Assembly: GCA_020341815.1 (NCBI GenBank)
Contig: CP070837.1
Coordinates: forward strand, 1,474,607-1,538,606
Direction of reading: 5' to 3'
Length of the DNA stretch: 64,000 nt
Source of the DNA: Candidatus Omnitrophota bacterium
GTDB taxonomy: Bacteria; Omnitrophota; Gorgyraeia; JAFGHF01
Shown: positions 1-64,000 of the stretch, piece after piece
Layout: every line of letters starts with the position of its first letter
Position numbering within the stretch: position 1 is the stretch's first letter
Position numbers and translations under genes: made by a program
The notes under the pieces: generated by a model
The model's database searches: none
The model's input: the letters and a program-made list of their open reading frames with translations, nothing else
Told to the model about the DNA's origin: nothing

Positions 1-414
1 TTAAAAGTCGAAATATTAAAAATACTTTATTTTTGGTCTCCGTTTGATTGGGAGATTGTCGGTTATGGTGTATATAATTTTATGTATGGATTTGTCTTGC
101 CCTTTTTTATTCTGGGGGTGTTTACTACCTTTAAAAGATTTAAAGAATTGCTGCCTGTTTATTTACCTATAGTTTACACCTTTCTTATTAGCTTAATAAC
201 TTATGGTTCGCCGAGATTCCGTTTGCCCGTTGAACCTTACATTATAATAATTGGAGCGTCAGGGATTATGTACTGCATCCATAATTTTTCTAAAAAAACT
301 TACGCTATGTTATTAATAAGCAGCTGCTTCTTATTGAATTTATTATTCTATTTCAAATCATATCATATAAAAATATTTGTCAGGTCCGTTATGGAAAAGG
401 CTTATCTTTGGTGA
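1..414 (+). CDS. C-terminal fragment (5' end off-window) of a polytopic GT-C membrane glycosyltransferase, ArnT/PMT_2-like
   Basis: The reading frame is open from position 1 with no stop before the Met at 82. The sequence is hydrophobic, and its C-terminal motif GSPRFRLPVEPYIIIIGASGI resembles the conserved C-terminus of ArnT/GT39/GT83-type enzymes. Confidence 0.45.
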   Translation, partial: LKVEILKILYFWSPFDWEIVGYGVYNFMYGFVLPFFILGVFTTFKRFKELLPVYLPIVYTFLISLITYGSPRFRLPVEPYIIIIGASGIMYCIHNFSKKTYAMLLISSCFLLNLLFYFKSYHIKIFVRSVMEKAYLW

Positions 415-420
415 GAGAGC

Positions 421-2091
421 ATGAAGAAAAATAATTTAATAGTTATCTCTATATACATACTTTTATTTCTATGGGGAATAACAGCGCTGACTCGCGGATT
501 TCCCGATACAGAGAGGTTCTTTTCGCACTACAGCGATGAGAGGCTTGTGCTTACGTCCATTATGAAGTTTGGCTCGCCTCGCGGCGAAGCGGGCACATTA
601 AATCTTGCCCCGACAAGCATTCTCCATCCGCCCCTTTACCATTACCTCACCTTTATCCCTATCGGCGCGTTCTTTGTCATTGGAAAGCTGACCGGTTTCT
701 TTTCCGACAAGGTTGACTTCGTGCGATTTTATTTTAACAATACCCAGTACTTCTTTTTGATAGGCAGGATAATGAGTTATATCTTCTTCTGGGCGGCCGC
801 AATAATGATATTCAAAATAGCGAGGTTATTCTACGACAAGACAGTTGCCCATATAACCACTTTTGCATATTTGTTAGTTCCGAAGTTTATTTTTGATTTT
901 TCCACTACGCGGCCCGATGCGCTATTGTTCCTGATGGTCTCTATCTTTCTATACTTATTTTTGAGGTATTGCTTAGACAACAAAAGAATAAGATATTTGT
1001 ATCTCTCGGCTTTTTTCGTGGGGGTTTCTACAGCAACTAAATACAACGCACTGTTTTTAGGTTTCATTTTTATTCCCGCGTTGCTTTACCAAATGAGGCA
1101 TCGAAATTACAAAAATATTTTGCCTTTATTGTCAAAAATTGCCTTCTTTATCTTTCTCGGATTTTTTATATGTAATCCATTTTTTATCATAAGATATAAA
1201 ACCTATGCCTATAATTTCTTTTTGTTTGTTACGGTGACGGTGCCAGATTGTTATAGCGGTTATGCGCGTTCTCTGTTTCTTTTAACCCGTATAAAGGATA
1301 TTAGCTCAACTTTCTACCTGAATCTTTTCGGTCTTTTGATATTGATTTTAGGTTGCCGGCATTTCTACAAGAGAAACAAAGAATTAGCTATATACCTGTT
1401 TTTTGTCTCCCTGGTGTTCGAGCTTTATTTTTCGCTGTATCATAAGGATTGTTCTCCGACATATTATCTAAATCCATTGCTCCCGATAGCTGCGTTGGTT
1501 TTTAGCGCGGGAGTTGATTTCACTCTTAGATTTAAGAGAAGATTGCTGCCAATTTCAATTATGTTTTTTGCAATTTTGTTCCTTAATCATTATTGGGTTC
1601 TAAGGGATTTGACCGCAAGGCCTGACTATTTGCAGAAAGCCAGAGCCTTTATTGAAAAAAACATCCCCGAATTTACGAATATATGCATTGTCTCTAATCG
1701 CAATCTGCCTCAATTGAATATGACCAGAGAATCCTACAATCATTTAATTCAAGCCGGAGCCCATGAAAATCACTATAAGGAAATGGATAATGATGAAAAT
1801 TATGACAGTATTTTTAGAGAATTAAGGATACAAAGCCTGACGAAAAAACCGCAGTATAATCTTATAAAATGGGACAAAAAAATAAAAGATGAGAAAGATC
1901 TTGTTGATTTCTTGAAAAAAAACAATATTAAATATGTTATTTCCGGCGGGGTATCTATGATTAACGGAAAACGATTGGAAGATACAAAAAGCGCCTTTTT
2001 AATGAGGACATTTGAGTCTCCGAATGGAAAAAAATACAATAGAGGCGGGGTATATTTATATAAAATTCACGAGAAAAAACTTTTTTATTGA
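421..2091 (+). CDS. Polytopic membrane glycosyltransferase of GT-C fold (ArnT/PMT-like, GT39/GT83 family) with a C-terminal soluble domain
   Basis: A 556-aa protein with an N-terminal half of 10 or more hydrophobic helices (FFWAAAIMIFKIARLFYDKT...FSTTRPDALLF, typical of the ArnT/PMT_2 loop region), followed by a roughly 170-aa hydrophilic C-terminus. A GAGAG Shine-Dalgarno sequence lies upstream. Confidence 0.5.
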   Translation: MKKNNLIVISIYILLFLWGITALTRGFPDTERFFSHYSDERLVLTSIMKFGSPRGEAGTLNLAPTSILHPPLYHYLTFIPIGAFFVIGKLTGFFSDKVDFVRFYFNNTQYFFLIGRIMSYIFFWAAAIMIFKIARLFYDKTVAHITTFAYLLVPKFIFDFSTTRPDALLFLMVSIFLYLFLRYCLDNKRIRYLYLSAFFVGVSTATKYNALFLGFIFIPALLYQMRHRNYKNILPLLSKIAFFIFLGFFICNPFFIIRYKTYAYNFFLFVTVTVPDCYSGYARSLFLLTRIKDISSTFYLNLFGLLILILGCRHFYKRNKELAIYLFFVSLVFELYFSLYHKDCSPTYYLNPLLPIAALVFSAGVDFTLRFKRRLLPISIMFFAILFLNHYWVLRDLTARPDYLQKARAFIEKNIPEFTNICIVSNRNLPQLNMTRESYNHLIQAGAHENHYKEMDNDENYDSIFRELRIQSLTKKPQYNLIKWDKKIKDEKDLVDFLKKNNIKYVISGGVSMINGKRLEDTKSAFLMRTFESPNGKKYNRGGVYLYKIHEKKLFY

Positions 2092-2101
2092 GAGCTGACC
2101 A

Positions 2102-3430
2102 TTGATAATAATTATTGCTTTTGGAGTTTTATTAGGACTATTGAATATTCTTTCTCCCGGTTCTATCTTTTGCCTATTTATGGGTTTTTTAATAATTTTG
2201 GCAATGCGTTCCTTGCGTCCAAAAGAAGATAGAGTTTTTCTAACGAAGATTTTTATTGCAGGAATTCTTGTGAGAGTCCTTTTATTGACATCCGCGCATT
2301 TTATATATGCATTTTTAGATAAATGGGAATATTACTATGAGAATATGAGAGCGATACGCCTTTTCGGAGATAGCGCTTTTACCACTGTGCGCAGCTGGTG
2401 GATTGCACAATATTTTTCCGGAACTCCCTTGAAGGATTTGGTGTTTCAGAGTACATTCGGCGATTATGGCCATAGCGGCTATCTATATATTATGGGTTTG
2501 TATTATTATCTATTCGGATTTAGCCCGGTAAGTGTCAGCTTAATTAATTGCATTGCCAGTGTTCTTACGGGTATTCTTTTTTATTTTATGGCTAAGGAAA
2601 TTGCAGGGATAAAGCAAGCAAAGATAGTTGCCTCCCTGGTGATTTTTTTCCCCAGCCTAATCCTTTGGTCGATAACAAATTTGAAAGATTCGATGTTTAT
2701 CTTTTTCACAGCTGTAATTCTATGGGCATTTATGCAGGTAACAATAATTAAAAAAAATGGATATTTAATTTTGCTTATTGCAGCCGCATTTTTACAAGCC
2801 TCTTTTCGTAAATATATTTTTATACCTACAATTGCAATATTGGGACTTAGTTATCTGATAATGAAAAAGAAGACCAAATATATTCTTCTGGTAGCATCAG
2901 TTCTTATAGTAACTTTGCTCGTTACAAAATTTGATTTAAGAGAACCGATATACAAACTCATTGGTTATCACCGGGGTGTTGTTCATAGCGGCGGTTTTGT
3001 CTACCGTTTATTTGATGACTGGATTTATCAACGGGGCAGCCCTATCGCAGAACTGAGTAATTTGAGCATAATTAAAGGTCTGTTCAAAGGATGGTTTCAT
3101 TTCCTGCTTGAGCCTTTTCCATGGAAAATATCCTCAACCTTTAGCATTTTAGCTTTTCCTCAGATGATAGTTTGGTATTTTCTTTTACCTTTTAGTATTA
3201 TCGGCCTTTTTTTCCAATTAAGGCATAACTGGCAGAAAAGCCTCGTTTTTATAATGTATTTTTTGTCTATAGGAAGCATTCTAATATTAACAGGGGGCAA
3301 TGTAGGCACAGATTTTAGATTTAGAGATATATTAACATCCATTTTTATTTTATTTGCAGGAATAGGAATTTGCAGAATATTTTGCCTAGAACAAAAAGGC
3401 TTGGCTTCAGGAGCAATGGAGAAAAGATAA
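2102..3430 (+). CDS. Polytopic membrane protein, probable second GT-C glycosyltransferase or oligosaccharide polymerase/ligase
   Basis: A 442-aa protein that is almost entirely transmembrane helices, with a TTG start. The loop FPSLILWSITNLKDSMFIFF resembles the PMT/ArnT family. Its function is inferred only from topology and genomic context. Confidence 0.4.
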   Translation: MIIIIAFGVLLGLLNILSPGSIFCLFMGFLIILAMRSLRPKEDRVFLTKIFIAGILVRVLLLTSAHFIYAFLDKWEYYYENMRAIRLFGDSAFTTVRSWWIAQYFSGTPLKDLVFQSTFGDYGHSGYLYIMGLYYYLFGFSPVSVSLINCIASVLTGILFYFMAKEIAGIKQAKIVASLVIFFPSLILWSITNLKDSMFIFFTAVILWAFMQVTIIKKNGYLILLIAAAFLQASFRKYIFIPTIAILGLSYLIMKKKTKYILLVASVLIVTLLVTKFDLREPIYKLIGYHRGVVHSGGFVYRLFDDWIYQRGSPIAELSNLSIIKGLFKGWFHFLLEPFPWKISSTFSILAFPQMIVWYFLLPFSIIGLFFQLRHNWQKSLVFIMYFLSIGSILILTGGNVGTDFRFRDILTSIFILFAGIGICRIFCLEQKGLASGAMEKR

Positions 3431-3436
3431 AAATAT

Positions 3437-4894
3437 ATGCGCTTTAAACGAGTGATTCTGGTAAACCCTTATTATTCGAATAGCATATTTACTATGCCTG
3501 TTTTACCTACAGGTTTAGGTTATATTGCAGAAGTTTTGAAGAAAAATAAAATCGACTACAGGGTGGTAGATTTAATGCTGGGCCACAGGCCGCATTTTTT
3601 AAGAAAACAAATATATGATTTTCGGCCCGATTTAGTAGCTTTCTCTATGATGAGCTTTATGTATAAAGATATATACGGAATGATCGGGAAAGTAAAGGAT
3701 GAGTTTTCCGATGTGAAGACCCTGGTCGGGGGCCCGCATATTTCCAGCTGCGGCGGGAGTGTCTTGGAAGAATGCGAAGCTATTGATTTCGGAATAACCC
3801 AGGAAGGCGAGGAGACCATCGAAGATTTATGCCGGCAAACGGATTTTCCGGATATAAAAAGCCTTATTTATCGGGATAACGGGACGATAAAGGTTACAGA
3901 GCCAAGGAAACCGATTGAGGATTTGGACTCTTTAGCCTTCCCCAGGTATGAAAATTTCGAGTTAAATAAATATGGCTTTGGGATAGGCATAGTTTCATCC
4001 AGGGGATGCCCTTATAAATGCATCTTTTGTTCGGCCCACGCTATTAGAAAGGAATACAGGACAAGAAGCCCGAAAAATGTAGTGGATGAGATGGAATACT
4101 GGTATAAGAAGGGATATCGCGAATTCGACTTGCAGGAAGACAACCCCACCTTTAATAAGGCCAGGGCATTTGAGCTTTGCGATGAAATAGAGAGAAGACG
4201 CCTTAGGGATTTGGTCATAATGTGCGGAAACGGCGTCAGGGCCGACAGGGTCGATAGAAAATTATTGACCAGAATGAAGGAAGTAGGATTTAAGAGATTG
4301 GCTTTTGGAGTAGAGGCAGGCAACAACAAGGTTTTGGCAAGCCTTAAGAAAGGGGAGAAGATCGAGGCGATAAAGGAAGCGATACAAACTGCGTGTGAGC
4401 TGGGATTCTTTGTCAGCATATTTTTTGTTGTCGGCTCTCCTTCCGAAACTGTCAAGGATGTAGAGGATTCCATCGATATAGCGCTGTCTTATGCGGTTTC
4501 CAATGTCAGCTTCTACAACCTGATTCCCTTTCCCGGAACAGAGTTATTTAATTGGGTCGAAAAGAACAATTATTTTATTACTCCCCCGGAGTTATATCTC
4601 AACCAGGGCGGACGCATCCAGATGGGGACAACGCCGGTTTTTGAGACTCCTGAATTTCCGGCCGAAGAGAGAAGGCGCCTCCTTAAAAAAACAAAAAGCA
4701 TCGAAAGGCATATTAAGAAAAACATTATTAATAAAAAACTGATTAAATTGTACCCTTTGAATAAGCTGATTGCCTGGATATGCAGTCTGCAGTTACTCAA
4801 ATATATGGAAGATAAGCTTACTCATTATGAAATATTCAGGCGGACCATCGGAGCGATTAGAACTAAAATCAGGCTTTTCTTCTATAAAACGTAA
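3437..4894 (+). CDS. B12-binding (class B) radical SAM enzyme, probable C-methyltransferase or related
   Basis: The N-terminus has a Rossmann-like cobalamin-binding module (RVILVNPYY...GLGYIAEVLKK...VGGPHIS). It is followed by the radical SAM motif GCPYKCIFCSAH (CxxxCxxC) and the elongated C-terminus typical of this class. Confidence 0.8.
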   Translation: MRFKRVILVNPYYSNSIFTMPVLPTGLGYIAEVLKKNKIDYRVVDLMLGHRPHFLRKQIYDFRPDLVAFSMMSFMYKDIYGMIGKVKDEFSDVKTLVGGPHISSCGGSVLEECEAIDFGITQEGEETIEDLCRQTDFPDIKSLIYRDNGTIKVTEPRKPIEDLDSLAFPRYENFELNKYGFGIGIVSSRGCPYKCIFCSAHAIRKEYRTRSPKNVVDEMEYWYKKGYREFDLQEDNPTFNKARAFELCDEIERRRLRDLVIMCGNGVRADRVDRKLLTRMKEVGFKRLAFGVEAGNNKVLASLKKGEKIEAIKEAIQTACELGFFVSIFFVVGSPSETVKDVEDSIDIALSYAVSNVSFYNLIPFPGTELFNWVEKNNYFITPPELYLNQGGRIQMGTTPVFETPEFPAEERRRLLKKTKSIERHIKKNIINKKLIKLYPLNKLIAWICSLQLLKYMEDKLTHYEIFRRTIGAIRTKIRLFFYKT

Positions 4895-4909
4895 ACTAAG
4901 GAATTTAAT

Positions 4910-6130
4910 ATGAAGGTTCTCTATATTTCCTATGACGGCGCTGCCGAGCCCATACCTCAATCCCAGGTTTTGACATATTTGAAAGAAATAAATAAAAAGG
5001 GTGTCGCTTTCTATTGGCTTTCCTTTGAGAAGAGGGATTCCCCTTTAAGATCGGCAGAGAAGCGCAAGGCCTTCAGGGAAGAGTTGTTGAAAAGCAATAT
5101 CAGGTGGTTTAGCCTGCCTTATCACAAAAGGCCTTATTTATTGGCAAAGATATTCGATATCTTAAGCGGCATACTTTATAGCTCTTACCTGGTAATCAGG
5201 TGTAAAATAAATATCGTCCATGGAAGAGGAGAAGTTTCATCCTTTATGTGCCTCATCTTAAAGAAATGCCTCTTTAAATTAAAGTTTATTTATGACCGTA
5301 GAGGATATATGGCTGAAGACTATGTGGAAGGGGGCATGTGGAAGGGCCGTGGGAGCCCTTTTTACAGGCTTTTAAAATTTATAGATAAAAGTTTACTGTC
5401 GTCTTCCGATGCGGTAGTCGTCCTTACCGAAAGAATAAAGAAAATCTTGATTGGAGAGAATGACAAAATTGCGGATAAGATTTCTACTATACCCTGTTGT
5501 GTTGATTTGAAAAAATTCAGATATAATTCATCGAAAAATATAAAACTGTTAACGGATTTAAAGCTGCAGGATAAGTTTGTTTTCATTTACCTCGGCTCTT
5601 TGGGGACCTGGTATTTATTGAATGAGATGGTAGACTTCTTCATCTTAGCCAAAAGGCAAATCCCCAATGCCCATTTTTTGATATTGTCTATGTCAGAACA
5701 CAGTGTTGTCAGAGATGTTTTCTTTCGCAAGAGCCAAACAGAGGAGGATTTTACATTATTGAAAAGCCCGCCGGGCCTGGTGCAAAATTATATCTCTTTA
5801 GCCGATGCGGCCTTAATATTCATTAAGCCGGTGTTTTCAAAGCTGTCTTCGTCTCCTACTAAATTTGCCGAGTGCCTTTCTTGCGGGCTGCCGGTCGTTA
5901 TCAACTCCAATATAGGCGATTGCGACGAATTAATCAGGCCTAATAGAATTGGAGTAATCGTAGATAAGTTCGATAACCATGGCTACCAAAAGGCCCTGGA
6001 GAAATTAAAGGGATTAATGGATGAAGGGCAGATACTTCGTCAGAGATGCCGCAAGGTAGCTGAAGACTTTTATCCTCTAAGCTTAGGAGCTGAAAAATAT
6101 TGGCGCCTTTACCGAAAGATTACATCTTAA
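4910..6130 (+). CDS. Glycosyltransferase, GT-B fold (GT4/group 1 family)
   Basis: A 406-aa protein whose C-terminal donor-binding motif (PTKFAECLSCGLPVVINSNIGDCDELIRPNRIGVIV) is typical of GT4 enzymes. Confidence 0.7.
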   Translation: MKVLYISYDGAAEPIPQSQVLTYLKEINKKGVAFYWLSFEKRDSPLRSAEKRKAFREELLKSNIRWFSLPYHKRPYLLAKIFDILSGILYSSYLVIRCKINIVHGRGEVSSFMCLILKKCLFKLKFIYDRRGYMAEDYVEGGMWKGRGSPFYRLLKFIDKSLLSSSDAVVVLTERIKKILIGENDKIADKISTIPCCVDLKKFRYNSSKNIKLLTDLKLQDKFVFIYLGSLGTWYLLNEMVDFFILAKRQIPNAHFLILSMSEHSVVRDVFFRKSQTEEDFTLLKSPPGLVQNYISLADAALIFIKPVFSKLSSSPTKFAECLSCGLPVVINSNIGDCDELIRPNRIGVIVDKFDNHGYQKALEKLKGLMDEGQILRQRCRKVAEDFYPLSLGAEKYWRLYRKITS

Positions 6131-6153
6131 TGAGGCAGGAGCGCAGTTAAATT

Positions 6154-7065
6154 ATGAAGTATTTAATTACGGGCGCAAATGGGATGCTGGCAAGTGCCCT
6201 CTGTCCGATTTTGACTGAGAGAGGCAACGAAGTTATTTCAACCGATATAAATGCTCCAGAGATGAATGCTCTGGATGTCCGTGATTCCGAAGGAGTTATG
6301 TCTTTCTTCAGAAAGAACAGGCCTGAGGTAGTAATGCATCTTGCCGCGGCAACCGATATGGATATGTGCCAGAAAAACCCTGAAGATACCTATGCCATAA
6401 ACGCCAGAGGAGTTAGGAATGTTGCCTGCGCCTGTAAAGAGGTTAGCGCCGAGATGGTTTATGTAAGCACCGGAGCGGTCTTTGACGGCAAAAAAGATGG
6501 ACCCTATATTGAGTCAGATAGAACTAACCCCTTGAATATCTATGGAGAGACTAAATTGGCGGGAGAGCATTTCCTGCAGGATATTTTAAAGAAGCATTAT
6601 ATATTCAGAGCGGGCTGGATTATAGGTGGATTTGAAAAAGATATAAAATTTGTGGGTAAAACATTGGAGCTTTTGAGAACCAGAAAAGAGCTGAACATGG
6701 TCAGCGACCGCTTTGGCAGCCCTACTTGTGTAGAAGACTTCTCAAGGAACATGCTTAAGATAGTTGAGGCTGGCTTGTATGGCCTGTACCATCTGGTCAA
6801 TAAAGGAGGGTGCTCCAGATACGATATGGCTAAGAAAATAGTGAATTTTTTAGGAAGAGACGATATTAAAATAACTCCTATACGGAATATAGATTACCCT
6901 TCAGTTACTCCCCGGGCCAGAACGGAGATAATGACTAATCACAAGCTGCAAGAGGCGGGAATGGATGATATGGTTTCCTGGGAAAAAGCTCTTCATAACT
7001 ATTTAGAGAAGCTTAAAAGCAAAAAGTTATTAGATAGAGTTATGTTAGGAGATGGGGTTGCATGA
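6154..7065 (+). CDS. rmlD: dTDP-4-dehydrorhamnose reductase family (RmlD-like) NAD(P)-dependent 4-keto-6-deoxy-sugar reductase
   Basis: A 303-aa protein with a Rossmann start (LITGANGMLASAL). NIYGETKLAGE matches the RmlD NVYGKTKLAGE motif (YxxxK), and DRFGSPT and GLYHLV match the RmlD DQYGAPT and GLYHLV motifs. Confidence 0.8.
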   Translation: MKYLITGANGMLASALCPILTERGNEVISTDINAPEMNALDVRDSEGVMSFFRKNRPEVVMHLAAATDMDMCQKNPEDTYAINARGVRNVACACKEVSAEMVYVSTGAVFDGKKDGPYIESDRTNPLNIYGETKLAGEHFLQDILKKHYIFRAGWIIGGFEKDIKFVGKTLELLRTRKELNMVSDRFGSPTCVEDFSRNMLKIVEAGLYGLYHLVNKGGCSRYDMAKKIVNFLGRDDIKITPIRNIDYPSVTPRARTEIMTNHKLQEAGMDDMVSWEKALHNYLEKLKSKKLLDRVMLGDGVA

Positions 7066-8156
7066 GGCTAAGCCCGATTAGAAGGTATCTAAAAGTTTTA
7101 TTATCATATTACTTCGGCGTTCCTCTTTATCAGCCTGAGAGCGTATCTTTAGTCATAACCGATAAATGTAACCTGAGGTGCAAAACTTGTGAATACTGGA
7201 ATCAGAAGAGTAAGGATAAGAATTTCTTGAGCCTGCAAGACTGCGAAGAGTTGTTTAGTGAGCTGGCCGGCTGCGGTGTGCGGCAGATACAATTTACCGG
7301 AGGAGAGCCTTTGTTAAGGCCTGACCTCTTCAGCATATTTCATGCGGCAAAATCTAACGGCCTTGAAATAACGCTTCTAACAAACGGCACCTTAATAAAT
7401 GAAAAGAATTGCGAAGCTATAGTTGATCTGGTGGATTCTATAAATATTTCCCTGGACAGCCCTCACTCTGAGGTTCATGACTCTATCAGGGCAATTGCAG
7501 GAACTTTTGAGAGGGCGACAGAGGCTATCCGGCTTCTTTCGGGGGCCCGGAAGAGGAAAGATAAGCAAGTAGAAATTACAGTTTGCGCTACTATAAGTAT
7601 GATGAGTTTGCATAACCCTGCGGAGATGTTAGCTTTAATAAAGGAGCTGGGCGCGGATAGGTTGATATATAATCCGGCCAGCGCAGGCTCTTATGGATAC
7701 AGCAGCTTGAAGAGCGATTTTGCCAACGAAACGATGAAGATGGGAAGATATGATGAGATGGTGGACAAAATAATCGGGCTTATGAATGGGAATGGGAGCC
7801 TCATTAAGAGCAACCCCTTCTATCTGCAGAGCTCAAAGAGATTCCTAAGAGGCGATAGGCGATATTCTTATTTTCCGTGTTACAGCGCAGGATATAACGG
7901 CCCCCTGGTAAATTATGACGGTGAGGTTTTTCCATGTTGTGTTTGGAATGTTTCTTTGGGGAATATAAGAGAAAAGCCTTTTTCTCGCATCTGGAAATCG
8001 GAAAGAACCAGACTCATCAGGAAGCGAATAAAAGATAAGGATTGCCCTATGTGTTACCATCATACGCGCACATTTGATTATATCGTGCATTCGCCGTTTT
8101 TGATTAGGAACCCCGTGGGCCTATGTAAAGGGTATCTTAAATTATTCAGATCATAA
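7062..8156 (+). CDS. Radical SAM enzyme with C-terminal SPASM/twitch-like auxiliary cysteine cluster
   Basis: The motif CNLRCKTCEYW (CxxxCxxC) lies near the N-terminus, and C-terminal Cys clusters are present (FPCYSAGYNG...FPCCVWN, CPMCYHH). It overlaps the upstream gene with an ATGA junction. Confidence 0.75.
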   Translation: MRLSPIRRYLKVLLSYYFGVPLYQPESVSLVITDKCNLRCKTCEYWNQKSKDKNFLSLQDCEELFSELAGCGVRQIQFTGGEPLLRPDLFSIFHAAKSNGLEITLLTNGTLINEKNCEAIVDLVDSINISLDSPHSEVHDSIRAIAGTFERATEAIRLLSGARKRKDKQVEITVCATISMMSLHNPAEMLALIKELGADRLIYNPASAGSYGYSSLKSDFANETMKMGRYDEMVDKIIGLMNGNGSLIKSNPFYLQSSKRFLRGDRRYSYFPCYSAGYNGPLVNYDGEVFPCCVWNVSLGNIREKPFSRIWKSERTRLIRKRIKDKDCPMCYHHTRTFDYIVHSPFLIRNPVGLCKGYLKLFRS

Positions 8157-8159
8157 ACT

Positions 8160-9473
8160 ATGAACGATAAAACGAAATTAGTGATATTAGGTGGAGGATT
8201 GGCGGGCTTAAGCGCCGCATATCATAGCGGCGGCTCAATCTATGAGAAAGAGCCTGCCGCAGGAGGGCTTTGCAGGTCCGAGCGGATTGACGGCTATACC
8301 TTTGACAGGGGTTCGCATATATTTCACGGCAGGGATCCCTATGTTTTAAATCTTTTGGAGAACGCCTTAGGCATAACTTTTAAGATGCAGTCGCGTTCCT
8401 GCTGGATTTATTCCCACGGCGTCTACACCAAGTATCCCTTTCAGGTAAACACATACGGTTTGGCGGAAAATGTGGTCCAGGATTGCCTGAGGGGATTTAG
8501 AGAGGTATGCCATAAGCCCAGAAAGAAAGAATTCGATAATTATCGGGATTGGATATATGCAACCTTCGGCAAAGGCATTGCCGAACATTTTTACATTCCC
8601 CACAGCGAGAAATTCTGGACTATTCCCGTAGAGGAGATGACTACGGATTGGCTGGATGTACGGGTGCCTATACCGAAGCTTGAGGATGTAGTCAGGGGCG
8701 CCGAATCTTATCAGACAAGGGAGTTCGGGCCTAATGCGCAATTCAGGTATCCCCGGGAGGAAGGAATGGGGAGATTACCCAGAGGCTTTTTAACAAAAGA
8801 TCTGCAGATAAGACCGGAAAAAGAAGCGGTATCCATAGATACGCACAATAAAACGATAGAATTTTCCGATGGAGAAAAGACAGATTATGAAATCCTGGTT
8901 TCCACCATTCCTGTGCCGGAGCTTATCCGATTGTTGAAGGATGTGCCCCCTGAAATTAAAAAATCAGCGGAAGGCTTAAGGTGCAACTCTATATTTTGTG
9001 TTTATATAGGAATAGAAAAAGAAAATCTAACCGATAATCACTGGGTATATTTTCCGGAAGATGAATTTCCCTTTTTCAGGATAAGCTTTCCTATGAATCT
9101 GTCGCCTTATTGCGCACCGAAGAATAGAAGCTCTATTCTGGCAGAGGTCCCTTATTCTAAATATCGGCCGATAGATAGGTCTAAAATAATAGATTCCGTT
9201 ATAGAGGCTTTGATAAGGGCTGAAATCCTGCAGAAAACCGATAAGATTGACAAGGTAGGCTCTTACGATATTGTATATGGATACCCTATATATGACCATA
9301 GCCGTAAAGACAATGTCTTCAGATTGGAGCGATATCTTAAGGAAAAATCGATACTCATCGCAGGAAGATACGGCAGGTGGGAATACCAGTGGATGCATGA
9401 CGCCATCCTGGATGGCAAGAGAGTCGCGGAAGAGGCAGATAAACTAAGCAGTGAGTGGGCCTATGGAAGATAA
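8160..9473 (+). CDS. FAD/NAD(P)-binding oxidoreductase (amine-oxidase/UDP-galactopyranose-mutase-like superfamily)
   Basis: An N-terminal dinucleotide-binding motif (LVILGGGLAGLSAAYH) is followed by ...EKEPAAGGLCRS...GYTFDRGSHIFH, typical of flavin-dependent PPOX/UGM-like proteins. Confidence 0.55.
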   Translation: MNDKTKLVILGGGLAGLSAAYHSGGSIYEKEPAAGGLCRSERIDGYTFDRGSHIFHGRDPYVLNLLENALGITFKMQSRSCWIYSHGVYTKYPFQVNTYGLAENVVQDCLRGFREVCHKPRKKEFDNYRDWIYATFGKGIAEHFYIPHSEKFWTIPVEEMTTDWLDVRVPIPKLEDVVRGAESYQTREFGPNAQFRYPREEGMGRLPRGFLTKDLQIRPEKEAVSIDTHNKTIEFSDGEKTDYEILVSTIPVPELIRLLKDVPPEIKKSAEGLRCNSIFCVYIGIEKENLTDNHWVYFPEDEFPFFRISFPMNLSPYCAPKNRSSILAEVPYSKYRPIDRSKIIDSVIEALIRAEILQKTDKIDKVGSYDIVYGYPIYDHSRKDNVFRLERYLKEKSILIAGRYGRWEYQWMHDAILDGKRVAEEADKLSSEWAYGR

Positions 9474-10584
9474 AAAGAGGATAAAAGTTTTATTTATCAG
9501 CCCTTATCCGACCGAAGGGCCAAGCAACCGTTATAGGATAGAGCAATATCTGCCCTATTTAAAGAAGGCCGGTATAGATTGCACTATTCAGCCTTTTATG
9601 AACTCGGATTGTTATAAGATATTTTATCTGCCGAAGAAGAGGCTGAAAAAGCTTATCTATTTTTTATACAACGTAGCGCAGAGGTTTTTGGCTATCTATA
9701 AAGCCAAGGATTACGATGTCGTATTTATTCACCTGGAGGCATTCCCCATAGGGCCGCCATTTTTGGAATGGATATTGGCAAAAGTAATGCGCAAACCGAT
9801 TATTTTTGATTTTGAAGATGCAATCTATTTGAAAAGGAAAGGAACCCGGAGCTGGTTGGTAAATTTAATTAAAAGACCCTGGAAGTTTTACGATATCTTA
9901 CGCTTGAGCGCGCATATTATGGTATGCAATCAATATATGAAAGAATTGGTAGGCAGGTACAATTCAAATGTTACTGTTATCCCCACAGCCATTGACACGG
10001 ATAAGTTTATCGTGAAAGACCTTTCCTTGCATAATAATAAGTTAATCTTGGGCTGGATAGGCTCTCCCAGCACTTTGCCCTATCTTTTGCATATCAAGAG
10101 GCCTTTACAGAAGATATCGGAAAAATATAATGTTGCTCTAAAAATAGTCGGCGGCGGCAGAGATGTAAAAATGCCCGGGGTGGAAGTCATAAATGAAAAG
10201 TGGACTCTTAAAAATGATATACAAAGTTTTCAGAGCCTGGATATAGGTTTATATCCTTTGCCCCAGGATGAGAGGGCTATGGCCAAGACGCCGTTTAAGA
10301 CAATACAATATATGTCGGTGGGCATGCCGGTTGTGGCATCCCAGGCCGGCGCCATAGGCAATATAATTAAAGATGGAATAAACGGCTTTTTGGCATTAAC
10401 CGAGGAAGACTGGCTTAAGAAACTGTCCATCCTGATTGAGAATGCTCAGCTGCGACGCGACTTGGGCGTCGAGGGCAGGAGAACGGTGGAAGAGAGATAC
10501 TCGGTTAAAGGAAATGCTCCAAAGTTTTTAGAGATACTTCAAAATGTTTACGATAAGAGATATTTGAAAACAGGGAAAAACTAA
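9451..10584 (+). CDS. Glycosyltransferase, GT-B fold (GT4/group 1)
   Basis: The C-terminal motif TPFKTIQYMSVGMPVVASQAGAIGNIIKDGINGFL is typical of GT4 enzymes. The gene overlaps the upstream gene by 23 bp. Confidence 0.65.
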   Translation: MSGPMEDKKRIKVLFISPYPTEGPSNRYRIEQYLPYLKKAGIDCTIQPFMNSDCYKIFYLPKKRLKKLIYFLYNVAQRFLAIYKAKDYDVVFIHLEAFPIGPPFLEWILAKVMRKPIIFDFEDAIYLKRKGTRSWLVNLIKRPWKFYDILRLSAHIMVCNQYMKELVGRYNSNVTVIPTAIDTDKFIVKDLSLHNNKLILGWIGSPSTLPYLLHIKRPLQKISEKYNVALKIVGGGRDVKMPGVEVINEKWTLKNDIQSFQSLDIGLYPLPQDERAMAKTPFKTIQYMSVGMPVVASQAGAIGNIIKDGINGFLALTEEDWLKKLSILIENAQLRRDLGVEGRRTVEERYSVKGNAPKFLEILQNVYDKRYLKTGKN

Positions 10585-12473
10585 TGTGCGGAATCTGTGG
10601 AATAACGGGTAGGAGCGATAAGGTTAACAAGGGTAACCTGGAGGCGATGTGCAGAGAACTGGCGCATCGCGGACCGGACAATGAGGGAATATATATTAAC
10701 AGAGAGGTGAAATCTCCGGTTGGTTTAGGGCATAGGAGGTTAAGTATCATTGACCTTACAAAAAATGGACATCAGCCGATGCCCAACGAAGATAGCTCCT
10801 TATGGTTAGTTTTAAACGGAGAAATTTATAATTATAAACAATTGCGCAAGGATTTGGAGGGTAGAGGCCATCGATTCAGGTCTAATACCGACGCTGAAGT
10901 TGTACTCCATCTTTATGAAGATTTTGCCGAGAAATGCGTATCTTATTTACGCGGTCCGTTTGCTTTTGTTATCTGGGATGAAAAACAAGATAGGCTGTTT
11001 TTGGCTCGTGACAGAATTGGTCAAAAGCCGCTCTTTTATTATTATGGTGAGCAGCTTTTCTGTTTTGCCTCGGAGCTTTCGGCTTTAGTTGAGAGCGGCC
11101 TGGTGGATAAAGAGATAAACCATGAAGCCATCGATGCATATCTGACTTTTGGCTATGTGCCTGCGCCGGAGACAATCTATAGGAGAATCTTTAAGTTGCT
11201 GCCGGCGCATTACGGCATATTGCAAAATGGCAAATTCAGGTCAGAAAAATACTGGGATTTAGATTATTCCCGGAAGATTGCCATTTCGGAAGAAGAGGCG
11301 GCAAGTGAATTAATCAGGCTTTTAAAAGAGGCGGTGAGCCTGCGTCTGCTTAGCGATGTGCCCCTGGGGGTATTTTTAAGCGGCGGCGTTGATTCCAGCG
11401 CCGTAGTAGCATTGATGAGCCAGCTGGTCAATAAAGTAAAGACCTTTTCCATTGGTTTTGACGATGCGGATTTCAATGAATTGAAATATGCAGGAAATAT
11501 CGCCAGACATTTTTCTACCGAGCATCACGAATTTATCGTAAGACCAAAGGCTCTAGAAGTTTTACCGCTTTTAGTGGAACGTTACGGCGAGCCATATGCG
11601 GATTCATCGGCTATTCCCACCTATTATGTTTCCCGTCAGACCAGAAAATATGTTACTGTGGCCTTAAACGGAGACGGGGGGGATGAGTCTTTTGCCGGTT
11701 ATGAACGATATCAGGCAATGGCGCTTGCTGAAAGATATAACCGCTTCCCTTCATTTTTAAGAGACGGACTGACGCAAACGATTATTCGCTTATTGCCCGA
11801 TTCGGTTAATTTTAAAAGTAAGCGAAGAAGATTGAGGCGTTTCTTTGAAAATGTATCGACACCCTTCTACAGGCGTTATTGCCGCTGGGTATGCATGATT
11901 GACGATAATCAAAAGAACAAGCTCTACAGCGAAGACTTTAAAAAACAACTGAACAAATACAATCCCGCGGATTGGCTCAGAGATTATCCCGGTTTGCCTG
12001 ATCAAATGGCGTTAGTCGACCGTTTAATGGCAATTGATATTAAAACTAATCTGGCCAATGATTTGACGGTTAAAATGGATATCGCCAGTATGGCCAATTC
12101 TCTTGAGACCCGTTCGCCATTCCTTGACCAGGAAGTAATGCAATTTGCCGCAAAATTGCCGGATAACTTTAAGTTAAGAAGGTCGATTAAGAAATATATC
12201 TTAAAGAAAGGCCTCAAGGATTTATTGCCGCCAAGCAACATGCATCGTCCAAAAATGGGTTTTGGGGTGCCTGCGGGGAGATGGATGAGAAAGGATTTAA
12301 AGGGTTATGTCCAGAGTGTGTTGTTTTCCAAGCATGCGTTCAGTAGGGGATATTTTAATCCGAATGACCTTAAAGATTATATTAATAAGCATCTTAACGC
12401 AGATAAAGACCATAGTTTTGGGGTCTGGACCTTGTTAATGCTTGAGCTATGGCATCAGAGGTTTATCGATTAG
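10584..12473 (+). CDS. Asparagine synthase (glutamine-hydrolysing) family amidotransferase, AsnB/WbpS/PseA-like
   Basis: The N-terminus is MCGICGITG, the Cys2 nucleophile of class II glutamine amidotransferases. The PP-loop ATP pyrophosphatase motif SGGVDSS is present, and the 629-aa length is typical. Confidence 0.9.
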   Translation: MCGICGITGRSDKVNKGNLEAMCRELAHRGPDNEGIYINREVKSPVGLGHRRLSIIDLTKNGHQPMPNEDSSLWLVLNGEIYNYKQLRKDLEGRGHRFRSNTDAEVVLHLYEDFAEKCVSYLRGPFAFVIWDEKQDRLFLARDRIGQKPLFYYYGEQLFCFASELSALVESGLVDKEINHEAIDAYLTFGYVPAPETIYRRIFKLLPAHYGILQNGKFRSEKYWDLDYSRKIAISEEEAASELIRLLKEAVSLRLLSDVPLGVFLSGGVDSSAVVALMSQLVNKVKTFSIGFDDADFNELKYAGNIARHFSTEHHEFIVRPKALEVLPLLVERYGEPYADSSAIPTYYVSRQTRKYVTVALNGDGGDESFAGYERYQAMALAERYNRFPSFLRDGLTQTIIRLLPDSVNFKSKRRRLRRFFENVSTPFYRRYCRWVCMIDDNQKNKLYSEDFKKQLNKYNPADWLRDYPGLPDQMALVDRLMAIDIKTNLANDLTVKMDIASMANSLETRSPFLDQEVMQFAAKLPDNFKLRRSIKKYILKKGLKDLLPPSNMHRPKMGFGVPAGRWMRKDLKGYVQSVLFSKHAFSRGYFNPNDLKDYINKHLNADKDHSFGVWTLLMLELWHQRFID

Positions 12474-13166
12474 ATGAAGAAACTTATCTGGGTAATTATC
12501 ATTGTTTTTATAGCAGGCCTTATTGCTGTTTTTAATGTCGATGTTAACACCCGGCAGGGGGTTAACTATAAATGGCATACAATTAAGATACCTTTAGGCT
12601 TAAAGATATTAGACTTTTTTGACAGACATTATAATTATAAGGTATTGGTAAAAAGAATAATCAAAGATTCAAAAAATGATACCGAGCGGGCCTTGAAGAT
12701 ATTCGAGTGGACCTATAAGAATATAAGAAGGACACCCGAAGATTTCCCGGTTATAGATGACCATGTTTGGCATATCATTGTGAGAGGTTATGGCGTAAAG
12801 GATCAGTATTCGGATGTATTTACCACTCTCTGCAATTATGCCGGCATAGAGGCGTTTTATACATGTATCCGCAGCTCGAGTCAGAAGCAAAAAATTGCAC
12901 TTTCTTTTCTTAAGATAGAAGGGAAGTGGAGCGTTTTCGACCCCTATCGCGGCATTTATTTTAAGAATAAAGATGGAGACTTCGCAAGCGTTGAAGAGAT
13001 TAAGTCCGGTGCCATCTCTATGGAAAGCCTGGGAGGAAAGCCGGATATAGATTACGCTGTTTATTTTTGCAATCTTCCCTCTGTTAAGAATGCAGGTTTA
13101 AACAGGGCGAATATTCAATCTCCGCTTAATCGTTTACTTTACGAATTAAAAAAAGTGAAAAAATGA
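12474..13166 (+). CDS. Membrane-anchored hypothetical protein (weak, degenerate transglutaminase-like core)
   Basis: It has an N-terminal signal/TM helix (LIWVIIIVFIAGLIAVF). A Cys-containing segment (GVKDQYSDVFTTLCNYAGIEAFYT) resembles the transglutaminase-like Cys box, but no matching His is present. Confidence 0.3.
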   Translation: MKKLIWVIIIVFIAGLIAVFNVDVNTRQGVNYKWHTIKIPLGLKILDFFDRHYNYKVLVKRIIKDSKNDTERALKIFEWTYKNIRRTPEDFPVIDDHVWHIIVRGYGVKDQYSDVFTTLCNYAGIEAFYTCIRSSSQKQKIALSFLKIEGKWSVFDPYRGIYFKNKDGDFASVEEIKSGAISMESLGGKPDIDYAVYFCNLPSVKNAGLNRANIQSPLNRLLYELKKVKK

Positions 13167-14137
13167 AATTTACAATAGGTTTTGAAAAGGAAGATAAAGA
13201 TAGGCTTTTTTCTTATTTTGATGAGATTATTCAGAGCGAGAGATGGTCGGAACATAAATTTACTAAGATGTTTGAAGAAAAATGGAGCCGGTATAATAAT
13301 CTTGAATCGGTAGCATTTTCCAGTTGGGCCGGGGCTGCACTTTCGGCTTTAGAGTTTTTCGACGTCAAAGGAAAGACCGTATTATGTCCCGCCAATACCT
13401 TTATCGCCACCTCCTTAAGCGTCATCAAGGCAGGCGGAAATGTTGAGTTTGTGGATTGCAATAGAGATGACCTTTGCATGGATGTGCAGGACTTAAAAAG
13501 TAAGATAGATAAATACAGTCCGGCTGCCGTATTTGTGGTGCACATAGGCGGCCATATTGCATTTCAAATAGAAGAGATATCCAGGCTATGCAAAGACAAA
13601 GGCATTGTATTGCTTGAGGACTGCGCTCATGCGCATGGTGCTGACTGGAACGGAAAAAAGGCAGGCACATGGGGCGATGCCGGCATATATTCGTTCTACG
13701 CCACCAAGACTGTCTCTACAGGCGAAGGGGGGATGCTGGTTACCCGCAATAAAGGTCTGGTGGATTATGCCAGGAAATACAGGAATTACGGGAAATTTGA
13801 ATATGATGTAGAAGGCTTAAATTACAGGATGAGCGAGTTTACTGCGGCTATCGGATGCATTCAGGCTGAGAGGTTGGATCAAATAATTGACTGGAAGAAT
13901 GCATATGCGAAGAAGCATTTAGACCCGGCATATCCTAATAGAGTGAAGTTTCCTTCGGGAATGAAGTCGGGTTATTATAAGTATATCGTTTTTGACCCAA
14001 TAGAGAATTCGACCGGCAAGGTTTATGATGCGCCTTGCCACCTGATAATGGGCAAGGATTATGAGCTGCCTAACACAGAGTGGATTGCCGGGAACCATTG
14101 GTGCATTCCTATTTACTATAAAGGGGGAAAGATTTGA
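13163..14137 (+). CDS. DegT/DnrJ/EryC1/StrS-family PLP-dependent sugar aminotransferase (or dehydratase)
   Basis: SSWAGAALSALEF matches the sSGTaALhLAL box, and the PLP-lysine region reads YATKTVSTGEGGMLVT. The gene overlaps the upstream gene with an ATGA junction. Confidence 0.7.
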   Translation: MKFTIGFEKEDKDRLFSYFDEIIQSERWSEHKFTKMFEEKWSRYNNLESVAFSSWAGAALSALEFFDVKGKTVLCPANTFIATSLSVIKAGGNVEFVDCNRDDLCMDVQDLKSKIDKYSPAAVFVVHIGGHIAFQIEEISRLCKDKGIVLLEDCAHAHGADWNGKKAGTWGDAGIYSFYATKTVSTGEGGMLVTRNKGLVDYARKYRNYGKFEYDVEGLNYRMSEFTAAIGCIQAERLDQIIDWKNAYAKKHLDPAYPNRVKFPSGMKSGYYKYIVFDPIENSTGKVYDAPCHLIMGKDYELPNTEWIAGNHWCIPIYYKGGKI

Positions 14138-15855
14138 ACTTTATCCTTGCTACTATACCTATTCGTTCACAGCCTAGCGATGTTCCTCCTGTTGGAGCAA
14201 TATCGCTGCTTGAGACACTGATTCAGGCGGGATATGATTCAAAGTTTTACGACATCGATGCTCTCAGGCCCAGCTTTGAGCAGGTAGTCGACTATTTTCG
14301 CCGCGAACAACCGGACATTTTAGGCATCAGCGCGGTTGTTTCCACCGCTTACCGATATGCAAAAAAGCTGGCTTATGCGGTGAAGGAGGTCTCTCCCGGG
14401 ACGCGGATTATTCTCGGCGGGTGTTTGGCGGCAAGCGCGGAGGTGTTATTGCGTAAATGCCCGATAGACCTATGCGTGGTTGGGGAGGGCGAGAAGGTTT
14501 TGGCAAATCTCCTGAAGCACTGGGAAAAGTTCGGCGATTTTAATGCTTCGCAAGAAGAGCTGCGCAAGATAAAAGGGATTGCTTTTATCGATTCAGAAGG
14601 CGATTTTATATTTACTGGATACGAAGAGCAGCTCTTGCCCGAGGAGTTGCCCCAGCCCAATTACGAACTGCTGTCTAAATTTTCTAATTTAGATTGTTAT
14701 ATCCGGGACGGGCTGAGTTCCGGATATTTTGAACACGATAAACGCTCTTACCAGCCTCACCGCCGGGGACAAAAGGCTTGTTGGGTGCTGGCCGGCAAAG
14801 GTTGCGCTTCACGTTGTACATTCTGCCATCGTTGGATAAAAGGATATCGTGCCTATCCGGTAAAAACCGTTATTGATACAATGCGCAAGCTGAAAGAAAA
14901 ATACAATGTTGGCTTCTTCTCGCTTGGCGACGAGAGTTTCGGATCTGACCGAAGGGTGCTGGAGGAATTTATTGAAGCAGTCAGGCCTTTGGATATTTTG
15001 TTTCAGATCGCAGGGATAAGAGTTACGACGGTTTATCGTAACCCTGAGGTCATTCGCAGGCTGAAAGAGGTCGGTTGTGTTAGAACGATATTCGGCATGG
15101 AAAGCGGCAGTGACAAGATTCTCAGGGTAATGGAGAAGGCAGTTAACCGTAAGCAGAACTTAGAAGTGGCCAAAATACTTCTTAAGGAAGGTATGTATAC
15201 AATTCATCAATTTGTTGTGGGTATGCCGGGCGAGAACGAAGAGACGATTAAGGAAACAATTGAATGCGCCAAACTGGCTACCGAGACATCAAGTTCTTAT
15301 CCAATTATAAGCAATAATTATTTTCAGGCTTTGCCCGGCACCCCGGGATATGAATATTTGCGCTTTCGCGGCTTGATTGGTAAGACATTAGACGATGAGG
15401 AGGCATATTTACTGGAGATTTCTAATATGGATGCCGGTTCCCGCGCACATTACAAGAATGTCTCGGAAGAGCCCCTTTCCAAAGTATTTTTATGGCCGCA
15501 TAGAATAAGAGTTGAAGTCACTACTCACTGGTACAAACAGCATAACTGGAAGCCGGCAAATATAAATGGGAATTCTGCAGGCATGCGGCATTGGTTAACC
15601 ACAAGAAGATTTTATTTCCGCGCAGTTTCACTGCTGGGCAGTTTTTACTGGTCGCTGGCGCTTATTTTAATGCGCATACGTTTGTATGGTTTGGCCAGAG
15701 CCTTTTCATTTACACTCGGCTTTAAAGAGGAGGATGACCGTAATTCATTTATAATTAAGGAGCCGAAATCACTGCGTAGAATTGTAAATTATCCTCAGCC
15801 TGAAGAAATGTCAATATCGGAAGCAAATATGCTGCCTTTGCGAAAAGGGAGATAA
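14134..15855 (+). CDS. B12-binding (class B) radical SAM enzyme
   Basis: It has a TTG start and an N-terminal cobalamin-binding-like Rossmann module. The radical SAM motif is GCASRCTFCHRW (CxxxCxxC), and the protein is 573 aa. Confidence 0.75.
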   Translation: MNFILATIPIRSQPSDVPPVGAISLLETLIQAGYDSKFYDIDALRPSFEQVVDYFRREQPDILGISAVVSTAYRYAKKLAYAVKEVSPGTRIILGGCLAASAEVLLRKCPIDLCVVGEGEKVLANLLKHWEKFGDFNASQEELRKIKGIAFIDSEGDFIFTGYEEQLLPEELPQPNYELLSKFSNLDCYIRDGLSSGYFEHDKRSYQPHRRGQKACWVLAGKGCASRCTFCHRWIKGYRAYPVKTVIDTMRKLKEKYNVGFFSLGDESFGSDRRVLEEFIEAVRPLDILFQIAGIRVTTVYRNPEVIRRLKEVGCVRTIFGMESGSDKILRVMEKAVNRKQNLEVAKILLKEGMYTIHQFVVGMPGENEETIKETIECAKLATETSSSYPIISNNYFQALPGTPGYEYLRFRGLIGKTLDDEEAYLLEISNMDAGSRAHYKNVSEEPLSKVFLWPHRIRVEVTTHWYKQHNWKPANINGNSAGMRHWLTTRRFYFRAVSLLGSFYWSLALILMRIRLYGLARAFSFTLGFKEEDDRNSFIIKEPKSLRRIVNYPQPEEMSISEANMLPLRKGR

Positions 15856-15886
15856 CAATAAACCGTGATTATCAGGAGATAGAGAT

Positions 15887-16828
15887 ATGAAAGTATTGGT
15901 TACAGGAGGAAGTGGTTTTATAGGATCTCATGTGGTAGATAAGTTAAAGGATAAAGGCGTAGATGTAAGGGTTTTTGATGCGATGCCCACCTTTAGGAAG
16001 GATATCGAGTATTATCAGGGCAGCCTCTTAGACATGGACGCATTAGGCTTTGCCATGAATGGGGTAGATGCAGTGATGCATCTGGCTGCAATTGCTGACG
16101 TAAAGGACGTTTTTAACAGGCCTCATTATGCGGAGTCAATCAATGTAAGGGGCACTATTAATGTGCTTGAGGCAGCAAGAGCTGCAAAGCTAAGAAGGGT
16201 AGTCTACGGAAGCACTACCTGGGTCTACAGTGAAGCTGAAGGAGATTCTGTTGATGAAGCTACCCCTTTGCACGCCCCTTCCCATCTTTACACTGCGACA
16301 AAATTAGTCGGTGAATACTATTGCCGGACATACAGTGAGCTGTTTGGCCTAGACTATACTATTCTGAGATACGGAATACCTTATGGGCCAAGGGCAAGAG
16401 ATGAGGCCGTTATACCTATATTTGTGAGAAAGGCCCTAAGTGGCGAAGCGCTTACGATTGCCGGCGATGGCTCTCAATTCAGGAAATTTGTATTCGTGGA
16501 GGACCTTGCCGAAGGAAATATATTGGCTTTGCAGTCAATCGCAAGGAATAAGATATATAACTTGGATGGTGTAGAAAAAGTAACTATACGGCAAATTGCC
16601 GAGACAATCAAAAGGATTCTGGGAGACGTAAAGATAGAATATACGCCGGCTCGTCCGGGTGACTTCGCGGGAAAGGAAGTTTCCAGTGAGCTTGTTAAAA
16701 AAGAGCTTGGATGGGAGCCCAAGGTAGGCTTCGAGGAAGGGATACGACGATATTTAAAGTGGTATAGTGAAAGGGAAAAGACCCGCAAGGCAAATTGGGA
16801 AAAGTTGGACGATACATTAAAAAAGTAG
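15887..16828 (+). CDS. NAD-dependent nucleotide-sugar epimerase/dehydratase (extended SDR, UDP-glucose 4-epimerase-like)
   Basis: The Rossmann start is VLVTGGSGFIGSHVV and the catalytic motif is YTATKLVGE (YxxxK). A GGAG Shine-Dalgarno sequence lies upstream. Confidence 0.85.
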   Translation: MKVLVTGGSGFIGSHVVDKLKDKGVDVRVFDAMPTFRKDIEYYQGSLLDMDALGFAMNGVDAVMHLAAIADVKDVFNRPHYAESINVRGTINVLEAARAAKLRRVVYGSTTWVYSEAEGDSVDEATPLHAPSHLYTATKLVGEYYCRTYSELFGLDYTILRYGIPYGPRARDEAVIPIFVRKALSGEALTIAGDGSQFRKFVFVEDLAEGNILALQSIARNKIYNLDGVEKVTIRQIAETIKRILGDVKIEYTPARPGDFAGKEVSSELVKKELGWEPKVGFEEGIRRYLKWYSEREKTRKANWEKLDDTLKK

Positions 16829-16842
16829 GATTGATATCAAAT

Positions 16843-17508
16843 ATGAAGATTTTAGTGATAGCCCCGCATATGGATGATGAGGTCCTTGGTTGCGGAGGGG
16901 CCATAGCAAGGCATGTAATGAATGGAGATGAGCTTTTTATAAGTTTCATCGCGCATAGAATATATAATCATCAGTTTGATAAAGAAAAGGACGATCTCGA
17001 GAAGCAACATGCAGCTAAAGCAAAAGGGGTGCTTGGTTATAAGGAATCGGTCTTTTTTAATCTGAACGATGAGAGGCTGGATGCATGTATTCAGGATATC
17101 GTTATCCCTTTAGAAAAGTATATATTGAAGATAAGGCCCGATATCGTTTATTGCCCCTTTAGAGGGGATAATAATCAAGACCACAGGGCGGTGTTCGATG
17201 CGATAAGAGTTGCCGCCAGGCCCTCTGCAGCGGCCTTTATTAAGCGGATCCTTATGTATGAAGTTGCCTCTTCCACCGAGCAATCTCCGCCTATGTATGA
17301 AAACATATTTTTGCCGAATTTTTACGTAAATATTACAGAGCATATCGACAAAAAGGTAGAGGCTTTTAGATGCTACGAAACAGAAAAGAGGCCTTATCCC
17401 CATCCCCGCTGCGAAGAGGCATTGAGAGTTCTGGCCAAAAAAAGAGGGGTTGAAGCAGGTTTTGAATACGCAGAATCGTTTATGATTTTACGGGAGAAAT
17501 GGGATTAA
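16843..17508 (+). CDS. PIG-L/LmbE-family N-acetylglucosaminyl (sugar) deacetylase
   Basis: MKILVIAPHMDDEVLGCGG is the signature PIG-L N-terminal metal-binding motif (HxDD). I prefer the internal Met at 16843 over the ORF-track start at 16795, which overlaps the upstream gene. Confidence 0.8.
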   Translation: MKILVIAPHMDDEVLGCGGAIARHVMNGDELFISFIAHRIYNHQFDKEKDDLEKQHAAKAKGVLGYKESVFFNLNDERLDACIQDIVIPLEKYILKIRPDIVYCPFRGDNNQDHRAVFDAIRVAARPSAAAFIKRILMYEVASSTEQSPPMYENIFLPNFYVNITEHIDKKVEAFRCYETEKRPYPHPRCEEALRVLAKKRGVEAGFEYAESFMILREKWD

Positions 17509-17509
17509 A

Positions 17510-18154
17510 ATGATACTCGGCGTAATTCCAGCGCGAGGCGGCAGCAAAGAAATACCAAGAAAAAACATTAAGACGATTGCCGGCAAGCCTTTAATTGCAT
17601 GGACCATAGAAGCGGCTAAAAGGTCTACTTTGCTCGACAGGTATATTGTTTCTACGGAAGATGAAGAGATTGCCGAAATTTCAAGAAAATATGGAGCAAA
17701 GGTGTTGCCGCGGCCGCTTGAACTGGCAATGGATGAGGCGCTGACTCTTAATGTCCTTGAACATGCAGTTAAACAGATACCATGTGATACAGTCGTTCTT
17801 CTTCAGCCCACATCTCCTATAAGAAAGGCAGGGCTTATAGATGAATGCATAGGAGAGTTCTTGGATAATGGCTATGACTCCCTGGCCACCGGTTTTATGT
17901 GTAAATATATGGAATATGGCAAAGATGTGGAATGTAGCCAGGATGGCAAGGAATTAAGGCGACAGGATATTCAGGGATTTTTTTATGATGATGGCAATGT
18001 CTATGTGATAAGGGCTGATATCATAAGAAAAGGCGAGCGTTATGGCAAAAAGATTGGCAGAAAAATTATCAGTCGATGGGAGAATGTAGAGATAGATGAT
18101 GAATTTGATTTGTGGATGACAGAGAGGATTCTAAGAGAGAATAAGCATAAATGA
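17510..18154 (+). CDS. Acylneuraminate (CMP-nonulosonate) cytidylyltransferase, NeuA/CMP-Kdo-synthetase family
   Basis: MILGVIPARGGSKEIPRKNIKTIAGKPLIAWTIEAA is the canonical N-terminal CTP-binding motif of NeuA-type cytidylyltransferases. The protein is 214 aa. Confidence 0.85.
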   Translation: MILGVIPARGGSKEIPRKNIKTIAGKPLIAWTIEAAKRSTLLDRYIVSTEDEEIAEISRKYGAKVLPRPLELAMDEALTLNVLEHAVKQIPCDTVVLLQPTSPIRKAGLIDECIGEFLDNGYDSLATGFMCKYMEYGKDVECSQDGKELRRQDIQGFFYDDGNVYVIRADIIRKGERYGKKIGRKIISRWENVEIDDEFDLWMTERILRENKHK

Positions 18155-18199
18155 AGATTACCGCAAATCAATTTTATAAAAGGCATAAGGCGTGAAGAA

Positions 18200-19474
18200 G
18201 TGAAAGATCAACTAATGAAAAACATCATTTCGGACTTATGGTTTGAAAAAAGAAATATCGTTTCCGAAGGATTCGATGATTCTTTAAGATATATTTCGAA
18301 GCTGCTTCCCATGTCAATAATTGAAATTCCGACCGGAACAGAATGCTGGAGCTGGACAGTTCCTCCTAAATGGTCGCTTAAGGAGGGCTGGATACGGAGA
18401 GGAAATAAAGTATATTTAGATTATGCAGACCATCCCCTGCATATTATGGCCTATTCAGAGCCGGTGAAGAAGAAAGTCCGGAAAGAAGAGCTTCTTTCTC
18501 ATATCGATACCTATTCGCACAGACCCAGTGCCATTCCCTTCGGGTACAGCTATTATGAGAAAAAATGGGGATTTTGCATTCAAAATAATAAATTGGCCGA
18601 CTTTAGAGAAGACAGCTATGAAATATGTATTGATAGTAAATTTAGCCCCGGGAGACTAAAGATTGGAGAGCTTGTTCTTCCCGGAAAACTCAAAGACGAG
18701 ATTGTTTTAATTGCCCATTTGTGCCATCCCTGTATGGCTAATGATAATTTATCGGGAGTGGCAGTATTAATTGCTACATTTCTGGAGCTGGCGAAGTCAG
18801 ATTCCCATAAATATACCTATCGCTTATTATTGGTTCCTGAAACTATCGGTTCAATAGCATATTTAAGCCGGAACGAACATTTAATCAAGAATATGAAATA
18901 CGGGATAGTCATTGATTGCGTAGGCCATAATGACATTTTATCCTTACAGCATTCTAAGCAGGCGGATACCGAATTAGACTATTGCGCAAGTTATGTCTTA
19001 AAAAACGAAGCGCTTATGTTTCGGGAAGGAGCGATAAATAAAGTTTGCGTCAGCGATGAAGTAGTATTTAATGGTCCGGGCGTGAATATCCCGACTATTT
19101 CTTTATCCCGGTTTAAATTCTGGGATGAAGGCGCCTGGCCGTATCCCGAATATCATTCAAGCGATGATACGCCGGATATTATTGTGCAGGAGAACTTAAG
19201 CAAAACAAAGGAAGTGATCCTTAAGATTCTGGAGATTATGGATAGCAATTTCGTGCCCAAAAGGACTTTTAAAGGCCCGCTTTTCTTGTCGAAATACGGC
19301 CTCTGGGTTGACTGGAGGAAAAATAGAAAATTAAATTCGGCTCTCAACGATGTAATGTTCTCTCTGGAAGGCAATAAAAGCGCACTGGAGATAGCAAAGG
19401 AATTGGACATCTCTTATACCGAGCTTTATGCCTGGCTTAATAAGTTAGAAAGACTAAACTTGATTAAAAAATAG
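18200..19474 (+). CDS. Aminopeptidase-like (M28-fold) domain protein of the DUF4910 type with C-terminal winged-helix; function unknown
   Basis: The metal-ligand-like segment HLCHPCMANDNLSGVAVLIATFLEL resembles the M28/DUF4910 region. The C-terminal roughly 60 aa (ALEIAKELDISYTELYAWLNKLERLNLI) looks like an HTH. A 45-bp gap precedes the gene. Confidence 0.4.
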   Translation: MKDQLMKNIISDLWFEKRNIVSEGFDDSLRYISKLLPMSIIEIPTGTECWSWTVPPKWSLKEGWIRRGNKVYLDYADHPLHIMAYSEPVKKKVRKEELLSHIDTYSHRPSAIPFGYSYYEKKWGFCIQNNKLADFREDSYEICIDSKFSPGRLKIGELVLPGKLKDEIVLIAHLCHPCMANDNLSGVAVLIATFLELAKSDSHKYTYRLLLVPETIGSIAYLSRNEHLIKNMKYGIVIDCVGHNDILSLQHSKQADTELDYCASYVLKNEALMFREGAINKVCVSDEVVFNGPGVNIPTISLSRFKFWDEGAWPYPEYHSSDDTPDIIVQENLSKTKEVILKILEIMDSNFVPKRTFKGPLFLSKYGLWVDWRKNRKLNSALNDVMFSLEGNKSALEIAKELDISYTELYAWLNKLERLNLIKK

Positions 19475-19492
19475 ATATTCTAAAGGAATAAA

Positions 19493-20299
19493 ATGCCGTT
19501 TCCAAAAGTTACTAAAAAAGATATAGTTGATAAGCTGGAGAAACTCAAGGTGCGAAGGGGAGATGATATTTATGTAGCATCTTTTACTCCCATACTTGGC
19601 AGGGAGCCGAATATCCTAGAGCACACAATAGATGCCTTGATTGAAATTGTAGGCGCTAGCGGCACAGTGGTAATGCCGACTTTTAATTGGGATTACTGCC
19701 GTGGTGAGATATTTAATCCAGAGACCACCCCTTCACAGGTCGGCGTACTTACGGAAATATTCAGAAAAAGGCCCGGGGTCTTAAGGAGCCTTACGCCGCC
19801 CTGGTGCACATTTGCAGCAATAGGCAAATACGCCAAAGATATAGTTAATGTTAGAGGAACTTCGCCTTTCGGAATAGACTCGATAGCCCAGTTTCTTTAT
19901 GAGATTAACGTAAAGTACGTCCTGTTGGGGTGCCCATATAAAGATGCCGTTATTCATACGCATTGGCTGGAAGAGAAGTATGAGGTGCCTTATCGATATT
20001 GGAAGCAATTTAAAGGCAAAGTTATGACAAACGGGAAAACAATTACCGATGTTTCATATATGTATGCCCGCAATTTAGAAATTAATGCAGATATCGATCC
20101 AGGCCATTTAACAGAATTATTTGATAGAACAGATAAAGTTAAAATAGAAAGGTTGGGTTTAGGCAAAGTCCGCAGCTTCAGAGCCAAAGATTATTGCGAT
20201 TTCATGATTCCCTATTTTGAAAAAGACAAATTGGCGATTTTAAAGCCCGAAATTAAAAAATACTTTGATGAATACGGCAAATACAAATTTGCAGAATAA
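19493..20299 (+). CDS. AAC(3)-family (aminoglycoside 3-N-acetyltransferase-like) acetyltransferase
   Basis: The pattern DIYVASFTPILG...ALIEIVGASGTVVMPTFNW matches the AAC(3) family core (L.VHSS...AL...G..GTL.MP). The protein is 268 aa. Confidence 0.5.
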   Translation: MPFPKVTKKDIVDKLEKLKVRRGDDIYVASFTPILGREPNILEHTIDALIEIVGASGTVVMPTFNWDYCRGEIFNPETTPSQVGVLTEIFRKRPGVLRSLTPPWCTFAAIGKYAKDIVNVRGTSPFGIDSIAQFLYEINVKYVLLGCPYKDAVIHTHWLEEKYEVPYRYWKQFKGKVMTNGKTITDVSYMYARNLEINADIDPGHLTELFDRTDKVKIERLGLGKVRSFRAKDYCDFMIPYFEKDKLAILKPEIKKYFDEYGKYKFAE

Positions 20300-20531
20300 A
20301 GTAAGCGAAGAAGAAATCAAACGTCTAATGGGAAGAATCTGGAAGATTAATCCTTCAGAAATTCCCTCAGAGATTGAATTTAGCTCTATACATAATTGGG
20401 ATTCGGTAGGGCATGTGGATTTGATGTTGGAATTGGAGAAGGAATTTAAGATAGATATTAATAACGAGACCCTTACTCAATTAACCAGTTTGAAGAAAAT
20501 TGTAGCATTTATTAACGGTTCGGACGAATGA
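20265..20531 (+). CDS. Acyl/peptidyl carrier protein (ACP/DltC-like)
   Basis: An 88-aa acidic protein. FSSIHNWDSVGHVDLMLELEKEF fits the phosphopantetheine-attachment region (DSx, then helix LELEKEF). The true start may be the TTG at 20289 or the ATG at 20325, because 20265 overlaps the upstream stop by 35 bp. Confidence 0.6.
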   Translation: MMNTANTNLQNKVSEEEIKRLMGRIWKINPSEIPSEIEFSSIHNWDSVGHVDLMLELEKEFKIDINNETLTQLTSLKKIVAFINGSDE

Positions 20532-22360
20532 ACACTTTAGATAGCGTTTTGATTAACGTACCTATAAGCAGCCCTCTGCATCCCCAGGCTAATTTGCCTT
20601 TTCTGAAAGGATTTTTAAAGCAGAACGGCTTTAAAACGAAGATTTATGATACCAATATTAAATTCTTGAATTGGTTCCTGGCAGAGCAAAGTTTCAATAT
20701 CAAAAATATGGAGTATATGAAAAATCCTGTCGAATTATTAAAGCTTTATAACGATATAGAGCATGTTTTATATGAAAAATGTAAATCTTACCGCAATTTA
20801 ACGATAGGTTTAAGAAATATAAGTCTGGATTACAGCCGCACTACCTTCGACAGCGTGCTTAAAGCTGTCGAAGATAAAAGCGCCAATCCTTTTATAGATT
20901 TTTATAATGAGTTCATCGATAAACATATTTTGCCGGATATCCCGAAAATAATCGGCATAGGAATAATTTTTCAGGATCAGATAATCGCCGCATTTACATT
21001 GGCGCATGTAATTAGAGAGAGGTTCCCTGAAGTTAAGATTGTATTAGGGGGGCAAATTATAACCCGCTGTTATGATACGCTGCTTGAAAGCGGGCTATTA
21101 AATCATCTATGGGACTATCTTGTATTATGGGATGGAGAGATGCCTTTGTTGGACATACACAGAAAAGTCATAAATAAAAGCCGGGTTCCCATGATAAATA
21201 TAATAGAAAAAAAAGAGAAAAACCTTATAGACCGCTCTAAATATGCCTATGATTTGAATAATTTGGAGTGTCCTGATTTTTCAGATTTGGATTTCAATGA
21301 ATATTTATTCCCGGAGATGTTATTTCCCCTGCAGACTGCCAGGGGATGTTACGGGTCTTGTGAATTTTGCGCTATCCCTGCGGGATCGAACAATTCATTC
21401 CGTCAGCGCAAGGCAGATAAAATAATCGATGATATATTAAGTATTCAAGAGCATACCTTAAAAACATACGGGAAGAAAGCCGTATATTTTAAGTTTATGG
21501 ATGATACCTCCTCGCCTAAGACTTTATTAGCGGTGGCCCGTGAAATAAAATCAAGAAGCATAGAGGCTCAATGGGAAACATTTGTTCGCCTGGAGAAAGA
21601 CTTCGAAGATGCCGATTTTATGGAGCAGCTTTATCAGGGGGGCTGCCGAAAGTTGATGTGGGGGCTGGAGACCAATAACCCCGATATTTTAAAAAATATG
21701 CGCAAAAAGATAAATGTTGCCTCTATAGATAAGATACTGCAGGCCGTATCCAAAGCAGGTATTATAAATTTTGTCTTTGTTCTGCTCGGATTTCCCGGTG
21801 AAACAAAAGAACAGCGCGATAAACTTGCGGAATATATCATCAATAATAAAGATATCCATGTTCTTACTATCGCTACTTTTGACGTGACTAAAAATTCGCC
21901 TATACAGAAGAATTTTGTTCATCCTAATGTTTGGGGTATAGAGATTGATAAGCCTGGAGGATTTGAGGTCAGGCTTCCTTATACGGTTAAAGGAGAAAAT
22001 TGGAAGAAAATGATAGTTGCCGAGGCCCATAGGATTTTAGTCAAAATCATAAAAGAAAGGCCGGATATAGGCTTTATGAGTCTGTTTCCCGATCAGGCAA
22101 GAGGGATCCTGGGGAATAAATATGGCAACGGTTGGGGGAGAGAATTTTTATCGGACTTTGGGCAGGACAATATCAGGCAGTTATTGTTATCCACGGAAAG
22201 CTATATAGATAGCTTTGCCAATCAAGAGGAGATTGAGTTGTCGCTGCTGCCCGAACCAATTAAACGCGAACATATGCGCACGAGCGAAGATATTAAGGCA
22301 GTTGCCGAGGCCATTTCAGCCCGCAAAAAATATGAAGAGAGAAGGATGAAGCAGGTATGA
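20528..22360 (+). CDS. B12-binding (class B) radical SAM enzyme
   Basis: The radical SAM motif is ARGCYGSCEFCAI (CxxxCxxC), preceded by a roughly 250-aa N-terminal Rossmann-like module. It overlaps the ACP gene with an ATGA junction. Confidence 0.7.
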   Translation: MNTLDSVLINVPISSPLHPQANLPFLKGFLKQNGFKTKIYDTNIKFLNWFLAEQSFNIKNMEYMKNPVELLKLYNDIEHVLYEKCKSYRNLTIGLRNISLDYSRTTFDSVLKAVEDKSANPFIDFYNEFIDKHILPDIPKIIGIGIIFQDQIIAAFTLAHVIRERFPEVKIVLGGQIITRCYDTLLESGLLNHLWDYLVLWDGEMPLLDIHRKVINKSRVPMINIIEKKEKNLIDRSKYAYDLNNLECPDFSDLDFNEYLFPEMLFPLQTARGCYGSCEFCAIPAGSNNSFRQRKADKIIDDILSIQEHTLKTYGKKAVYFKFMDDTSSPKTLLAVAREIKSRSIEAQWETFVRLEKDFEDADFMEQLYQGGCRKLMWGLETNNPDILKNMRKKINVASIDKILQAVSKAGIINFVFVLLGFPGETKEQRDKLAEYIINNKDIHVLTIATFDVTKNSPIQKNFVHPNVWGIEIDKPGGFEVRLPYTVKGENWKKMIVAEAHRILVKIIKERPDIGFMSLFPDQARGILGNKYGNGWGREFLSDFGQDNIRQLLLSTESYIDSFANQEEIELSLLPEPIKREHMRTSEDIKAVAEAISARKKYEERRMKQV

Positions 22361-23553
22361 TTTTGCGAGATTACTTGAAATTATTAGAAAAGTATATAGA
22401 TAATCCTCAGCAGAATGCCTGGTATGAAAGGCTGATGGAAAGGGTGGAAAAAGGATATTCAATCTTCCAGGGCTTGGATGAGGTAAGGCGCAAGCGCTTC
22501 TTGAGGCAATTTAACAACAGGATAAGGACCGAGGAATTAAAAGCCTGGTATAGTTCTCCCGAGGGAGAAGTCCTCTTTCAGGGGACGTCGATATCGTCAT
22601 TGATAGTTCCCTGCGAATTATCTGATCCGCTTTTTTTGAAAGGCATTGAAGATCTTGAGGATGCCGTTGCCGAGAATTATATCAGGCTTCATGACCGTTA
22701 TGCGGACCAGGTAAAAAATGCCATTATTGAAAATGTCGATACGTGGATAAAAGAAGGCCTTTATTATGGAATCGTGCTTTCTTCCAAGATAGTTTCTCAG
22801 GCCTTTCAGTTAAAAGTGCCTTATAAGGACGTGGTCTTTAAGGTCAGAGATTTTTTAGTAGACCCGCATGAAATTACTTCTTATCCCCTTGATGTCAGGA
22901 GAGAATATTTTCAAAAGGCAAAGGAAAAAATCGATTGTTTCAAAAATGTAGATCTGAGTCGTGAAGAGGTGGAGGCAAGCTTAGTCCTGGCCGATATCAG
23001 CAAACCCAGATTGGAGCAATTTAAGGATAATGTTATTTTGGCGCCCGTAAGGTGCAATGAAATAGCAACAATCTTTGCAAATCGCGTTAAAGAATTGATA
23101 ATCGCAAAGACAAGCGGACGAATTCAGCCAAAATCGCTTACAGTGGTTATCTTTGATACCGACACCCCATATATTTATCACCATCTTTTGGAATGTAACG
23201 GCAATTCTTTAGCCCCGATTTTGCCCGGCTTGACCCTTATGGGGGCCAGCGGAACGATAGACGCTTTCAGGTGGCTCTATGCCTATAGGGTAAGCCTGGT
23301 CGGGCAGAAGATAATGAAAAGTTCGTTATATTCCGAGGTTCACAGGAAGTTTATTCCTTTTGTCTATTTTGGCGTATTGGTGCCGCGCGATGCCGAAATC
23401 TTATTAGAATCCGAGAACCTTAGCAGATTAAGATACCGCGGAGGCATAGATCCGGCTTTGGAATTCTGCTATCTTATACCGACTATCAATGAATATCTTG
23501 AGACCGAACGACAGGTTGATATTTATAAAAAACTTAAATTAAAAGCGAAATAG
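22357..23553 (+). CDS. Hypothetical protein (398 aa), no recognisable motif
   Basis: It is a long ORF in the operon frame with an ATGA junction and codon usage matching its neighbours. I recognise no family motif. Confidence 0.3.
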   Translation: MILRDYLKLLEKYIDNPQQNAWYERLMERVEKGYSIFQGLDEVRRKRFLRQFNNRIRTEELKAWYSSPEGEVLFQGTSISSLIVPCELSDPLFLKGIEDLEDAVAENYIRLHDRYADQVKNAIIENVDTWIKEGLYYGIVLSSKIVSQAFQLKVPYKDVVFKVRDFLVDPHEITSYPLDVRREYFQKAKEKIDCFKNVDLSREEVEASLVLADISKPRLEQFKDNVILAPVRCNEIATIFANRVKELIIAKTSGRIQPKSLTVVIFDTDTPYIYHHLLECNGNSLAPILPGLTLMGASGTIDAFRWLYAYRVSLVGQKIMKSSLYSEVHRKFIPFVYFGVLVPRDAEILLESENLSRLRYRGGIDPALEFCYLIPTINEYLETERQVDIYKKLKLKAK

Positions 23554-23557
23554 AGAT

Positions 23558-24295
23558 ATGTGTACCATAGGTTATCATAAAGCCCTGAATTTAATCTTTA
23601 AGAACAGAGACAAGAGTGAAATAACAACCGAGGAGATGGTAGCCGAAGATAACTATATTGCCTTCAGGACAAAGGGCGCCGATTATTTTAGCTGCGGCGT
23701 TAATAGATACGAATGCGGCTTTGTTAGCGCTGCTGTTAACACGCCCCAATGGACTGACCTGATCTATAAGGGTAAAGTGCAGCAGGCAAATCAGCAGCTT
23801 AAAGTTGAGAAGAGGGGATTGAGCAATCCCATGATTCTGGTTTCTGAAATGTTATCTCGAGCCAGAAAGATAAAGGCGATTATCGATAAAATAGAATCTT
23901 CCGAGTTAAGCTGGCAGGGCTATAATATATTATTAGTGGATAGCGGACAAGCATCGCTCATCGAGACATATAATTCCGATATCCGGATAAGGGAATTGCG
24001 CCCGAGGGAGGTAATTACCAATTATTTCTCACTTCTTGATTTTGGGCCTAAAGATTACTCTGAATATCCGAGTTCTTTCAGACGCCATGAATACGGAAAT
24101 AATAATATTAAATCCGCAGCATCTGTTAATGATCTGTTTGAGTTATTGAAGCCTGCGGATGAAAATAAAAGAAAAAAGATATGGCGCAGAGGAGCGTTCA
24201 AGACTATTTCTTCAAGCATAATCGATTTAAAAAGGCGTTTAATATACTATTCGAAAGATATAAATGAAGATTACTCAATTTTCCGAATGCATTAA
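23558..24295 (+). CDS. Hypothetical protein; N-terminal Met-Cys-Thr hints at an Ntn-type (N-terminal cysteine nucleophile) hydrolase/acyltransferase
   Basis: It begins MCTIGY. Choloylglycine-hydrolase/PVA-type Ntn enzymes begin MCT..., but at 245 aa it is shorter than classical members. The call is speculative. Confidence 0.25.
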   Translation: MCTIGYHKALNLIFKNRDKSEITTEEMVAEDNYIAFRTKGADYFSCGVNRYECGFVSAAVNTPQWTDLIYKGKVQQANQQLKVEKRGLSNPMILVSEMLSRARKIKAIIDKIESSELSWQGYNILLVDSGQASLIETYNSDIRIRELRPREVITNYFSLLDFGPKDYSEYPSSFRRHEYGNNNIKSAASVNDLFELLKPADENKRKKIWRRGAFKTISSSIIDLKRRLIYYSKDINEDYSIFRMH

Positions 24296-24316
24296 GAAAG
24301 GACGGTTTTTAAAATT

Positions 24317-25063
24317 ATGAAAGAAAAATATGATACTAGCCTGGAAATGTCAAGGTATATTGACCTTGAATTGTATCACGAAGTGGAAAAGACCCATCCC
24401 TTTTATGTGGAAATGATTGATGAGATTCTCAGTCAAATTAATAAATTTTCTCAGAACAAAGAGGGAAGGCTGAAAATCCTTGAATTCGGTGCCGGAACGG
24501 GAATCTTAACCAAAGAATTGCTTGGCATCCCTTCGCTCCAAGTCGATGCCCTGGAAATCGACCAAGAATGCTGCAAATCGCTGAATAAGCATATTAGCAG
24601 TAATGGGTGCAACATTATTCAGGGCGATATAGTAACCTATTGTAAAGAAAACTATTATGATTTAATTGTATCAAGCTTTGCCCACGACCATATTTCCCAT
24701 GAAAAAAGTACCAAATTAGCTGAAAATATTAAAAGAAATCTAAAAAAAGGAGGCGTCTATATCATGGGCGGCGAAATACTGCCTCCTTTTTCTACAAAGG
24801 AACAACAGCGGGAAGCCTTGTATAAATATCACGGCTATATAATAAATAAAGCGCTAAAGGATGAAAACTTTAGAGTTGCTCAGATTGAAATTAATGCCTT
24901 GAAATCGGGATTAGAATATATAGGGGATTTCAAAAGGCATGTATCCATGTTCGAGGAAGAGATATCCTCGGCTGCCCTCAAAATAAGATTCAGGAAAAAA
25001 ATAGGGCCGCATGAAGTGGATGATGTCGGCGGCGTTTATGTATATGTGATTGAAGCCGCATAA
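24317..25063 (+). CDS. Class I SAM-dependent methyltransferase
   Basis: Motif I is ILEFGAGTGILTKELL (GxGxG), followed by an acidic residue at the end of the next strand (VDALEID). Confidence 0.65.
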   Translation: MKEKYDTSLEMSRYIDLELYHEVEKTHPFYVEMIDEILSQINKFSQNKEGRLKILEFGAGTGILTKELLGIPSLQVDALEIDQECCKSLNKHISSNGCNIIQGDIVTYCKENYYDLIVSSFAHDHISHEKSTKLAENIKRNLKKGGVYIMGGEILPPFSTKEQQREALYKYHGYIINKALKDENFRVAQIEINALKSGLEYIGDFKRHVSMFEEEISSAALKIRFRKKIGPHEVDDVGGVYVYVIEAA

Positions 25064-25093
25064 TATCGCAACTGAACATTTGGCAGGTTTGTA

Positions 25094-26563
25094 ATGAAAG
25101 AGTTCTACGGGAAATTACATAATATAATCAAAAATTCTAAGGCAGTGGCCTATACCTATTACGGACAAACGCATTCATATACTGAATTGTATAGGGATAT
25201 GTTAAAAGTCAATTCAGTCTTGCGGAATTATCGAAATGAGCGGGTTGCTCTGTTTAGCTCCAAGCATTTTCATGCTTATAGCGCGATATTTTCTATAATT
25301 CTTTCCGGGAATGTATGGATACCTTTTACTCCGGAGGTGCCTGAGGGTCGTAATCTTGATATCATGAAGCTGGCCGAGCCCAAACTTATAATTACAGACC
25401 GCCGGCTGCCTGTTTCCTTAGCTGAGTACGCCAAAAATAAGGGAATAGCGGTGGTCGAGCTTGAGAAAGTCATGGCCGAAAATAATATAGCCGAATTTGC
25501 CTTAGGGCATTTCAACAAGGATGATATTGCCTACATTATGTTTACATCCGGCTCTACCGGCATTCCCAAAGGCGTTCCCATGACGCATGAAAATTATATT
25601 AATTTTATTAATAACGCTATGAATATCTTGCCATTTAAGCAAAACGAGGTGTTTTCCGATTTCCATGATTTTGCTTTTGATATTTCCATCTTTTATCTGT
25701 TCTGCTGTATTCTGACAGAGAGCGCCTTCGCCCCTATTATAAAAACTGAAGATACAATTATCCCCATAAATCACATTATTAAAAACAATGTTACAGTCTG
25801 GTCAAGCGTGCCTTCGGTTATATCGAGGTTAAAAAGGTTTAAAAGGGATGACCTTATACAAACGCCGGTTAGAATTATGTTTTTGTGCGGCGAGCCTTTC
25901 AGATTGGATGTCTTGGAATATTGTTTTAAAAACTTACGGCTTGAAAATGTATATGATTTCTACGGATTAACTGAGACCGGAGTCGAAAACTTTTATCATA
26001 AGTGTCATCCGGATGATTTAGTTGAGTATCGGGATATAGGTTTTGTGCCTATAGGCAAGCCCTTGAAAGGCAACCAAATCCGCATAACCGAGGAAAAGGA
26101 ATTAATGCTCAGCGGCTGCCAGGTTACTCCGGGTTATCTGGGCGGTATATCCTCGGAAAAATTTGAAATAATCGATGGAATAAGATGGTATCATACCGGA
26201 GATATCGTCGTTAAATATAAAGACGTTTACTTTTGCAAGGGCCGCCTGGATTCGCAGGTTAAACTCAGTGGATACAGGGTGGAGCTTATGGATATAGAGA
26301 CTTATATTCGCAGAATCGATGGGATTGACGAGGCGGTTTGTTTTATTGAAAGCATAGATGAAAAGATGCTGCTTATTGCCGCTGTAAAAGCAAGAAATAA
26401 AATCGGCCTTAGGGATATACAGGATAATCTGAAATTTCATCTGCCAAATTACATGATACCCAGAGACATTTTATATTTGGATAATGTACCGTTAAACAAG
26501 AACGGAAAGATAAATAGAAAAAAAGTTCAGCAGATGTACGTAAAAAAGGCCCTAATCCCTTAA
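25094..26563 (+). CDS. Stand-alone adenylation enzyme (AMP-dependent synthetase/ligase; DltA-like carrier-protein ligase)
   Basis: FTSGSTGIPKGV is the AMP-binding core motif A3. WYHTGD matches A7 and GRLDSQVKLSGYRVEL matches A8. The 489-aa length matches DltA-type enzymes. Confidence 0.85.
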   Translation: MKEFYGKLHNIIKNSKAVAYTYYGQTHSYTELYRDMLKVNSVLRNYRNERVALFSSKHFHAYSAIFSIILSGNVWIPFTPEVPEGRNLDIMKLAEPKLIITDRRLPVSLAEYAKNKGIAVVELEKVMAENNIAEFALGHFNKDDIAYIMFTSGSTGIPKGVPMTHENYINFINNAMNILPFKQNEVFSDFHDFAFDISIFYLFCCILTESAFAPIIKTEDTIIPINHIIKNNVTVWSSVPSVISRLKRFKRDDLIQTPVRIMFLCGEPFRLDVLEYCFKNLRLENVYDFYGLTETGVENFYHKCHPDDLVEYRDIGFVPIGKPLKGNQIRITEEKELMLSGCQVTPGYLGGISSEKFEIIDGIRWYHTGDIVVKYKDVYFCKGRLDSQVKLSGYRVELMDIETYIRRIDGIDEAVCFIESIDEKMLLIAAVKARNKIGLRDIQDNLKFHLPNYMIPRDILYLDNVPLNKNGKINRKKVQQMYVKKALIP

Positions 26564-26593
26564 ATAAAATATGCTACCCAAAGGCGAGCCACA

Positions 26594-27292
26594 GTGAAAA
26601 CTATTGCAATTCAACAACCTGAGCATCTACCATGGGTTGGTTTTTTTGATAAAATGGGGAAATGCGATGAATATATCTTTTTAGACAACGTTCAGTTCAA
26701 GAAAAGATATTTCGAAAATAGAAATAAGATACGGACAAGAGAAGGATGGCAGTGGATTACTGTTCCCGTGAAGACAAAAGGAAGATATTTTCAAAGAATT
26801 AATGAGGTAGATATTGAAAATACGGAAAATTGGCGTAGAAACTATTTAAAATCGATAGAATTTAATTATCAGAAATCTAAATATTTCAACCCATACTTTA
26901 AAAACTTAAATGAAATTATTAATCGAAAATATGCCCTCTTGACGGAATTGAATATTGGGTTAATAGAGTGGATCCGCGAATGTCTTAATATAAAGACACC
27001 AATAAAAATGGTTTCTCAAATAAGGAATTATACGGAACGTGGCAGTGAACTGATTTTAGCAATATGCAAGGATATGAATGCCGATAAATATATATCAGGC
27101 CCTGATGGTAGGAATTATTTAGATTTAGACAGATTTAAGAGAGAAAACATAAAGCTGGTTTTCCATGATTTTAAGCACCCAGAGTATTCTCAAGCTTACA
27201 GCCCCTTTGTTCCTTTTATGTCAACAATTGATTTTTTGTTTAATGCGGGTCGAAGTGATAAATATATGGATAAAGAGACTTTAATATGTTAA
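26594..27292 (+). CDS. WbqC-like family protein (O-antigen-locus-associated, function unknown)
   Basis: It has a GTG start. The N-terminus IAIQQPEHLPWVGFFDKM matches the hallmark WbqC-like start (IAIMQPTYLPWLGYF...). The protein is 232 aa. Confidence 0.6.
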   Translation: MKTIAIQQPEHLPWVGFFDKMGKCDEYIFLDNVQFKKRYFENRNKIRTREGWQWITVPVKTKGRYFQRINEVDIENTENWRRNYLKSIEFNYQKSKYFNPYFKNLNEIINRKYALLTELNIGLIEWIRECLNIKTPIKMVSQIRNYTERGSELILAICKDMNADKYISGPDGRNYLDLDRFKRENIKLVFHDFKHPEYSQAYSPFVPFMSTIDFLFNAGRSDKYMDKETLIC

Positions 27293-28815
27293 GAGTTCTA
27301 TTAATTGGGCCTTATAAAGGCCGAGACAATTCAGGAGATTCATTTCTTGCGCCTCCTTTCGGGCTATACAGGATGAAATTCTATATCGAGAAGAAACTGG
27401 AAGACGTTTTTATCGATATATTAGATCCTAACATCGATAATTATAGGGACGTAGAAGGGGTATATGATGTTGTCGGTTTTAGTCCACTGCATTTGACTTT
27501 TGAAAATGATTTATTATTATTTGGCTATTTTAAATCGAAGTTTCGTGATTCTCTTTTTATTGCTGGCGGAATTGAGGTTTCCTCTATAGGAAAAGAAGTT
27601 TTTGATTATGCCCCATTTGACATAGCTGTTTTAGGCGAAGGGGAAGAGACTTTATTAAAAATTTTAAAAGCAATTCTAAAAGGAAAGAAGCAGTTTAATG
27701 GCATCAAATCAATATATCAGAGGAGACAGGGCCGGGTATATTTTAATGGATACGGGAAGCAGTTAGGATTGAGCCACTTTAAAGAAATCTATGAAGCATA
27801 CGAATTTATCAATATTCCGTATGATCGATATTGGAAACACAATGCACAATTTTATAAAGAACCTAATTGGACAGAAATCAGAACAATCAGGGGCATATTT
27901 TCTAATTTTTGCCCTTATCGTTGTAAATTTTGCGCTTCAACTAATTTTATCTCCTATTCTTATAGCGGAAAGCTTTCTGCCGGGAGCCGTTTCTATATTT
28001 TGCCCGTGAAAGATGTTATACGGTTTATATTAAAAATCACTGATGCATGGAAAGATGTCGAAACAATTATATTTGATGATGATAATCTTTCTCTGGATTT
28101 CCAATATCTCAAAAAGCTATGTTTAGAAATAATACAGCTAAAGGAAAAAGATAAGTTAAGGAAGAATTTGAGTTTTATTTGTCAAGGACGACCAGATGTT
28201 TTTGCTAGATCCAAGAAGAAAATCCTTAATTTGATGAAAAATGCCGGATTCCGGATGATTATGTATGGAGTAGAATCATTCTCTGATAGAGTATCAGCGT
28301 ACTTGGGAAAGAGAATTACCCGACAACAGGCAATGCAGACAATTGATGCAACAGTAGATGCAGGAATTGTTCCTCTCATCTATATTATTCTTTTTCCTCC
28401 GTGTATTTTAAAGGAAGATTTAATTAAGACAGTCGATTTATGTGTAAAATATCTATTAAAGAATTTGGAAATAAGCACTACATTGTTGATAATGGATATT
28501 CCCGGCTCCGAATTTTATTATGATACCTCTTTAAGACGCATTATTAAGAAATATTCTATAGCTAAGGGGATATCTATTCAGAAATCAGACTATATATGGC
28601 CTTCGGATGATGAACTGTTTGAATTGGGACGGGATATACATGAAAATTATTCTAACTATGAAGAAAATTTTAAGCAAAATTACGGCATACAGCATGTGCC
28701 CAGCCGCGTTTATTCTTTTATTGTTTTTGATGCTATATATCAGAAATTTGGATTAGAAGATAAACGCAAATATCTTCATAGAACATTACAGGATGTAATT
28801 AAAAACTATCAATAA
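27286..28815 (+). CDS. B12-binding-like radical SAM enzyme
   Basis: The radical SAM motif is FCPYRCKFCAS (CxxxCxxC) at about residue 210. The N-terminus has a Rossmann-like module (VLLIGPY...VAVLGEGEETLLKIL). Confidence 0.65.
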   Translation: MLRVLLIGPYKGRDNSGDSFLAPPFGLYRMKFYIEKKLEDVFIDILDPNIDNYRDVEGVYDVVGFSPLHLTFENDLLLFGYFKSKFRDSLFIAGGIEVSSIGKEVFDYAPFDIAVLGEGEETLLKILKAILKGKKQFNGIKSIYQRRQGRVYFNGYGKQLGLSHFKEIYEAYEFINIPYDRYWKHNAQFYKEPNWTEIRTIRGIFSNFCPYRCKFCASTNFISYSYSGKLSAGSRFYILPVKDVIRFILKITDAWKDVETIIFDDDNLSLDFQYLKKLCLEIIQLKEKDKLRKNLSFICQGRPDVFARSKKKILNLMKNAGFRMIMYGVESFSDRVSAYLGKRITRQQAMQTIDATVDAGIVPLIYIILFPPCILKEDLIKTVDLCVKYLLKNLEISTTLLIMDIPGSEFYYDTSLRRIIKKYSIAKGISIQKSDYIWPSDDELFELGRDIHENYSNYEENFKQNYGIQHVPSRVYSFIVFDAIYQKFGLEDKRKYLHRTLQDVIKNYQ

Positions 28816-29579
28816 TGAGGATAAGTTTACCTTTATCTCAATATTTTGAACAAGTAAAAACGGATTTATGGCCATTTATAAGTGCTGTTGTTGTCCGTGA
28901 AGAAAAAAACCTGAATAGAAAGTTCAGAAATAAGGATATATTAGTTCATGCTAACGGCTTTATCAATGATGAATTTGATGAATTAATTAACAATCGTAGA
29001 TTTTTAGAAAAATTGAACTCTTGCGCAAGTCTATTATCATTTGATTTAGGACCATCGTGTCATAAAATCGATTATTCCGAACACGGATATATTGCCAAAG
29101 GCCCGGTTTTAACAGAAAGTCAAATTCTAAGAATTGCAGATAGAAAAATTAGCAATATCCGTAAGTTTTTTAAAGGCATTATATCGGTGGAGAATCTTGA
29201 TTATCATGCATTGGGCGCTTACGAAGTTGTATGCAACCCCGATTTTATAAATAAGTTTGTAGAAAAATTTAATATTTGCTTAACGTTGGATATTGGGCAT
29301 GTGGAAGTAACTTGTAGCAATTTTTCAATAGATCCGTATGATTATTTAGAAAAGTTACCATTATCCAAGGTTGTGGAGATTCATCTGGCGCGTTCTGTGG
29401 GAAGCAGAGATTCACATATGCTGCCTACAGAAAAACAGTATAGATTGTTAGAATTTATTCTGCAAAGAGTTCATGCCCGTTATATTGTCCTCGAATATTA
29501 TTTTAAACCCGAAGGGATTATCCAGGGAAATAGGGAATTAATGCAATTTCTTAAAGATAGAGGCTTATATGAAAATTGA
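28815..29579 (+). CDS. Hypothetical protein, possible xylose-isomerase-like TIM-barrel (sugar-phosphate isomerase/epimerase) fold
   Basis: EIHLARSVGSRDSHMLPTEKQYRLLEFI resembles the metal-binding HL..D...DxH.P motif of AP-endonuclease/xylose-isomerase-like TIM barrels. The evidence is weak. It is joined to the upstream gene by a TAATG junction. Confidence 0.3.
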   Translation: MRISLPLSQYFEQVKTDLWPFISAVVVREEKNLNRKFRNKDILVHANGFINDEFDELINNRRFLEKLNSCASLLSFDLGPSCHKIDYSEHGYIAKGPVLTESQILRIADRKISNIRKFFKGIISVENLDYHALGAYEVVCNPDFINKFVEKFNICLTLDIGHVEVTCSNFSIDPYDYLEKLPLSKVVEIHLARSVGSRDSHMLPTEKQYRLLEFILQRVHARYIVLEYYFKPEGIIQGNRELMQFLKDRGLYEN

Positions 29580-30633
29580 AAAGGAACAAATCTTTCTTTC
29601 AAATATTTACCAAAAATTGTTATTCCATAAAGGGCGAGGCAAAGGCCATCTTTTGAGTTATCTTAAGAATCGAATTCAATGGTATTGGTATCCTCCCCTT
29701 GGAATTGTTTCTCATTTTCCCCCTCATATTGATATAGAGATTTCGACACATTGCAATATGCATTGCCCAATGTGCCCTAGAAGGACTGAAAAGTTTAAGC
29801 AGCTCATAAAAGATCAATTTATGGAAAAGAGAATATTTGAAAAAATAATAGAAGAATGCGCTAAACACAAATTATTTTCAATCCGCTTGAGTCTAAGAGG
29901 CGAATCCTTTATGCATCCTCAAATTTTCGATTTTATTGAATTGATAAAGAAGACTGGAATAAAAGAGGTGGCCTCATTAACAAATGGTTTAGCTTTGACA
30001 CCGGGGAAATTTGAAAGGTTGGTTCAGCTTAAGTTTGACTGGTTGACTATATCCGTCGATGGTTTAGGTTCCACTTATGAATCAATAAGGAAGCCGGCTA
30101 AATTCAAGGAAGCTTTTGAAAAAATTAAAATTTATCACCAGATTAAAAAACGCTATAATTCTTCAAAACCAATGGTTAAAATTCAAGCTGTTTGGTCGGC
30201 GATTAAAGACAACCCTGAAGAATTTTATAGAACTTTTTCACCTTATGTCGATTTAATAGCTTCCAATCCGCTTATTGACTTTTCGCGTGCAAATAAACAT
30301 ATCGGGTACGACGAGAACTTTCAATGTCCATATCTATATCAGAGGATGGTTATCGCAGCCAACGGCTCGGTGCTTTTGTGTTCCTGCGATGATTACGGAG
30401 AATATATTATCGGTGACGTAAGGAATGAGTCTATCTATGAGATTTGGCATGGCCGGAAGATGAACGCAGCGCGAAAGTGGTTTAAAAAGGGAAACAGGGT
30501 CTGGCGGGAAAATGCGCCTTGCAAATATTGCTTTTATCCCAGAAAAAAAGAAAAAGCGGAAGATGCTCTGATTGAAGGGCGCAAGGTAGCGGTAGAGAGA
30601 TATGTTAACCGGCGCGAAGACGTACTTGTATGA
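29569..30633 (+). CDS. Radical SAM enzyme with SPASM-type auxiliary Fe-S domain (paralog of 49815..50822)
   Basis: The radical SAM motif is ISTHCNMHCPMCPRR (CxxxCxxC). The SPASM-type cysteines are CPYLYQRMVIAANGSVLLCSCDD...CKYCFY. It shares multiple collinear blocks with ORF 49815. Confidence 0.8.
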   Translation: MKIEKEQIFLSNIYQKLLFHKGRGKGHLLSYLKNRIQWYWYPPLGIVSHFPPHIDIEISTHCNMHCPMCPRRTEKFKQLIKDQFMEKRIFEKIIEECAKHKLFSIRLSLRGESFMHPQIFDFIELIKKTGIKEVASLTNGLALTPGKFERLVQLKFDWLTISVDGLGSTYESIRKPAKFKEAFEKIKIYHQIKKRYNSSKPMVKIQAVWSAIKDNPEEFYRTFSPYVDLIASNPLIDFSRANKHIGYDENFQCPYLYQRMVIAANGSVLLCSCDDYGEYIIGDVRNESIYEIWHGRKMNAARKWFKKGNRVWRENAPCKYCFYPRKKEKAEDALIEGRKVAVERYVNRREDVLV

Positions 30634-30667
30634 TGCAGACAAAAATAAAAAATGAAGAGGCAGGTCA

Positions 30668-31711
30668 ATGAGAGATAAAGTTAGCATTAATAACAGACAT
30701 ATAGGAAAAGGCCACCCGTGTTATATTATTTTAGAAGCAGGAGTAAACTTTGATGATATAATAGAAGCCAAGAAATTGATTGATTCCGGAGTTCGCCTGG
30801 GGGCGGACTGCATTAAGTTTCAAACATTCCATGCCCAGACGACAGTAATTGAAGGAACAAGCTTAAAAGACGGCAGAGGAATTATAGACCAGCATAAGGA
30901 GTTTACAGAAAGCCAGGAGAAGCAGACAGAGGACTTTCAAAAGAAGTTATTTGCATATGCCAAGAGCAAAGATATAACGGCCTTTTCCACCCCCAGCCAC
31001 TTTAACGATGTTGATTTGCTGGAAAGGATTGCCGATCCCCCAGCCTATAAACTTGGCTCTGACGATTTAACTAATATCCCCTTGCTAAAATACATAGCCC
31101 GGTTGAAGAAGCCAATGATAATTTCATCAGGAGTTTCTTATCTGTCAGAGATAGACACTGCCATCAGGGCGATAAGAGAAGAGGGTAATGACAATATTGT
31201 CTTATTGCACTGTATTTCACAATATCCGGCAAGACCTGAAGATATGAATTTGAGGGCGATGCAGACATTAATCAATACTTTTGATTTGCCTGTTGGTTTG
31301 AGCGACCATACAATGACAAGCTCGATTTCTCTTGCTGCCGTTGCCCTGGGCGCCTGCGTTATCGAAAGACATTTTACTTTAAATAGAGAGTCTCCGGGGC
31401 CGGATAATTTTTTCTCCATGCTGCCTGAAGAGATGGCATTGATTATTAAGGGTATCCGCGAGATTGAGACGGCCTTGGGCTCGCCCTATAAAAAGATTGC
31501 CGGGGCCGAAAAAGACATGCGTCCGGTATTCAAGAAATCAATATACGCCATACGTAATATTAGAGAAGGAGAAATGATTACAGAAAAAAATGTAGATATC
31601 TTAAGGCCGGCAGGAGGGATAGAGCCGAGATTATTGCAACATATTTACGGAATGAGAGTAAGAAGGGATATGTCGGCCGGCGAGCCGCTTACCTGGGAGT
31701 GTTTTAAGTAA
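30668..31711 (+). CDS. N-acetylneuraminate/nonulosonate synthase family (NeuB/PseI/LegI-like), copy 1
   Basis: It shows the NeuB TIM-barrel pattern (CYIILEAGVNFDD...ADCIKFQTF...LSDHT), and the C-terminal SAF domain is present (IREGEMITEKNVDILRP). Confidence 0.9.
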   Translation: MRDKVSINNRHIGKGHPCYIILEAGVNFDDIIEAKKLIDSGVRLGADCIKFQTFHAQTTVIEGTSLKDGRGIIDQHKEFTESQEKQTEDFQKKLFAYAKSKDITAFSTPSHFNDVDLLERIADPPAYKLGSDDLTNIPLLKYIARLKKPMIISSGVSYLSEIDTAIRAIREEGNDNIVLLHCISQYPARPEDMNLRAMQTLINTFDLPVGLSDHTMTSSISLAAVALGACVIERHFTLNRESPGPDNFFSMLPEEMALIIKGIREIETALGSPYKKIAGAEKDMRPVFKKSIYAIRNIREGEMITEKNVDILRPAGGIEPRLLQHIYGMRVRRDMSAGEPLTWECFK

Positions 31712-31712
31712 A

Positions 31713-33428
31713 ATGAATATACTTCTCGTAAATTTGCCATCGTTATCCTTTTCGTTATTGGACGAATCGCTAAGAAATAAAGAGGTTCTGGAAAGTCCGG
31801 TAATATTGCAAATGCCATTAAGCTTGCTTTATCTTTCCTCTTATGCGCGCAGATATGCCAAGCGGGATTTTAACTTGAAACTGCTTGATATTAATAAAGA
31901 GGTTTTTGAGATATTCAAGGAAAGAAAGATGTCGCTTGAGCCCCGGACTAATGAAGGGATACGTGAACGATTTAATTCCATCGTTTCTCAGGCAGTATCG
32001 GACTTCCGGCCGTCTATTGTGGGCATTAATATATTATATGCAACATCCCAGAATACGGGTATTTTTGTCTCTGGAGTATTCCGAAAACTATGTCCCGAGG
32101 CATATATTATAGGCGGCGGGATCCAGGCCACCAATACCTATCGGGAGATATTAAATAAAGGAAGTTTCGATGCCATCGTCCGCGGCGAAGGCGAGATACC
32201 TTTTACCGAATTGATTGATAGCTATAGACCGGAAAAGAAAGAATACCCGATTAGGGGTATCGTAAACCGGATAGACCTTAAGGGAAACAGCAATGACACA
32301 AAAGCAGAGATGGTCGAGGAGTTAGATGAAATTCCTTTTCCAGCCTGGGATTTGCTGGAAGGTCTCGATGACTATATAACTCAGCCAGTTCGCATAAAAG
32401 CCTTATTAGATAATTCTATAAGAGCAATGCCCATTCTTACGACTCGGGGATGCCCGAAGAGATGTTCTTTCTGTGCCTCGCATACGGTGCACGGCCGCAA
32501 AATCAGATCGAGGTCTTTAGAAAATATCTATGAGGAAATTGAAACTATGATTGCAAAGTTTCACATCAATACATTATTTATCGAAGACGACCTTTTTACA
32601 TATGACAGGCAAAGAACCGTAGATTTTTGCCGGGAAGCCATAAAAAGAAATTGGAACTTAAGAATTGAGTTTCCCAATGGGGTTGCGATTTGGACTTTGG
32701 ATGAAGTTTCGATCGATAGCTTAATAAAAGCAGGGACAAAGGTTATTAATATAGCAGTAGAATCCGGCAGTCCCTATGTCCAAAAGCAGATTATTAGGAA
32801 AAATCTTAACCTGGACCATGTCCGCCGAGTGGCGGAGATTATTTCCCGCTATCCCGATATTGAAAGCAGGTCTTTATATGTTATTGGCTTTCCCGGTGAG
32901 CGACAGGAGCATATCGAGCAGACAATGAAGTTTGCCAGATCAATGCCTTGCGACTGGAGTGTTTTTCACATAGCAATGCCGGTGCCCGGCAGCGATCTTT
33001 TTGAGGAATATCTGTCGTTAGGCTACATCAGTCGAGACAGCAATTTCGATGATTTCTGCAAAACATACCTAAACAGGAATTTTGACACTAAGGAATTTTC
33101 TAAGGAAGAAATGGAGGAAATACAAAGCGACTTAAACATAAAAATAAATTTTCTATCAAACAGGAATATCCTAAGGGGGAATTACAAAAAGGCCCTTTCT
33201 CTCTTTCAAAAGATTATCGAGGATTATCCCTTTCATGTCATAGCAAGATATTGCCTATGGAACTGTTTGAGAGCCTTAAAGATGCATAAAGAGGCACAAG
33301 AAGAATTAAACTCCATTTTTTACTGGATTAAAAACGATGAAAAATCTCAAAGGCTTTACGATAAATACAAGTCACTTTTAGAAATACCGGAAGATCTCCT
33401 CAATGCTAAAGATGGATCTAATCTATGA
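31713..33428 (+). CDS. B12-binding (class B) radical SAM enzyme
   Basis: The N-terminal cobalamin-binding module includes VSGVFRKLCPEAYIIGGGIQAT. The radical SAM motif is TRGCPKRCSFCASH. Confidence 0.8.
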   Translation: MNILLVNLPSLSFSLLDESLRNKEVLESPVILQMPLSLLYLSSYARRYAKRDFNLKLLDINKEVFEIFKERKMSLEPRTNEGIRERFNSIVSQAVSDFRPSIVGINILYATSQNTGIFVSGVFRKLCPEAYIIGGGIQATNTYREILNKGSFDAIVRGEGEIPFTELIDSYRPEKKEYPIRGIVNRIDLKGNSNDTKAEMVEELDEIPFPAWDLLEGLDDYITQPVRIKALLDNSIRAMPILTTRGCPKRCSFCASHTVHGRKIRSRSLENIYEEIETMIAKFHINTLFIEDDLFTYDRQRTVDFCREAIKRNWNLRIEFPNGVAIWTLDEVSIDSLIKAGTKVINIAVESGSPYVQKQIIRKNLNLDHVRRVAEIISRYPDIESRSLYVIGFPGERQEHIEQTMKFARSMPCDWSVFHIAMPVPGSDLFEEYLSLGYISRDSNFDDFCKTYLNRNFDTKEFSKEEMEEIQSDLNIKINFLSNRNILRGNYKKALSLFQKIIEDYPFHVIARYCLWNCLRALKMHKEAQEELNSIFYWIKNDEKSQRLYDKYKSLLEIPEDLLNAKDGSNL

Positions 33429-35278
33429 ACATCGCCATTATTGAATATAAAGAGAATATTGTAGAGGCCCTCAAATATTTTCAACCGGAGAATACCCTTT
33501 TTCTGTCTGTAAGCGGCGAGGCGAGTTACTGTTTATCAAAACGAAATATCGATTTTATTACCGATGAGGAAAGGTTGAACCCGGAAGAATTTAAGGCCAT
33601 TGGCGATGAAAACTGCAAAATCTTGGAAAATTGGATTCAACGGCTTGAAGAAAGGTTACAATCAAAAAATTCATTATTTAAAAAGAAGCATTTTTTCCCT
33701 TTTAAGTGGCACTTTTATCGGCTGAAGATATTGCTGGATGCGGTAAGAATAAGAAAAATATTGATAGAGAGGCTGATCGAAAAAGAAAAGCCGTTATCGA
33801 TTGGCGCGCCTCCGGGTGCCGTGCCCCAGAGGATACACGACCACAATCTCTTTTTTCATAAATACGACTCTCTTTATGGAATATTGACGCAAAAGATTGC
33901 TGCTGAAAAAGGAATAGAAATCAAGGTATGGGCAAAGGTTGAGCCCGCCACTAAAAAGCCTCCTGTCGTTGAGGGAATAAAAGCCTCTTTAAGAACATTA
34001 CGGAAGGCCTTAAGAGTAGTATTGGAATCTAACGATTTACTTAAGCATAAGAGAATAAGGGGTAATATCTTGCTCGGTAATCTCTGCTACGATATTGCGC
34101 CACTAAGACAAAAACTCCTGGATAAGTTCAATTTCTATTATTATAAAGACCCTTTATGTATCAGGTCTTTGAGTTCTCTTCTAAAATTGAAACCAAAGAC
34201 GTCGGGTTGTGAGTTTCCCGAGATTGATATTAAAGGTATCTTTAAAGGCCTCCCGGCGACAGGGGATTCGATTGTGGATGAGATTTTAGGCGATAGAATA
34301 GAGAGTTATGCAGAAAGTTTTATTCCTGTTTTATGGAAAGGATTGAATTATTTAGAATCCTTAGATGACCGAAAAGATTTTAAGGCATATATTCATCATG
34401 TTGGAGCATCCGATGCATTTTACGGCCTTCCGGTATATTATTTTGAACGAAAAAAGAAGCCCGTTGTTATTGTTCAGCACGGGACATATGGATTTGTTTT
34501 AAATCAAAATAATAATTTTTGCGAATTCGGCCATAACGGATATTTCCTTGCCTGGGGCGAGGGCGTAAAGGAAGTATATGATGAGCGTAAAAAGGGTAGT
34601 TGTAAAATTATTTCTACGGGTTCGCCTTTGATTGAAGAGATTAAGAAAAAGAGTAAACCGCGAAGGACCATATCTAAAATCTGCTATATCCCCGGCACCT
34701 ACAGAGGTTACACTGCTTATTATCCAAATGGCCAGCCTTGCCTGGACTCAAAGATATTTATTGTGGAAACCAATTTCCTATCGGCTTTGAGGCCTTACGT
34801 AGGAAGATATGACATAATCTATAAAGTAGCCCCTTGGGCCGTCAAAGAATCTGGCGTCTTTGGGAGAAACCCGATGCTTATGTGGATGAGAGAAAATCTG
34901 CCCACGGTAAGAATAGAATCGCGTCCTCTTACATCTGTAATTCACGAATTTGACTTTTTCATTATTGATTTTCCCTCAACCACGCTTATTCAGGCCCTGG
35001 CATCAGGCGCAGAGGTCTTGGTCTATGCTGGAAATCGATGCTATACTTTAGAGGATAATACTCTTGAAATGCTGAGAAAAAGAGCCGTAGTAGCTTGTAA
35101 CGAAGATGACTTCAAAGATAAGATAAAATTGATTTTGGATAAAGGTATAGTGACCTCGAATGTGAAAGATGCTTCTTTTTTGGAAAAATACGGCATACAC
35201 CTTAATAATGGCGAATCCTTAAAGCGCATGGCAGATGAAGTTAATGCTTCCGTGTCGAATCTGAGGATGAACGCATAG
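33425..35278 (+). CDS. Large uncharacterised protein (617 aa), possible GT-B-fold glycosyl/nonulosonate transferase or capsule-polysaccharide-biosynthesis-family protein
   Basis: It has no canonical motifs. The C-terminal region (VIVQHGTYGF...FFIIDFPSTTLIQALASGAEVLVYAG) resembles the second Rossmann domain of GT-B enzymes. It is one of three similar-sized unknowns in the locus. Confidence 0.3.
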   Translation: MNIAIIEYKENIVEALKYFQPENTLFLSVSGEASYCLSKRNIDFITDEERLNPEEFKAIGDENCKILENWIQRLEERLQSKNSLFKKKHFFPFKWHFYRLKILLDAVRIRKILIERLIEKEKPLSIGAPPGAVPQRIHDHNLFFHKYDSLYGILTQKIAAEKGIEIKVWAKVEPATKKPPVVEGIKASLRTLRKALRVVLESNDLLKHKRIRGNILLGNLCYDIAPLRQKLLDKFNFYYYKDPLCIRSLSSLLKLKPKTSGCEFPEIDIKGIFKGLPATGDSIVDEILGDRIESYAESFIPVLWKGLNYLESLDDRKDFKAYIHHVGASDAFYGLPVYYFERKKKPVVIVQHGTYGFVLNQNNNFCEFGHNGYFLAWGEGVKEVYDERKKGSCKIISTGSPLIEEIKKKSKPRRTISKICYIPGTYRGYTAYYPNGQPCLDSKIFIVETNFLSALRPYVGRYDIIYKVAPWAVKESGVFGRNPMLMWMRENLPTVRIESRPLTSVIHEFDFFIIDFPSTTLIQALASGAEVLVYAGNRCYTLEDNTLEMLRKRAVVACNEDDFKDKIKLILDKGIVTSNVKDASFLEKYGIHLNNGESLKRMADEVNASVSNLRMNA

Positions 35279-35285
35279 AAAGCTT

Positions 35286-37145
35286 ATGTTAGATACCGAG
35301 AAAGAATATATTGCAGTATTTGGAGAAGATATATTGGATGGCCTCTGCCTCATTTTATGGGGGTGGCTTAGGAATATAAAAATGATAGTTATTTCTTCGC
35401 CTATGCCTTCCCGCATAACGGATATTTTTAAACGCACGTCCTTCATTAGAAAATATATGAAGAAATCGATTAAAGAGCATAAGAGGGGTTTGGGTAATTA
35501 TAAGGGGCTATGGTATAAGGTAAATGAGGAAGTCATAGATTTGACACTAAGATTTTATGATTGGCGCCTAAAACATAAAAGTAATCTTATTAGTTATTAT
35601 AATAGAGTTCTAACTACCGATAAATTTGAGGCTTATATCAAAAGAAATCTTGCAAATCAAATATTTGCCTTATTGAAATATTTACATCTTGCGAGAATAT
35701 CAAACATTAAGCAAAACAAAATTTTAATAAATAGAAATCCTATTAATGAGTTCGTTGTTGGGTACTTCCAGGATAAATATAAAATTAAATATCAAATAAG
35801 GTGGATTTCATCCGGCTGGCGGGCGTTTGCTTTAGGGGCATATTACGGGTGGCTGTTTAAGCAATGTATCTACAGGGGAATCGTTTTTAATAAAGATAGA
35901 AAAGAATATAAGATATCCAAAGAGGCTGCCTGGGGTTTTTACCAGCCGACATTAAGAGACGATATATTAATAGATAATGATAAATTTAAAAAGAGCGATA
36001 TTTTGATATTAAACTTTAATACAGAACACTCTCCGCGCCTTGAGGCCTTTGAAGAAGCAAAGAAAAGAGGCTTTGCCACCGCTTCCGTTGAAAAGTTGAA
36101 AATCAATATAAACAAAAATATTTTTAGCATCCTGTTCTTCTATCTTTGGGTTCCCGTTAACGTCTATTTTCAATTGCTTTTAAGCAGACAATTATACCTT
36201 TTCTATTACATAATTATGTTTCATAAAGGAGCTTTTCCTGTTGAAATATTAATGAACTCTTATCACATTAAGTGCCACATCTCGGTTATTACTTATGACG
36301 ATATTGCAACAACGATTATTTTAAACAAATACAGGACGAAAAATGTAATTTTTCATTGGAGCGATATGACTTGTTATAAAGGCTATGGATATGCTTTTAT
36401 CGCGCATAATATCTATTTTACCTGGGGTAATATTCATTATGATTATCACGCCGATTATTATTTTGTGGATAAGAAAATCAATACTGGCTGTATATTTAAG
36501 AGAGAATATAATAAGACAGTAGAAAATAGAGAAAGGACAATTAAACGTTTACCCGGTTTTAAAGAAGAAAAGAAGACCGTTATATTCTTTGATTCATCTT
36601 TTAATAATGCCTTCCGTTTTACCGAAGAATTCTTTTTAGAATATTTAGAAATCATAAAAGAATTTTGTAAAAAGAATAAGGATGTTAATGTATTTTTGAA
36701 GCCAAAATCTGAGATGGATAAGTTAAGAATATCCCAGGATAACTACAGTCGATATAAAAAAATATGGAATGAACTTATAAGTTGTGAAAGTTTTATCTAT
36801 CTGAATCCGATAGAATGGAGCGTTGAACAGGCCCTCTCTATATCGGATATTTGCATAAATATGGGAATGAACAGCCCTTCTACGATAGCATTGATATTCG
36901 GTAAAGACGCCCTTTATTACGATAATACAGGCATTACGTCTCATCCCTTTGCTGAAAAGTATATGAATAAAATAGTATTTGAAGATAAAAACCGGCTCTT
37001 TGCGCAGATAAATAACATCTTAAATGGAAGCTTCAGTTGCAAAGATGTTATCAGCGAAGGAGAAATTAGAGAATACGATGCGTTCGAAGATGATGAGGCC
37101 ATGGAAAGGCTAAGGAGCGGTTTATCCGAATTATCAACCGATTAA
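35286..37145 (+). CDS. Large uncharacterised protein (619 aa), possible GT-B-fold transferase (paralogous role to 33425..35278?)
   Basis: It is extremely AT-rich. The C-terminus (SISDICINMGMNSPSTIALIFGKDALYY) is similar in pattern to its neighbour. One internal hydrophobic segment is present. Confidence 0.3.
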   Translation: MLDTEKEYIAVFGEDILDGLCLILWGWLRNIKMIVISSPMPSRITDIFKRTSFIRKYMKKSIKEHKRGLGNYKGLWYKVNEEVIDLTLRFYDWRLKHKSNLISYYNRVLTTDKFEAYIKRNLANQIFALLKYLHLARISNIKQNKILINRNPINEFVVGYFQDKYKIKYQIRWISSGWRAFALGAYYGWLFKQCIYRGIVFNKDRKEYKISKEAAWGFYQPTLRDDILIDNDKFKKSDILILNFNTEHSPRLEAFEEAKKRGFATASVEKLKININKNIFSILFFYLWVPVNVYFQLLLSRQLYLFYYIIMFHKGAFPVEILMNSYHIKCHISVITYDDIATTIILNKYRTKNVIFHWSDMTCYKGYGYAFIAHNIYFTWGNIHYDYHADYYFVDKKINTGCIFKREYNKTVENRERTIKRLPGFKEEKKTVIFFDSSFNNAFRFTEEFFLEYLEIIKEFCKKNKDVNVFLKPKSEMDKLRISQDNYSRYKKIWNELISCESFIYLNPIEWSVEQALSISDICINMGMNSPSTIALIFGKDALYYDNTGITSHPFAEKYMNKIVFEDKNRLFAQINNILNGSFSCKDVISEGEIREYDAFEDDEAMERLRSGLSELSTD

Positions 37146-37164
37146 AAATTGAGGTTTTGACCCC

Positions 37165-38163
37165 ATGGATTTAAAAGGAAAGAAAATACTCATCACAGGT
37201 TCGGAGGGATTTATAGGAAGCCATCTTGTTGAGAGGCTCTTGCAGGAGGATTGCGAAATCAGAGCTTTTGTTTATTACAATTTCTCCAATTCCTGGGGCT
37301 GGCTCGATAGTTTGCATAGGGATGAATTAAACAAAATAGAAATTTTTACAGGAGATATAAGAGACGTCAATAGGGTCAAGGCAGCGGTAAAGGCAACAGA
37401 TGCCGTATTTCATTTGGCAGCATTAATAGGCATTCCCTACAGTTACGATTCTCCGGATCATTATGTAGAGACGAATATAAAAGGCACGCTTAATATTTTA
37501 CAGGCATCAATGGATTCAAGGGTGGAGAAGATTTTGGTTACTTCTACATCCGAAGTTTATGGAACCGCTAAATATGTTCCTATAGATGAAAAACATCCGA
37601 AGCAAGGACAATCGCCTTATTCGGCAACGAAGATAGGGGCAGATTTCATAGCAGAATCGTTTTACAGAAGTTTTGATTTGCCTGTGGTAATAGCAAGACC
37701 TTTTAACACTTACGGACCCCGTCAATCCGCCCGGGCAGTAATACCGGCGATAATAACTCAGCTTTTATCGGGGAAAAAAGAGATAAAGCTTGGAGCTTTG
37801 CATCCGAAGAGGGATTTGGTCTATGTAAAGGATGCGGTTGAGGCATTTATGCAGATAGCCAAATCAGACAAAATCATCGGAGAAGAGATAAATATTGCCT
37901 CGCAGACAGAGATATCCATCGGTGAGCTTGCTCAGAAGCTGATAAGCATGATTAACCCCGAAGCCAGAGTAGTAAAGGACCAGATGAGGCTAAGGCCCCG
38001 GCAGAGCGAAGTCGAAAGACTGCTGGGAAGCAACGAAAAAATAATGAGACTGACAAATTGGAAGCCAAAGTATAGCTTAGATGAAGGGTTGAAAGAAACT
38101 ATCGAATGGTTTAAAAATAAGGAAAATCTCAAATTATATAAGTCGAATATTTACAATGTGTAA
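37165..38163 (+). CDS. NAD-dependent nucleotide-sugar 4,6-dehydratase/epimerase (extended SDR; LegB/PglF-type role inferred)
   Basis: The Rossmann start is ILITGSEGFIGSHLVERLL and the catalytic motif is YSATKIGADF (YxxxK). It is the first gene of a canonical Leg-like operon. Confidence 0.8.
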   Translation: MDLKGKKILITGSEGFIGSHLVERLLQEDCEIRAFVYYNFSNSWGWLDSLHRDELNKIEIFTGDIRDVNRVKAAVKATDAVFHLAALIGIPYSYDSPDHYVETNIKGTLNILQASMDSRVEKILVTSTSEVYGTAKYVPIDEKHPKQGQSPYSATKIGADFIAESFYRSFDLPVVIARPFNTYGPRQSARAVIPAIITQLLSGKKEIKLGALHPKRDLVYVKDAVEAFMQIAKSDKIIGEEINIASQTEISIGELAQKLISMINPEARVVKDQMRLRPRQSEVERLLGSNEKIMRLTNWKPKYSLDEGLKETIEWFKNKENLKLYKSNIYNV

Positions 38164-39253
38164 GCAAATTTACTTAGACGCTCCAAATGTCGGAGAATTA
38201 GAAAAGAAATACCTAATTAAAGCAGTGGACAGTGATTATGTTTCGACTATAGGGCCTTATGTGCCGGAATTCGAAGATATATTTGCCTGCTATTTAGGTA
38301 TAAACAGGGCTGTATCGATTCAAAGTGGAACCGGAGCTATCCATATTGCCCTGCATGAACTTAAGGTAAGCAGGGGTGATGAAGTGATTGTTCCTTGTCT
38401 GACATTTGTCGCATCGGTAAATCCTGTTATATATGTAGGAGCAAAACCTGTTTTTGTGGATGTGGATGATAGAACATGGAATATCGATCCCAAAGAGATT
38501 GAAAAAAGCATAACTAAAAGAACTAAAGCGATAATACCCGTTCATTTTTATGGAAACCCCTGCAATATGGATGAGATAATGCGTATTGCAAAAAAATATA
38601 ATCTTTACGTTATAGAAGATGCCGCAGAGAGCTTAGGGGCCAGGTATAGAGACAGATACACCGGGACATTTGGAGATTTGGGGTGTTTCAGTTTTAACGG
38701 AAATAAAATCATTACTACAGGCGGGGGAGGAATGGTTGTAGGAAACAATGCAGACAGGTTAAAACATATAAAATTTCTTGTAAATCAGGGACAAGATAAG
38801 ACAAAAGGATATTATTATCCGGAGATCGGATTTAACTATAGAATGACAAACATAGAAGCAGCATTGGGTCTTGCTCAGATGGAGAAATTAGACAATTTTT
38901 TAACAAAGAAGAAGACATTTAATAAAATATACAGGGAAGAGCTCGGAGATATCGATATTATCCGATTTCAGGAAGAATATCAAAACGCAAAGAGTTCCTG
39001 GTGGTTAACATCCATTATTTTCGACAAAGATATAGACATTTCCGCATTACAAAAAAGATTAAAAGAAAAAGGCATTCCTGCAAGAAGGGTTTTTATGCCG
39101 GTTACAGAATCTGCGCCTTATAGGCAATATAAACAGGCAGACTTTGGAAATTCTTATCAAATTTATGAAAAAGGTTTATGTTTGCCAAGCTCCACATTAA
39201 ATTCTGAAGATAATATATATTATGTCTGTAGGATAATAAAAGAGTCAATTTAG
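38156..39253 (+). CDS. DegT/DnrJ-family PLP-dependent nucleotide-sugar aminotransferase (LegC/PglE/PseC-like)
   Basis: It has the typical N-terminus (IYLDAPNVGELEKKYLIKAVDSDYVSTIGPYVPEFE), then SGTGAIHIALH...FSFNGNKIITTGGGGMVV. It overlaps the upstream gene with an ATGTGTAA junction. Confidence 0.85.
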   Translation: MCKQIYLDAPNVGELEKKYLIKAVDSDYVSTIGPYVPEFEDIFACYLGINRAVSIQSGTGAIHIALHELKVSRGDEVIVPCLTFVASVNPVIYVGAKPVFVDVDDRTWNIDPKEIEKSITKRTKAIIPVHFYGNPCNMDEIMRIAKKYNLYVIEDAAESLGARYRDRYTGTFGDLGCFSFNGNKIITTGGGGMVVGNNADRLKHIKFLVNQGQDKTKGYYYPEIGFNYRMTNIEAALGLAQMEKLDNFLTKKKTFNKIYREELGDIDIIRFQEEYQNAKSSWWLTSIIFDKDIDISALQKRLKEKGIPARRVFMPVTESAPYRQYKQADFGNSYQIYEKGLCLPSSTLNSEDNIYYVCRIIKESI

Positions 39254-39265
39254 GATAAATTAGAA

Positions 39266-39925
39266 ATGAAAGAAGAGATTATTTTAATAGGCGGTGGCGG
39301 ACATTGTAAGGCGTGCATCGATGTAATAGAAGCCGAAAAAAGATTTAAAATAGCAGGAATAGTTGACTCGAAGAAAAAGGTTAATCAAAAAGTCCTCGGT
39401 TATAAGATAATCGCCTCTGATGAGGAAGTGGTGAAACTTGCTAAAGAATATAGACACTTTTTGATAACAATTGGACAAATAAAAAGTGTGGGTAAAAGAA
39501 TAGAAAAATTTGAACACTTAAAAAAAATTGGAGTGAATTTTCCAATAGTTGTTTCTCCATTTGCTTATGTTTCGAAATATTCAAGGATTGAGGAAGGAAC
39601 AATTATAATGCATAAAGCGTTTGTAAATTCCGATGCAAAAATCGGAAAGAATTGCATTATAAATACAGGAGCTATTATCGAACACGAAGCAAGCATAGGA
39701 GACCATTGCCACATTTCTACAAATAGCGTCATAAATGGGCAGTGTAGTATAGGAAGCAAGACATTTATAGGAAGCAATTGTGTCATAGTAAATAACATAA
39801 ACATTCCAGAGAATACAGTAATTGGAGCTGGTTCTGCCATTAAAAAATCCATTGGTAAAAGCGGAATCTATGTAGGAAACCTTTCAGGGAAATTTTCACG
39901 AGAATGCGTAAGACCTTTGTCATAG
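39266..39925 (+). CDS. Hexapeptide-repeat (LbH) sugar N-acetyltransferase, NeuD/PglD/LegH family
   Basis: The N-terminal Rossmann-like IILIGGGGHCKACIDVIEA is characteristic of PglD/NeuD. The C-terminal half has left-handed beta-helix hexapeptide repeats (IGKNCIINTGAIIEHEASIGDHCHISTNSVING). Confidence 0.85.
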   Translation: MKEEIILIGGGGHCKACIDVIEAEKRFKIAGIVDSKKKVNQKVLGYKIIASDEEVVKLAKEYRHFLITIGQIKSVGKRIEKFEHLKKIGVNFPIVVSPFAYVSKYSRIEEGTIIMHKAFVNSDAKIGKNCIINTGAIIEHEASIGDHCHISTNSVINGQCSIGSKTFIGSNCVIVNNINIPENTVIGAGSAIKKSIGKSGIYVGNLSGKFSRECVRPLS

Positions 39926-40908
39926 CAGAAGCCGGTGTCAATCATAACGGAAGCATTAAGATAGCGAAAAAAATGATTGACGCAGCTGTATTAGCCGGCG
40001 CGGACGCCGTTAAGTTCCAGACTTTTGAAGCAGAAAAGCTGGTTACTAAATCTGCTCCTATGGCCGAATATCAAAAGAAGGCAACGGGTGAAAGTGAGTC
40101 ACAGTTTGAGATGATAAAGAGATTGGAATTGGATAAAAAAGCGCATCAAGAACTTATGAAGCACTGCAAAAAAAGAGGTATATTATTTTTATCAAGCCCC
40201 TTTGATTTAGAAAGCATAGAATTCCTTAATCGGCTTGGATTGGAAGTATTTAAGGTTGCTTCGGGAGAGATAACAAATGTTCCATTCTTGAGAAAGATAG
40301 GGACTTTAAGAAAGAAAATTATAATCTCCACAGGGATGGCGGATTTAAAAGAAATAGAGAATGCCTTATGTGTTTTAATAAAGGCAGGAACGCCGAAAGA
40401 GAACATAACGCTATTACATTGCAATACAGAATATCCCACACCTTTTGAAGATGTAAATCTATCAGCTATGCTGACAATAAGAGATGCCTTTAAAGTTAGA
40501 GTCGGCTATTCCGACCACACTCCGGGAATAGAAATTCCAATTGCAGCGGCAGTTTTAGGGGCAAGTGTTATAGAAAAGCATTTTACGCTGGACAAAAATA
40601 TGCAAGGCCCCGACCATAGAGCATCTTTGGAGCCCGATGACTTAGGGGCAATGGTAAAAGCGATAAGACATATAGAAAAGGCCCTGGGCAGTAGAATTAA
40701 GAAGCCTTCGCCATCGGAAATTAAAAATAGAAGATTGGTGCGCAAAAGTATTGTAGCGTCAAGATTTATTAAAAAAGGCGAGCTCCTTACGCAGGAGAAT
40801 ATTACAACAAAAAGACCGGCAACAGGCATAAGCCCGATGAGCTGGGATAAAGTAATTGCTCAAAAGGCAAAGAGAAATTTTAAGAAAGACGAGTCATTGG
40901 AATTATAA
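39904..40908 (+). CDS. Nonulosonate synthase NeuB/LegI family, copy 2 (canonical)
   Basis: It shows MRKTFVIAEAGVNHNGSIKIAKKMIDAAVLAGADAVKFQTF and YSDHTPGIEIPIAAAVLGASVIEKHFTLD, and the SAF domain is present (IKKGELLTQENITTKRP). Confidence 0.9.
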   Translation: MRKTFVIAEAGVNHNGSIKIAKKMIDAAVLAGADAVKFQTFEAEKLVTKSAPMAEYQKKATGESESQFEMIKRLELDKKAHQELMKHCKKRGILFLSSPFDLESIEFLNRLGLEVFKVASGEITNVPFLRKIGTLRKKIIISTGMADLKEIENALCVLIKAGTPKENITLLHCNTEYPTPFEDVNLSAMLTIRDAFKVRVGYSDHTPGIEIPIAAAVLGASVIEKHFTLDKNMQGPDHRASLEPDDLGAMVKAIRHIEKALGSRIKKPSPSEIKNRRLVRKSIVASRFIKKGELLTQENITTKRPATGISPMSWDKVIAQKAKRNFKKDESLEL

Positions 40909-40939
40909 GATGGATTAGTGGGCTAAATAAGGAGATGTA

Positions 40940-42103
40940 ATGAAAAGAAAAATTTGCATTTTTACAGGCACAAGAGCTGAATATGGACTTTTAAAACCAC
41001 TGATGAAAAGGATAAAAGGGGATAAGACCTTAGAGCTTCAGATAATTGCTTCCGGAATGCATTTATCGCCGGAATTCGGCCTTACATACAGGGAAATAGA
41101 AAAAGACGGATTCATAATAGATGAAAAAATAGAGATTCTATTAAGCTCTGATACCCCGGTAGGCTTAAGTAAGTCAGCGGGTTTGGCAATGATAAGCTTC
41201 AGTGAAGCTTACAGGAGACTAAAACCCGATATTGTTGTGATTCTTGGCGATAGATTTGAGACATTTGCGGCGGCAGTGTCGGCTATGATGTCAAGAATCC
41301 CCATAGCCCATTTGCATGGAGGAGAGGCTACCTTTGGAGCGATTGATGAGGCTATCAGGCATTCTATAACCAAAATGAGCCATTTGCATTTTACTTCTAC
41401 AGAAATTTACAGGAAAAGGGTTATACAATTAGGAGAGAATCCCGGCGCAGTCTTTAATGTTGGGGCAATAGGTTTAGACAATATTAAGGGGTTAAACCTT
41501 TTATCAAAGAAGATACTGGAGAAAAAGTTAGATTTTAAATTCAACAAATATAATTTCTTAGTAACCTTTCATCCGGTTACATTGGAAAATAACACCTCAA
41601 AAAGGCAATTCCAGAACCTGCTTGATGCCTTAGATGAGCTGAAAGAGACCAACCTCATCTTTACAAAAGCAAATGCTGATCCGGAAGGCAGGCTAATCAA
41701 TAAAATGATCAATGACTATGTATCAAAAAATTCTGATAGGTCTGTGTCATTTACTTCAATGGGACAGTTAAACTATTTATCAACCATGCAGTTTGTGGAT
41801 GGCATTATCGGAAATTCATCAAGCGGAATCGTTGAGGCCCCTAGCTTTGAAATCGGAACAATAAATATTGGCGATAGGCAGAAAGGGAGAATTAAGGCAG
41901 AAAGTATAATAGATTGTCAGCCTGCAAAACGGAACATCGAAGACGCTATCAAAATATTATATTCCGAGAAGTTTCAAAAAAATCTCAAAAAAGTTATTAA
42001 CCCATATGGCGATTGTGAAGCCTCAAAGAGAATCAAAGCCATATTGAAGAAGCATGGAATAAAGGATGTGTTAAAGAAATCCTTCTTTGATATAAATTTT
42101 TAG
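40940..42103 (+). CDS. UDP-N-acetylglucosamine 2-epimerase (hydrolysing), NeuC/LegG family
   Basis: It shows KICIFTGTRAEYGLLKPLMKRI and HLHGGE, and the 387-aa length is typical of NeuC. A GGAG Shine-Dalgarno sequence lies upstream. Confidence 0.9.
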   Translation: MKRKICIFTGTRAEYGLLKPLMKRIKGDKTLELQIIASGMHLSPEFGLTYREIEKDGFIIDEKIEILLSSDTPVGLSKSAGLAMISFSEAYRRLKPDIVVILGDRFETFAAAVSAMMSRIPIAHLHGGEATFGAIDEAIRHSITKMSHLHFTSTEIYRKRVIQLGENPGAVFNVGAIGLDNIKGLNLLSKKILEKKLDFKFNKYNFLVTFHPVTLENNTSKRQFQNLLDALDELKETNLIFTKANADPEGRLINKMINDYVSKNSDRSVSFTSMGQLNYLSTMQFVDGIIGNSSSGIVEAPSFEIGTINIGDRQKGRIKAESIIDCQPAKRNIEDAIKILYSEKFQKNLKKVINPYGDCEASKRIKAILKKHGIKDVLKKSFFDINF

Positions 42104-42115
42104 TTAACAGAGAAA

Positions 42116-43201
42116 ATGGAAAGATGGCATAACATGGGAAACAAAAATAAAATTGATGAAATAAAAATCCCTGCAGAGTTATCCATAAAAGAGTGCTTGA
42201 AAAAGATTGACCAGGGAGCAAGGAAAATATTATATATCTGCGATAAAAACGGATGTTTACTGGGGTCGCTTACCGATGGTGACATAAGAAGAAGGCTTCT
42301 GGAGACAGGAAACCTGCAGGAAGAAATCGTTCATTGCTTTAATCGAAACCCCATTTTTGTGACGGAGAATAATTACACCATAGAGGAGATAAAGAAACTG
42401 ATGCTGGGGCATATGATAGAGGGGTTGCCGATTCTGGATGAGAATAAGAAAATTATAGATATCTTATTCTGGGTGGATGTATTTGGAGAGGGGAGCAAAA
42501 CTTATAGAAAGATAAATATACCTGTAGTTATCATGGCCGGCGGCAAGGGAGAGAGATTGGGGCCTTTCACAAAAATACTGCCCAAATGTCTTATACCCGT
42601 GGGGGAAAGGCCCATTATAGAGATGATAATGGATAGATTTAGCCAGCATGGAGTAAGGCATTTTTATGTTAGCTTGAATTATAAAGGAGAAATGGTACAG
42701 ACATATTTTGGAGGCACGGAAAAAAAATACACGATAGATTATATTTGGGAGAAAGAATTTTTTGGGACGGCAGGAAGCCTTAAGTTATTACCCCCTGATA
42801 TAAGCGAGAATTTTATCGTTTCTAACTGCGACATTATTGTAGATGTCGATTATGCAGATTTGTTAAGATTTCATCGGAGAAATAAAAATATATTGACGGT
42901 AGTCGGCTCTATACAGCATTATAAAGTTCCTTACGGGATTATCCATTTTAAAAAAGAAGGAAAATTACAGGAAATCCAGGAGAAGCCGGAATTCGATTTT
43001 ACTGTGAATACGGGAGTATATGTATTATCCAGACAAGCATTGGCATATATCCCTGAGGATAGGCATTTTGATATGACGGATTTTATCCAAACCCTTTTAA
43101 ATAGCAAGGAAAATGTGGGAGTTTACCCGGTAAGCCAAAAATCCTATATTGATATTGGACGCTGGGAAGAGTATAAAGAATATACCCAGAAATTGATATA
43201 A
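42116..43201 (+). CDS. CBS-domain pair + sugar-1-phosphate nucleotidyltransferase (PtmE-like hexosamine-1-P guanylyl/nucleotidyltransferase)
   Basis: The N-terminus has two CBS motifs (about residues 20–140). These are followed by VVIMAGGKGERLGPFTKILPKCLIPVGERPIIE, the G-x-G-x-R-L nucleotidyltransferase signature. Confidence 0.85.
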   Translation: MERWHNMGNKNKIDEIKIPAELSIKECLKKIDQGARKILYICDKNGCLLGSLTDGDIRRRLLETGNLQEEIVHCFNRNPIFVTENNYTIEEIKKLMLGHMIEGLPILDENKKIIDILFWVDVFGEGSKTYRKINIPVVIMAGGKGERLGPFTKILPKCLIPVGERPIIEMIMDRFSQHGVRHFYVSLNYKGEMVQTYFGGTEKKYTIDYIWEKEFFGTAGSLKLLPPDISENFIVSNCDIIVDVDYADLLRFHRRNKNILTVVGSIQHYKVPYGIIHFKKEGKLQEIQEKPEFDFTVNTGVYVLSRQALAYIPEDRHFDMTDFIQTLLNSKENVGVYPVSQKSYIDIGRWEEYKEYTQKLI

Positions 43202-43219
43202 CTCTTTGAGAGCAATAAC

Positions 43220-44242
43220 ATGCTGGATACAACAAAACCTTATATTATAGGCGAAACCGCATATATTCATGAAGGAGATTTTTGTTTTCTTTCGCGAATA
43301 GTGGATGAAATTGCCGAAGTGGGGCTTAATGCCGCAAAGTTCCATTTGTTGTTAAACCCTGAGAGTTACATGAGCAGGAAGCATCCGCTTATGGAAAATA
43401 TAAAGAAGTGGGTTTTTTCCAGGAAACAATGGAGCGATATCTTTAATCGTTCAAAAGAGAAGGGATTGGATATTATAGCCTTGTGCGACGATGTGGAAAG
43501 CATCGAGTATATTATTGCCGAAAGAGACGATGTTTTTGCGATAGAAATTCACGCTACAGGATTAAATGATTATTTTTTGCTTGATGCTGCATCGAAATTC
43601 GATGGTTTTATATTATTGGGAATTAGCGGTTCGACAATTGAGGAAATTCAATATGTTGTGGATTTTCTAAAAGAAAGAAACGTAAAGAAAATTGTTTTAA
43701 TGTATGGTTTTCAAAGTTATCCGACTGATCACAAAGATATCAATTTATCGAAAATGCTAAAGCTGAAAGACATCTTTAAGTTGCCGATAGGCTATGCAGA
43801 CCATACCGCCTTTGGCAGCCCCTATAATGAAATTATAAGCGTTATGCCGGCTGCAATGGGATTTCATATTTTAGAGAAGCATTATACGCCTATTCATGGC
43901 GAAAAAAGGATAGATTATGAAGCAGCGGTTGGCAAAGAAAGTATGAAGAAAATAATAGAGCTAATGCGGATTAATCTAGAGGCTTACGGCACAAAAAAAT
44001 TAGATATGCCCAATACAGAATTGCAATATGGAACAACCGGCCCTATGAAAAAAGCAATTGTGGCCAGAAAGGATATTCAAGAAGGCGAAAAGCTTTCCTT
44101 GGACAATCTCTGGTTCAAGAGAACGAAAGAAAGGAGTTCTGTAAAACAAAATCAATTTCCGAAATTAATCGGATTAAAGGCAAAAAAAGACCTAGAAAAG
44201 GATGAAATAATAGATCTTGATAAAATTGAGCACAAATTGTAG
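43220..44242 (+). CDS. NeuB-family nonulosonate synthase, divergent copy 3
   Basis: It shows IIGETAYIHEGDF...LNAAKFH...IGYADHT...ILEKHYT, and the C-terminal SAF-like segment is IVARKDIQEGEKL. It is more divergent than copies 1 and 2. Confidence 0.7.
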   Translation: MLDTTKPYIIGETAYIHEGDFCFLSRIVDEIAEVGLNAAKFHLLLNPESYMSRKHPLMENIKKWVFSRKQWSDIFNRSKEKGLDIIALCDDVESIEYIIAERDDVFAIEIHATGLNDYFLLDAASKFDGFILLGISGSTIEEIQYVVDFLKERNVKKIVLMYGFQSYPTDHKDINLSKMLKLKDIFKLPIGYADHTAFGSPYNEIISVMPAAMGFHILEKHYTPIHGEKRIDYEAAVGKESMKKIIELMRINLEAYGTKKLDMPNTELQYGTTGPMKKAIVARKDIQEGEKLSLDNLWFKRTKERSSVKQNQFPKLIGLKAKKDLEKDEIIDLDKIEHKL

Positions 44243-44268
44243 AGGAATTTATTGGATACGCAAATTTT

Positions 44269-45510
44269 TTGAAGAAAGGGATAGCAATGGATACTATGTG
44301 GAAGAAGTGGAACGAAGTCAAACTAATTTGCCAAAATAAGAGGATCGTCTTATTTGGCCGTTCTGAGGACTGGGTTCATAAGACTTTACCCAAACTGTCT
44401 CGCCCACCCGATTATATTATAGACAGCAATCCCGGATACACCGGAACGACTTTTCATAATCTTAATATATATCCGCCGGATAAACTGAAAACCGAAAATA
44501 TAGATGAAATCTATATCATTATTACAGCCGGTCCTTACGAGAGTGTTGTTTCGCAATTGGAAGAGTATAATCTGCAGGCAGGAAAGCATTTTTGTTGCAC
44601 ACCGGCATACTATGATTTTAAATTGCTTCAGGAAATTCATCGGTATGACCGGAGGATTCTTATATCTTCTCCCGATTATAGCGAAAAGAAAAACCATCGC
44701 TACAGTAAGTCCGGGGGAGGATTATATATTTGTGACCTTATTTCAAATCAGATAGAGAAAAAAATTCCAGGGCATTTTAGACAGGTTATGCAAGTTGATG
44801 GCTATATATATGCTTTAGAATATGTGGAAATGAAATTGTATGTGCTATCAATGGACATAAACATAGTGGAAAAGCTTCCCCTTGATAAGCCTAATGTTTG
44901 CGGCTTAGCGTATTGTCCAGAGCGAAAACTCATATTTATATCAAATACCGGCACCGATACGATATCTATTTATAATAAAGAGAAATTTCGACTGGTTGAT
45001 ACGATTGAATTCTCAGACAAATATAGAAAAAGAAAGATAGGGCGCCACCACATCAATGATATTTGCGTTGTAGAGGATTCGCTATATGTAAGCTACTTTT
45101 CTCTTTCGGGAAATTGGAAGCGAGGTATTCTTGATGGAGGGATTGTCGAGTTCCATATCGATCAAATAGGCAAACCAGCTAATGTGTTGGTAAAAAATCT
45201 ATGGATGCCCCATAGCGTCGAATTCTTTGACGGAAAATTGACTTATTTGGATTCCAGGAGAGGCCGTTTCTATATAGGCAATCAGAATATTGCCGGAGAG
45301 TTTCCCGGATTTATGCGAGGGCTGGATTACGATGGACGATTTTACTATATAGGACAAAGCGAAGATATGTATATGAGCGACCTTTTCGGAATTTCGAATA
45401 ACATAATGTTAAATGCAGGTTTTTTTCTATTTGATGTCGATACTAAAGTGAGCAAATTTTACAGTTTTAAGGATTTAATTAATGTCCACGATATTTTAGT
45501 ATTACCGTGA
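44269..45510 (+). CDS. Hypothetical protein (413 aa), N-terminal Rossmann-like segment then repeat-rich (beta-propeller-like?) region
   Basis: RIVLFGRSEDW...DYIIDSNPGY resembles a PglD-N-terminal-type nucleotide-binding module. The remainder has repetitive beta-strand-like segments. I recognise no family. Confidence 0.3.
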   Translation: MKKGIAMDTMWKKWNEVKLICQNKRIVLFGRSEDWVHKTLPKLSRPPDYIIDSNPGYTGTTFHNLNIYPPDKLKTENIDEIYIIITAGPYESVVSQLEEYNLQAGKHFCCTPAYYDFKLLQEIHRYDRRILISSPDYSEKKNHRYSKSGGGLYICDLISNQIEKKIPGHFRQVMQVDGYIYALEYVEMKLYVLSMDINIVEKLPLDKPNVCGLAYCPERKLIFISNTGTDTISIYNKEKFRLVDTIEFSDKYRKRKIGRHHINDICVVEDSLYVSYFSLSGNWKRGILDGGIVEFHIDQIGKPANVLVKNLWMPHSVEFFDGKLTYLDSRRGRFYIGNQNIAGEFPGFMRGLDYDGRFYYIGQSEDMYMSDLFGISNNIMLNAGFFLFDVDTKVSKFYSFKDLINVHDILVLP

Positions 45511-45523
45511 AAAAAGTTAAGGA

Positions 45524-46327
45524 TTGGCAATAATGAAAATAGGATTTTTAATTACCGCAAGACTGAAATCGACAAGGCTGCCCTTTAAAATACTTAAGGA
45601 TTTGAACGGTAAAACCGTTGTTGAAAGGGTTATAGACAGGGCCAAGCAAATCAGGGATATTTCAAAAATTGTTCTTTGCACATCCTTCAATCCCCAGGAT
45701 AAGCCCCTTATTGACCTGGCGAAGAAAAACAGCGTTGAGATTTTTGCCGGGGAAGAAAACGATGTTTTAAAAAGATTCTTGGGGGCCACAAATGTTTTCG
45801 GCCTGAAATATTTCTTGAGCATCACCGCTGACAATCCTTTATTCTCGATAAAATACTCAAACCTTATGGTCGAAAGATTAAAAAAGTATAAACACGATTT
45901 TATAAAGATAGAAGGCCTTCCCCTGGGCACAAGGCCATACGGCTTGAAAACGAAGGCGCTGGAAAGAGTTTGTAACGTAAAGGATATCAAGGATACAGAG
46001 ATCTGGGGATATTTTTTTGACAGACCGGAGATTTTTAATGTGGGGTGCATTAAGGTTAAGGGGAGGCTGAAACGGCCCGATTTAAGGCTAACCCTGGATT
46101 ATGGTGAGGATTATGAGCTCATCAATAACGTTTACTCAAATATCACTTTTCGGAACACCCTTGAGCTTGATAAAGCCATTGCTTATCTGGATGCAAACTC
46201 CGAAATTGCAAAATTGAATCAGGGATGCATCCAGAGAGACCTTGACCGTGGCATCAAGGATCATATCGATAGTATTTTTGGCGGCAGGACAAAGACAAAA
46301 TTTTTTATAGAGAAGGATAAAAAATAG
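45524..46327 (+). CDS. Cytidylyltransferase, CTP_transf_3 family (SpsF/acylneuraminate cytidylyltransferase-like)
   Basis: MKIGFLITARLKSTRLPFKILKDLNGKTVVERVIDRA is the hallmark SpsF/NeuA-family N-terminus. The protein is 267 aa. Confidence 0.8.
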   Translation: MAIMKIGFLITARLKSTRLPFKILKDLNGKTVVERVIDRAKQIRDISKIVLCTSFNPQDKPLIDLAKKNSVEIFAGEENDVLKRFLGATNVFGLKYFLSITADNPLFSIKYSNLMVERLKKYKHDFIKIEGLPLGTRPYGLKTKALERVCNVKDIKDTEIWGYFFDRPEIFNVGCIKVKGRLKRPDLRLTLDYGEDYELINNVYSNITFRNTLELDKAIAYLDANSEIAKLNQGCIQRDLDRGIKDHIDSIFGGRTKTKFFIEKDKK

Positions 46328-47227
46328 ATGAAAAAGGTATTGGTTACGGGTTATATCAGAAGTGGCACGACCTTATTAGCCAATTTCTTGAATTCTCAAA
46401 AAGGATGTCTGGTATACAGAGATTTCTTGGGAGAGACTTTAATCTCTTCTGATAAGTTAGGAATAAAATCCTTTTTGACCGAATTAACTGACCGACAAAA
46501 AAATATTTTTCTTTCTGAATTGAAAGCTAGATCTTGTGCTATTGGGTGCGAGGCCATGAATGGATTGAGCAAAGATTTTTCCAATTTAAAAGAGTTACAC
46601 GAGAGGGCACTTTCTGCTCTGAACAAAAAAAACGCTTATAAAATTGTAGGCACCAAAGTAACCCGCTTGGGAGAAAAGCTTACGACTTTAATCAAGGAAA
46701 CGGATCTCCATGTAATATATATCTACCGTGATACAAGAGACGTTTTATTGTCGGCTAAAAATAGGTTTGTCGGATTTAATCTTATAGAACTTATATTGGG
46801 TTTACGGAAGGATTTAAAAAGCGCATTAAGCATAGAAAGTAAAAAATTGCTTAAATTAAAATTTGAAGATTTAATTTTAAATACGGATTCAATAGTAAAA
46901 CAACTGGCTGATTTTTTAGATGTTGATATCTCAAAAGATATAAGAATAGCAAAAGACAGAGAAACAAATTGGGTAAACAATTCCTCTTTCCATGATATCG
47001 ATCAGTTATTCGATAAGAAAGCTTGCTTTAGGTGGAAGAATCATAGAGATAGCAAAGAGGTAAAATATTGTGAAATCTTGATGGGCGATTTAATACAAAA
47101 AATAGGATATGATATAGATATGAAAAGTTATAGGATTTCAGATAAGTTGTCGGCTTACAAAGATTTGTATATTCGCAGGACTAAAGAAGTTATAAAACAT
47201 TTTTATCGTCATGTTACAAAAGGTTAA
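46328..47227 (+). CDS. Sulfotransferase-family protein (PAPS-dependent)
   Basis: VLVTGYIRSGTTLLANFL matches the sulfotransferase 5'-phosphosulfate-binding loop (P/xRSGTTLL). The roughly 300-aa length is typical of bacterial carbohydrate sulfotransferases. Confidence 0.6.
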   Translation: MKKVLVTGYIRSGTTLLANFLNSQKGCLVYRDFLGETLISSDKLGIKSFLTELTDRQKNIFLSELKARSCAIGCEAMNGLSKDFSNLKELHERALSALNKKNAYKIVGTKVTRLGEKLTTLIKETDLHVIYIYRDTRDVLLSAKNRFVGFNLIELILGLRKDLKSALSIESKKLLKLKFEDLILNTDSIVKQLADFLDVDISKDIRIAKDRETNWVNNSSFHDIDQLFDKKACFRWKNHRDSKEVKYCEILMGDLIQKIGYDIDMKSYRISDKLSAYKDLYIRRTKEVIKHFYRHVTKG

Positions 47228-47258
47228 TTTCATTATGTTAGAAAAGGTCAATTTCATT
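47211..47258 (+). repeat. 24-bp imperfect tandem duplication (2 copies, 22/24 identical) spanning the sulfotransferase stop and ABC-transporter start
   Basis: The two copies are atgttacaaaaggttaatttcatt and atgttagaaaaggtcaatttcatt. They produce the peptide MLQKVNFI-MLEKVNFI if translated from the first ATG. Confidence 0.8.
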
Positions 47259-49046
47259 TTGACAAGGAATGAGAAGAAGAAATTGATAATTCTTTTTATC
47301 GGCATATTACTTTTGGCGATATTGGAGACATTCAGTATCGGCATTATTATTCCCATAATGGATTTGTTTATCAATCAAGAGAAGATTCAAACCTCCAAAG
47401 TGCTTGGATGGTTTTATCAATTAATAGGGGCCAAAAATAATATCGGTTTTCTAACCGTTTTGGTAATAACTGCTATTCTTTTATTCGTTTTCAAGTCATT
47501 GTATACTGTTTTTATACAATATAAGCAAAGAAGAGTCGTAAACAATATTAATGTTCGTGTAACAACCGGACTTTTAGCTTCATATTTAAATAGGCCATAT
47601 TCGTTTCATTTAGAAAATAATAGTACAATATTGTTTAGGAATGTAGATAATACGGTAGCTCATTTTTCTACCAGTTTTCTACTGTCATTAATATTCATAA
47701 GTACCGATATAGTTATCCTTCTGGCAATTTCTTCTTTACTTTTTTACCTCTATCCCCTTGTAACACTAATATTAGCGAGCGTTCTTACGACGGTTATGAT
47801 GTTTATAAACAATTTTTTTAAAAAAAGAGTTATAATATATGCTTCGAACAGAATGGAGGCTTCAGGAAAAGTGCATAAGTTTGGATTTGAAGCACTCCAC
47901 GCAATTAAGGAAATTAAAGCATACAATGTGCAAGATTTCTTTATCAAAAGATACGCTCAAGCGGCAGCGAAGCGTCTTGATAACGGGGTAAAATTTATCG
48001 TTTCTAACATTTTGCCTCGTTATACATTAGAGATAATATTATGGACCAGTGTACTTACAACGTTATTAATGAGCATATATTTTGGTAAAAATCCTTCTGA
48101 ATTAATTCCTATAATGACCGTATTCGGGTTGGCAGCATTGAGAGTTTTACCATCCATTGACAAGATATATAAGAATGTTAATACTGTTAGATTTTATTCT
48201 AATAGCCTTGATGTTGTTTATCAGACTTTGAAAGAACATAGCCAAGAAAAGATATTAGAAAAAGTTGTTCCCAGGGACATCAAAATAGTCAGTACACCTC
48301 AAGAATCTCAGGCCATTCATTTAGAAAACATTGAATTTCGTTATCAAAAAGCACCGGCTCCTATCTTTAAAGAATTTAATCTTGTAATCCCCGAGCATAA
48401 GATTATTGCTTTTGCAGGTGCGACCGGAGCAGGAAAAAGTACTCTAATAGATATTTTAATGGGATTATTAATTCCCGCAAATGGCGCTTTATATTATAGA
48501 GGAGAGATTGTTACTCCTGAGAATGTTTTGGCCTACCGTCGAAAAATAAGTTATGTTCCTCAACATATCTTTCTTGCCGATGATACTCTGGAGGCAAATA
48601 TTGCCTTTGGCATTCCTCAGGACAAGTTCGACAGTGAGCAGTTGAAGCATGTCATTCAGATTGTGCAACTGGAGTCCTTAATTAATGATTTGCCGAAAGG
48701 AATTAAAACAATAGTGGGTGAAAAAGGCGTCAGGCTTTCTGGCGGCCAAAGACAGCGGTTGGCTATTGCCCGAGCGCTTTATCGCAATCCGGAAATCCTG
48801 ATTATGGATGAGGCTACCTCGGCACTCGATGGATATACAGAAGCCGAACTTAACAAAGCTATTAAAAATCTTTATGGAAATGGAAGACTGACGATAATTC
48901 TTATTGCTCACCGTCTGAGCACTATTGAGGGCGCCGATGTAATTTATGTAATGGAGCAGGGCAAAATCGTTGCTCAGGGCAGTTATCGGGAGCTGTTGGA
49001 AAATTCTACCACATTTAAGAAAATAGCAAACCAAATAACAGCTTAA
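47211..49046 (+). CDS. ABC transporter, fused permease+ATPase (type I exporter; MsbA/PglK/Wzk-like lipid-linked-glycan flippase candidate)
   Basis: Six N-terminal TM helices are followed by Walker A (GATGAGKST), the ABC signature (LSGGQRQRLAIARAL) and Walker B (ILIMDEATSALD). The start is ambiguous between 47211 and 47235 because of a 24-bp tandem duplication. Confidence 0.9.
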   Translation: MLQKVNFIMLEKVNFILTRNEKKKLIILFIGILLLAILETFSIGIIIPIMDLFINQEKIQTSKVLGWFYQLIGAKNNIGFLTVLVITAILLFVFKSLYTVFIQYKQRRVVNNINVRVTTGLLASYLNRPYSFHLENNSTILFRNVDNTVAHFSTSFLLSLIFISTDIVILLAISSLLFYLYPLVTLILASVLTTVMMFINNFFKKRVIIYASNRMEASGKVHKFGFEALHAIKEIKAYNVQDFFIKRYAQAAAKRLDNGVKFIVSNILPRYTLEIILWTSVLTTLLMSIYFGKNPSELIPIMTVFGLAALRVLPSIDKIYKNVNTVRFYSNSLDVVYQTLKEHSQEKILEKVVPRDIKIVSTPQESQAIHLENIEFRYQKAPAPIFKEFNLVIPEHKIIAFAGATGAGKSTLIDILMGLLIPANGALYYRGEIVTPENVLAYRRKISYVPQHIFLADDTLEANIAFGIPQDKFDSEQLKHVIQIVQLESLINDLPKGIKTIVGEKGVRLSGGQRQRLAIARALYRNPEILIMDEATSALDGYTEAELNKAIKNLYGNGRLTIILIAHRLSTIEGADVIYVMEQGKIVAQGSYRELLENSTTFKKIANQITA

Positions 49047-49070
49047 ACTTATTGAAAGGATAATAAAAAT

Positions 49071-49814
49071 ATGATTATTGCGCTTTTAATAGGCAGAAAG
49101 GCAAGCCGGGGTCTTCCCGGGAAGAATTTGCATATTGTCTTAGGTAACCCACTTGCATATTATCCTATTAAGGCGGCGAAGGATTGTGCCGAAATAGACA
49201 GGATATATATGTCAACGGATGACGAAAAGCTCATAGACTTGGCAAAGATAAACGGCATTGCCTCTATTCAGAGACCGCCTGAGTTATGTACAGACGATGC
49301 CCTTGGGGAAGATGCCTACATTCACGCTTATAATGTTGTGAAGGAAAAAAACGAAGGCCAGATAGAGATGCTTGTTCTTTTGATGTGCAATGCCGCTACA
49401 ATTACATCAGAGATGATTTCATCGGGGATAAAGGTTTTAAGGGAAAATCCCGATTATGATTCTGCGGTGACAGTGTCAGGGTGCAATATGTGGAGCCCCT
49501 TAAGAGCAAGAAAAATCGGCGAAGATGGTCTCTTGAGGCCTTTTGTTCCATTTGAGACATTTGGCGACCCAAAAATATTAAATTGTGATAGAGATTCGCA
49601 GGGGGATGTATGGTTTGCCGATATGGGTGTTTCGATCGTTCGTCCAAGATGTTTAGAAAATATAGAAAAGGGATTGCTGCCCCAGAAATGGATGGGGCGA
49701 AAGATTTATCCGCTTAAGCAATGGGGCGGCTGCGATATAGATTATGAATGGCAGATTCCTATGACAGAATATTGGTTAAGGAAACATGGCTTTACAGAAG
49801 CTGCAAATGGATAA
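49071..49814 (+). CDS. Acylneuraminate (CMP-nonulosonate) cytidylyltransferase, NeuA family, third cytidylyltransferase in the locus
   Basis: MIIALLIGRKASRGLPGKNLHIVLGNPLAYYPIKAA is the canonical NeuA N-terminus. The protein is 247 aa. Confidence 0.85.
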   Translation: MIIALLIGRKASRGLPGKNLHIVLGNPLAYYPIKAAKDCAEIDRIYMSTDDEKLIDLAKINGIASIQRPPELCTDDALGEDAYIHAYNVVKEKNEGQIEMLVLLMCNAATITSEMISSGIKVLRENPDYDSAVTVSGCNMWSPLRARKIGEDGLLRPFVPFETFGDPKILNCDRDSQGDVWFADMGVSIVRPRCLENIEKGLLPQKWMGRKIYPLKQWGGCDIDYEWQIPMTEYWLRKHGFTEAANG

Positions 49815-50822
49815 TTGATTATGCCCCGGATACAACCAAACGCTAACTTTCATACTGTTACTGAAAAGACAGTGCTCGATGACCGTAAAGATAAGGAGTT
49901 TTTAGAGTATCGGCGGCGCTGGTATGAATTCCCGATTAATTTTATCGTGGGTGGATTTCCTATACATTTAGATATAGAGACTACAAATATATGCAATCTT
50001 CACTGCCCATTTTGCGCAACAACCTTTAAAAATTGGGGACCCTATAAAAAAGGGCTTTTGGATTTATCTCTTTTTAAAAGAATCATTGACGAAGGGGCTG
50101 ACAATGGACTTTGTTCTGTAAAACTTAGCCTGCGCGGCGAACCATTGTTACACCCCGATATTGCCGAGATGGTAGCTTATGCCAAGAAAAGAGGTATTAT
50201 AGATATCTATTTTAATACCAATGGCACTTTTCTTGATGAAAACAAAATAAATCAGTTAATAGATTCGGGCCTGGACAGGATATCAATCTCCTTCGAGGGA
50301 ATTAGTAAAGAAGTTTACCAGAGGTATCGCCCGGGCGCTGAGTATGAATCTGTAGTTGATAATATAAAGAAATTGCGGCAGATTCGGGATAAGAGAAATT
50401 TGCCCCATCCTAAGATTAGAATCCAGACAGTGTTACTCCCGGAATTAAGGGAAGCATTTACTGAATATGTGGGATTTTGGGAGAAGATTGCCGATGAGGT
50501 ATCATATTTAGATGCAAGGAAAGAAACACCGAAAGATAAGCATAAAGGAGGGATAGCTGATTGGGCTTGTCCGTTTCTTTGGCAAAGAATGGTCATACTT
50601 TGGGATGGGACAATTTTGCCTTGCCTTATGCATGGTGTTGATAACTTTAGCCTGATGAGTTTGGGCAATGTGAAAGAACTCAGCATCAAAGAGATGTGGC
50701 AAGGTAAAGAAGTTTTCCGTTATAGAGAAATTCACCGCTTAGGTCAATCGCATAAGCTTGAGGCTTGTGAGCGTTGTTCCTACCGGGCTATGGAATTGGA
50801 GAAACTCGAGATAAAGAAATGA
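49815..50822 (+). CDS. Radical SAM enzyme with SPASM-type auxiliary domain (paralog of 29569..30633)
   Basis: The radical SAM motif is IETTNICNLHCPFCATT. The SPASM-type cysteines are CPFLWQRMVILWDGTILPCLMHG...CERCSY. The start immediately abuts the NeuA stop (TAATTGATTATG region). Confidence 0.8.
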   Translation: MIMPRIQPNANFHTVTEKTVLDDRKDKEFLEYRRRWYEFPINFIVGGFPIHLDIETTNICNLHCPFCATTFKNWGPYKKGLLDLSLFKRIIDEGADNGLCSVKLSLRGEPLLHPDIAEMVAYAKKRGIIDIYFNTNGTFLDENKINQLIDSGLDRISISFEGISKEVYQRYRPGAEYESVVDNIKKLRQIRDKRNLPHPKIRIQTVLLPELREAFTEYVGFWEKIADEVSYLDARKETPKDKHKGGIADWACPFLWQRMVILWDGTILPCLMHGVDNFSLMSLGNVKELSIKEMWQGKEVFRYREIHRLGQSHKLEACERCSYRAMELEKLEIKK

Positions 50823-50830
50823 GGTAGAAT

Positions 50831-51583
50831 ATGATATTTGAAGATATTAAAGAAAAAAAGGTGCTTGTGACCGGTGCCGGTACGGGGATAGGCGCCTGCA
50901 TTGCCGAAGTTTTCGCTTCTTGCGGCGCTTTTGTCGGCATCCACTACCGAAACAGCAAAAAGGAAGCCACAGCGCTTAAAAACCATATATTAAAATGCGG
51001 CGGAAGAGCAGAATTATTCAAAGTAAACTTGCTGGATAGCTCTTCCCGTGAAAAACTTATACCAGCTTTTGTAAAGGCCTTTGGCGGCTTAGATATACTT
51101 ATCAATAATGCAGGCGGTATTTATGGATTTAAAGATTTCCTGAAATTAGATGAGAAATCCTGGGAGGATACCTTTACTCTCAATGCCAAATCTGCCTTTT
51201 TTTTGGCAAGAGATGCCTTTTTTTACATGAAGAGGCACGGCGGAGGTAAAATTATTAATATTAGTTCCGTCTCGGCAAAGTATGGTGGCTCATCTCAATC
51301 TATCCATTATGGCGCTGCTAAGGCGGCGCTTGAAGCAGTTACCAAAGGCTTAGCACGCGCAGGCGCAAAATACAATATTTTGGCTAATTCTATCAGGGGT
51401 GGATTTATAGATACTCCTTTTCATAAAAAAATAGCTCGTGAGAATATAACAGAGAGAATAAACCTTATACCGTTAAAACGAGCGGGAAAGCCGATAGATA
51501 TTGCAAAAACGGCCTTATTTTTAGGTTCAAGCGCCGGGGATTATGTTACAGGTGAGACTTTTACAGTTGCCGGAGGAGATTAA
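50831..51583 (+). CDS. Short-chain dehydrogenase/reductase (classical SDR, FabG-like)
   Basis: The cofactor-binding motif is VLVTGAGTGIGACIAE (TGxxxGxG), with NNAG, and the catalytic motif is YGAAKAALE (YxxxK). Confidence 0.85.
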   Translation: MIFEDIKEKKVLVTGAGTGIGACIAEVFASCGAFVGIHYRNSKKEATALKNHILKCGGRAELFKVNLLDSSSREKLIPAFVKAFGGLDILINNAGGIYGFKDFLKLDEKSWEDTFTLNAKSAFFLARDAFFYMKRHGGGKIINISSVSAKYGGSSQSIHYGAAKAALEAVTKGLARAGAKYNILANSIRGGFIDTPFHKKIARENITERINLIPLKRAGKPIDIAKTALFLGSSAGDYVTGETFTVAGGD

Positions 51584-51589
51584 AGAGGG

Positions 51590-52573
51590 ATGAAAGAGAC
51601 CGATATCAGGCGACGAAAACTATTCGATAATTATTTATCAACAATAAAGAAGGATATCCCGATTTATTTTAAAGAGAGGGGTCTTTTTCAGGCTGTTTCT
51701 TGCCCCGGATGTAATAGCAAAAGGCACCGCTCGGAATTTAAGAAGAACTCCTTTGTATATGCTTTATGCGACAGATGCGGGACCATTTTTGTTAATCCGA
51801 GGCCATGTTTTAAACAATTAAAGGCCTTTTATGTTGATTCAGCATCCAGTCGGTATTGGACACGGAAGTTTTTTCCGCCTGTTGCCGAGGCAAGAAGAAG
51901 GGAAATCTTTCGGCCGCGAGCCGAGTATATAGGTAAAGTTTTATCTAAAAAGAATAAATGGACAGTGGGGGATGTAGGGGCAGGTTTTGGGCTTTTTCTT
52001 GAAGAATTAGCAAAGCTTAAGCCCTCTATAAGGCCAGTCGTGATCGAGCCTTCTGTGGAGATGGCCGATATTTGCAGATCGAAGGGCCTGGAAGTTATCC
52101 CTCAGGCATTAGAGGACATTCGGGGCTGGGATAGGCGTTTTGATTTACTTACTGCTTTCGAGCTTTTTGAACACCTTTATGACCCGGGTCAATTTCTAAA
52201 GAAAATCGGGCAACTTCTGCGCCCGGGAGGGTATTTGTTTTTAACTACTCTAAACGGCAAAGGTTTCGATATTCAGATGTTCTGGGAAAAATCTAAAAGT
52301 ATATTTCCACCGCATCATTTGAATTTTTTTAATCCAGGCTCTGTTGCAACCTTGCTTCAGAAAAATGATTTTATCGTAGAAGAGATTAGCACCCCGGGGC
52401 AATTGGACTGGGATATAGTCGAAGGGATGATCTTGAAAGAAAAGATAAAAGTCGGCCGCTTTTGGCAATTGCTGGCAAAAAGTAAAAATGAACAGGCAAA
52501 AAAGGCTCTTCAGGATTGGATTAGAAAATACCAATTCAGTTCACATATGCAGGTTTTAGCTAAGAAGAAATAG
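51590..52573 (+). CDS. Class I SAM-dependent methyltransferase with N-terminal Cys4 zinc-ribbon
   Basis: The N-terminus has CPGCNSK...CDRCGTIF (a 4-Cys ribbon). The methyltransferase motif I is VGDVGAGFGLFLEEL, with a post-I acidic VIEPS, and FELFEHLYDP matches the Methyltransf_11/23 pattern. Confidence 0.65.
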   Translation: MKETDIRRRKLFDNYLSTIKKDIPIYFKERGLFQAVSCPGCNSKRHRSEFKKNSFVYALCDRCGTIFVNPRPCFKQLKAFYVDSASSRYWTRKFFPPVAEARRREIFRPRAEYIGKVLSKKNKWTVGDVGAGFGLFLEELAKLKPSIRPVVIEPSVEMADICRSKGLEVIPQALEDIRGWDRRFDLLTAFELFEHLYDPGQFLKKIGQLLRPGGYLFLTTLNGKGFDIQMFWEKSKSIFPPHHLNFFNPGSVATLLQKNDFIVEEISTPGQLDWDIVEGMILKEKIKVGRFWQLLAKSKNEQAKKALQDWIRKYQFSSHMQVLAKKK

Positions 52574-52585
52574 GCAGGGAATTAG

Positions 52586-53512
52586 ATGCAGTTTAAGAAA
52601 TTTGCTAAAGATCATTTGCCGGATAATGCTTACAAACTATTAAGGCATTATTGGCGCACCATTTGCAGCAATTTAGCGATTATATCGATTAAACTCGCTA
52701 TTGCCGAGCAAGGTCTTCTTAAACTTTATCGTCAATTAAGTAATATTGTGCCGGATATCACTCATCAATACAGCAGTTTTAAAATAGACAATAAATATCT
52801 GCAGTTGAAAGTAAGAGCGCAGCATAGTTTCCAGATTAATCTGGCAAACAAGGCTATCGAGATGACGGCTATCGAAAGAAACAATAAAGAGCTTAAGATA
52901 ATTGATATTGGCGATTCTTGCGGTACTCATGTTCAATACATAAAAGGTCTATGGCCAAACAAACAAATTCGTACGCTTAGCATTAACTTAGACAGCAATG
53001 CAGCAGAGCGAATAAAACAAAAAGGGTTAGAAGCTATATGCGGCAGGGCAGAAGATATAAAGACTTATTCTGCCAGCGGAGATATATTTTTATCTTTTGA
53101 GATGCTTGAGCATTTGATGAACCCGTTTCAATTTTTACATAATCTTTCCGAAGGTACAGATTGCAAGTTTTTAGTAATTACCGTTCCTTATCTGCGTCAT
53201 AGCCGGTTAGGGTTCCAGCGCATGCGAAATAATGATAAAATAGAATTAAATGCCGAAAATACGCATATATTGGAACTTTCTCCTGACGATTGGCGGTTGC
53301 TTTTTCAATTTTCCGGCTGGCGTGTTGAATATGATACGATCTATTTGCAATACCCCAGATGGAATCTCTTGCGCATGATGAAATTTTATTGGAGCAAGTT
53401 TGATTTTGAGGGCTTTTATGGAGCAATTTTGGTTAGAGATTTGACATGGAGCAACTTGTATAAAAATTGGGAACAAGTAATAACAGAAAAAGAATGCTTA
53501 AGATTGCAATAA
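52586..53512 (+). CDS. Probable class I SAM-dependent methyltransferase
   Basis: IIDIGDSCGTH is a degenerate motif I, and LSFEMLEHLMNPFQFLHNL matches the motif IV/EHL region shared with the neighbouring methyltransferase. The call is less certain. Confidence 0.45.
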   Translation: MQFKKFAKDHLPDNAYKLLRHYWRTICSNLAIISIKLAIAEQGLLKLYRQLSNIVPDITHQYSSFKIDNKYLQLKVRAQHSFQINLANKAIEMTAIERNNKELKIIDIGDSCGTHVQYIKGLWPNKQIRTLSINLDSNAAERIKQKGLEAICGRAEDIKTYSASGDIFLSFEMLEHLMNPFQFLHNLSEGTDCKFLVITVPYLRHSRLGFQRMRNNDKIELNAENTHILELSPDDWRLLFQFSGWRVEYDTIYLQYPRWNLLRMMKFYWSKFDFEGFYGAILVRDLTWSNLYKNWEQVITEKECLRLQ

Positions 53513-54405
53513 CTACCACATCATTCGGAGAGTTTGACGAAAAGCCTTTGAGCCTTTTGAGGGATTCCGGCTTTGAAGTTGTGTTAAATTCTTATGGCAG
53601 AAAGCTTGAAGAAAAAGAAGTTATTGAGCTGACAAAGGATGCTATCGGTCTTATCGCTGGAACCGAAGCTTTGGATTCGAAAACTTTAGCAGGGCTGCCG
53701 CAACTTAAAGTCATCTCGCGTTGCGGAGCGGGAATAGACAATGTGGATTTAGAAGCAGCCGAAGGGGCAGGAATAAAGGTCTATAATACTGCTGATGCGC
53801 CAACGGTGGCTGTTGCAGAATTAACAATCGGTCTGATATTGGGGCTACTGCGCAAAATACCAATTATGCACCGGGAAATCAGCAACGGTTTATGGAAAAA
53901 AAGGACAGGGAATCTTTTGTCCGGTAAACAGGTTGGCATTGTTGGTTTTGGCAGGATTGGCAGAAAAGTAGCAGGGTTGCTTAAGGAAATGAGAGCCAAT
54001 GTATTTTATACCGATCCATTCATAATAGAAAAAGGAGAATTCGCGAAGGTTAAATTTAAAGAGCTTTTAAAAAAGTCTGATATTATAAGTTTACATCTTT
54101 CCTATTCACAAGAAAACCGTAATTTGCTGGGAAGAGAGGAATTTTCTTTAATGAAGCAGGGAGCATTCTTAATAAACGCATCGCGAGGGGGCATTGTGGA
54201 TGAAGATGCGCTTTACCTGGCGCTTAAAGAAGGAAGGCTTGCCGGGGCTGCTCTGGATGTTTTTGAAGAAGAGCCTTATAAGGGCCGACTAAAGGAATTG
54301 GATAATGTAATCCTCACCCCGCATATCGGTTCCTACGCGAAAGAATCCCGGATAGAAATGGAGATGCGGGCCGTGCATAATTTGCTAGAAGGTTTAGGGT
54401 GTTAA
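53494..54405 (+). CDS. D-isomer-specific 2-hydroxyacid dehydrogenase (PGDH/glycerate dehydrogenase-like), NAD-binding
   Basis: The NAD motif is GKQVGIVGFGRIGRKVA (GxGxxGxxxA), and the catalytic region is ...ASRGGIVDEDAL...PHIGS (Arg/Glu/His triad context). I prefer the start at the second Met (MLKIAI). Confidence 0.85.
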   Translation: MLKIAITTTSFGEFDEKPLSLLRDSGFEVVLNSYGRKLEEKEVIELTKDAIGLIAGTEALDSKTLAGLPQLKVISRCGAGIDNVDLEAAEGAGIKVYNTADAPTVAVAELTIGLILGLLRKIPIMHREISNGLWKKRTGNLLSGKQVGIVGFGRIGRKVAGLLKEMRANVFYTDPFIIEKGEFAKVKFKELLKKSDIISLHLSYSQENRNLLGREEFSLMKQGAFLINASRGGIVDEDALYLALKEGRLAGAALDVFEEEPYKGRLKELDNVILTPHIGSYAKESRIEMEMRAVHNLLEGLGC

Positions 54406-54406
54406 G

Positions 54407-55069
54407 TTGATTAAGGCAATTATTTTCGATTTTGATGGTGTGATTGTGGAATCGGCGGATATTAAGACAGAGGCCTTTAGGGAACTTTTCGCTGCTTATC
54501 CGCAAAGAATCAAGGAAATCATAGATTATCATTTAATAAATGCCGGCGTTTCCCGTTATGTTAAGTTTCGATACATTTATGAACGAATCTTAGAGAAAGG
54601 CCTTCTTAAGAATAGAGAAATTGAGCTGGGAAATCGCTTTTCTCAAATAGTACTGGAGAAAATTCTTAACGCCCCTTTAGTAGCCGGGGCAAAGGAATTC
54701 TTCGATGCCAACAGAAGTAGATATCAATTCTTCGTTGCTTCGGGCACGCCGGAAGAAGAGCTGCGTGAGATTATTGAGGCAAGGGGCTTGCAGGGACATT
54801 TTAAAGAGATACACGGCAGCCCAAAGAAAAAAACAGCTATTATAAACGAGATAATAAATAAATACAGTTTTGCAAAGAATGAAGTTGTTTATGTCGGTGA
54901 TGCACAAAGCGACCGTATTTCAGCAGAAGAGGCAGGAATAGTCTTTATTGAACGTAAACCCGACTTAGATTTAAAGTCAGGAAGTTATCCATGGGCCATA
55001 AAAGACCTATCCGACTTCGGTGAAATTTTAAAAAAAATTGAAAAAATTAACTTTTGGAGGAATGATTAA
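54407..55069 (+). CDS. HAD-superfamily hydrolase (phosphatase/phosphomutase-like, subfamily IA)
   Basis: It has a TTG start. Motif I is IIFDFDGVIVES (DxDGV) and motif III/IV is ...KK...VVYVGDAQSD. Confidence 0.8.
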   Translation: MIKAIIFDFDGVIVESADIKTEAFRELFAAYPQRIKEIIDYHLINAGVSRYVKFRYIYERILEKGLLKNREIELGNRFSQIVLEKILNAPLVAGAKEFFDANRSRYQFFVASGTPEEELREIIEARGLQGHFKEIHGSPKKKTAIINEIINKYSFAKNEVVYVGDAQSDRISAEEAGIVFIERKPDLDLKSGSYPWAIKDLSDFGEILKKIEKINFWRND

Positions 55070-55070
55070 G

Positions 55071-55967
55071 ATGAAGATAATTGTTTTTGGTGGATCAGGA
55101 TTTATTGGTAGCCATGTGGCGGATATATTAACTGAAAGCGGACATGAAGTTAGAATTTTTGATTTGGAACCTTCGCCTTACTTTAAAGCGAATCAAGAAA
55201 TGATTACAGGAGATATTTTGGATGAACAGAAGGTAAACAAGGCTGTTGAGGATTGCGATTATATTTACCATTTTGCAGGTATAGCGGACCTTGACGATGC
55301 CAGGACCAAATCCTTAGAGACAGTAACTCAAAATATAAAAGGAACGGCAGTTTTACTTGGAGCAGCTCGTCGCATAAGAGCGAAAAGATTTGTTTTTGCC
55401 AGCACCGTTTATGTTTATAGCGACAGAGGAGGCTTCTACCGTTGCAGTAAACAGGCAGCAGAACTCTATGTGGAAGAATACCAGAGGCATTACGGCTTAG
55501 ATTACACTATATTACGCTACGGCAGTGTTTATGGACCGCGCGCCGACCATCGCAATAGTGTCTATAAATATTTAAAACAGGCCATGGAAGAAGGGAAGAT
55601 TGAAATTTGCGCTAACGGTGAAGAAATGAGAGAATACATTCATGTAAGAGATGCTGCGCGTTTGAGCGTAGAGGCGCTTTCAGAAAAACATAGGAATCAG
55701 CATATAATTATTACAGGGCACCACCCGATGAAATTTAGAGATTTTCTATATACAATAAAAGAAATCCTGGGTAATAAAGTTAAAATCGAATTTAAAGAAG
55801 TTATTCCAAACTCTCCGCATTATAACTTAACTCCTTATTCCTTTATTCCAAAAATCGGCTATAAGCTTACCGCAAATCATTACTTAGATATGGGGCAGGG
55901 ATTGCTGGAATGTATAGATGAGATCCATTCTTTCAATCAAATAAAAGAGGCTGTAAAAAATGCTTAA
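55071..55967 (+). CDS. NAD-dependent nucleotide-sugar epimerase/dehydratase (extended SDR)
   Basis: The Rossmann motif is MKIIVFGGSGFIGSHVADIL and the catalytic motif is YRCSKQAAE (YxxxK). A GGAGG sequence lies 10 nt upstream of the ATG at 55071, so I prefer this start over the ORF-track start at 55038. Confidence 0.8.
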   Translation: MKIIVFGGSGFIGSHVADILTESGHEVRIFDLEPSPYFKANQEMITGDILDEQKVNKAVEDCDYIYHFAGIADLDDARTKSLETVTQNIKGTAVLLGAARRIRAKRFVFASTVYVYSDRGGFYRCSKQAAELYVEEYQRHYGLDYTILRYGSVYGPRADHRNSVYKYLKQAMEEGKIEICANGEEMREYIHVRDAARLSVEALSEKHRNQHIIITGHHPMKFRDFLYTIKEILGNKVKIEFKEVIPNSPHYNLTPYSFIPKIGYKLTANHYLDMGQGLLECIDEIHSFNQIKEAVKNA

Positions 55968-57966
55968 CGCTGCACTTTATGTATTTGACCGCATGCCTAA
56001 CGTGAGAAGGCTTATCCGATATTCTGATGAGAAAAATATCGACAAAATATTTCTCTGCCCTGTGACGGCCAATCAAGATACGACCTCTTTAATCGTTAAA
56101 CATTTTTCTTCAATAAAAAATCGTAAAATTGAAGTCATTCCATATTTAGAACATTTTAATAGACAGGCCTTTTTGGAACGCGATAATTTTATTCATTTCA
56201 TTTCTGAGTTTGGCGAAAAGCCAAGGTTCGGCGAGATTAACTTTAAAAAATACTTTAAATATCCGTTCAGTTCATTTTCCGTATGGTGGTCTTCCCTGAT
56301 ATTTGAAAAAAACCCTCTAAAAAGCGATGTGTACCATAGTTTAGTTCAATTACTTACTATACTAAAACTAAAGAAAGAATATAAATGCAAACAGCTAATA
56401 CTCGATATTGGATCGAAAGATTTATCCTGCACAATAATGCAGGATAGCATAAATAGGCAATACCATTGTATCGATTTCAAAAAATATAGAGTGCATTCAC
56501 AAATTGTTACTTTTTCAGTAAATTTCTTAAAGGGAATAAAACATTATTTTTATTTCATATATAAGATTTTTATTGTGACTGTTCATGCCAGGGGCTTAGG
56601 CTTTAGAAAAGAGATTTTAAGAAACGCCAGGTATCTCGCTATCAGTTACTTCCCTTTAATTGACAGAGAGTCTTTAAAACAAGAGAAGTTTGTTAATAAA
56701 TATTATGGCGCGCTGCAAACAGCGCTGGAAAATAAGTATAAAGACAGATTTATCTGGCTGGCAGTGTCACCCGGCATCGATGGTTTTAGTTTTCGGGATA
56801 GCGTTAAGCTGGGAAGACAGATAAATACCTGGAAATACCCGATTTATTTCCTGGAAGAATGGGTTAGCCCGAAGGACCTGCTTGTGATTATGGCCCATTA
56901 CGTTTATTTCATGATTAAGTGCATTATAAAGGTACCCTATCTTTCAAAAAGCTTCGAGTATTCTAAAGAAAGTATAAATGTCTGGAACATTTTTAAACAA
57001 GATTGGTTTTCTTCATTCGCCGGCGGAGCTTTAATGAGCAACATCTTTTATTTTAAGGCTTTTAGGAATATTTCTAATAAACTTAAATCCGGGACAGTTG
57101 TTACATACCTTGCCGAAAGTCAGCCCTGGGAAAGAACGTTAAATTTTACCCTCCATGATCAGAATAGGAATCTGAAAACCGTCGGGATAGTACATACTAC
57201 GATTCCACTATTGCTGTTACAGTTTTTCGATTCTAAAGATGATTTGCAATGGGATGAGCGCTCGAAATTTACTATGCCCAAACCGGATTATTTAGCATGT
57301 AACGGCAGGATTCCATTAGAAGTTTTTCAGGAAACAGGCTGGAGTAAAAAAAGAGCTTTTTTATGGTTCGCTATACGCTATCAGCATCTCAAAAAACATC
57401 TGCAAAAGAGGATTCCCTGGCAGAGCCGACAGAATAAAATCTTAGTCGCATTAGCGTTTAGCACCAAAGAAGCAAAGGAGTTATTATATTATATTCATCA
57501 AGCCTTCAGCGGACAGACAGATTACCAAATAATCATAAAAGGGCACTACCATGGGCTTCCCGTGCAAACTCTGATTAAGCGCTTGAATTTAGATTTTAAT
57601 AAAAATACCTTTATTTTTTCAAATGAAGAGCTGGATAGGCTTTTGCCTTTGGTAAAGGCGATGATCGTAGCCAGCTCTTCGGTTGCTTTGGAAAGCATCA
57701 CTTTCGGATGCCCGGTTATTATTCCCAGATTATCCGGCGTAATCGATATGAATCCACTTTCAGAAATTAGCGATTTGCCACTTTACGCACAAAGCCCTGA
57801 AAGGTTACGCGGCTTAGTAGATGATATCCTAACGCGAAGAGAATCCCCGGTAAATTATGAAAAATGTAAGAATTTTGTCGAGAATTACTTCGAATTCCCT
57901 GATTCCGAACACGAATTGATAGAAAAGATAGAAAGCTGTTTTGCAGCTGCCGGAAAGATGCTATGA
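55960..57966 (+). CDS. Large uncharacterised protein (668 aa), GT-B-like C-terminus; candidate glycosyl/nonulosonate transferase or capsule-biosynthesis-family protein
   Basis: The C-terminus (ILVALAFSTKEAKELLYYI...LLPLVKAMIVASSSVALESITFGCPVIIP) resembles a GT-B second Rossmann domain. The N-terminal two-thirds have no known motif and are very AT-rich. Confidence 0.3.
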   Translation: MLNAALYVFDRMPNVRRLIRYSDEKNIDKIFLCPVTANQDTTSLIVKHFSSIKNRKIEVIPYLEHFNRQAFLERDNFIHFISEFGEKPRFGEINFKKYFKYPFSSFSVWWSSLIFEKNPLKSDVYHSLVQLLTILKLKKEYKCKQLILDIGSKDLSCTIMQDSINRQYHCIDFKKYRVHSQIVTFSVNFLKGIKHYFYFIYKIFIVTVHARGLGFRKEILRNARYLAISYFPLIDRESLKQEKFVNKYYGALQTALENKYKDRFIWLAVSPGIDGFSFRDSVKLGRQINTWKYPIYFLEEWVSPKDLLVIMAHYVYFMIKCIIKVPYLSKSFEYSKESINVWNIFKQDWFSSFAGGALMSNIFYFKAFRNISNKLKSGTVVTYLAESQPWERTLNFTLHDQNRNLKTVGIVHTTIPLLLLQFFDSKDDLQWDERSKFTMPKPDYLACNGRIPLEVFQETGWSKKRAFLWFAIRYQHLKKHLQKRIPWQSRQNKILVALAFSTKEAKELLYYIHQAFSGQTDYQIIIKGHYHGLPVQTLIKRLNLDFNKNTFIFSNEELDRLLPLVKAMIVASSSVALESITFGCPVIIPRLSGVIDMNPLSEISDLPLYAQSPERLRGLVDDILTRRESPVNYEKCKNFVENYFEFPDSEHELIEKIESCFAAAGKML

Positions 57967-58880
57967 AAGAGATAAGCGTAGTCTTGACAACATATATGCT
58001 CGGTAAATATATACGAGTGGCGATAGAGTCAGTTCTCAAACAGACATTTAAGAATTACGAGCTTATTATAATTGACGATGGTTCAACCGATAGCACAGAG
58101 CAGGAGATTTTTAAATTCAAGGACGAGAGAATTAAATATATACGGCAGGACCATAGCGGCCTTCCTGCAAAGGCGAGGAATAAAGGCATCGAGATAGCTA
58201 CAGGCAAATTAATCGCTTTCTTTGACGGTGATGATTTCTGGTACCCGGGTAAACTCCAGAGATGCCTGGAGATTTTCAATAACGATTCAACGGTCGATAT
58301 CCTCTGCCATGATTTGAGTTTTTCGAGATTAAATGACGGAAAAGTATTTAAGCGAAGGTTTTTTGGGCCCTACCAGGATGATATGTATAAACAACTTTTA
58401 CTTAAAGGCAACGCCCTCACTGCATCATCAACTGTTATGAAAAGGTCCATATTTTCCGAAGATAGATACTTATTTTCTGAAGACAAGAAGTTTTTTAGCA
58501 CCGAAGACTATGATTTGTGGCTTAGGCTGGCTAAATCAAAAAGGTATCGCTTTTTTTATCTTCCCGAGATTCTTGGCGCGCACAGGGTTTTTGAAAATAG
58601 CGCAACTCTCTCAAATATCGAAAGGCATACTTTAAATATGCTCTATTTGTTTGATGAAAACGAAAAAGACCCCGGCTTTGACGAAAAGGGGCTTAAGAGA
58701 GTTATAAAAAAACGTAAATCCCAGGTTATGTTTAGCGCGGCCCTGGCATTTAATTACCACAAAAAATTTTCTCAGAGCCTGGCGTGGCATTTAAAGGCCA
58801 TTAAACAATATCCACTTTATTTAAAACCATACCTTACCTTTTTCGCTTCTCTGTTTAGAATAAAATTAGGTTATTTATAG
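57963..58880 (+). CDS. Glycosyltransferase family 2 (GT-A fold)
   Basis: ISVVLTTYMLGKYIRVAIESVLKQTFKNYELIIIDDGSTD, followed by FFDGDDFW, gives the classical GT2 DxD/DD motifs. It has an ATGA junction. Confidence 0.85.
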   Translation: MKEISVVLTTYMLGKYIRVAIESVLKQTFKNYELIIIDDGSTDSTEQEIFKFKDERIKYIRQDHSGLPAKARNKGIEIATGKLIAFFDGDDFWYPGKLQRCLEIFNNDSTVDILCHDLSFSRLNDGKVFKRRFFGPYQDDMYKQLLLKGNALTASSTVMKRSIFSEDRYLFSEDKKFFSTEDYDLWLRLAKSKRYRFFYLPEILGAHRVFENSATLSNIERHTLNMLYLFDENEKDPGFDEKGLKRVIKKRKSQVMFSAALAFNYHKKFSQSLAWHLKAIKQYPLYLKPYLTFFASLFRIKLGYL

Positions 58881-58889
58881 GTATAAATA

Positions 58890-60734
58890 ATGCTTAAAAA
58901 CGAAAATATAATATGTATTTCATCGATTGACTGGGATTTCAACTGGCAGGGGCATCAGGAGATAATGTCTACTTTCGCCAGGAATAACAACAGGGTCTTA
59001 TTTATAGAAAATACAGGCGTACGAGTACCTACCCTGAAGGACCTTCCCCGATTAAAAAAACGACTGAGCAATTGGCTTAAAGGGATAAGTGGAATAAGGA
59101 AAGAAGAAGAGAATCTGTTTGTATTTTCGCCGCTGGTAATCCCATTTCCTTACTCCAGGATAGCCAGATGGATTAACAGGTATTTGTTGCTTTCAACCTT
59201 GAAGAAGTGGATTAAGGTAATGGACTTTAATGACCCGATTATCTGGACATTTTTACCCACAGGCATAAGTCTGGATTTAATCGCTAACATAGACAAAAAG
59301 ATGTCGGTATATTACTGCATTGCCGAATTTACAAAACTGGTCAGAGACTCCCGGAAGATAAGAAGGACTGAAAAAGAGCTGCTGAAAAAGGCCGATCTAA
59401 TCTTTGCGCAGGGTGAGAAACTTAAACAATGGTGCGAAAGTTATAATTCCAATGTGACCATTTTCCCATTCGGGGTTAACTCCGAGGCCTTCCATAATAC
59501 AACTTTGGACGGCAAGGAAAGCCTTCCCGATTTAAAGGGCATAAAAAGGCCGATTATCGGTTATATAGGAGGATTGCATAAACATATAGATTATGAGCTG
59601 ATAGAGTGTTTGGCCGCGAGGAATCCTCATTGGTCCTTTCTTTTTGTCGGCCCCGTGCAGACAGATGTCGCCAGAATTGGAAGGCTTGACAATGTCTTTC
59701 TCGTTGGAGAGAAAAAACACTTCGATTTGCCAAAATATATAGGTGCATTTGATGTATGCCTGATTCCTTATCTTTTGACCGACTATACCTCCACCGTTTA
59801 TCCCACAAAATTGAACGAATATCTCATTATGGGAAAGCCCGTGCTTTCCACAGACTTGCCGGAGGTTAGAGCTTTTAATCAGAAATATGGAAATGTGCTT
59901 ATGATCGGGCAAACCACGGACGAGTTCAAGGCTTATATAACTGAAGTATTGGAAAAAAACGACAAAGATATGGTTGGCAAAAGGATTAAGGCTGCGCAGG
60001 AAAACAGCTGGAAAAAAAGAATCGAACAAATGAGTAATTTGATTGAAGAGGAGATTGAAAGGAAGAAACATGATAAAGACCTAAGGTGGAAGGAAGGCTT
60101 GCGTAAGTTTTACAGGCAGTCCCGCAGAAGCTTAAAGGCCACGGCTTTCGCCTGTTTGCTGGCCTATCTCTTATTATTCTATACGCCATTCTTATGGTTT
60201 GCGGCCAGGCCTTTAAAAATATCCGAACCTCTTCAGGCAGCTAATGCTATTGTAGTTTTTGGAGGCGGAGTTGGCGAAGGTGGCAGCCCCGGTAAAAGCA
60301 CTATTGAAAGAGCCCGGTATGCCGGCGAATTGTATAAAAGCGGATATGCCAATCATATTATTTTTTCGTCAGGTTATAGTTTTAAATATAACGATGCAGA
60401 AAATATGAAGCTCGTTGCTCTTTCAGCCGGCGTTGCCGAGAAAGATATAATTTTAGAACAGAAGGCAAATAGTACTTATGAAAATGCCAGGTTTACAGGA
60501 GAGATAATAAATGATTACGGCTGGAGCTCAATTTTATTAGTTAGTTCTCCTTACAATATGCGCAGGGCATCGTTGGCGTTTAAAAAACTAAATAAGAACT
60601 TAAAGATTACTTATGCGCCGATAAGCAATCCTCAATTTTATAGACGTGACGGAAAGGTAAAATGGGAGCAAATCAGAGCTATAGGACATGAATATTTAGG
60701 GATTTTGTATTATTTTATTAAAGGATATATTTGA
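58890..60734 (+). CDS. Fusion protein: GT-B glycosyltransferase (GT4/group-1-like) – transmembrane helix – DUF218 (YdcF/ElyC-like) domain
   Basis: Residues about 1–390 have a GT4-like C-terminal motif (VCLIPYLLTDYTSTVYPTKLNEYLIMGKPVLSTDLPEVRAF). A hydrophobic segment (ATAFACLLAYLLLFYTPFLWFAA) follows. The C-terminal roughly 170 aa (ANAIVVFGGGVGEGG...ANSTYENARF...SILLVSSPYNMRRASLAF) match the DUF218 pattern. Confidence 0.65.
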   Translation: MLKNENIICISSIDWDFNWQGHQEIMSTFARNNNRVLFIENTGVRVPTLKDLPRLKKRLSNWLKGISGIRKEEENLFVFSPLVIPFPYSRIARWINRYLLLSTLKKWIKVMDFNDPIIWTFLPTGISLDLIANIDKKMSVYYCIAEFTKLVRDSRKIRRTEKELLKKADLIFAQGEKLKQWCESYNSNVTIFPFGVNSEAFHNTTLDGKESLPDLKGIKRPIIGYIGGLHKHIDYELIECLAARNPHWSFLFVGPVQTDVARIGRLDNVFLVGEKKHFDLPKYIGAFDVCLIPYLLTDYTSTVYPTKLNEYLIMGKPVLSTDLPEVRAFNQKYGNVLMIGQTTDEFKAYITEVLEKNDKDMVGKRIKAAQENSWKKRIEQMSNLIEEEIERKKHDKDLRWKEGLRKFYRQSRRSLKATAFACLLAYLLLFYTPFLWFAARPLKISEPLQAANAIVVFGGGVGEGGSPGKSTIERARYAGELYKSGYANHIIFSSGYSFKYNDAENMKLVALSAGVAEKDIILEQKANSTYENARFTGEIINDYGWSSILLVSSPYNMRRASLAFKKLNKNLKITYAPISNPQFYRRDGKVKWEQIRAIGHEYLGILYYFIKGYI

Positions 60735-60738
60735 AATC

Positions 60739-62976
60739 ATGAGAATAGCGCTAATATTTCCACCTTATACACATAAGATATTTTCGGAGAACCTGGCTGT
60801 TGTAGATGAGGAATTTTGTGTTGCCCCGCCTATAATTTTGGCCTATGTAGCTGCTATTCTTGAGGCGCATGGGCATAAGGTAATGCTGCTCGATGCTAAG
60901 GTATTGAGTTTGTCAAAGGAGGAGGCGCTTGAGAGAATAAGGGCCTTTAAACCGGACATTTTAGGGTTTAGAGCGGAGACTTATCACTTTCATGATGCCT
61001 TGGATTGGGTGCGTTATCTAAAACACAGACTTAATGTTCCTGTCGTTGCCGGGGGTCTTAATCTATCCATGTATCCTAAAGAAACCCTTTCTCATAGCGA
61101 GATAGATTACGGAATCGTTGGGGAGGCGATAGAATCATTACCAAGGCTGGTTTCTGCGTTAGAATATGGAGACAGCGTAAGTGAGATACCCGGTGTCATA
61201 CATAGAAATAAAGAGAAAGGAGATGTTATTATTAATTCACCGGCAGAAAAATATGTAGATTTCGATTCTTATCCGTTTCCTGCCCGGCATCTTTTGCCAA
61301 ACGAAAAATACTATTCCTTCATATCACAACGCAAGAATTTTACGGTTATGGTTACGGCTACGGGATGCCCCTTCAAATGTAATTTTTGCGCTATTCCACA
61401 TCTCTATCGGCCGCGTTCGGTCAAAAATGTTATTGATGAGATTGAAGCCTGCTACCGCGACTTTAACGTAAGAGAGATAGACTTTTTTGACCCGGTATTA
61501 TTTATAAATAAAAACAGGGCACTGGAATTATTTCATGAGATTAAAAAGCGTAAACTAGATATAGAATGGTCTTGCCGTTCGAGGGTTGATGCGGTTGATA
61601 ATGAAATATTGCGGGAGGCCGCAGGCGCGGGATGCAGGCAGATATATTATGGAATAGAGTCGGTAGACCCCCAAATATTGCATACTATAAAAAAAGAGAT
61701 AGGTCCGGCACAAGTCAAGCAGGCGATTAAATGGTCAAAGAGATACGGCATAAGGGCAATGGGCTTCTTTATGGTAGGCAATCAGGGAGAGACAAAAGAA
61801 AGTGTGCGGCGCACAATCGGATTTGCCAAGGATTTGGGGTTAGAATTCATCCAGGTCTGCAGGACAATCGCAAAGCCCGGAACAAATCTTGATAAGATTA
61901 TGATAGAAAAAAGCGGAAAGGACTACTGGAGGGAGCATGTCTCGGGAAAAAAGATAGAAGGACGTCTTCCTACTTCCTGGTCTACCTTGTCGGAGCCGGA
62001 AATAGAAGCGCTTACAAAGGAGTTTTATCTGAAGTTTTACTTTCGTCCAAAAATTATATGGAGCAGGGTTCTTCAGCTTAAATCTATAAGTGAACTCACC
62101 AGATATATAAAAGTAGCATGGAGGATGCTTTTACAAAAATCAGAGCTATATTCCCGCGTCCTTACCGATACCTCTGAGGCAGAAGGGTTCCTGGCCCAGA
62201 GCGATAGCTATTTATCGCAGGCTAAAGAGTGCAGAGTAGCAGTCGTCATTCCGACTTACAATGAGAAAGATAATATAGAGGGAATAATCACTACTATTTT
62301 GGATATTTTGCCTAATGCTTATATTGTTGTAGTTGATGACAAATCACCTGATGGAACAGGGGATATCGTTCGAAATATTGCCGATAGAGACAAGCGCATA
62401 CATTTTATCAGTCGCAGCGGAGAGAAGGGCTTGGGATTGGCATATATTACGGGATTTAAATATGTGCTGGAGAGCTTACCGGTAGATTACATCTTTGAGA
62501 TGGATGCGGATTTTTCGCATAATCCCAGGTATCTTCCGATATTTTTAGAATATGCAAAAGAATGTGATTTGATTATAGGTTCCCGTTTCTTGAGGAGAGT
62601 GAGTATAAAAAATAGAGCCCGCTGGCGCAATATTATATCGATAACCAGCAAATGGTTTATAAATGCGCTCATTGGAACTCGCCTCACAGATATGACTACA
62701 GGCTTTAAGTGTTTTCAAAAAAAGGTCTTGGCAGCTATAGAATTGGACAAAATGCACTCTAAGGGGTATGCCTTTCAAATTGAAATGTCATTTTTGGCGA
62801 AAAGCAGGGGATTTAGCATTAAGGAATTGCCTATTTTGTTTATAGAAAGAAGTAAAGGCTATTCTAAATTGTCTTTAAAAATTATCTTCGAAGGTTTTTT
62901 CTTAATCTGGAGACTGGCAATCAAGAGATTATTGGGATTTGAAGTTAAAGATGGACAAAATATATATAGAAAATAG
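60739..62976 (+). CDS. Fusion protein: B12-binding radical SAM enzyme (N-terminal ~470 aa) + GT2 polyprenyl-phosphate glycosyltransferase (DPM1/ArnC-like, C-terminal ~250 aa)
   Basis: The N-terminus shows PVVAGGLNLS (B12 module) and TATGCPFKCNFCAI (CxxxCxxC). The C-terminus shows VAVVIPTYNEKDNIEGII...IVVVDDKSPDGTGDI...KGLGLAY...EMDADFSHNP, the classic dolichol/undecaprenol-phosphate glycosyltransferase signature. Confidence 0.8.
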   Translation: MRIALIFPPYTHKIFSENLAVVDEEFCVAPPIILAYVAAILEAHGHKVMLLDAKVLSLSKEEALERIRAFKPDILGFRAETYHFHDALDWVRYLKHRLNVPVVAGGLNLSMYPKETLSHSEIDYGIVGEAIESLPRLVSALEYGDSVSEIPGVIHRNKEKGDVIINSPAEKYVDFDSYPFPARHLLPNEKYYSFISQRKNFTVMVTATGCPFKCNFCAIPHLYRPRSVKNVIDEIEACYRDFNVREIDFFDPVLFINKNRALELFHEIKKRKLDIEWSCRSRVDAVDNEILREAAGAGCRQIYYGIESVDPQILHTIKKEIGPAQVKQAIKWSKRYGIRAMGFFMVGNQGETKESVRRTIGFAKDLGLEFIQVCRTIAKPGTNLDKIMIEKSGKDYWREHVSGKKIEGRLPTSWSTLSEPEIEALTKEFYLKFYFRPKIIWSRVLQLKSISELTRYIKVAWRMLLQKSELYSRVLTDTSEAEGFLAQSDSYLSQAKECRVAVVIPTYNEKDNIEGIITTILDILPNAYIVVVDDKSPDGTGDIVRNIADRDKRIHFISRSGEKGLGLAYITGFKYVLESLPVDYIFEMDADFSHNPRYLPIFLEYAKECDLIIGSRFLRRVSIKNRARWRNIISITSKWFINALIGTRLTDMTTGFKCFQKKVLAAIELDKMHSKGYAFQIEMSFLAKSRGFSIKELPILFIERSKGYSKLSLKIIFEGFFLIWRLAIKRLLGFEVKDGQNIYRK

Positions 62977-63619
62977 AGATAAAAGCTACATAAATAGATA
63001 TAAGCTTTCCCGCAGGATGAGACAGATATTGTCGGCCATACAAAACTATAAGCCGGGTGAGGGACTTTCTCTCTTGGAAATAGGCGCTGCCGATGGCATT
63101 CTATTGGAATTTTTGCATAGAAATCTAAATTTAGGTAAAGCCATTGGCATTGAGCCTTCACTGGAATGTATTCAAGTTGGCAAACATAAAAGCGTAAAAT
63201 TGGTTCAGGCAATCGGCGAAAGATTGCCTTTCAGAAAGGACTGTTTTGACATTATAGTAGCGGCTTCGGTGATAGACCACTTAACTGATGTAAATATGTT
63301 TTTGAATGAGGCGCACAGAGTGTTGAAGTCAAACGGCATCCTGGTTCTGACTGCTGTTGTGCCTTTCTATGATAGATTGGCTAATATAACGGGGCTTGAC
63401 AAAGGACTGCACTCCCATGTCCAGACTTTTAATACGCCGGAACTAAAGAATTTATTAGAGGAGAATCAATTTAAGACTTTACTGGCTGAAAGGTTTGCGC
63501 TTCCGAGTTTTGGGCTTTTGCCCTTTGAAAACGCAATAGAGCATATATTGAAAAAATTACGCCTGGGCTTTATAATGTTTTATTCTTTAATTGTAGCGGA
63601 AAATAATTCAGGTAATTAA
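62939..63619 (+). CDS. Class I SAM-dependent methyltransferase (Methyltransf_11-like)
   Basis: Motif I is LLEIGAADGILLEFL, followed by ...GIEPS..., and the motif IV region is FDIIVAASVIDHLTD. The start may be the Met at 62951, since the gene overlaps the upstream gene. Confidence 0.7.
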   Translation: MKLKMDKIYIENRDKSYINRYKLSRRMRQILSAIQNYKPGEGLSLLEIGAADGILLEFLHRNLNLGKAIGIEPSLECIQVGKHKSVKLVQAIGERLPFRKDCFDIIVAASVIDHLTDVNMFLNEAHRVLKSNGILVLTAVVPFYDRLANITGLDKGLHSHVQTFNTPELKNLLEENQFKTLLAERFALPSFGLLPFENAIEHILKKLRLGFIMFYSLIVAENNSGN

Positions 63620-63626
63620 CGGTGAT

Positions 63627-64000
63627 ATGAAAACAACCGACCTAATTAAAGATGTTTTGCTGGTATATTTAAGCCAGGAGCATTCAGATTATTTGATTTC
63701 AGAGAGGCTTGACTATGGGATGAAACGGGTTCCCAAACTGGGCTTTATGTACCTTGCCGCAGTCCTTGGAGAAAAAGGCGTGCATGCTCACATAATGGAT
63801 CAGGAGTTGCAACCTTTTACATTTGAGGATTTAGCCGGGAGGTTGCAAAAAGAGAAGTTCGGATTTATCGGATTCTATTCAACTACGGCGATAAAATCAA
63901 AACTTTTACGCTACATAAAAAGACTTAGACTGTCGAATATCGATATTCCGATAATCGTGGGAGGCCCGGGTTATTTTGCCGCCCAAGAATATCTTGAAGC
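63627..64000 (+). CDS. N-terminal fragment (3' end off-window) of another B12-binding radical SAM-type protein
   Basis: The ATG at 63627 opens a frame that runs without a stop to the window end. LVYLSQEH...GFMYLAAVLGEKGVHAHIMD...IGFYSTT...PIIVGGPGYFA is the cobalamin-binding Rossmann-like module seen in the other class-B enzymes here. Confidence 0.5.
   Translation, partial: MKTTDLIKDVLLVYLSQEHSDYLISERLDYGMKRVPKLGFMYLAAVLGEKGVHAHIMDQELQPFTFEDLAGRLQKEKFGFIGFYSTTAIKSKLLRYIKRLRLSNIDIPIIVGGPGYFAAQEYLE

Follow-up and report, generated by a model that had tools for sequence, protein, structure and literature searches.

Closest described systems

Transferases that use CMP-activated 2-keto-3-deoxy sugar acids have been described in several families, such as the GT52, GT80 and GT38 sialyltransferases with their D/E-D/E-G and HP motifs, and the beta-Kdo or Pse transferases GT99 WbbB, GT107 KpsC/KpsS, GT118 KpsS1 and GT140 KrkA (PMC12887879). 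All have a (modified) GT-B fold, and the families resemble one another little or not at all in sequence. Ulosonic acids are a sugar class so far found only as CMP conjugates (bioRxiv 10.64898/2026.04.20.719630). In Tannerella forsythia, the orthologs of BFO_1060 are needed for terminal Pse/Leg addition (PMC5420450), and these proteins of about 445 aa (Tanf_01245, TFUB4_00887 and BFO_1060; NF046086), Pse/Leg transferases by genetic evidence, are GT-B/TagB-like, carry an HP-type motif and are encoded beside CMP-Pse or CMP-Leg genes. The teichoic-acid polymerases TagF and TarL (Glyphos_transf PF04464; PDB 3l7k, 8va1) are peripheral-membrane GT-B proteins that use a cytidine-nucleotide donor and a catalytic His, but they move alditol-phosphate from CDP-alditols and form phosphodiesters. 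The fold is also that of UDP-GlcNAc 2-epimerases, NeuC and PseG, non-transferase enzymes of about 270-390 aa that act in nonulosonate pathways.

Of the same length as the proteins described below (~600-670 aa) are the members of three catalogued families: TIGR04331/PF27859 ('LIC12162 family transferase'), TIGR04417/PF27878 ('PFTS-motif polysaccharide biosynthesis protein') and TIGR04326 ('surface carbohydrate biosynthesis protein'). Their common habitat is O-antigen/surface-glycan loci with sialic-acid-like genes, and in Herbaspirillum AU14040 a 'surface carbohydrate biosynthesis protein' and a 'LIC12162 family transferase' follow right after neuABC (PMC6679464). A full-text literature search on the three families returned a single passing mention, and in the literature covered neither their mutual relationship nor their link to GT-B had been stated previously.

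Three ORFs and their flanking sugar-acid modules

The window analysed here, a stretch of 64,000 nucleotides from an uncultured Omnitrophota bacterium, encodes in a sugar-acid biosynthesis locus three large 'hypothetical' proteins that we call A, B and C. The coordinates and sizes given in a preliminary description of this DNA were exact, as read from the ORF list and its translations, and the three genes stand among the following features:

17510..18154, + strand: cytidylyltransferase 1 (CTP_transf_3 5.9e-24; PseF-like, 122 bits, cut-off 206), presumed activator for the NeuB1 module
30668-31711, + strand: NeuB1, divergent NeuB/PseI-like (NeuB 310 and PseI 296 bits, both under cut-off)
31713-33428, + strand: B12-radical-SAM/TPR protein (radical SAM, B12 and TPR domains)
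33425-35278, + strand: ORF A, 617 aa
35286-37145, + strand: ORF B, 619 aa
37165..43201, + strand: Leg-type module directly 3' of B (LegB, LegC, NeuD-type acetyltransferase, NeuB2, NeuC, PtmE-like nucleotidyltransferase)
43220-44242, + strand: NeuB3, highly divergent (NeuB 142 bits, cut-off 400)
44269-45510, + strand: DUF4915/TIGR03032-like protein (DUF4915 match)
45524-46327, + strand: cytidylyltransferase 2 (CTP_transf_3 match)
49071-49814, + strand: CTP_transf_3 cytidylyltransferase, C cassette (this and the next six lines by family match)
49815-50822, + strand: rSAM/SPASM protein, C cassette
50831-51583, + strand: FabG-like SDR, C cassette
51590-52573 and 52586-53512, + strand: two methyltransferase-like genes, C cassette
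53467-54405, + strand: PGDH-like 2-hydroxyacid dehydrogenase, C cassette
54407-55069, + strand: HAD phosphatase, C cassette
55038-55967, + strand: SDR, C cassette
55960-57966, + strand: ORF C, 668 aa

The three ORFs lie within a one-strand gene array of tightly packed neighbours, where A shares 4 bp with the radical-SAM gene before it, and C shares 8 bp with the preceding SDR gene and 4 bp with the GT2 gene that follows. The extreme AT-richness formerly ascribed to all three is no common trait, as the GC contents of A (0.393) and C (0.368) stand beside a window mean of 0.391 and only B (0.326) comes close to the lowest values in the locus.

NeuB1 and the B12-radical-SAM/TPR gene (30668..33428) form the 3' end of an upstream module that closes with A, and a locus of another genome (L053) keeps the order of the window: PIG-L, CTP_transf_3, WbqC, B12-rSAM, MbnB-like, rSAM-SPASM, NeuB, (DegT) and A. 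The module directly 3' of B scores above the curated cut-offs for LegB (485.6 > 475), LegC (420.7 > 420), NeuD (193.8 > 160.8), NeuB (515.7 > 399.65) and NeuC (503.4 > 235.9). As for the claim of three CMP-NulO pathways, three NeuB-like and three cytidylyltransferase genes do exist, the latter all of the CTP_transf_3 type, but only the Leg-type module passes equivalog cut-offs. Cytidylyltransferase 2 also weakly matches an N-terminal portion of TIGR04321 (spiro-SPASM).

Also encoded in the window are RmlD, several SDR dehydratases/epimerases and NTP-transferases, and five conventional GT2/GT4 genes (4910, 9451, 57963, 58890, 60739). No window ORF matched the models for GT29/38/42/52/80, Maf, Capsule_synth or Glyphos_transf, which agrees with the earlier remark that the locus has no recognisable sialyltransferase-family gene, and no BFO_1060-like ORF was found in the window.

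Fold, homology and family membership

AlphaFold2 predicted confident models for A (pLDDT 89.7, pTM 0.88) and C (pLDDT 91.7, pTM 0.92), both with a GT-B fold, and B holds as GT-B by its homology to A and C, so that the GT-B-like nature suggested from their C-termini was right. In Foldseek searches against the PDB, the A model had 59 matches at E<=1e-3, with a UDP-GlcNAc 2-epimerase (3beo) on top at 9e-8, TarL second at 8e-7, and GT4 enzymes and Bcs3 further down; the C model had 119, headed by TagF (3l7k) at 1.5e-7 and followed by 2-epimerases, BshA, TarM and Cps3D. Among the matches listed, all significant ones were GT-B, and neither a non-GT fold nor clear membership of a characterised non-transferase family came to light. 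This similarity is generic (TM about 0.5-0.6 with 8-13% identity, and only 0.37-0.43 on target for TagF/TarL) and extends to non-transferase GT-B enzymes; with hydrolases/epimerases among the top matches of both models, the predicted fold alone would not discriminate between activities. The structural search that had been proposed brought up TagF/TarL among the best matches, and the characterised CMP-ulosonate transferases of GT38/52/80/99/107/118/140 were absent from the best 50 Foldseek matches.

At the sequence level, none of these sialyl-, Kdo- and Pse-transferase families matches A, B or C significantly, and the three, with their elaborated N-terminal half, exceed them greatly in size; the likeness to them would be one of function. 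Family profiles gave no match of significant E against PDB sequences, where the sub-threshold ones included KpsC three times, at the strand-K-x-HP region. Weak Pfam matches in 72 diverse members comprised DUF6716 (ten), Capsule_synth (two), polyST, Glyphos_transf (one member, 1.6e-9) and generic GT4-type group-1 models, all of them GT-B transferase families, and no match to Epimerase_2 (even at E<=1) or Glyco_tran_28_C was obtained for A, B, C and 69 relatives.

The relationship among the three proteins was revealed by hhalign comparison of enlarged family profiles, which aligned A with B (97.7%, E=2e-12), A with C (94.9%, E=5e-8) and B with C (94.9%, E=4e-8); all 21 control comparisons gave E values of at least 0.011. 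By this pairwise check the C-terminal resemblance noticed before is true homology and not chance, and A, B and C are, on profile evidence, remote homologs in one GT-B superfamily. A His, a K-x-(H/K)-P and an S/T-S/T motif fall in register across the three in the profile-profile alignment. The pattern SS.ALES...G.PVI.P, said to be common to them, occurs literally in C (SSSVALESITFGCPVIIP, residues 572-589), whereas A (DFPSTTLIQALASGAEVLVY) and B (NSPSTIALIFGKDALYY) keep only degenerate equivalents, which align with it. Conserved residues of A (Q351-H352-G353, W377-G378, G399-S400, K467..P470 and D515-x-P517-S-T519) lie, in its model, where strands end or helices begin in the C-terminal Rossmann domain; in C, E116, E386, W390-E391, H412, R473, K527, H529 and P599 are invariant and T413, S573-S574 and P589 almost so. 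The HP motif of sialyltransferases is partly retained, the C-family consensus being K-G-H-P and the C of the window K-G-H-Y, while the same position reads K-V-A-P, without His, in A and K-P-K in B. Neither D/E-D/E-G nor QxxxKD was recognised in A, B or C.

Each protein is homologous to one of the catalogued families: A to TIGR04331 (E=3e-9, 36 bits, cut-off 225), with a precomputed Pfam assignment to PF27859 (LIC12162) on the identical protein P0001; B to TIGR04417 (E=1e-4, 21 bits, cut-off 100), with an assignment to PF27878 (PFTS_polysacc) on P0030; and C to TIGR04326 (E=1e-55, 189 bits, cut-off 250) in an alignment that spans 544 residues. All scores stay under the NCBIfam trusted cut-offs, so they are divergent members. 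The three are therefore neither orphans nor a new family, as had been thought, because the families, one of them already called a transferase by NCBI, were catalogued; that they lack recognisable motifs does not hold, as all match curated models, but they were rightly called uncharacterised, since these families have names and no experimentally established function.

The likeness to the T. forsythia transferases is indirect. A, B and C, likewise GT-B/TagB-like, encoded beside CMP-Pse or CMP-Leg biosynthesis genes and with an HP-type motif that is partly kept, have no direct NF046086 match, and B and C are linked to it in two steps: a remote homology to a group of ~390-aa proteins (97%, E~1.5e-11), whose K-x-HP and SS...E...G-P motifs align with those of the B and C families, and a weak, partial match of that group to NF046086, the 'BFO_1060 family glycosyltransferase' (E=4e-9, 36 bits, cut-off 200). 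For A the similarity to the ~390-aa group is marginal (64%, E=6e-5, the worst control being 5e-4).

Genomic associations, proposed function and alternatives

In other genomes, the association of the B family with CMP-sugar synthesis extends to single polypeptides. Five B-family cluster representatives (P0167, P0169, P0173, P0187, P0156) carry a C-terminal CTP_transf_3 domain, and P0156 joins in addition a PseG domain (163 bits > cut-off 153.55). All six B loci contain NeuB, and 7/8 A loci have it within 10 kb; both samples are small and mostly from related phyla. In each of the six, an A-like protein precedes B directly or at a short distance upstream, and B usually heads a LegB-DegT-NeuB-NeuC order, with a LegB-like gene directly downstream in L004, L054, L055, L056 and L058. 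The C family shows a different panorama: among loci with at least 8 kb of upstream context, a CTP_transf_3 gene is nearby in 21/21 but NeuB in only 3/21, although NeuB lies 11.7 kb from C in the window and may elsewhere also be more than 10 kb away. Across 47 C-family loci, from other phyla, the flanks hold SDR (33), 2-Hacid_dh (27), HAD (21) and rSAM/SPASM (15) genes, a cytidylyltransferase 59-74% identical to that at 49071 is among them in 20, and in 13 C loci an HpcH-type (HpaI/GarL-like) pyruvate aldolase adjoins a cytidylyltransferase above the KdsB cut-offs.

We lean towards reading A, B and C as divergent, paralogous GT-B transferases whose donors would be 2-keto-3-deoxy sugar acids that the flanking modules supply in CMP-activated form, and they are the best candidates in the locus for attaching CMP-activated sialic-acid-like sugars to a cell-surface glycan. 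The earlier proposal that they are the missing CMP-nonulosonate transferases gains strength for A and B from the fusions and the NeuB neighbourhoods, but for C no specific link to nonulosonate synthesis emerged, and polymerase activity found no support. The analysis shows the ORFs, the fold of A and C, the kinship of the three families, the domain fusions and the conserved gene contexts; what we infer concerns donor class, donor-to-enzyme pairing, catalytic residues and stereochemical outcome. The three would be cytoplasmic, probably membrane-peripheral and metal-independent glycosyltransferases. In their C-terminal Rossmann domain, the K-x-(H/K)-P motif at a strand end and the S/T-S/T pair that opens a helix would bind CMP, while the acceptor glycan would dock against the enlarged N-terminal half. 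Its hydroxyl might be activated by the conserved His after the opening strand of the C-terminal domain (H352 in A, H357 in B, H412 in C), possibly assisted by nearby acidic residues (D360 in B; E386/E391 in C). By synteny, A would serve the upstream NeuB1/PseF-like module, B the Leg-type CMP-nonulosonate of the module directly downstream, and C the CMP-activated product of the cassette at 49071-55967. As this cassette is independent of NeuB in most genomes, a CMP-ulosonic acid of another kind is its probable product and hence the donor of C.

That A, B and C are instead ordinary GT-B glycosyltransferases for UDP-, GDP- or dTDP-sugars made elsewhere in this very large glycan locus, near nonulosonate genes only through common membership of a glycan-assembly operon, seems unlikely to us. 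Such a role would agree with the many GT4/GT1/GT28 enzymes among the fold matches (BshA, TarM, WaaG, MurG, PimA), with 2/72 relatives that weakly match Glyco_trans_1_4, with the RmlD, SDR and NTP-transferase genes of the window, and with loci that hold more candidate transferases than CMP donors, such as L052, where a BFO_1060-like protein, A and C share only two cytidylyltransferases. However, the fusion partner in the B family is a CMP-type cytidylyltransferase and not an enzyme of UDP/GDP-sugars, the CTP_transf_3 gene is constant near C, five conventional transferases are already at hand for NDP-sugars, and the K-x-H-P/S-S architecture aligns with TagF/KpsC/BFO_1060-type proteins.

We give still less credit to a TagF/TarL-like phosphotransferase activity, by which an alditol-, glycerate- or sugar-phosphate would pass from a CDP donor into phosphodiester (teichoic-acid-like) linkages. 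It would apply especially to C because of the PGDH-like dehydrogenase and HAD phosphatase of its cassette, a pair that could yield a three-carbon acid or alcohol, and it draws on the ranks of TagF and TarL among the PDB matches, on the presence there of two capsule polymerases of TagF-like kind, Cps3D and Bcs3, and on the one superfamily member that matches Glyphos_transf. Yet that model matches none of A, B and C, the window encodes neither a cytidylyltransferase of the TagD (CTP_transf_like) or TarI/IspD type nor an enzyme of CDP-alditol synthesis, and the partner cytidylyltransferases are all CTP_transf_3, the CMP-ulosonate type, one of them passing KdsB cut-offs in 13 C loci.

An NDP-sugar hydrolase or 2-epimerase role (PseG/LegG/NeuC analogues feeding free hexosamine to NeuB-type condensation), conceivable particularly for A, as the NeuB1 module lacks its own PseG or NeuC, and in line with the 2-epimerases (UDP-GlcNAc, UDP-ManNAc3NAcA) among the best matches of both models and with the presence of only one NeuC gene (40940) against three NeuB-like ones, is very improbable, as A, B and C are ~250 residues longer, no member matches Epimerase_2, several paralogs per locus are typical of transferases rather than of a single pathway hydrolase, and PseG and/or NeuC already stand beside an A-like protein and B in L055 and L058, where these two are thus not needed as hydrolases, or even share one polypeptide with a B-type domain in P0156.

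Returning to the ORFs themselves, the N-terminal 32 residues of B are kept in its homologs (consensus Y-I-x-I-F-G...G-W-x-R-N), so that the 619-aa start is preferable to the 587-aa start of the public record.

The three genes and their locus

The contig that carries the locus, from a Candidatus Omnitrophota MAG, is 1.55 Mb long, and the coordinates that the preliminary description had given for three large proteins proved to be exact:

33425-35278, + strand: A, 617 aa, identical to record JSV30_07230
35286-37145, + strand: B, 619 aa, identical to record JSV30_07235
55960-57966, + strand: C, 668 aa, identical to record JSV30_07335

All three are annotated as 'hypothetical protein', and they adjoin their neighbours closely in an array of some 55 genes on one strand. 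The public record of B comprises 587 aa, with a start 32 codons downstream that skips window positions 35286-35381; since 48 homologs conserve the N-terminal residues that the longer ORF adds, the 619-aa start appears to be the better one, and the deposited protein is probably truncated at its N-terminus. The extreme AT-richness attributed to these genes is not common to them, the window having a GC content of 0.391, A of 0.393, C of 0.368 and B of 0.326, so that B alone is found near the low end of the locus.

Family scans (Pfam and NCBIfam) of 54 window ORFs provided the annotation of the rest of the locus:

Other genes of the locus (window positions)
17510, 45524 and 49071: three CTP_transf_3 cytidylyltransferases
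Directly after B: Leg-type module of LegB, LegC, NeuD, NeuB and NeuC, all above curated cut-offs, then a PtmE-like nucleotidyltransferase
30668 and 43220: two more, divergent NeuB-like genes
3437-4894, 7062-8156, 14134-15855, 20528-22360, 27286-28815, 29569-30633, 31713-33428, 49815-50822 and 60739-62976: nine radical-SAM genes among the nonulosonate genes
46328-47227: one sulfotransferase, inside the locus
Also present: conventional GT2/GT4 genes and a PglK/MsbA-like ABC exporter

Models of GT29/38/42/52/80, Maf, Capsule_synth and Glyphos_transf found no match among the 54 ORFs. The initial view of three CMP-nonulosonate pathways without a recognisable sialyltransferase was roughly right in this regard, but a single pathway, the Leg-type one, is canonical.

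Family membership, homology and fold

The three proteins had been regarded as orphans, possibly of a new family, and they turn out to be divergent members of catalogued families. C is, from its sequence, a clear homolog of TIGR04326 (surface carbohydrate biosynthesis protein; 189 bits, E=1.2e-55), its residues 73-616 aligning to model positions 27-570 of 602, and because this score is under the trusted cut-off of 250 it would represent a divergent relative or a sister clade; C has no precomputed Pfam assignment. The match of A to TIGR04331 (LIC12162 family transferase) covers residues 337-528 only (36 bits, E=3e-9; cut-off 225), and PF27859 (LIC12162) is precomputed, in some cases flagged as weak, for the database protein identical to A (P0001) and for 25 of 28 homologs. 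In the case of B, TIGR04417 (PFTS motif protein) is matched with 21 bits (E=1.2e-4; cut-off 100), and PF27878 (PFTS_polysacc) is precomputed on its database counterpart P0030 and on 53/53 homologs. Where a P-F-T-S-like motif, named for a place near the C-terminus, might be looked for, B carries N-S-P-S-T (family consensus M-N-S-P-S-T); A carries F-P-S-T. A Pfam search of A, B and C gave nothing significant; C matched DUF6716 at E=0.021. Full-text literature searches for the families and their locus tags turned up one mention, made in passing, where a TIGR04326-type protein and a LIC12162-family transferase follow right after neuABC in Herbaspirillum seropedicae AU14040, a pair that its authors guessed to be involved in Neu5Ac transfer (PMC6679464).

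Pairwise comparison of the families by hhalign was not significant with shallow alignments (E=0.013, 0.02 and 0.19). Once enlarged with ORFs from 55 related loci and with the 144 representatives that an exhaustive HMM search had given for the B family, the profiles revealed remote homology between A and B (97.7%, E=2e-12), A and C (94.9%, E=5e-8) and B and C (94.9%, E=4e-8), in alignments that span most of their length and that stand above all 21 controls (profiles in reverse, and four families of these loci that are unrelated to the three; E of at least 0.011, probability of at most 3.9%). A set of motifs is kept in register across these profile alignments:

Motifs shared by A, B and C
His after a beta-strand: A, Q-H352-G; B, F-H357-W-S-D360; C, V-H412-T
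W/C-G motif: A, W-G; B, W-G; C, C-x-G
Lys motif at a strand end: A, Y-K467-v-a-P; B, L-K472-P-K; C, I-K527-G-H529-(P)
Helix start: A, D-x-P517-S-T; B, S-P531-S-T; C, G-S573-S574

GT-B-like C-termini had been anticipated for the three proteins, and AlphaFold2 models of A (pLDDT 89.7, pTM 0.88) and C (pLDDT 91.7, pTM 0.92), built on the family alignments, agree with this prediction. Foldseek against the PDB gave 59 matches for A and 119 for C at E<=1e-3, and the best 50 listed for each model are, bar a few odd ones, GT-B proteins: TagF (3l7k, 1.5e-7), UDP-sugar 2-epimerases, BshA, TarM and the capsule polymerase Cps3D for C; UDP-GlcNAc 2-epimerase (9e-8), TarL (8e-7), WecB, a GT4 and Bcs3 for A. 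With TM-scores of about 0.5-0.6 and identities of 8-13%, the resemblance is at the level of the fold only. A fold other than GT, which would have spoken against the prediction, did not turn up. A and C are thus predicted members of the GT-B fold superfamily, to which B would belong by homology, and the union of the three families into one such superfamily, as supported by their profiles, is new. In the A and C models, as read from their DSSP strings, the conserved motifs map to strand C-termini or helix N-termini of the C-terminal Rossmann domain, which is where the nucleotide is bound in GT-B enzymes, and the conserved His, Lys and Ser/Thr residues may have catalytic roles.

Genomic neighbourhoods of the three families

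Five cluster representatives of the B family are natural fusions with a C-terminal CTP_transf_3 cytidylyltransferase (E from 1e-24 to 1e-35), and one of the five, P0156, joins the B domain to a cytidylyltransferase and to PseG (163 bits; cut-off 153.55). These fusions are new and, at the level of predicted domains, connect the B family in Rosetta-stone fashion with the activation of Pse/Leg-type sugars; in the retrieved loci, neither the A nor the C family showed a domain fusion. NeuB is present in 6/6 other B loci, where B usually lies immediately upstream of LegB-DegT-...-NeuB-NeuC, the same as in the window, and where an A-family or A-like protein of 580-650 aa occurs directly or closely upstream of B. 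A metagenome scan for A gave 6 loci, and NeuB was found at 10 kb or less in 7 of 8 A-family loci. One related locus, L053, keeps the order of the window: PIG-L, cytidylyltransferase, WbqC, B12-rSAM, MbnB-like, rSAM-SPASM, NeuB, (DegT) and A.

The C family showed a different panorama. A genome scan with a narrowed alignment revealed 41 loci in Omnitrophota, Planctomycetota, Nitrospirota, Clostridia, Dehalococcoidia, Thermodesulfobacteriota, Bdellovibrio, SAR116, Pelagibacteraceae, Prochlorococcus, Leptospira and a methanogen. Neighbourhoods were inspected within +/-10 kb, the nearest NeuB of the window being 11.7 kb from C, and co-occurrence in this range does not support C as a NeuB-linked nonulosonate transferase: NeuB was detected in 1/41 loci by tblastn, and in 3/21 of the loci with at least 8 kb of upstream context by HMM, while CTP_transf_3 was detected in 21/21. 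The recurrent partners are homologs of the window genes at 49071-55967, upstream of C, and comprise, among 47 loci, SDR (33), a PGDH-like 2-hydroxyacid dehydrogenase (27), HAD (21), a cytidylyltransferase of the 49071 type (20, with 59-74% identity) and rSAM/SPASM (15). In 13 C loci, an HpaI/GarL-like class II pyruvate aldolase adjoins a cytidylyltransferase that passes the curated KdsB cut-offs (L010:3271-4868, with equivalents in L011, L012, L014, L033-L035, L039, L043, L047, L048, L052 and L059), beside a PGDH-like dehydrogenase, HAD, SDR and a TIGR04326-family gene. This pair looks like a route to a CMP-activated 3-deoxy-2-ulosonic acid independent of both NeuB and KdsA; it is missing from the window, whose cassette is the rSAM/SPASM variant without aldolase. 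Its gene content suggests for the cassette as a whole a NeuB-independent route to that same class of compound, and its tie to the TIGR04326 branch is new. In L052 (18711-19787), and also in L047, a C-family gene is immediately preceded by a putative cyclizing sugar-phosphate phospholyase related to AroB (TIGR04425, 437 bits; cut-off 400), with a GmhA-like SIS isomerase close by, hinting that a seven-carbon sugar phosphate feeds that cassette.

Candidate function and related genes

The best-supported reading, to which we give somewhat better than even confidence, takes A, B and C for GT-B paralogs that transfer CMP-activated ulosonic acids, a candidate class suggested by context, through the CTP_transf_3 and PseG fusions and the conserved neighbourhoods. 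The natural fusion of the PFTS domain to a cytidylyltransferase and PseG argues for CMP-linked donors, and the partner cytidylyltransferases are all of the CTP_transf_3 type; according to a 2026 preprint, CMP conjugates are the only form in which ulosonic acids have been observed to date (10.64898/2026.04.20.719630). A would serve the upstream NeuB1 module that ends in it, B the Leg module and C the product of its own cassette. For the polymerase activity that had been proposed as well, we find no evidence. Candidate transferases and CMP donors do not stand 1:1 in related loci, so some of the former may differ only in the linkage through which they add one and the same sugar, or may do something else.

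That the three would be generic GT-B glycosyltransferases using NDP-sugars seems unlikely. It is rather improbable that they, mainly C, are TagF-like CDP-X phosphotransferases, as the top position of TagF among the fold matches of C could insinuate: A, B and C have no Glyphos_transf (PF04464) match, the resemblance is structural only, the window cytidylyltransferases are all of the CTP_transf_3 (CMP-ulosonate) type with the TagD/TarI type absent, and no TagD or TarI gene for CDP-alditol supply was found among the 54 ORFs scanned. Hydrolases or epimerases similar to PseG/NeuC, despite the 2-epimerases among the fold matches, are very improbable, since L055 and L058 encode PseG and/or NeuC in addition to A-like and B proteins, and a PseG domain is already inside the P0156 fusion; Epimerase_2 had no match among 72 diverse superfamily members.

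Transferases for pseudaminic and legionaminic-type sugars are few and hard to spot, and GT118 and GT140, both recent discoveries, each founded a new CAZy family. A, B and C have no match at E<=1 to the GT-B sialyltransferases GT38, GT52 and GT80 (PF07388, PF07922, PF11477); the sialyltransferase HP motif would correspond to K-G-H-P in the C-family consensus, K-G-H-Y in the window C, K-V-A-P in A and K-P-K in B, and no D/E-D/E-G motif was recognised in the three. The beta-Kdo/Pse transferases GT99 (WbbB), GT107 (KpsC/KpsS; Capsule_synth PF05159), GT118 (KpsS1) and GT140 (KrkA), characterised by a catalytic Asp nucleophile in a modified GT-B fold, are not found among the best 50 Foldseek matches of A (of 59) or of C (of 119). 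These CMP-Kdo/Pse transferases share a modified GT-B fold with negligible mutual sequence similarity (PMC12887879), and the lack of a sequence match to A, B and C is therefore uninformative. PDB-sequence profile searches with each family separately gave 0 matches at E<=10, and the superfamily profile gave eight sub-threshold matches, three of them to KpsC (E=0.2-0.7) at the strand-K-x-HP region. Weak Pfam matches of the 72 superfamily members are limited to GT-B transferase families: the 'putative glycosyltransferase' DUF6716 (ten times), Capsule_synth (twice), Glyphos_transf (1.6e-9) and polyST (E=0.032) in one member each, and generic GT4-type models (Glyco_trans_1_4 twice, and Glycos_transf_1).

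A, B and C likewise have no match at E<=1 to the BFO_1060 family glycosyltransferase (NF046086, cut-off 200 bits). BFO_1060 is the strain ortholog of Tanf_01245, and knock-outs of Tanf_01245 and TFUB4_00887 in T. forsythia lose the terminal Pse/Leg residue of the O-glycan (PMC5420450). A group of proteins of about 390 aa from A and B loci (L052:6637-7812, L003:3049-4200, L048:4252-5418, L059:6594-7751, L060:4507-5679 and L027:2586-3704) does match this model weakly (E=4e-9, 36 bits), as well as Epimerase_2 and polysialyltransferase models. The group is remotely homologous to the B and C families (97%, E~1.5e-11) and marginally to A (64%, 6e-5), its K-x-HP and SS...E...G-P motifs align with theirs, and its members would thus be further candidates for nonulosonate transfer. 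No copy was detected in the window. The ORF at 22357-23553 (398 aa), considered as a hidden BFO_1060-like or sialyltransferase-like gene, showed no similarity to the group or to A, B and C. It has no Pfam or NCBIfam match, and the gene downstream (23558-24295) is weakly C45 acyltransferase-like.

The three proteins represent a well-supported annotation upgrade and not a surprise: their families already have names, and both fold and genomic setting are as one would expect. A broader proposal, which we hold only tentatively, is that LIC12162, PFTS_polysacc and TIGR04326 form a new CMP-ulosonate GT superfamily, accompanied by an undescribed CMP-sugar-acid pathway. The TIGR04326/C branch would serve a conserved NeuB-independent cassette (cytidylyltransferase, either rSAM/SPASM or an HpcH-type pyruvate aldolase/KdsB-like pair, PGDH-like dehydrogenase, HAD phosphatase and SDR), whose product would be an undescribed CMP-activated ulosonic acid. 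The superfamily extends over Omnitrophota, Planctomycetota, Nitrospirota, Leptospira, SAR11, SAR116, Prochlorococcus and a methanogen, and the proposal, if true, would mean new CAZy families and would clearly interest glycobiologists. With the present analysis, three catalogued families become concrete, testable candidates within one GT-B superfamily, with residues to mutate, and the conserved and phylogenetically broad C-branch cassette may yield a CMP-activated sugar acid not yet known. If validated, they would be useful for annotating surface-glycan loci of environmental bacteria and for nonulosonate glyco-engineering.

Other genes of the locus deserve mention. Six of the nine radical-SAM proteins are B12-binding, probably C-methylating, and three are SPASM-type. 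A 2026 preprint reports that Magnetospirillum has C10 'higher-carbon' CMP-ulosonic acids not described before, and it names no enzymes for them; C-methylation of a CMP-nonulosonate by a B12-rSAM protein would be one possible source of such acids. The cytidylyltransferase at 45524-46327 weakly matches the N-terminal part (17-207) of TIGR04321 ('spiro-SPASM protein'), and the rSAM/SPASM proteins at 29569-30633 and 49815-50822 match its C-terminal part (226-502), so TIGR04321 appears to be a fusion of both, which suggests a functional link between cytidylyltransferase and rSAM/SPASM activity. Within a sugar-acid module, a trio of WbqC-like, B12-rSAM and MbnB/TglH/ChrH-family genes (26594-29579) recurs in L053, the latter family being known from RiPP precursor modification. 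Just downstream of C are two fusion proteins of unusual make-up, a TuaH-like GT4 fused to DUF218 (58890-60734, 614 aa) and a B12-binding radical-SAM protein fused to GT2 (60739-62976, 745 aa). Finally, a related B locus (L054:1924-3709) encodes an APS kinase and a sulfotransferase which, together with the sulfotransferase of the window, indicate that the glycan may be sulfated.

Follow-up and report, generated by a model that had tools for sequence, protein, structure and literature searches.

Which molecule does a radical SAM enzyme modify when it is built into the same polypeptide as a glycosyltransferase? This question is raised by a gene of a Candidatus Omnitrophota bacterium located at 60739..62976 of a 64-kb surface-glycan cluster (the whole stretch of DNA analyzed, hereafter the window; this and all the other features mentioned are on the forward strand). 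From an ATG start, it encodes an uninterrupted protein of 745 residues, in which a B12-type radical SAM half is followed by a PI-GT-type GT2 half. The superfamily of class B radical SAM enzymes is very large, with known substrates for only a minority of its members, and a natural radical SAM-GT2 fusion can be seen as a Rosetta stone, pointing to a monosaccharide linked to a carrier lipid, or about to be linked to it, as the likely substrate class of the whole orthologous group.

A single gene encodes the two enzymes

Analysis with Pfam confirmed the architecture and the domain order of the original prediction. A Rossmann-like B12-binding domain (PF02310; residues 29-137, 60823..61149; E 1e-18, 67.8 bits against a cutoff of 32.1) is followed by a radical SAM core (PF04055; residues 205-362, 61351..61824; E 2e-20, 74 bits) and by a Glycos_transf_2 domain (PF00535; residues 502-664; E 2e-25, 89.8 bits against a cutoff of 23.3). 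Three matches with E <= 1e-18 in a reading frame of 745 residues, in DNA of around 40% GC, are far beyond chance. The motifs that had been quoted are all present: TATGCPFKCNFCAI at residues 206-219, VIPTYNE at 502-508, VVDDKSPDGT at 531-540 and MDADFSH at 588-594.

The possibility that a frameshift, or a sequencing or assembly error, had fused two neighbouring genes is negligible. No signs of a frameshift were found at the domain junction, where there is no homopolymer run and the two other frames are full of stops, so that nothing there suggests an artificial join. An identical protein, encoded on a contig of 1.55 Mb, is on record as 'MAG: glycosyltransferase [Candidatus Omnitrophota bacterium]', and the gene is also identical in an independent Logan assembly. 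The three Pfam domains are present in one protein of ~730-760 residues in 84 of the 120 best clusters at 90% identity, which come from NCBI, JGI, ENA and Logan and show 42-77% identity. In the AF2 model (mean pLDDT 90.2) both halves fold confidently as a single chain. Nothing was found in support of an artefact, the sole related oddity being a triple fusion, P0002, present on a single contig, in which a methyltransferase domain is fused in-frame to the fusion protein. The gene is therefore a genuine, conserved single gene.

The two halves are joined by a hinge (residues ~466-497, 62134..62229), the stretch of lowest conservation in both alignments (A1 and A2), around which pLDDT dips (residues 461-480, with values <50 at 469-472). 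The hinge is floppy and the pTM of the model is 0.69, so the model offers no evidence of communication between the two active sites. In the openly accessible literature, we found no published report of a B12-radical SAM and GT2 fusion, in agreement with the original statement that no characterized example was known. The protein is built from known parts, in a combination so far uncharacterized.

The C-terminal half resembles polyprenyl-phosphate sugar synthases

Sequence and structure matches, along with invariant residues, identify the C-terminal half (residues 498-735, 62230..62943) as a GT-A fold GT2 domain of the PI-GT type. Its best match in the PDB is DPMS, both by sequence (4e-27, with the alignment extending to residue 726) and by superposition of the AF2 model on 5mlz (rmsd 2.3 Å over 244 columns, 31% identity). 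ArnC and GtrB rank next, and the best structural matches of this half are PI-GTs only.

The DAD motif (D589-A-D591, 62503-62511) aligns with those of DPMS, ArnC and GtrB. In GtrB the DXD motif, which binds the metal and the nucleotide diphosphate, is D94xD96, and the phosphate of the acceptor is bound by two basic residues, R122 and R200 (PMC4728340). R616, in a GSR motif, aligns directly with GtrB R122. The protein shares the motif ER..G.SK (R704..G707.S709-K710) with DPMS and ArnC, and we infer that R704 is the equivalent of GtrB R200, given that the alignment with GtrB stops short of that position. D651 lies opposite the Asp of the DPMS motif 'KDPVSGF'; the putative catalytic acid of GtrB, D157, falls opposite G655 in the phmmer alignment, which is unreliable in this loop. 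One difference concerns the third metal ligand, which is Gln93 in DPMS (DPMS numbering) and corresponds to Ser593 in the fusion protein. The NCBIfam equivalogs all scored far below cutoff (PpgS, for example, 57.6 against 370), so that the assignment as a PpgS, AglJ or ArnC equivalog was rejected and the placement stays at the PI-GT level. At that level, the polyprenyl-phosphate sugar synthase type proposed for this half holds, with DPMS as the best match by sequence and structure and the DAD, the GtrB R122-aligned Arg and ER..G.SK conserved.

A hydropathy scan revealed no genuine transmembrane segment in the fusion protein; the single hit, at residues 26-44, belongs to the Rossmann fold of the B12 domain. 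Two helices predicted in the AF2 model by DSSP (residues 628-645 and 713-731) sit at the positions expected of juxtamembrane helices, the second one being a putatively amphipathic helix at the C-terminus (62875..62931).

The N-terminal half is a class-B-architecture radical SAM enzyme

The cluster motif CxxxCxxC (C210/C214/C217, 61366-61389) is kept in all 87 family members compared, 45 of them orthologues and 42 paralogues. A C-terminal helical extension (residues 363-470, 61825..62148) completes a unit of ~470 residues, the size of the stand-alone orthologues, of HpnJ and of AprD4. A loop located N-terminal to the B12-binding domain (residues 8-27; F15, E17, N18, L19, D23 and F26) is invariant in the 45 orthologues and gapped in the 42 paralogues.

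The closest solved structure is AprD4 (PDB 6FD2; sequence 6e-26, TM 0.76 over the full AprD4 chain), followed by other class-B-type folds, namely MgmA, TsrM, TokK, OxsB and CysS. The N-terminal half is a radical SAM enzyme of class B architecture and probably uses cobalamin; AprD4 itself is not known to do so, which counts against cobalamin use. The extra cysteines form no convincing auxiliary-cluster motif (C238 is confined to the orthologues, C299 is conserved more generally and Ser alternates with Cys at position 374), and a second cluster was discarded on these grounds. Among the invariant residues that are specific to the orthologues, fused or solo, there is a set of polar and cationic ones (E17, N18, R183, S193, S196, N200, R280, N348, Q372, K379 and R409), which would fit a sugar-phosphate substrate.

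The top NCBIfam match was HpnJ (TIGR03471), aligned end to end (residues 31-458 on positions 34-458 of 472) with 168 bits against a cutoff of 577.6. The models for BchE (TIGR02026, 136.7 bits against 481.35), ladderane radical SAM and BzaD gave nearly as much, and the AprD4-family diol dehydratase model (NF033070) gave 107.8 bits against 500. Membership of the HpnJ, BchE, AprD4, ladderane, BzaD and P-methylase families was rejected, all scores being far below the curated cutoffs, and the radical SAM half therefore belongs to no named family. The match with HpnJ brings up a reading in which the protein remodels a glycolipid head group: the sugar would be transferred to another lipid acceptor, or the polyprenyl-phosphate sugar would be the end product, and the radical SAM half would remodel its ring, perhaps contracting it to a cyclitol in the way proposed for HpnJ and Cds, to yield a structural lipid and no donor. 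Besides the low score and the similar values of the other models, two facts argue against it. One is the specific resemblance of the GT2 half to PI-GTs with a phosphate acceptor, down to the Arg that matches GtrB R122; the other is the gene content of the window, since none of its 57 annotated ORFs corresponds to squalene-hopene cyclase, hpn-type or other lipid-synthesis genes.

Distribution of the fusion and of its separate parts

The fusion was found in at least 20 species-representative genomes, mainly of Omnitrophota and Elusimicrobiota. In 81 fusions with 42-77% identity, the catalytic residues of both halves are invariant; the positions that never vary include C210/C214/C217, D589/D591, R616, D651 and R704. 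The full-length query, with both halves, matches 87,062 proteins at E <= 1e-3. When clustered at 50% identity, stand-alone radical SAM proteins of ~470 residues account for more than 140 of the 150 best representatives, and fusions for only two.

The two activities are also found as separate genes with a 4-nt overlap in two genomes, in the order radical SAM then GT2 in one (L029) and GT2 then radical SAM in the other (L028), and in L036 and L047 less than 2 kb separates the radical SAM gene from an orthologue of the GT2. In a quick neighbour-joining (NJ) distance tree, fused and unfused orthologues interleave, which argues against a single origin of the fusion; the tree has no support values and the number of fusion and fission events is hence uncertain. 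No DPM-like GT2 is present within 10 kb of several solo orthologues that the tree places among fused ones (L003, L019, L031), indicating that the radical SAM enzyme can do without a GT2 in cis and could act on its own substrate. The coupling is facultative, given that a GT2 is neither fused to many orthologues of this half nor encoded close to them.

These data bear on the possibility that the two halves do not have a common substrate. The radical SAM half could act on the polyprenyl chain, on a nonulosonic-acid intermediate, or on an acceptor peptide or glycan, and the fusion would serve only to co-localize or co-regulate, at the membrane, two enzymes belonging to one surface-glycan programme. 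Such a scheme would account for the repeated fusion and fission and for the abundance of stand-alone orthologues, often paired with a ~330-residue radical SAM/SPASM-like protein (cluster c1) instead of a GT2, as well as for the many other radical SAM genes of the window, located among soluble sugar-nucleotide enzymes. However, recurrence of the pair as translationally coupled genes in both orders is a classic sign of consecutive steps or of a complex, the polar and cationic signature residues argue against a hydrocarbon substrate, and none of the 81 fusions has lost the catalytic residues of either half. We therefore give this possibility a minor weight.

Genomic context

Upstream of the fusion gene, at a distance of 4 nt, there is a gene for a fusion of a TuaH-like GT1 and DUF218 (cluster c9; 58890..60734), with homologues in seven fused loci, the window included, and also in L076. 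Downstream, a class I SAM methyltransferase gene identified with Pfam (cluster c5; 62939..63619, with an internal ATG at 62951) begins before the fusion gene ends and has homologues in eight fused loci, again counting the window. The methyltransferase domain of P0002 was rejected as its orthologue, with 27% identity over 108 residues (E 0.002) and only the superfamily in common. Next comes a second, paralogous B12-radical SAM gene encoding 472 residues (63627..64000, continuing past the window; 3126-4544 in L001), followed on the source contig by another methyltransferase gene and a flippase-like LPG_synthase_TM gene (L001 4554-5204 and 5222-5884). Further radical SAM genes are among the conserved neighbours of the fusion.

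LPG_synthase_TM genes are also found near the fusion or the gene pair in L006, L010, L011, L012 and L028; the roles given to these and to the Wzy_C and PMT_2 proteins are taken from the family names only. A protein of the Wzy_C type recurs as the membrane partner, in 10 loci; in L076 its gene and the 3' end of the fusion gene have 4 nt in common, which makes it possible that a partner chain provides transmembrane segments. Two PMT_2 (GT-C) membrane glycosyltransferases with 8-12 TM-like segments (PF13231; 421..3430) are encoded at the start of the window, and PMT_2 is also present in L005, L008 and L017, with a weak match in L029. According to the original prediction, the product of the fusion protein would be the donor for these GT-C enzymes. 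They could possibly be users of a polyprenyl-phosphate sugar; the link is nevertheless weak, because they lie 57 kb from the fusion gene and PMT_2 is an occasional partner, less common in related loci than the Wzy_C type, and they were discarded as conserved partners. Taken together, the methyltransferases, LPG_synthase_TM, Wzy_C or PMT_2 proteins, radical SAM enzymes and, in some loci, an ArnD-family deacetylase fit a pathway in which a lipid-linked sugar is made, tailored, flipped and transferred.

Part of this context could also be read in favour of head-group remodelling. The combination of a GT2, the ArnD-family deacetylase (Polysacc_deac_1) and a radical SAM enzyme in L006, L010 and L011 mirrors the HpnI/HpnK/HpnJ triad (PMC13459092), and the fused subclade formed by L013-15 and L038 has no flippase or membrane transferase nearby, its neighbours being unrelated (ACT, PilT, PFOR). 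In most loci, though, the flippase-like and Wzy_C or PMT_2 neighbours argue for a product that is handed on, and we consider a structural lipid distinctly unlikely as the outcome.

Proposed function

The reading we favour, with reasonable but far from complete confidence, is that of a bifunctional peripheral-membrane enzyme in which the PI-GT half makes a lipid-linked sugar and the radical SAM half tailors that same sugar. The GT2 half, a TM-less member of the DPM1/PpgS/ArnC/GtrB type, would work on the cytoplasmic side of the membrane, with a nucleotide sugar as the donor of a monosaccharide and polyprenyl phosphate as its acceptor, and the radical SAM half would tailor this monosaccharide by means of a 5'-deoxyadenosyl radical derived from [4Fe-4S]/SAM, probably with cobalamin. 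Its likeliest substrate would be the lipid-phosphate-linked sugar, the alternative being the nucleotide sugar just ahead of transfer. Further decoration of the product may come from the SAM methyltransferases encoded nearby and, in certain genomes, from the ArnD-family deacetylase, the LPG_synthase_TM protein could carry it across the membrane, and a polytopic transferase, either of the Wzy_C type or a PMT_2 GT-C, would join the sugar to a surface glycoconjugate. Overall, this would amount to periplasmic glycosylation by a three-component system into which a radical step is built. The lipid acceptor, the use of one molecule by both domains, the pathway and the sequence of its steps are what we infer from the evidence above. 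Wzy_C-family enzymes classically use Und-PP-linked donors instead of Und-P-linked ones, and this makes the simple three-component analogy weaker. The subclade of L013-15 and L038, with its unrelated neighbours, and the abundance of solo orthologues likewise count against the model.

Regarding the radical chemistry within this model, C-methylation, which had been put forward originally, stands as one option among others. It is given somewhat less than an even chance on account of being the commonest class B reaction. GenD1 and GenK provide precedents for radical SAM C-methylation of sugars, at unactivated sp3 carbons (PMC4340712). A non-methylating rearrangement, dehydration or epimerization similar to those of HpnJ, AprD4 or OxsB is considered only slightly less likely, the nearest characterized relatives of the N-terminal half, HpnJ and AprD4, being non-methylating sugar enzymes; other radical chemistry takes the remaining share. 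A more specific version, highly speculative and quite improbable, is that a rearrangement like those of HpnJ or Cds, for instance one that contracts the ring to give a carbocyclic aminocyclitol, takes place on a polyprenyl-phosphate-linked (amino)sugar, so that a lipid-linked cyclitol, or an otherwise skeleton-rearranged donor, would be flipped and then installed on the cell surface. To our knowledge, neither a lipid-linked cyclitol building block nor a rearrangement of this type on a glycosyl carrier lipid has ever been described.

Omnitrophota and Elusimicrobiota are ultra-small bacteria, for the most part uncultured, and attachment to hosts or partners probably takes place through their surfaces. 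If the favoured model is true, this would be the first case in surface glycosylation of radical SAM tailoring at the level of the polyprenyl-phosphate sugar. The three-component paradigm of Gtr/Arn-type systems would thereby be extended, and the model would help to explain the chemically exotic glycans implied by the radical SAM-rich glycan islands of these phyla. Being self-contained, the fusion protein is also suited to reconstitution in vitro.

Comparison with known systems

The GT2 half resembles the PI-GTs (P. furiosus DPMS, human DPM1, GtrB, ArnC, PpgS, AglJ) in the GT-A fold, the DAD and ER..G.SK motifs and the R122-aligned Arg, with an internal and a C-terminal helix predicted where juxtamembrane helices would be expected, and differs in being preceded by a radical SAM enzyme of 470 residues. 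Human DPM1 likewise has no transmembrane helices in cis, and these are supplied by other chains (PMC4728340).

AprD4 is the radical SAM 1,2-diol dehydratase of apramycin biosynthesis and has an amino-sugar substrate; it is a soluble, stand-alone enzyme of an antibiotic pathway, with ~20% identity to the N-terminal half. GenK, GenD1 and the class B methylases TsrM, TokK, CysS and MgmA share the architecture of B12 domain and radical SAM core, and class I N- or O-methyltransferases adjoin in the GenK/GenD1 pathway, as they do beside the fusion gene. In contrast, these methylases have soluble aminoglycoside, peptide or small-molecule substrates and no glycosyltransferase fusion, and their identity is 15-21%, with no specific affinity.

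Precedents for radical SAM chemistry on lipid-anchored sugars are found in the HpnI/HpnK/HpnJ route and in Cds (PMC13459092). In the former, a GT2, a deacetylase and a radical SAM enzyme of B12 architecture, equal in length to the N-terminal half, act in turn on a lipid-anchored sugar, converting the glucosamine of the hopanoid side chain to a cyclitol ether (PMC13459092). The chemistry of HpnJ is known from genetics alone. These are separate proteins with bacteriohopanetetrol as acceptor, unlike the one fused chain of this work, for which polyprenyl phosphate is proposed and which has no hopanoid context. The calditol synthase Cds of Sulfolobus remodels a hexose already placed on a membrane lipid (PMC13459092); this likeness, drawn by description only, is to an archaeal enzyme with a GDGT lipid substrate and no GT fusion.

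The pathway logic has parallels in GtrA/GtrB/GtrV, ArnC/ArnD/ArnEF/ArnT and CsbB/GtcA/YfhO, where a PI-GT and tailoring on the carrier lipid are likewise combined with a polytopic transferase and a candidate flippase. The flippase candidate in the fusion loci is of the LPG_synthase_TM type instead of GtrA or ArnEF, and the commonest membrane partner is of the Wzy_C type and not a classic GT-C. To the logic of those systems, the fusion loci would add radical SAM chemistry, fused to the first enzyme of the route.

Domain architecture and authenticity of the fused gene

The ORF at positions 60739-62976 of the + strand encodes, from an ATG start and in an uninterrupted reading frame, a 745-aa protein in which Pfam identifies three domains: B12-binding at aa 29-137 (E 1e-18), Radical_SAM at aa 205-362 (E 2e-20) and Glycos_transf_2 at aa 502-664 (E 2e-25). 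This is the predicted order, and the claim that a B12-type radical SAM enzyme (rSAM) and a GT2 glycosyltransferase share one polypeptide is borne out, every motif quoted in its favor being present in the ORF. An artefactual join of two genes, through a frameshift, was ruled out on several grounds: the DNA at the domain boundary lacks homopolymer runs and both other frames are closed; a protein identical to the target is encoded both by an Omnitrophota contig of 1.55 Mb at NCBI and by an independent Logan assembly; and 84 of the 120 best clusters (90% identity clustering) carry all three Pfam domains in a single protein of ~730-760 aa. These 84 clusters, with sources in NCBI, JGI, ENA and Logan, are 42-77% identical to the target, and a scan of species-representative genomes yielded at least 20 with the fusion, mostly Omnitrophota and Elusimicrobiota, the others being one PVC-group bin and bins that carry the label Planctomycetia or Desulfobacterales. 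Across 81 aligned fusions, the rSAM cysteines C210, C214 and C217 are invariant, as are P505, E509, D589, D591, S593, H594, R616, D651 and R704 in the GT2 half, which also argues against an artefact and indicates that both halves are under purifying selection. The catalytic motifs of both halves are intact.

Identity of the two halves

The AlphaFold2 model of the target, built with the 81-fusion alignment, has a mean pLDDT of 90.2 and a pTM of 0.69, with a low-confidence hinge around aa 465-480. Structure comparison and sequence searches agree for both halves. The best PDB match of the C-half is the Pyrococcus Dol-P-Man synthase (DPMS; rmsd 2.3 A, 31% identity), followed by ArnC and GtrB, all of them solved polyisoprenyl-phosphate glycosyltransferases (PI-GTs). 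In direct alignments D589-A-D591 corresponds to the DXD of these three enzymes and R616 to R122 of GtrB, an acceptor-phosphate ligand, both being among the hallmarks of PI-GTs (PMC4728340), and the motif ER..G.SK (R704, G707, S709, K710) is common to the target, DPMS and ArnC. These matches and shared motifs support the PI-GT assignment made in the original prediction. A hydropathy scan revealed no TM helix in the target, whose C-terminal end is predicted to form an amphipathic helix (aa 713-731). In this it resembles the catalytic subunits of PI-GTs such as human DPMS, where the TM part is supplied by other chains (PMC4728340).

The model of the N-half matches class-B-architecture radical SAM enzymes over their full length, among them AprD4 (E 6e-25, TM 0.76), MgmA, TsrM, TokK, OxsB and CysS. 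HpnJ is the top-scoring named family, with an end-to-end alignment, and BchE, the ladderane rSAM, BzaD, P-methylases and AprD4 follow close behind. Membership in HpnJ or any other named family was rejected, the HpnJ score being 168 bits against a cutoff of 577.6.

As to the radical reaction, C-methylation is the commonest among those of class B, and we favor it tentatively, at somewhat less than an even chance. There is precedent for it on sugars in GenK and GenD1 (PMC4340712). The closest characterised relatives of the N-half by score are HpnJ and AprD4. The former putatively contracts the ring of lipid-linked glucosamine once HpnI, a GT2, and HpnK, a deacetylase, have acted (PMC13459092), and the PDB title of the latter names an amino-sugar diol dehydratase. 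A non-methylating reaction (rearrangement, dehydration or epimerisation) is a real possibility too, to which we would give a little over a third of our belief.

Fused, split and solo relatives

The rSAM clearly also works unfused. In an exhaustive search with 50% identity clustering, more than 140 of the top 150 representatives were solo enzymes of ~470 aa and two clusters (P0062, P0097) were fused; a solo GT2 orthologue, P0224, also exists (51% identity). Split pairs were found as well: in locus L029 the rSAM and GT2 are separate genes, rSAM first, with an ATGA overlap, in L028 they lie in the opposite order, likewise with a 4-nt overlap, and in L036 (labelled Nanohalarchaeota) and L047 the GT2 orthologue is within 2 kb of the rSAM. 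In a distance tree of rSAM domains, solo genes are scattered among fused ones: solo L003 is sister to fused L018 and solo L031 to fused L002, solo L019 falls inside the fused Omnitrophota clade, and the split L028 and L029 are placed between the two fused clades. This interleaving implies that the link between rSAM and GT2 has been repeatedly gained or lost.

Signature residues common to 45 orthologues, fused and solo, and absent from 42 paralogues include those of a loop (F15, E17, N18, L19, D23, F26) inserted in the B12-like domain behind its strand 1 and the polar or cationic residues R183, S193, S196, N200, R280, N348, Q372, K379 and R409. These residues suggest one conserved chemistry, on a polar and probably anionic substrate, with or without an attached GT2.

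Loci L003/L022 and L017 have most neighbour clusters in common (c4 GT2, c17 DUF362, c18, the rSAM orthologue, two c1 rSAMs and AsnB); the orthologue in L017 carries the fused GT2 domain, which is cleanly missing in L003. In five giant proteins of 926-2633 aa (P0210, P0240, P0256, P0223 and P0267) the B12-rSAM half is matched at two or three separate places; they are apparently tandem multi-radical-SAM polypeptides, and may be tied to the giant-protein phenotype of Omnitrophota (bioRxiv 10.64898/2026.06.07.730766). Some close homologues bear unexpected taxonomic labels (P0004; L010, L029, L006/L007/L038, L030, L036 and L037), namely Lokiarchaeia (76% identity), Desulfobacterales, Patescibacteria, Planctomycetia, Methanosarcinales, Nanohalarchaeota and Woesearchaeota, reflecting either mis-binning or horizontal transfer among ultra-small/episymbiotic lineages.

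Genomic context

The entire 64-kb window is a single surface-glycan island with every gene on the + strand. It holds three NeuB paralogues (at 30668, 39904 and 43220), three CTP_transf_3 genes of the CMP-transferase type (17510, 45524, 49071), DegT aminotransferases, dehydratases, a PglD-like acetyltransferase, a sulfotransferase, an ABC exporter and several GTs. At least 11 radical SAM genes are present, including at least five of the B12 type (3437, 14134, 31713, 60739 and 63627 onward) and five others (7062, 20528, 27286, 29569, 49815), an unusually high density for a nonulosonic-acid cluster. A MbnB/TglH/ChrH-like (DUF692) protein (28815-29579) is flanked by radical SAM genes at 27286-28815 and 29569-30633 (rSAM-SPASM), so that 27286-30633 presents maturation enzymes of RiPP type within a sugar cluster. 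In mid-cluster (46328-49046), a sulfotransferase precedes an ABC exporter in which TMD and NBD are fused, an arrangement that hints at a sulfated, ABC-exported glycan. Three large ORFs, at 33425-35278 (617 aa), 35286-37145 (619 aa) and 55960-57966 (668 aa), have no Pfam match and at most one hydrophobic segment each; the last has a counterpart, matched by position alone, in a 661-aa ORF, also without Pfam match (1969-3954), of L076, the syntenic locus of the closest relative.

Around the target the gene order is GT2, GT1-DUF218, target and a methyltransferase (MTase) overlapping the target end, beyond which the source contig encodes a second B12-rSAM, then a further MTase and a flippase-like protein of the LPG_synthase_TM type. 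The GT1-DUF218 fusion protein (58890-60734, + strand; TuaH-like, 119 bits) ends 4 nt upstream of the target, and seven loci, the window among them, conserve a homologue next to the fusion, as does L076. Unbiased clustering of the proteins flanking the rSAM orthologue in 70+ loci showed that its commonest partner overall is a ~330-aa rSAM/SPASM-like protein (c1). Recurrent partners in the window's subclade are MTases (c5, c14, c48), LPG_synthase_TM (c10), a Wzy_C membrane protein (c7), GT1-DUF218 (c9) and an ArnD-family deacetylase, Polysacc_deac_1 (c29). In L076, P0002 (9976-12855, 959 aa) joins B12-rSAM, GT2 and a class I methyltransferase, a triple fusion known from a single contig where a local frameshift is possible; its extra domain is only distant kin of the window's MTase, and its gene shares a 4-nt overlap at the stop with a Wzy_C gene.

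The proposal that the GT-C genes at 1-3430 use the product is weakened, although it could still hold, since a PMT_2 GT-C accompanies the fusion in some loci only (the window, L005, L008, L017 and, weakly, L029, directly after the split GT2). One fused subclade (L013-15/L038) lies outside a glycan context, in a conserved setting where an ACT-domain protein comes before the fusion and two PilT-like ATPases and a pyruvate:ferredoxin oxidoreductase (PFOR) come after it, and no flippase or membrane transferase was found within the flanks of these four loci.

Proposed pathway and comparison with known systems

What the results show directly comprises the domains and motifs, their conservation, the fused and split forms of the gene pair, and the gene neighbourhoods. 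The best supported model has five steps, each of which we infer, as we do the lipid acceptor, a substrate common to both halves, the step order and the final acceptor. The GT2 half would form a polyprenyl-P-monosaccharide at the inner membrane face, and the rSAM half would then tailor the sugar via a 5'-deoxyadenosyl radical, probably with cobalamin. Class I MTases, plus a deacetylase in some genomes, would introduce more modifications, after which a flippase-like protein would move the product across the membrane and a polytopic transferase would attach it to a surface glycoconjugate.

The novelty lies in the physical joining of a class-B-type rSAM to a PI-GT, which implies a radical step at the polyprenyl-phosphate-sugar stage and offers a useful way into a large radical SAM family that is still orphan. 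No description of this architecture was found in the searchable literature, and in databases the proteins bear no label more specific than 'glycosyltransferase' or 'radical SAM protein'. The two domain families are well established, and the fusion amounts to two 50%-identity clusters among the top 150 representatives. Its parts and logic are familiar: tailoring of sugars on the carrier lipid is already known from ArnD and DprE1/2. Genetic precedents for radical SAM remodelling of lipid-anchored sugars are provided by HpnJ and Cds (PMC13459092).
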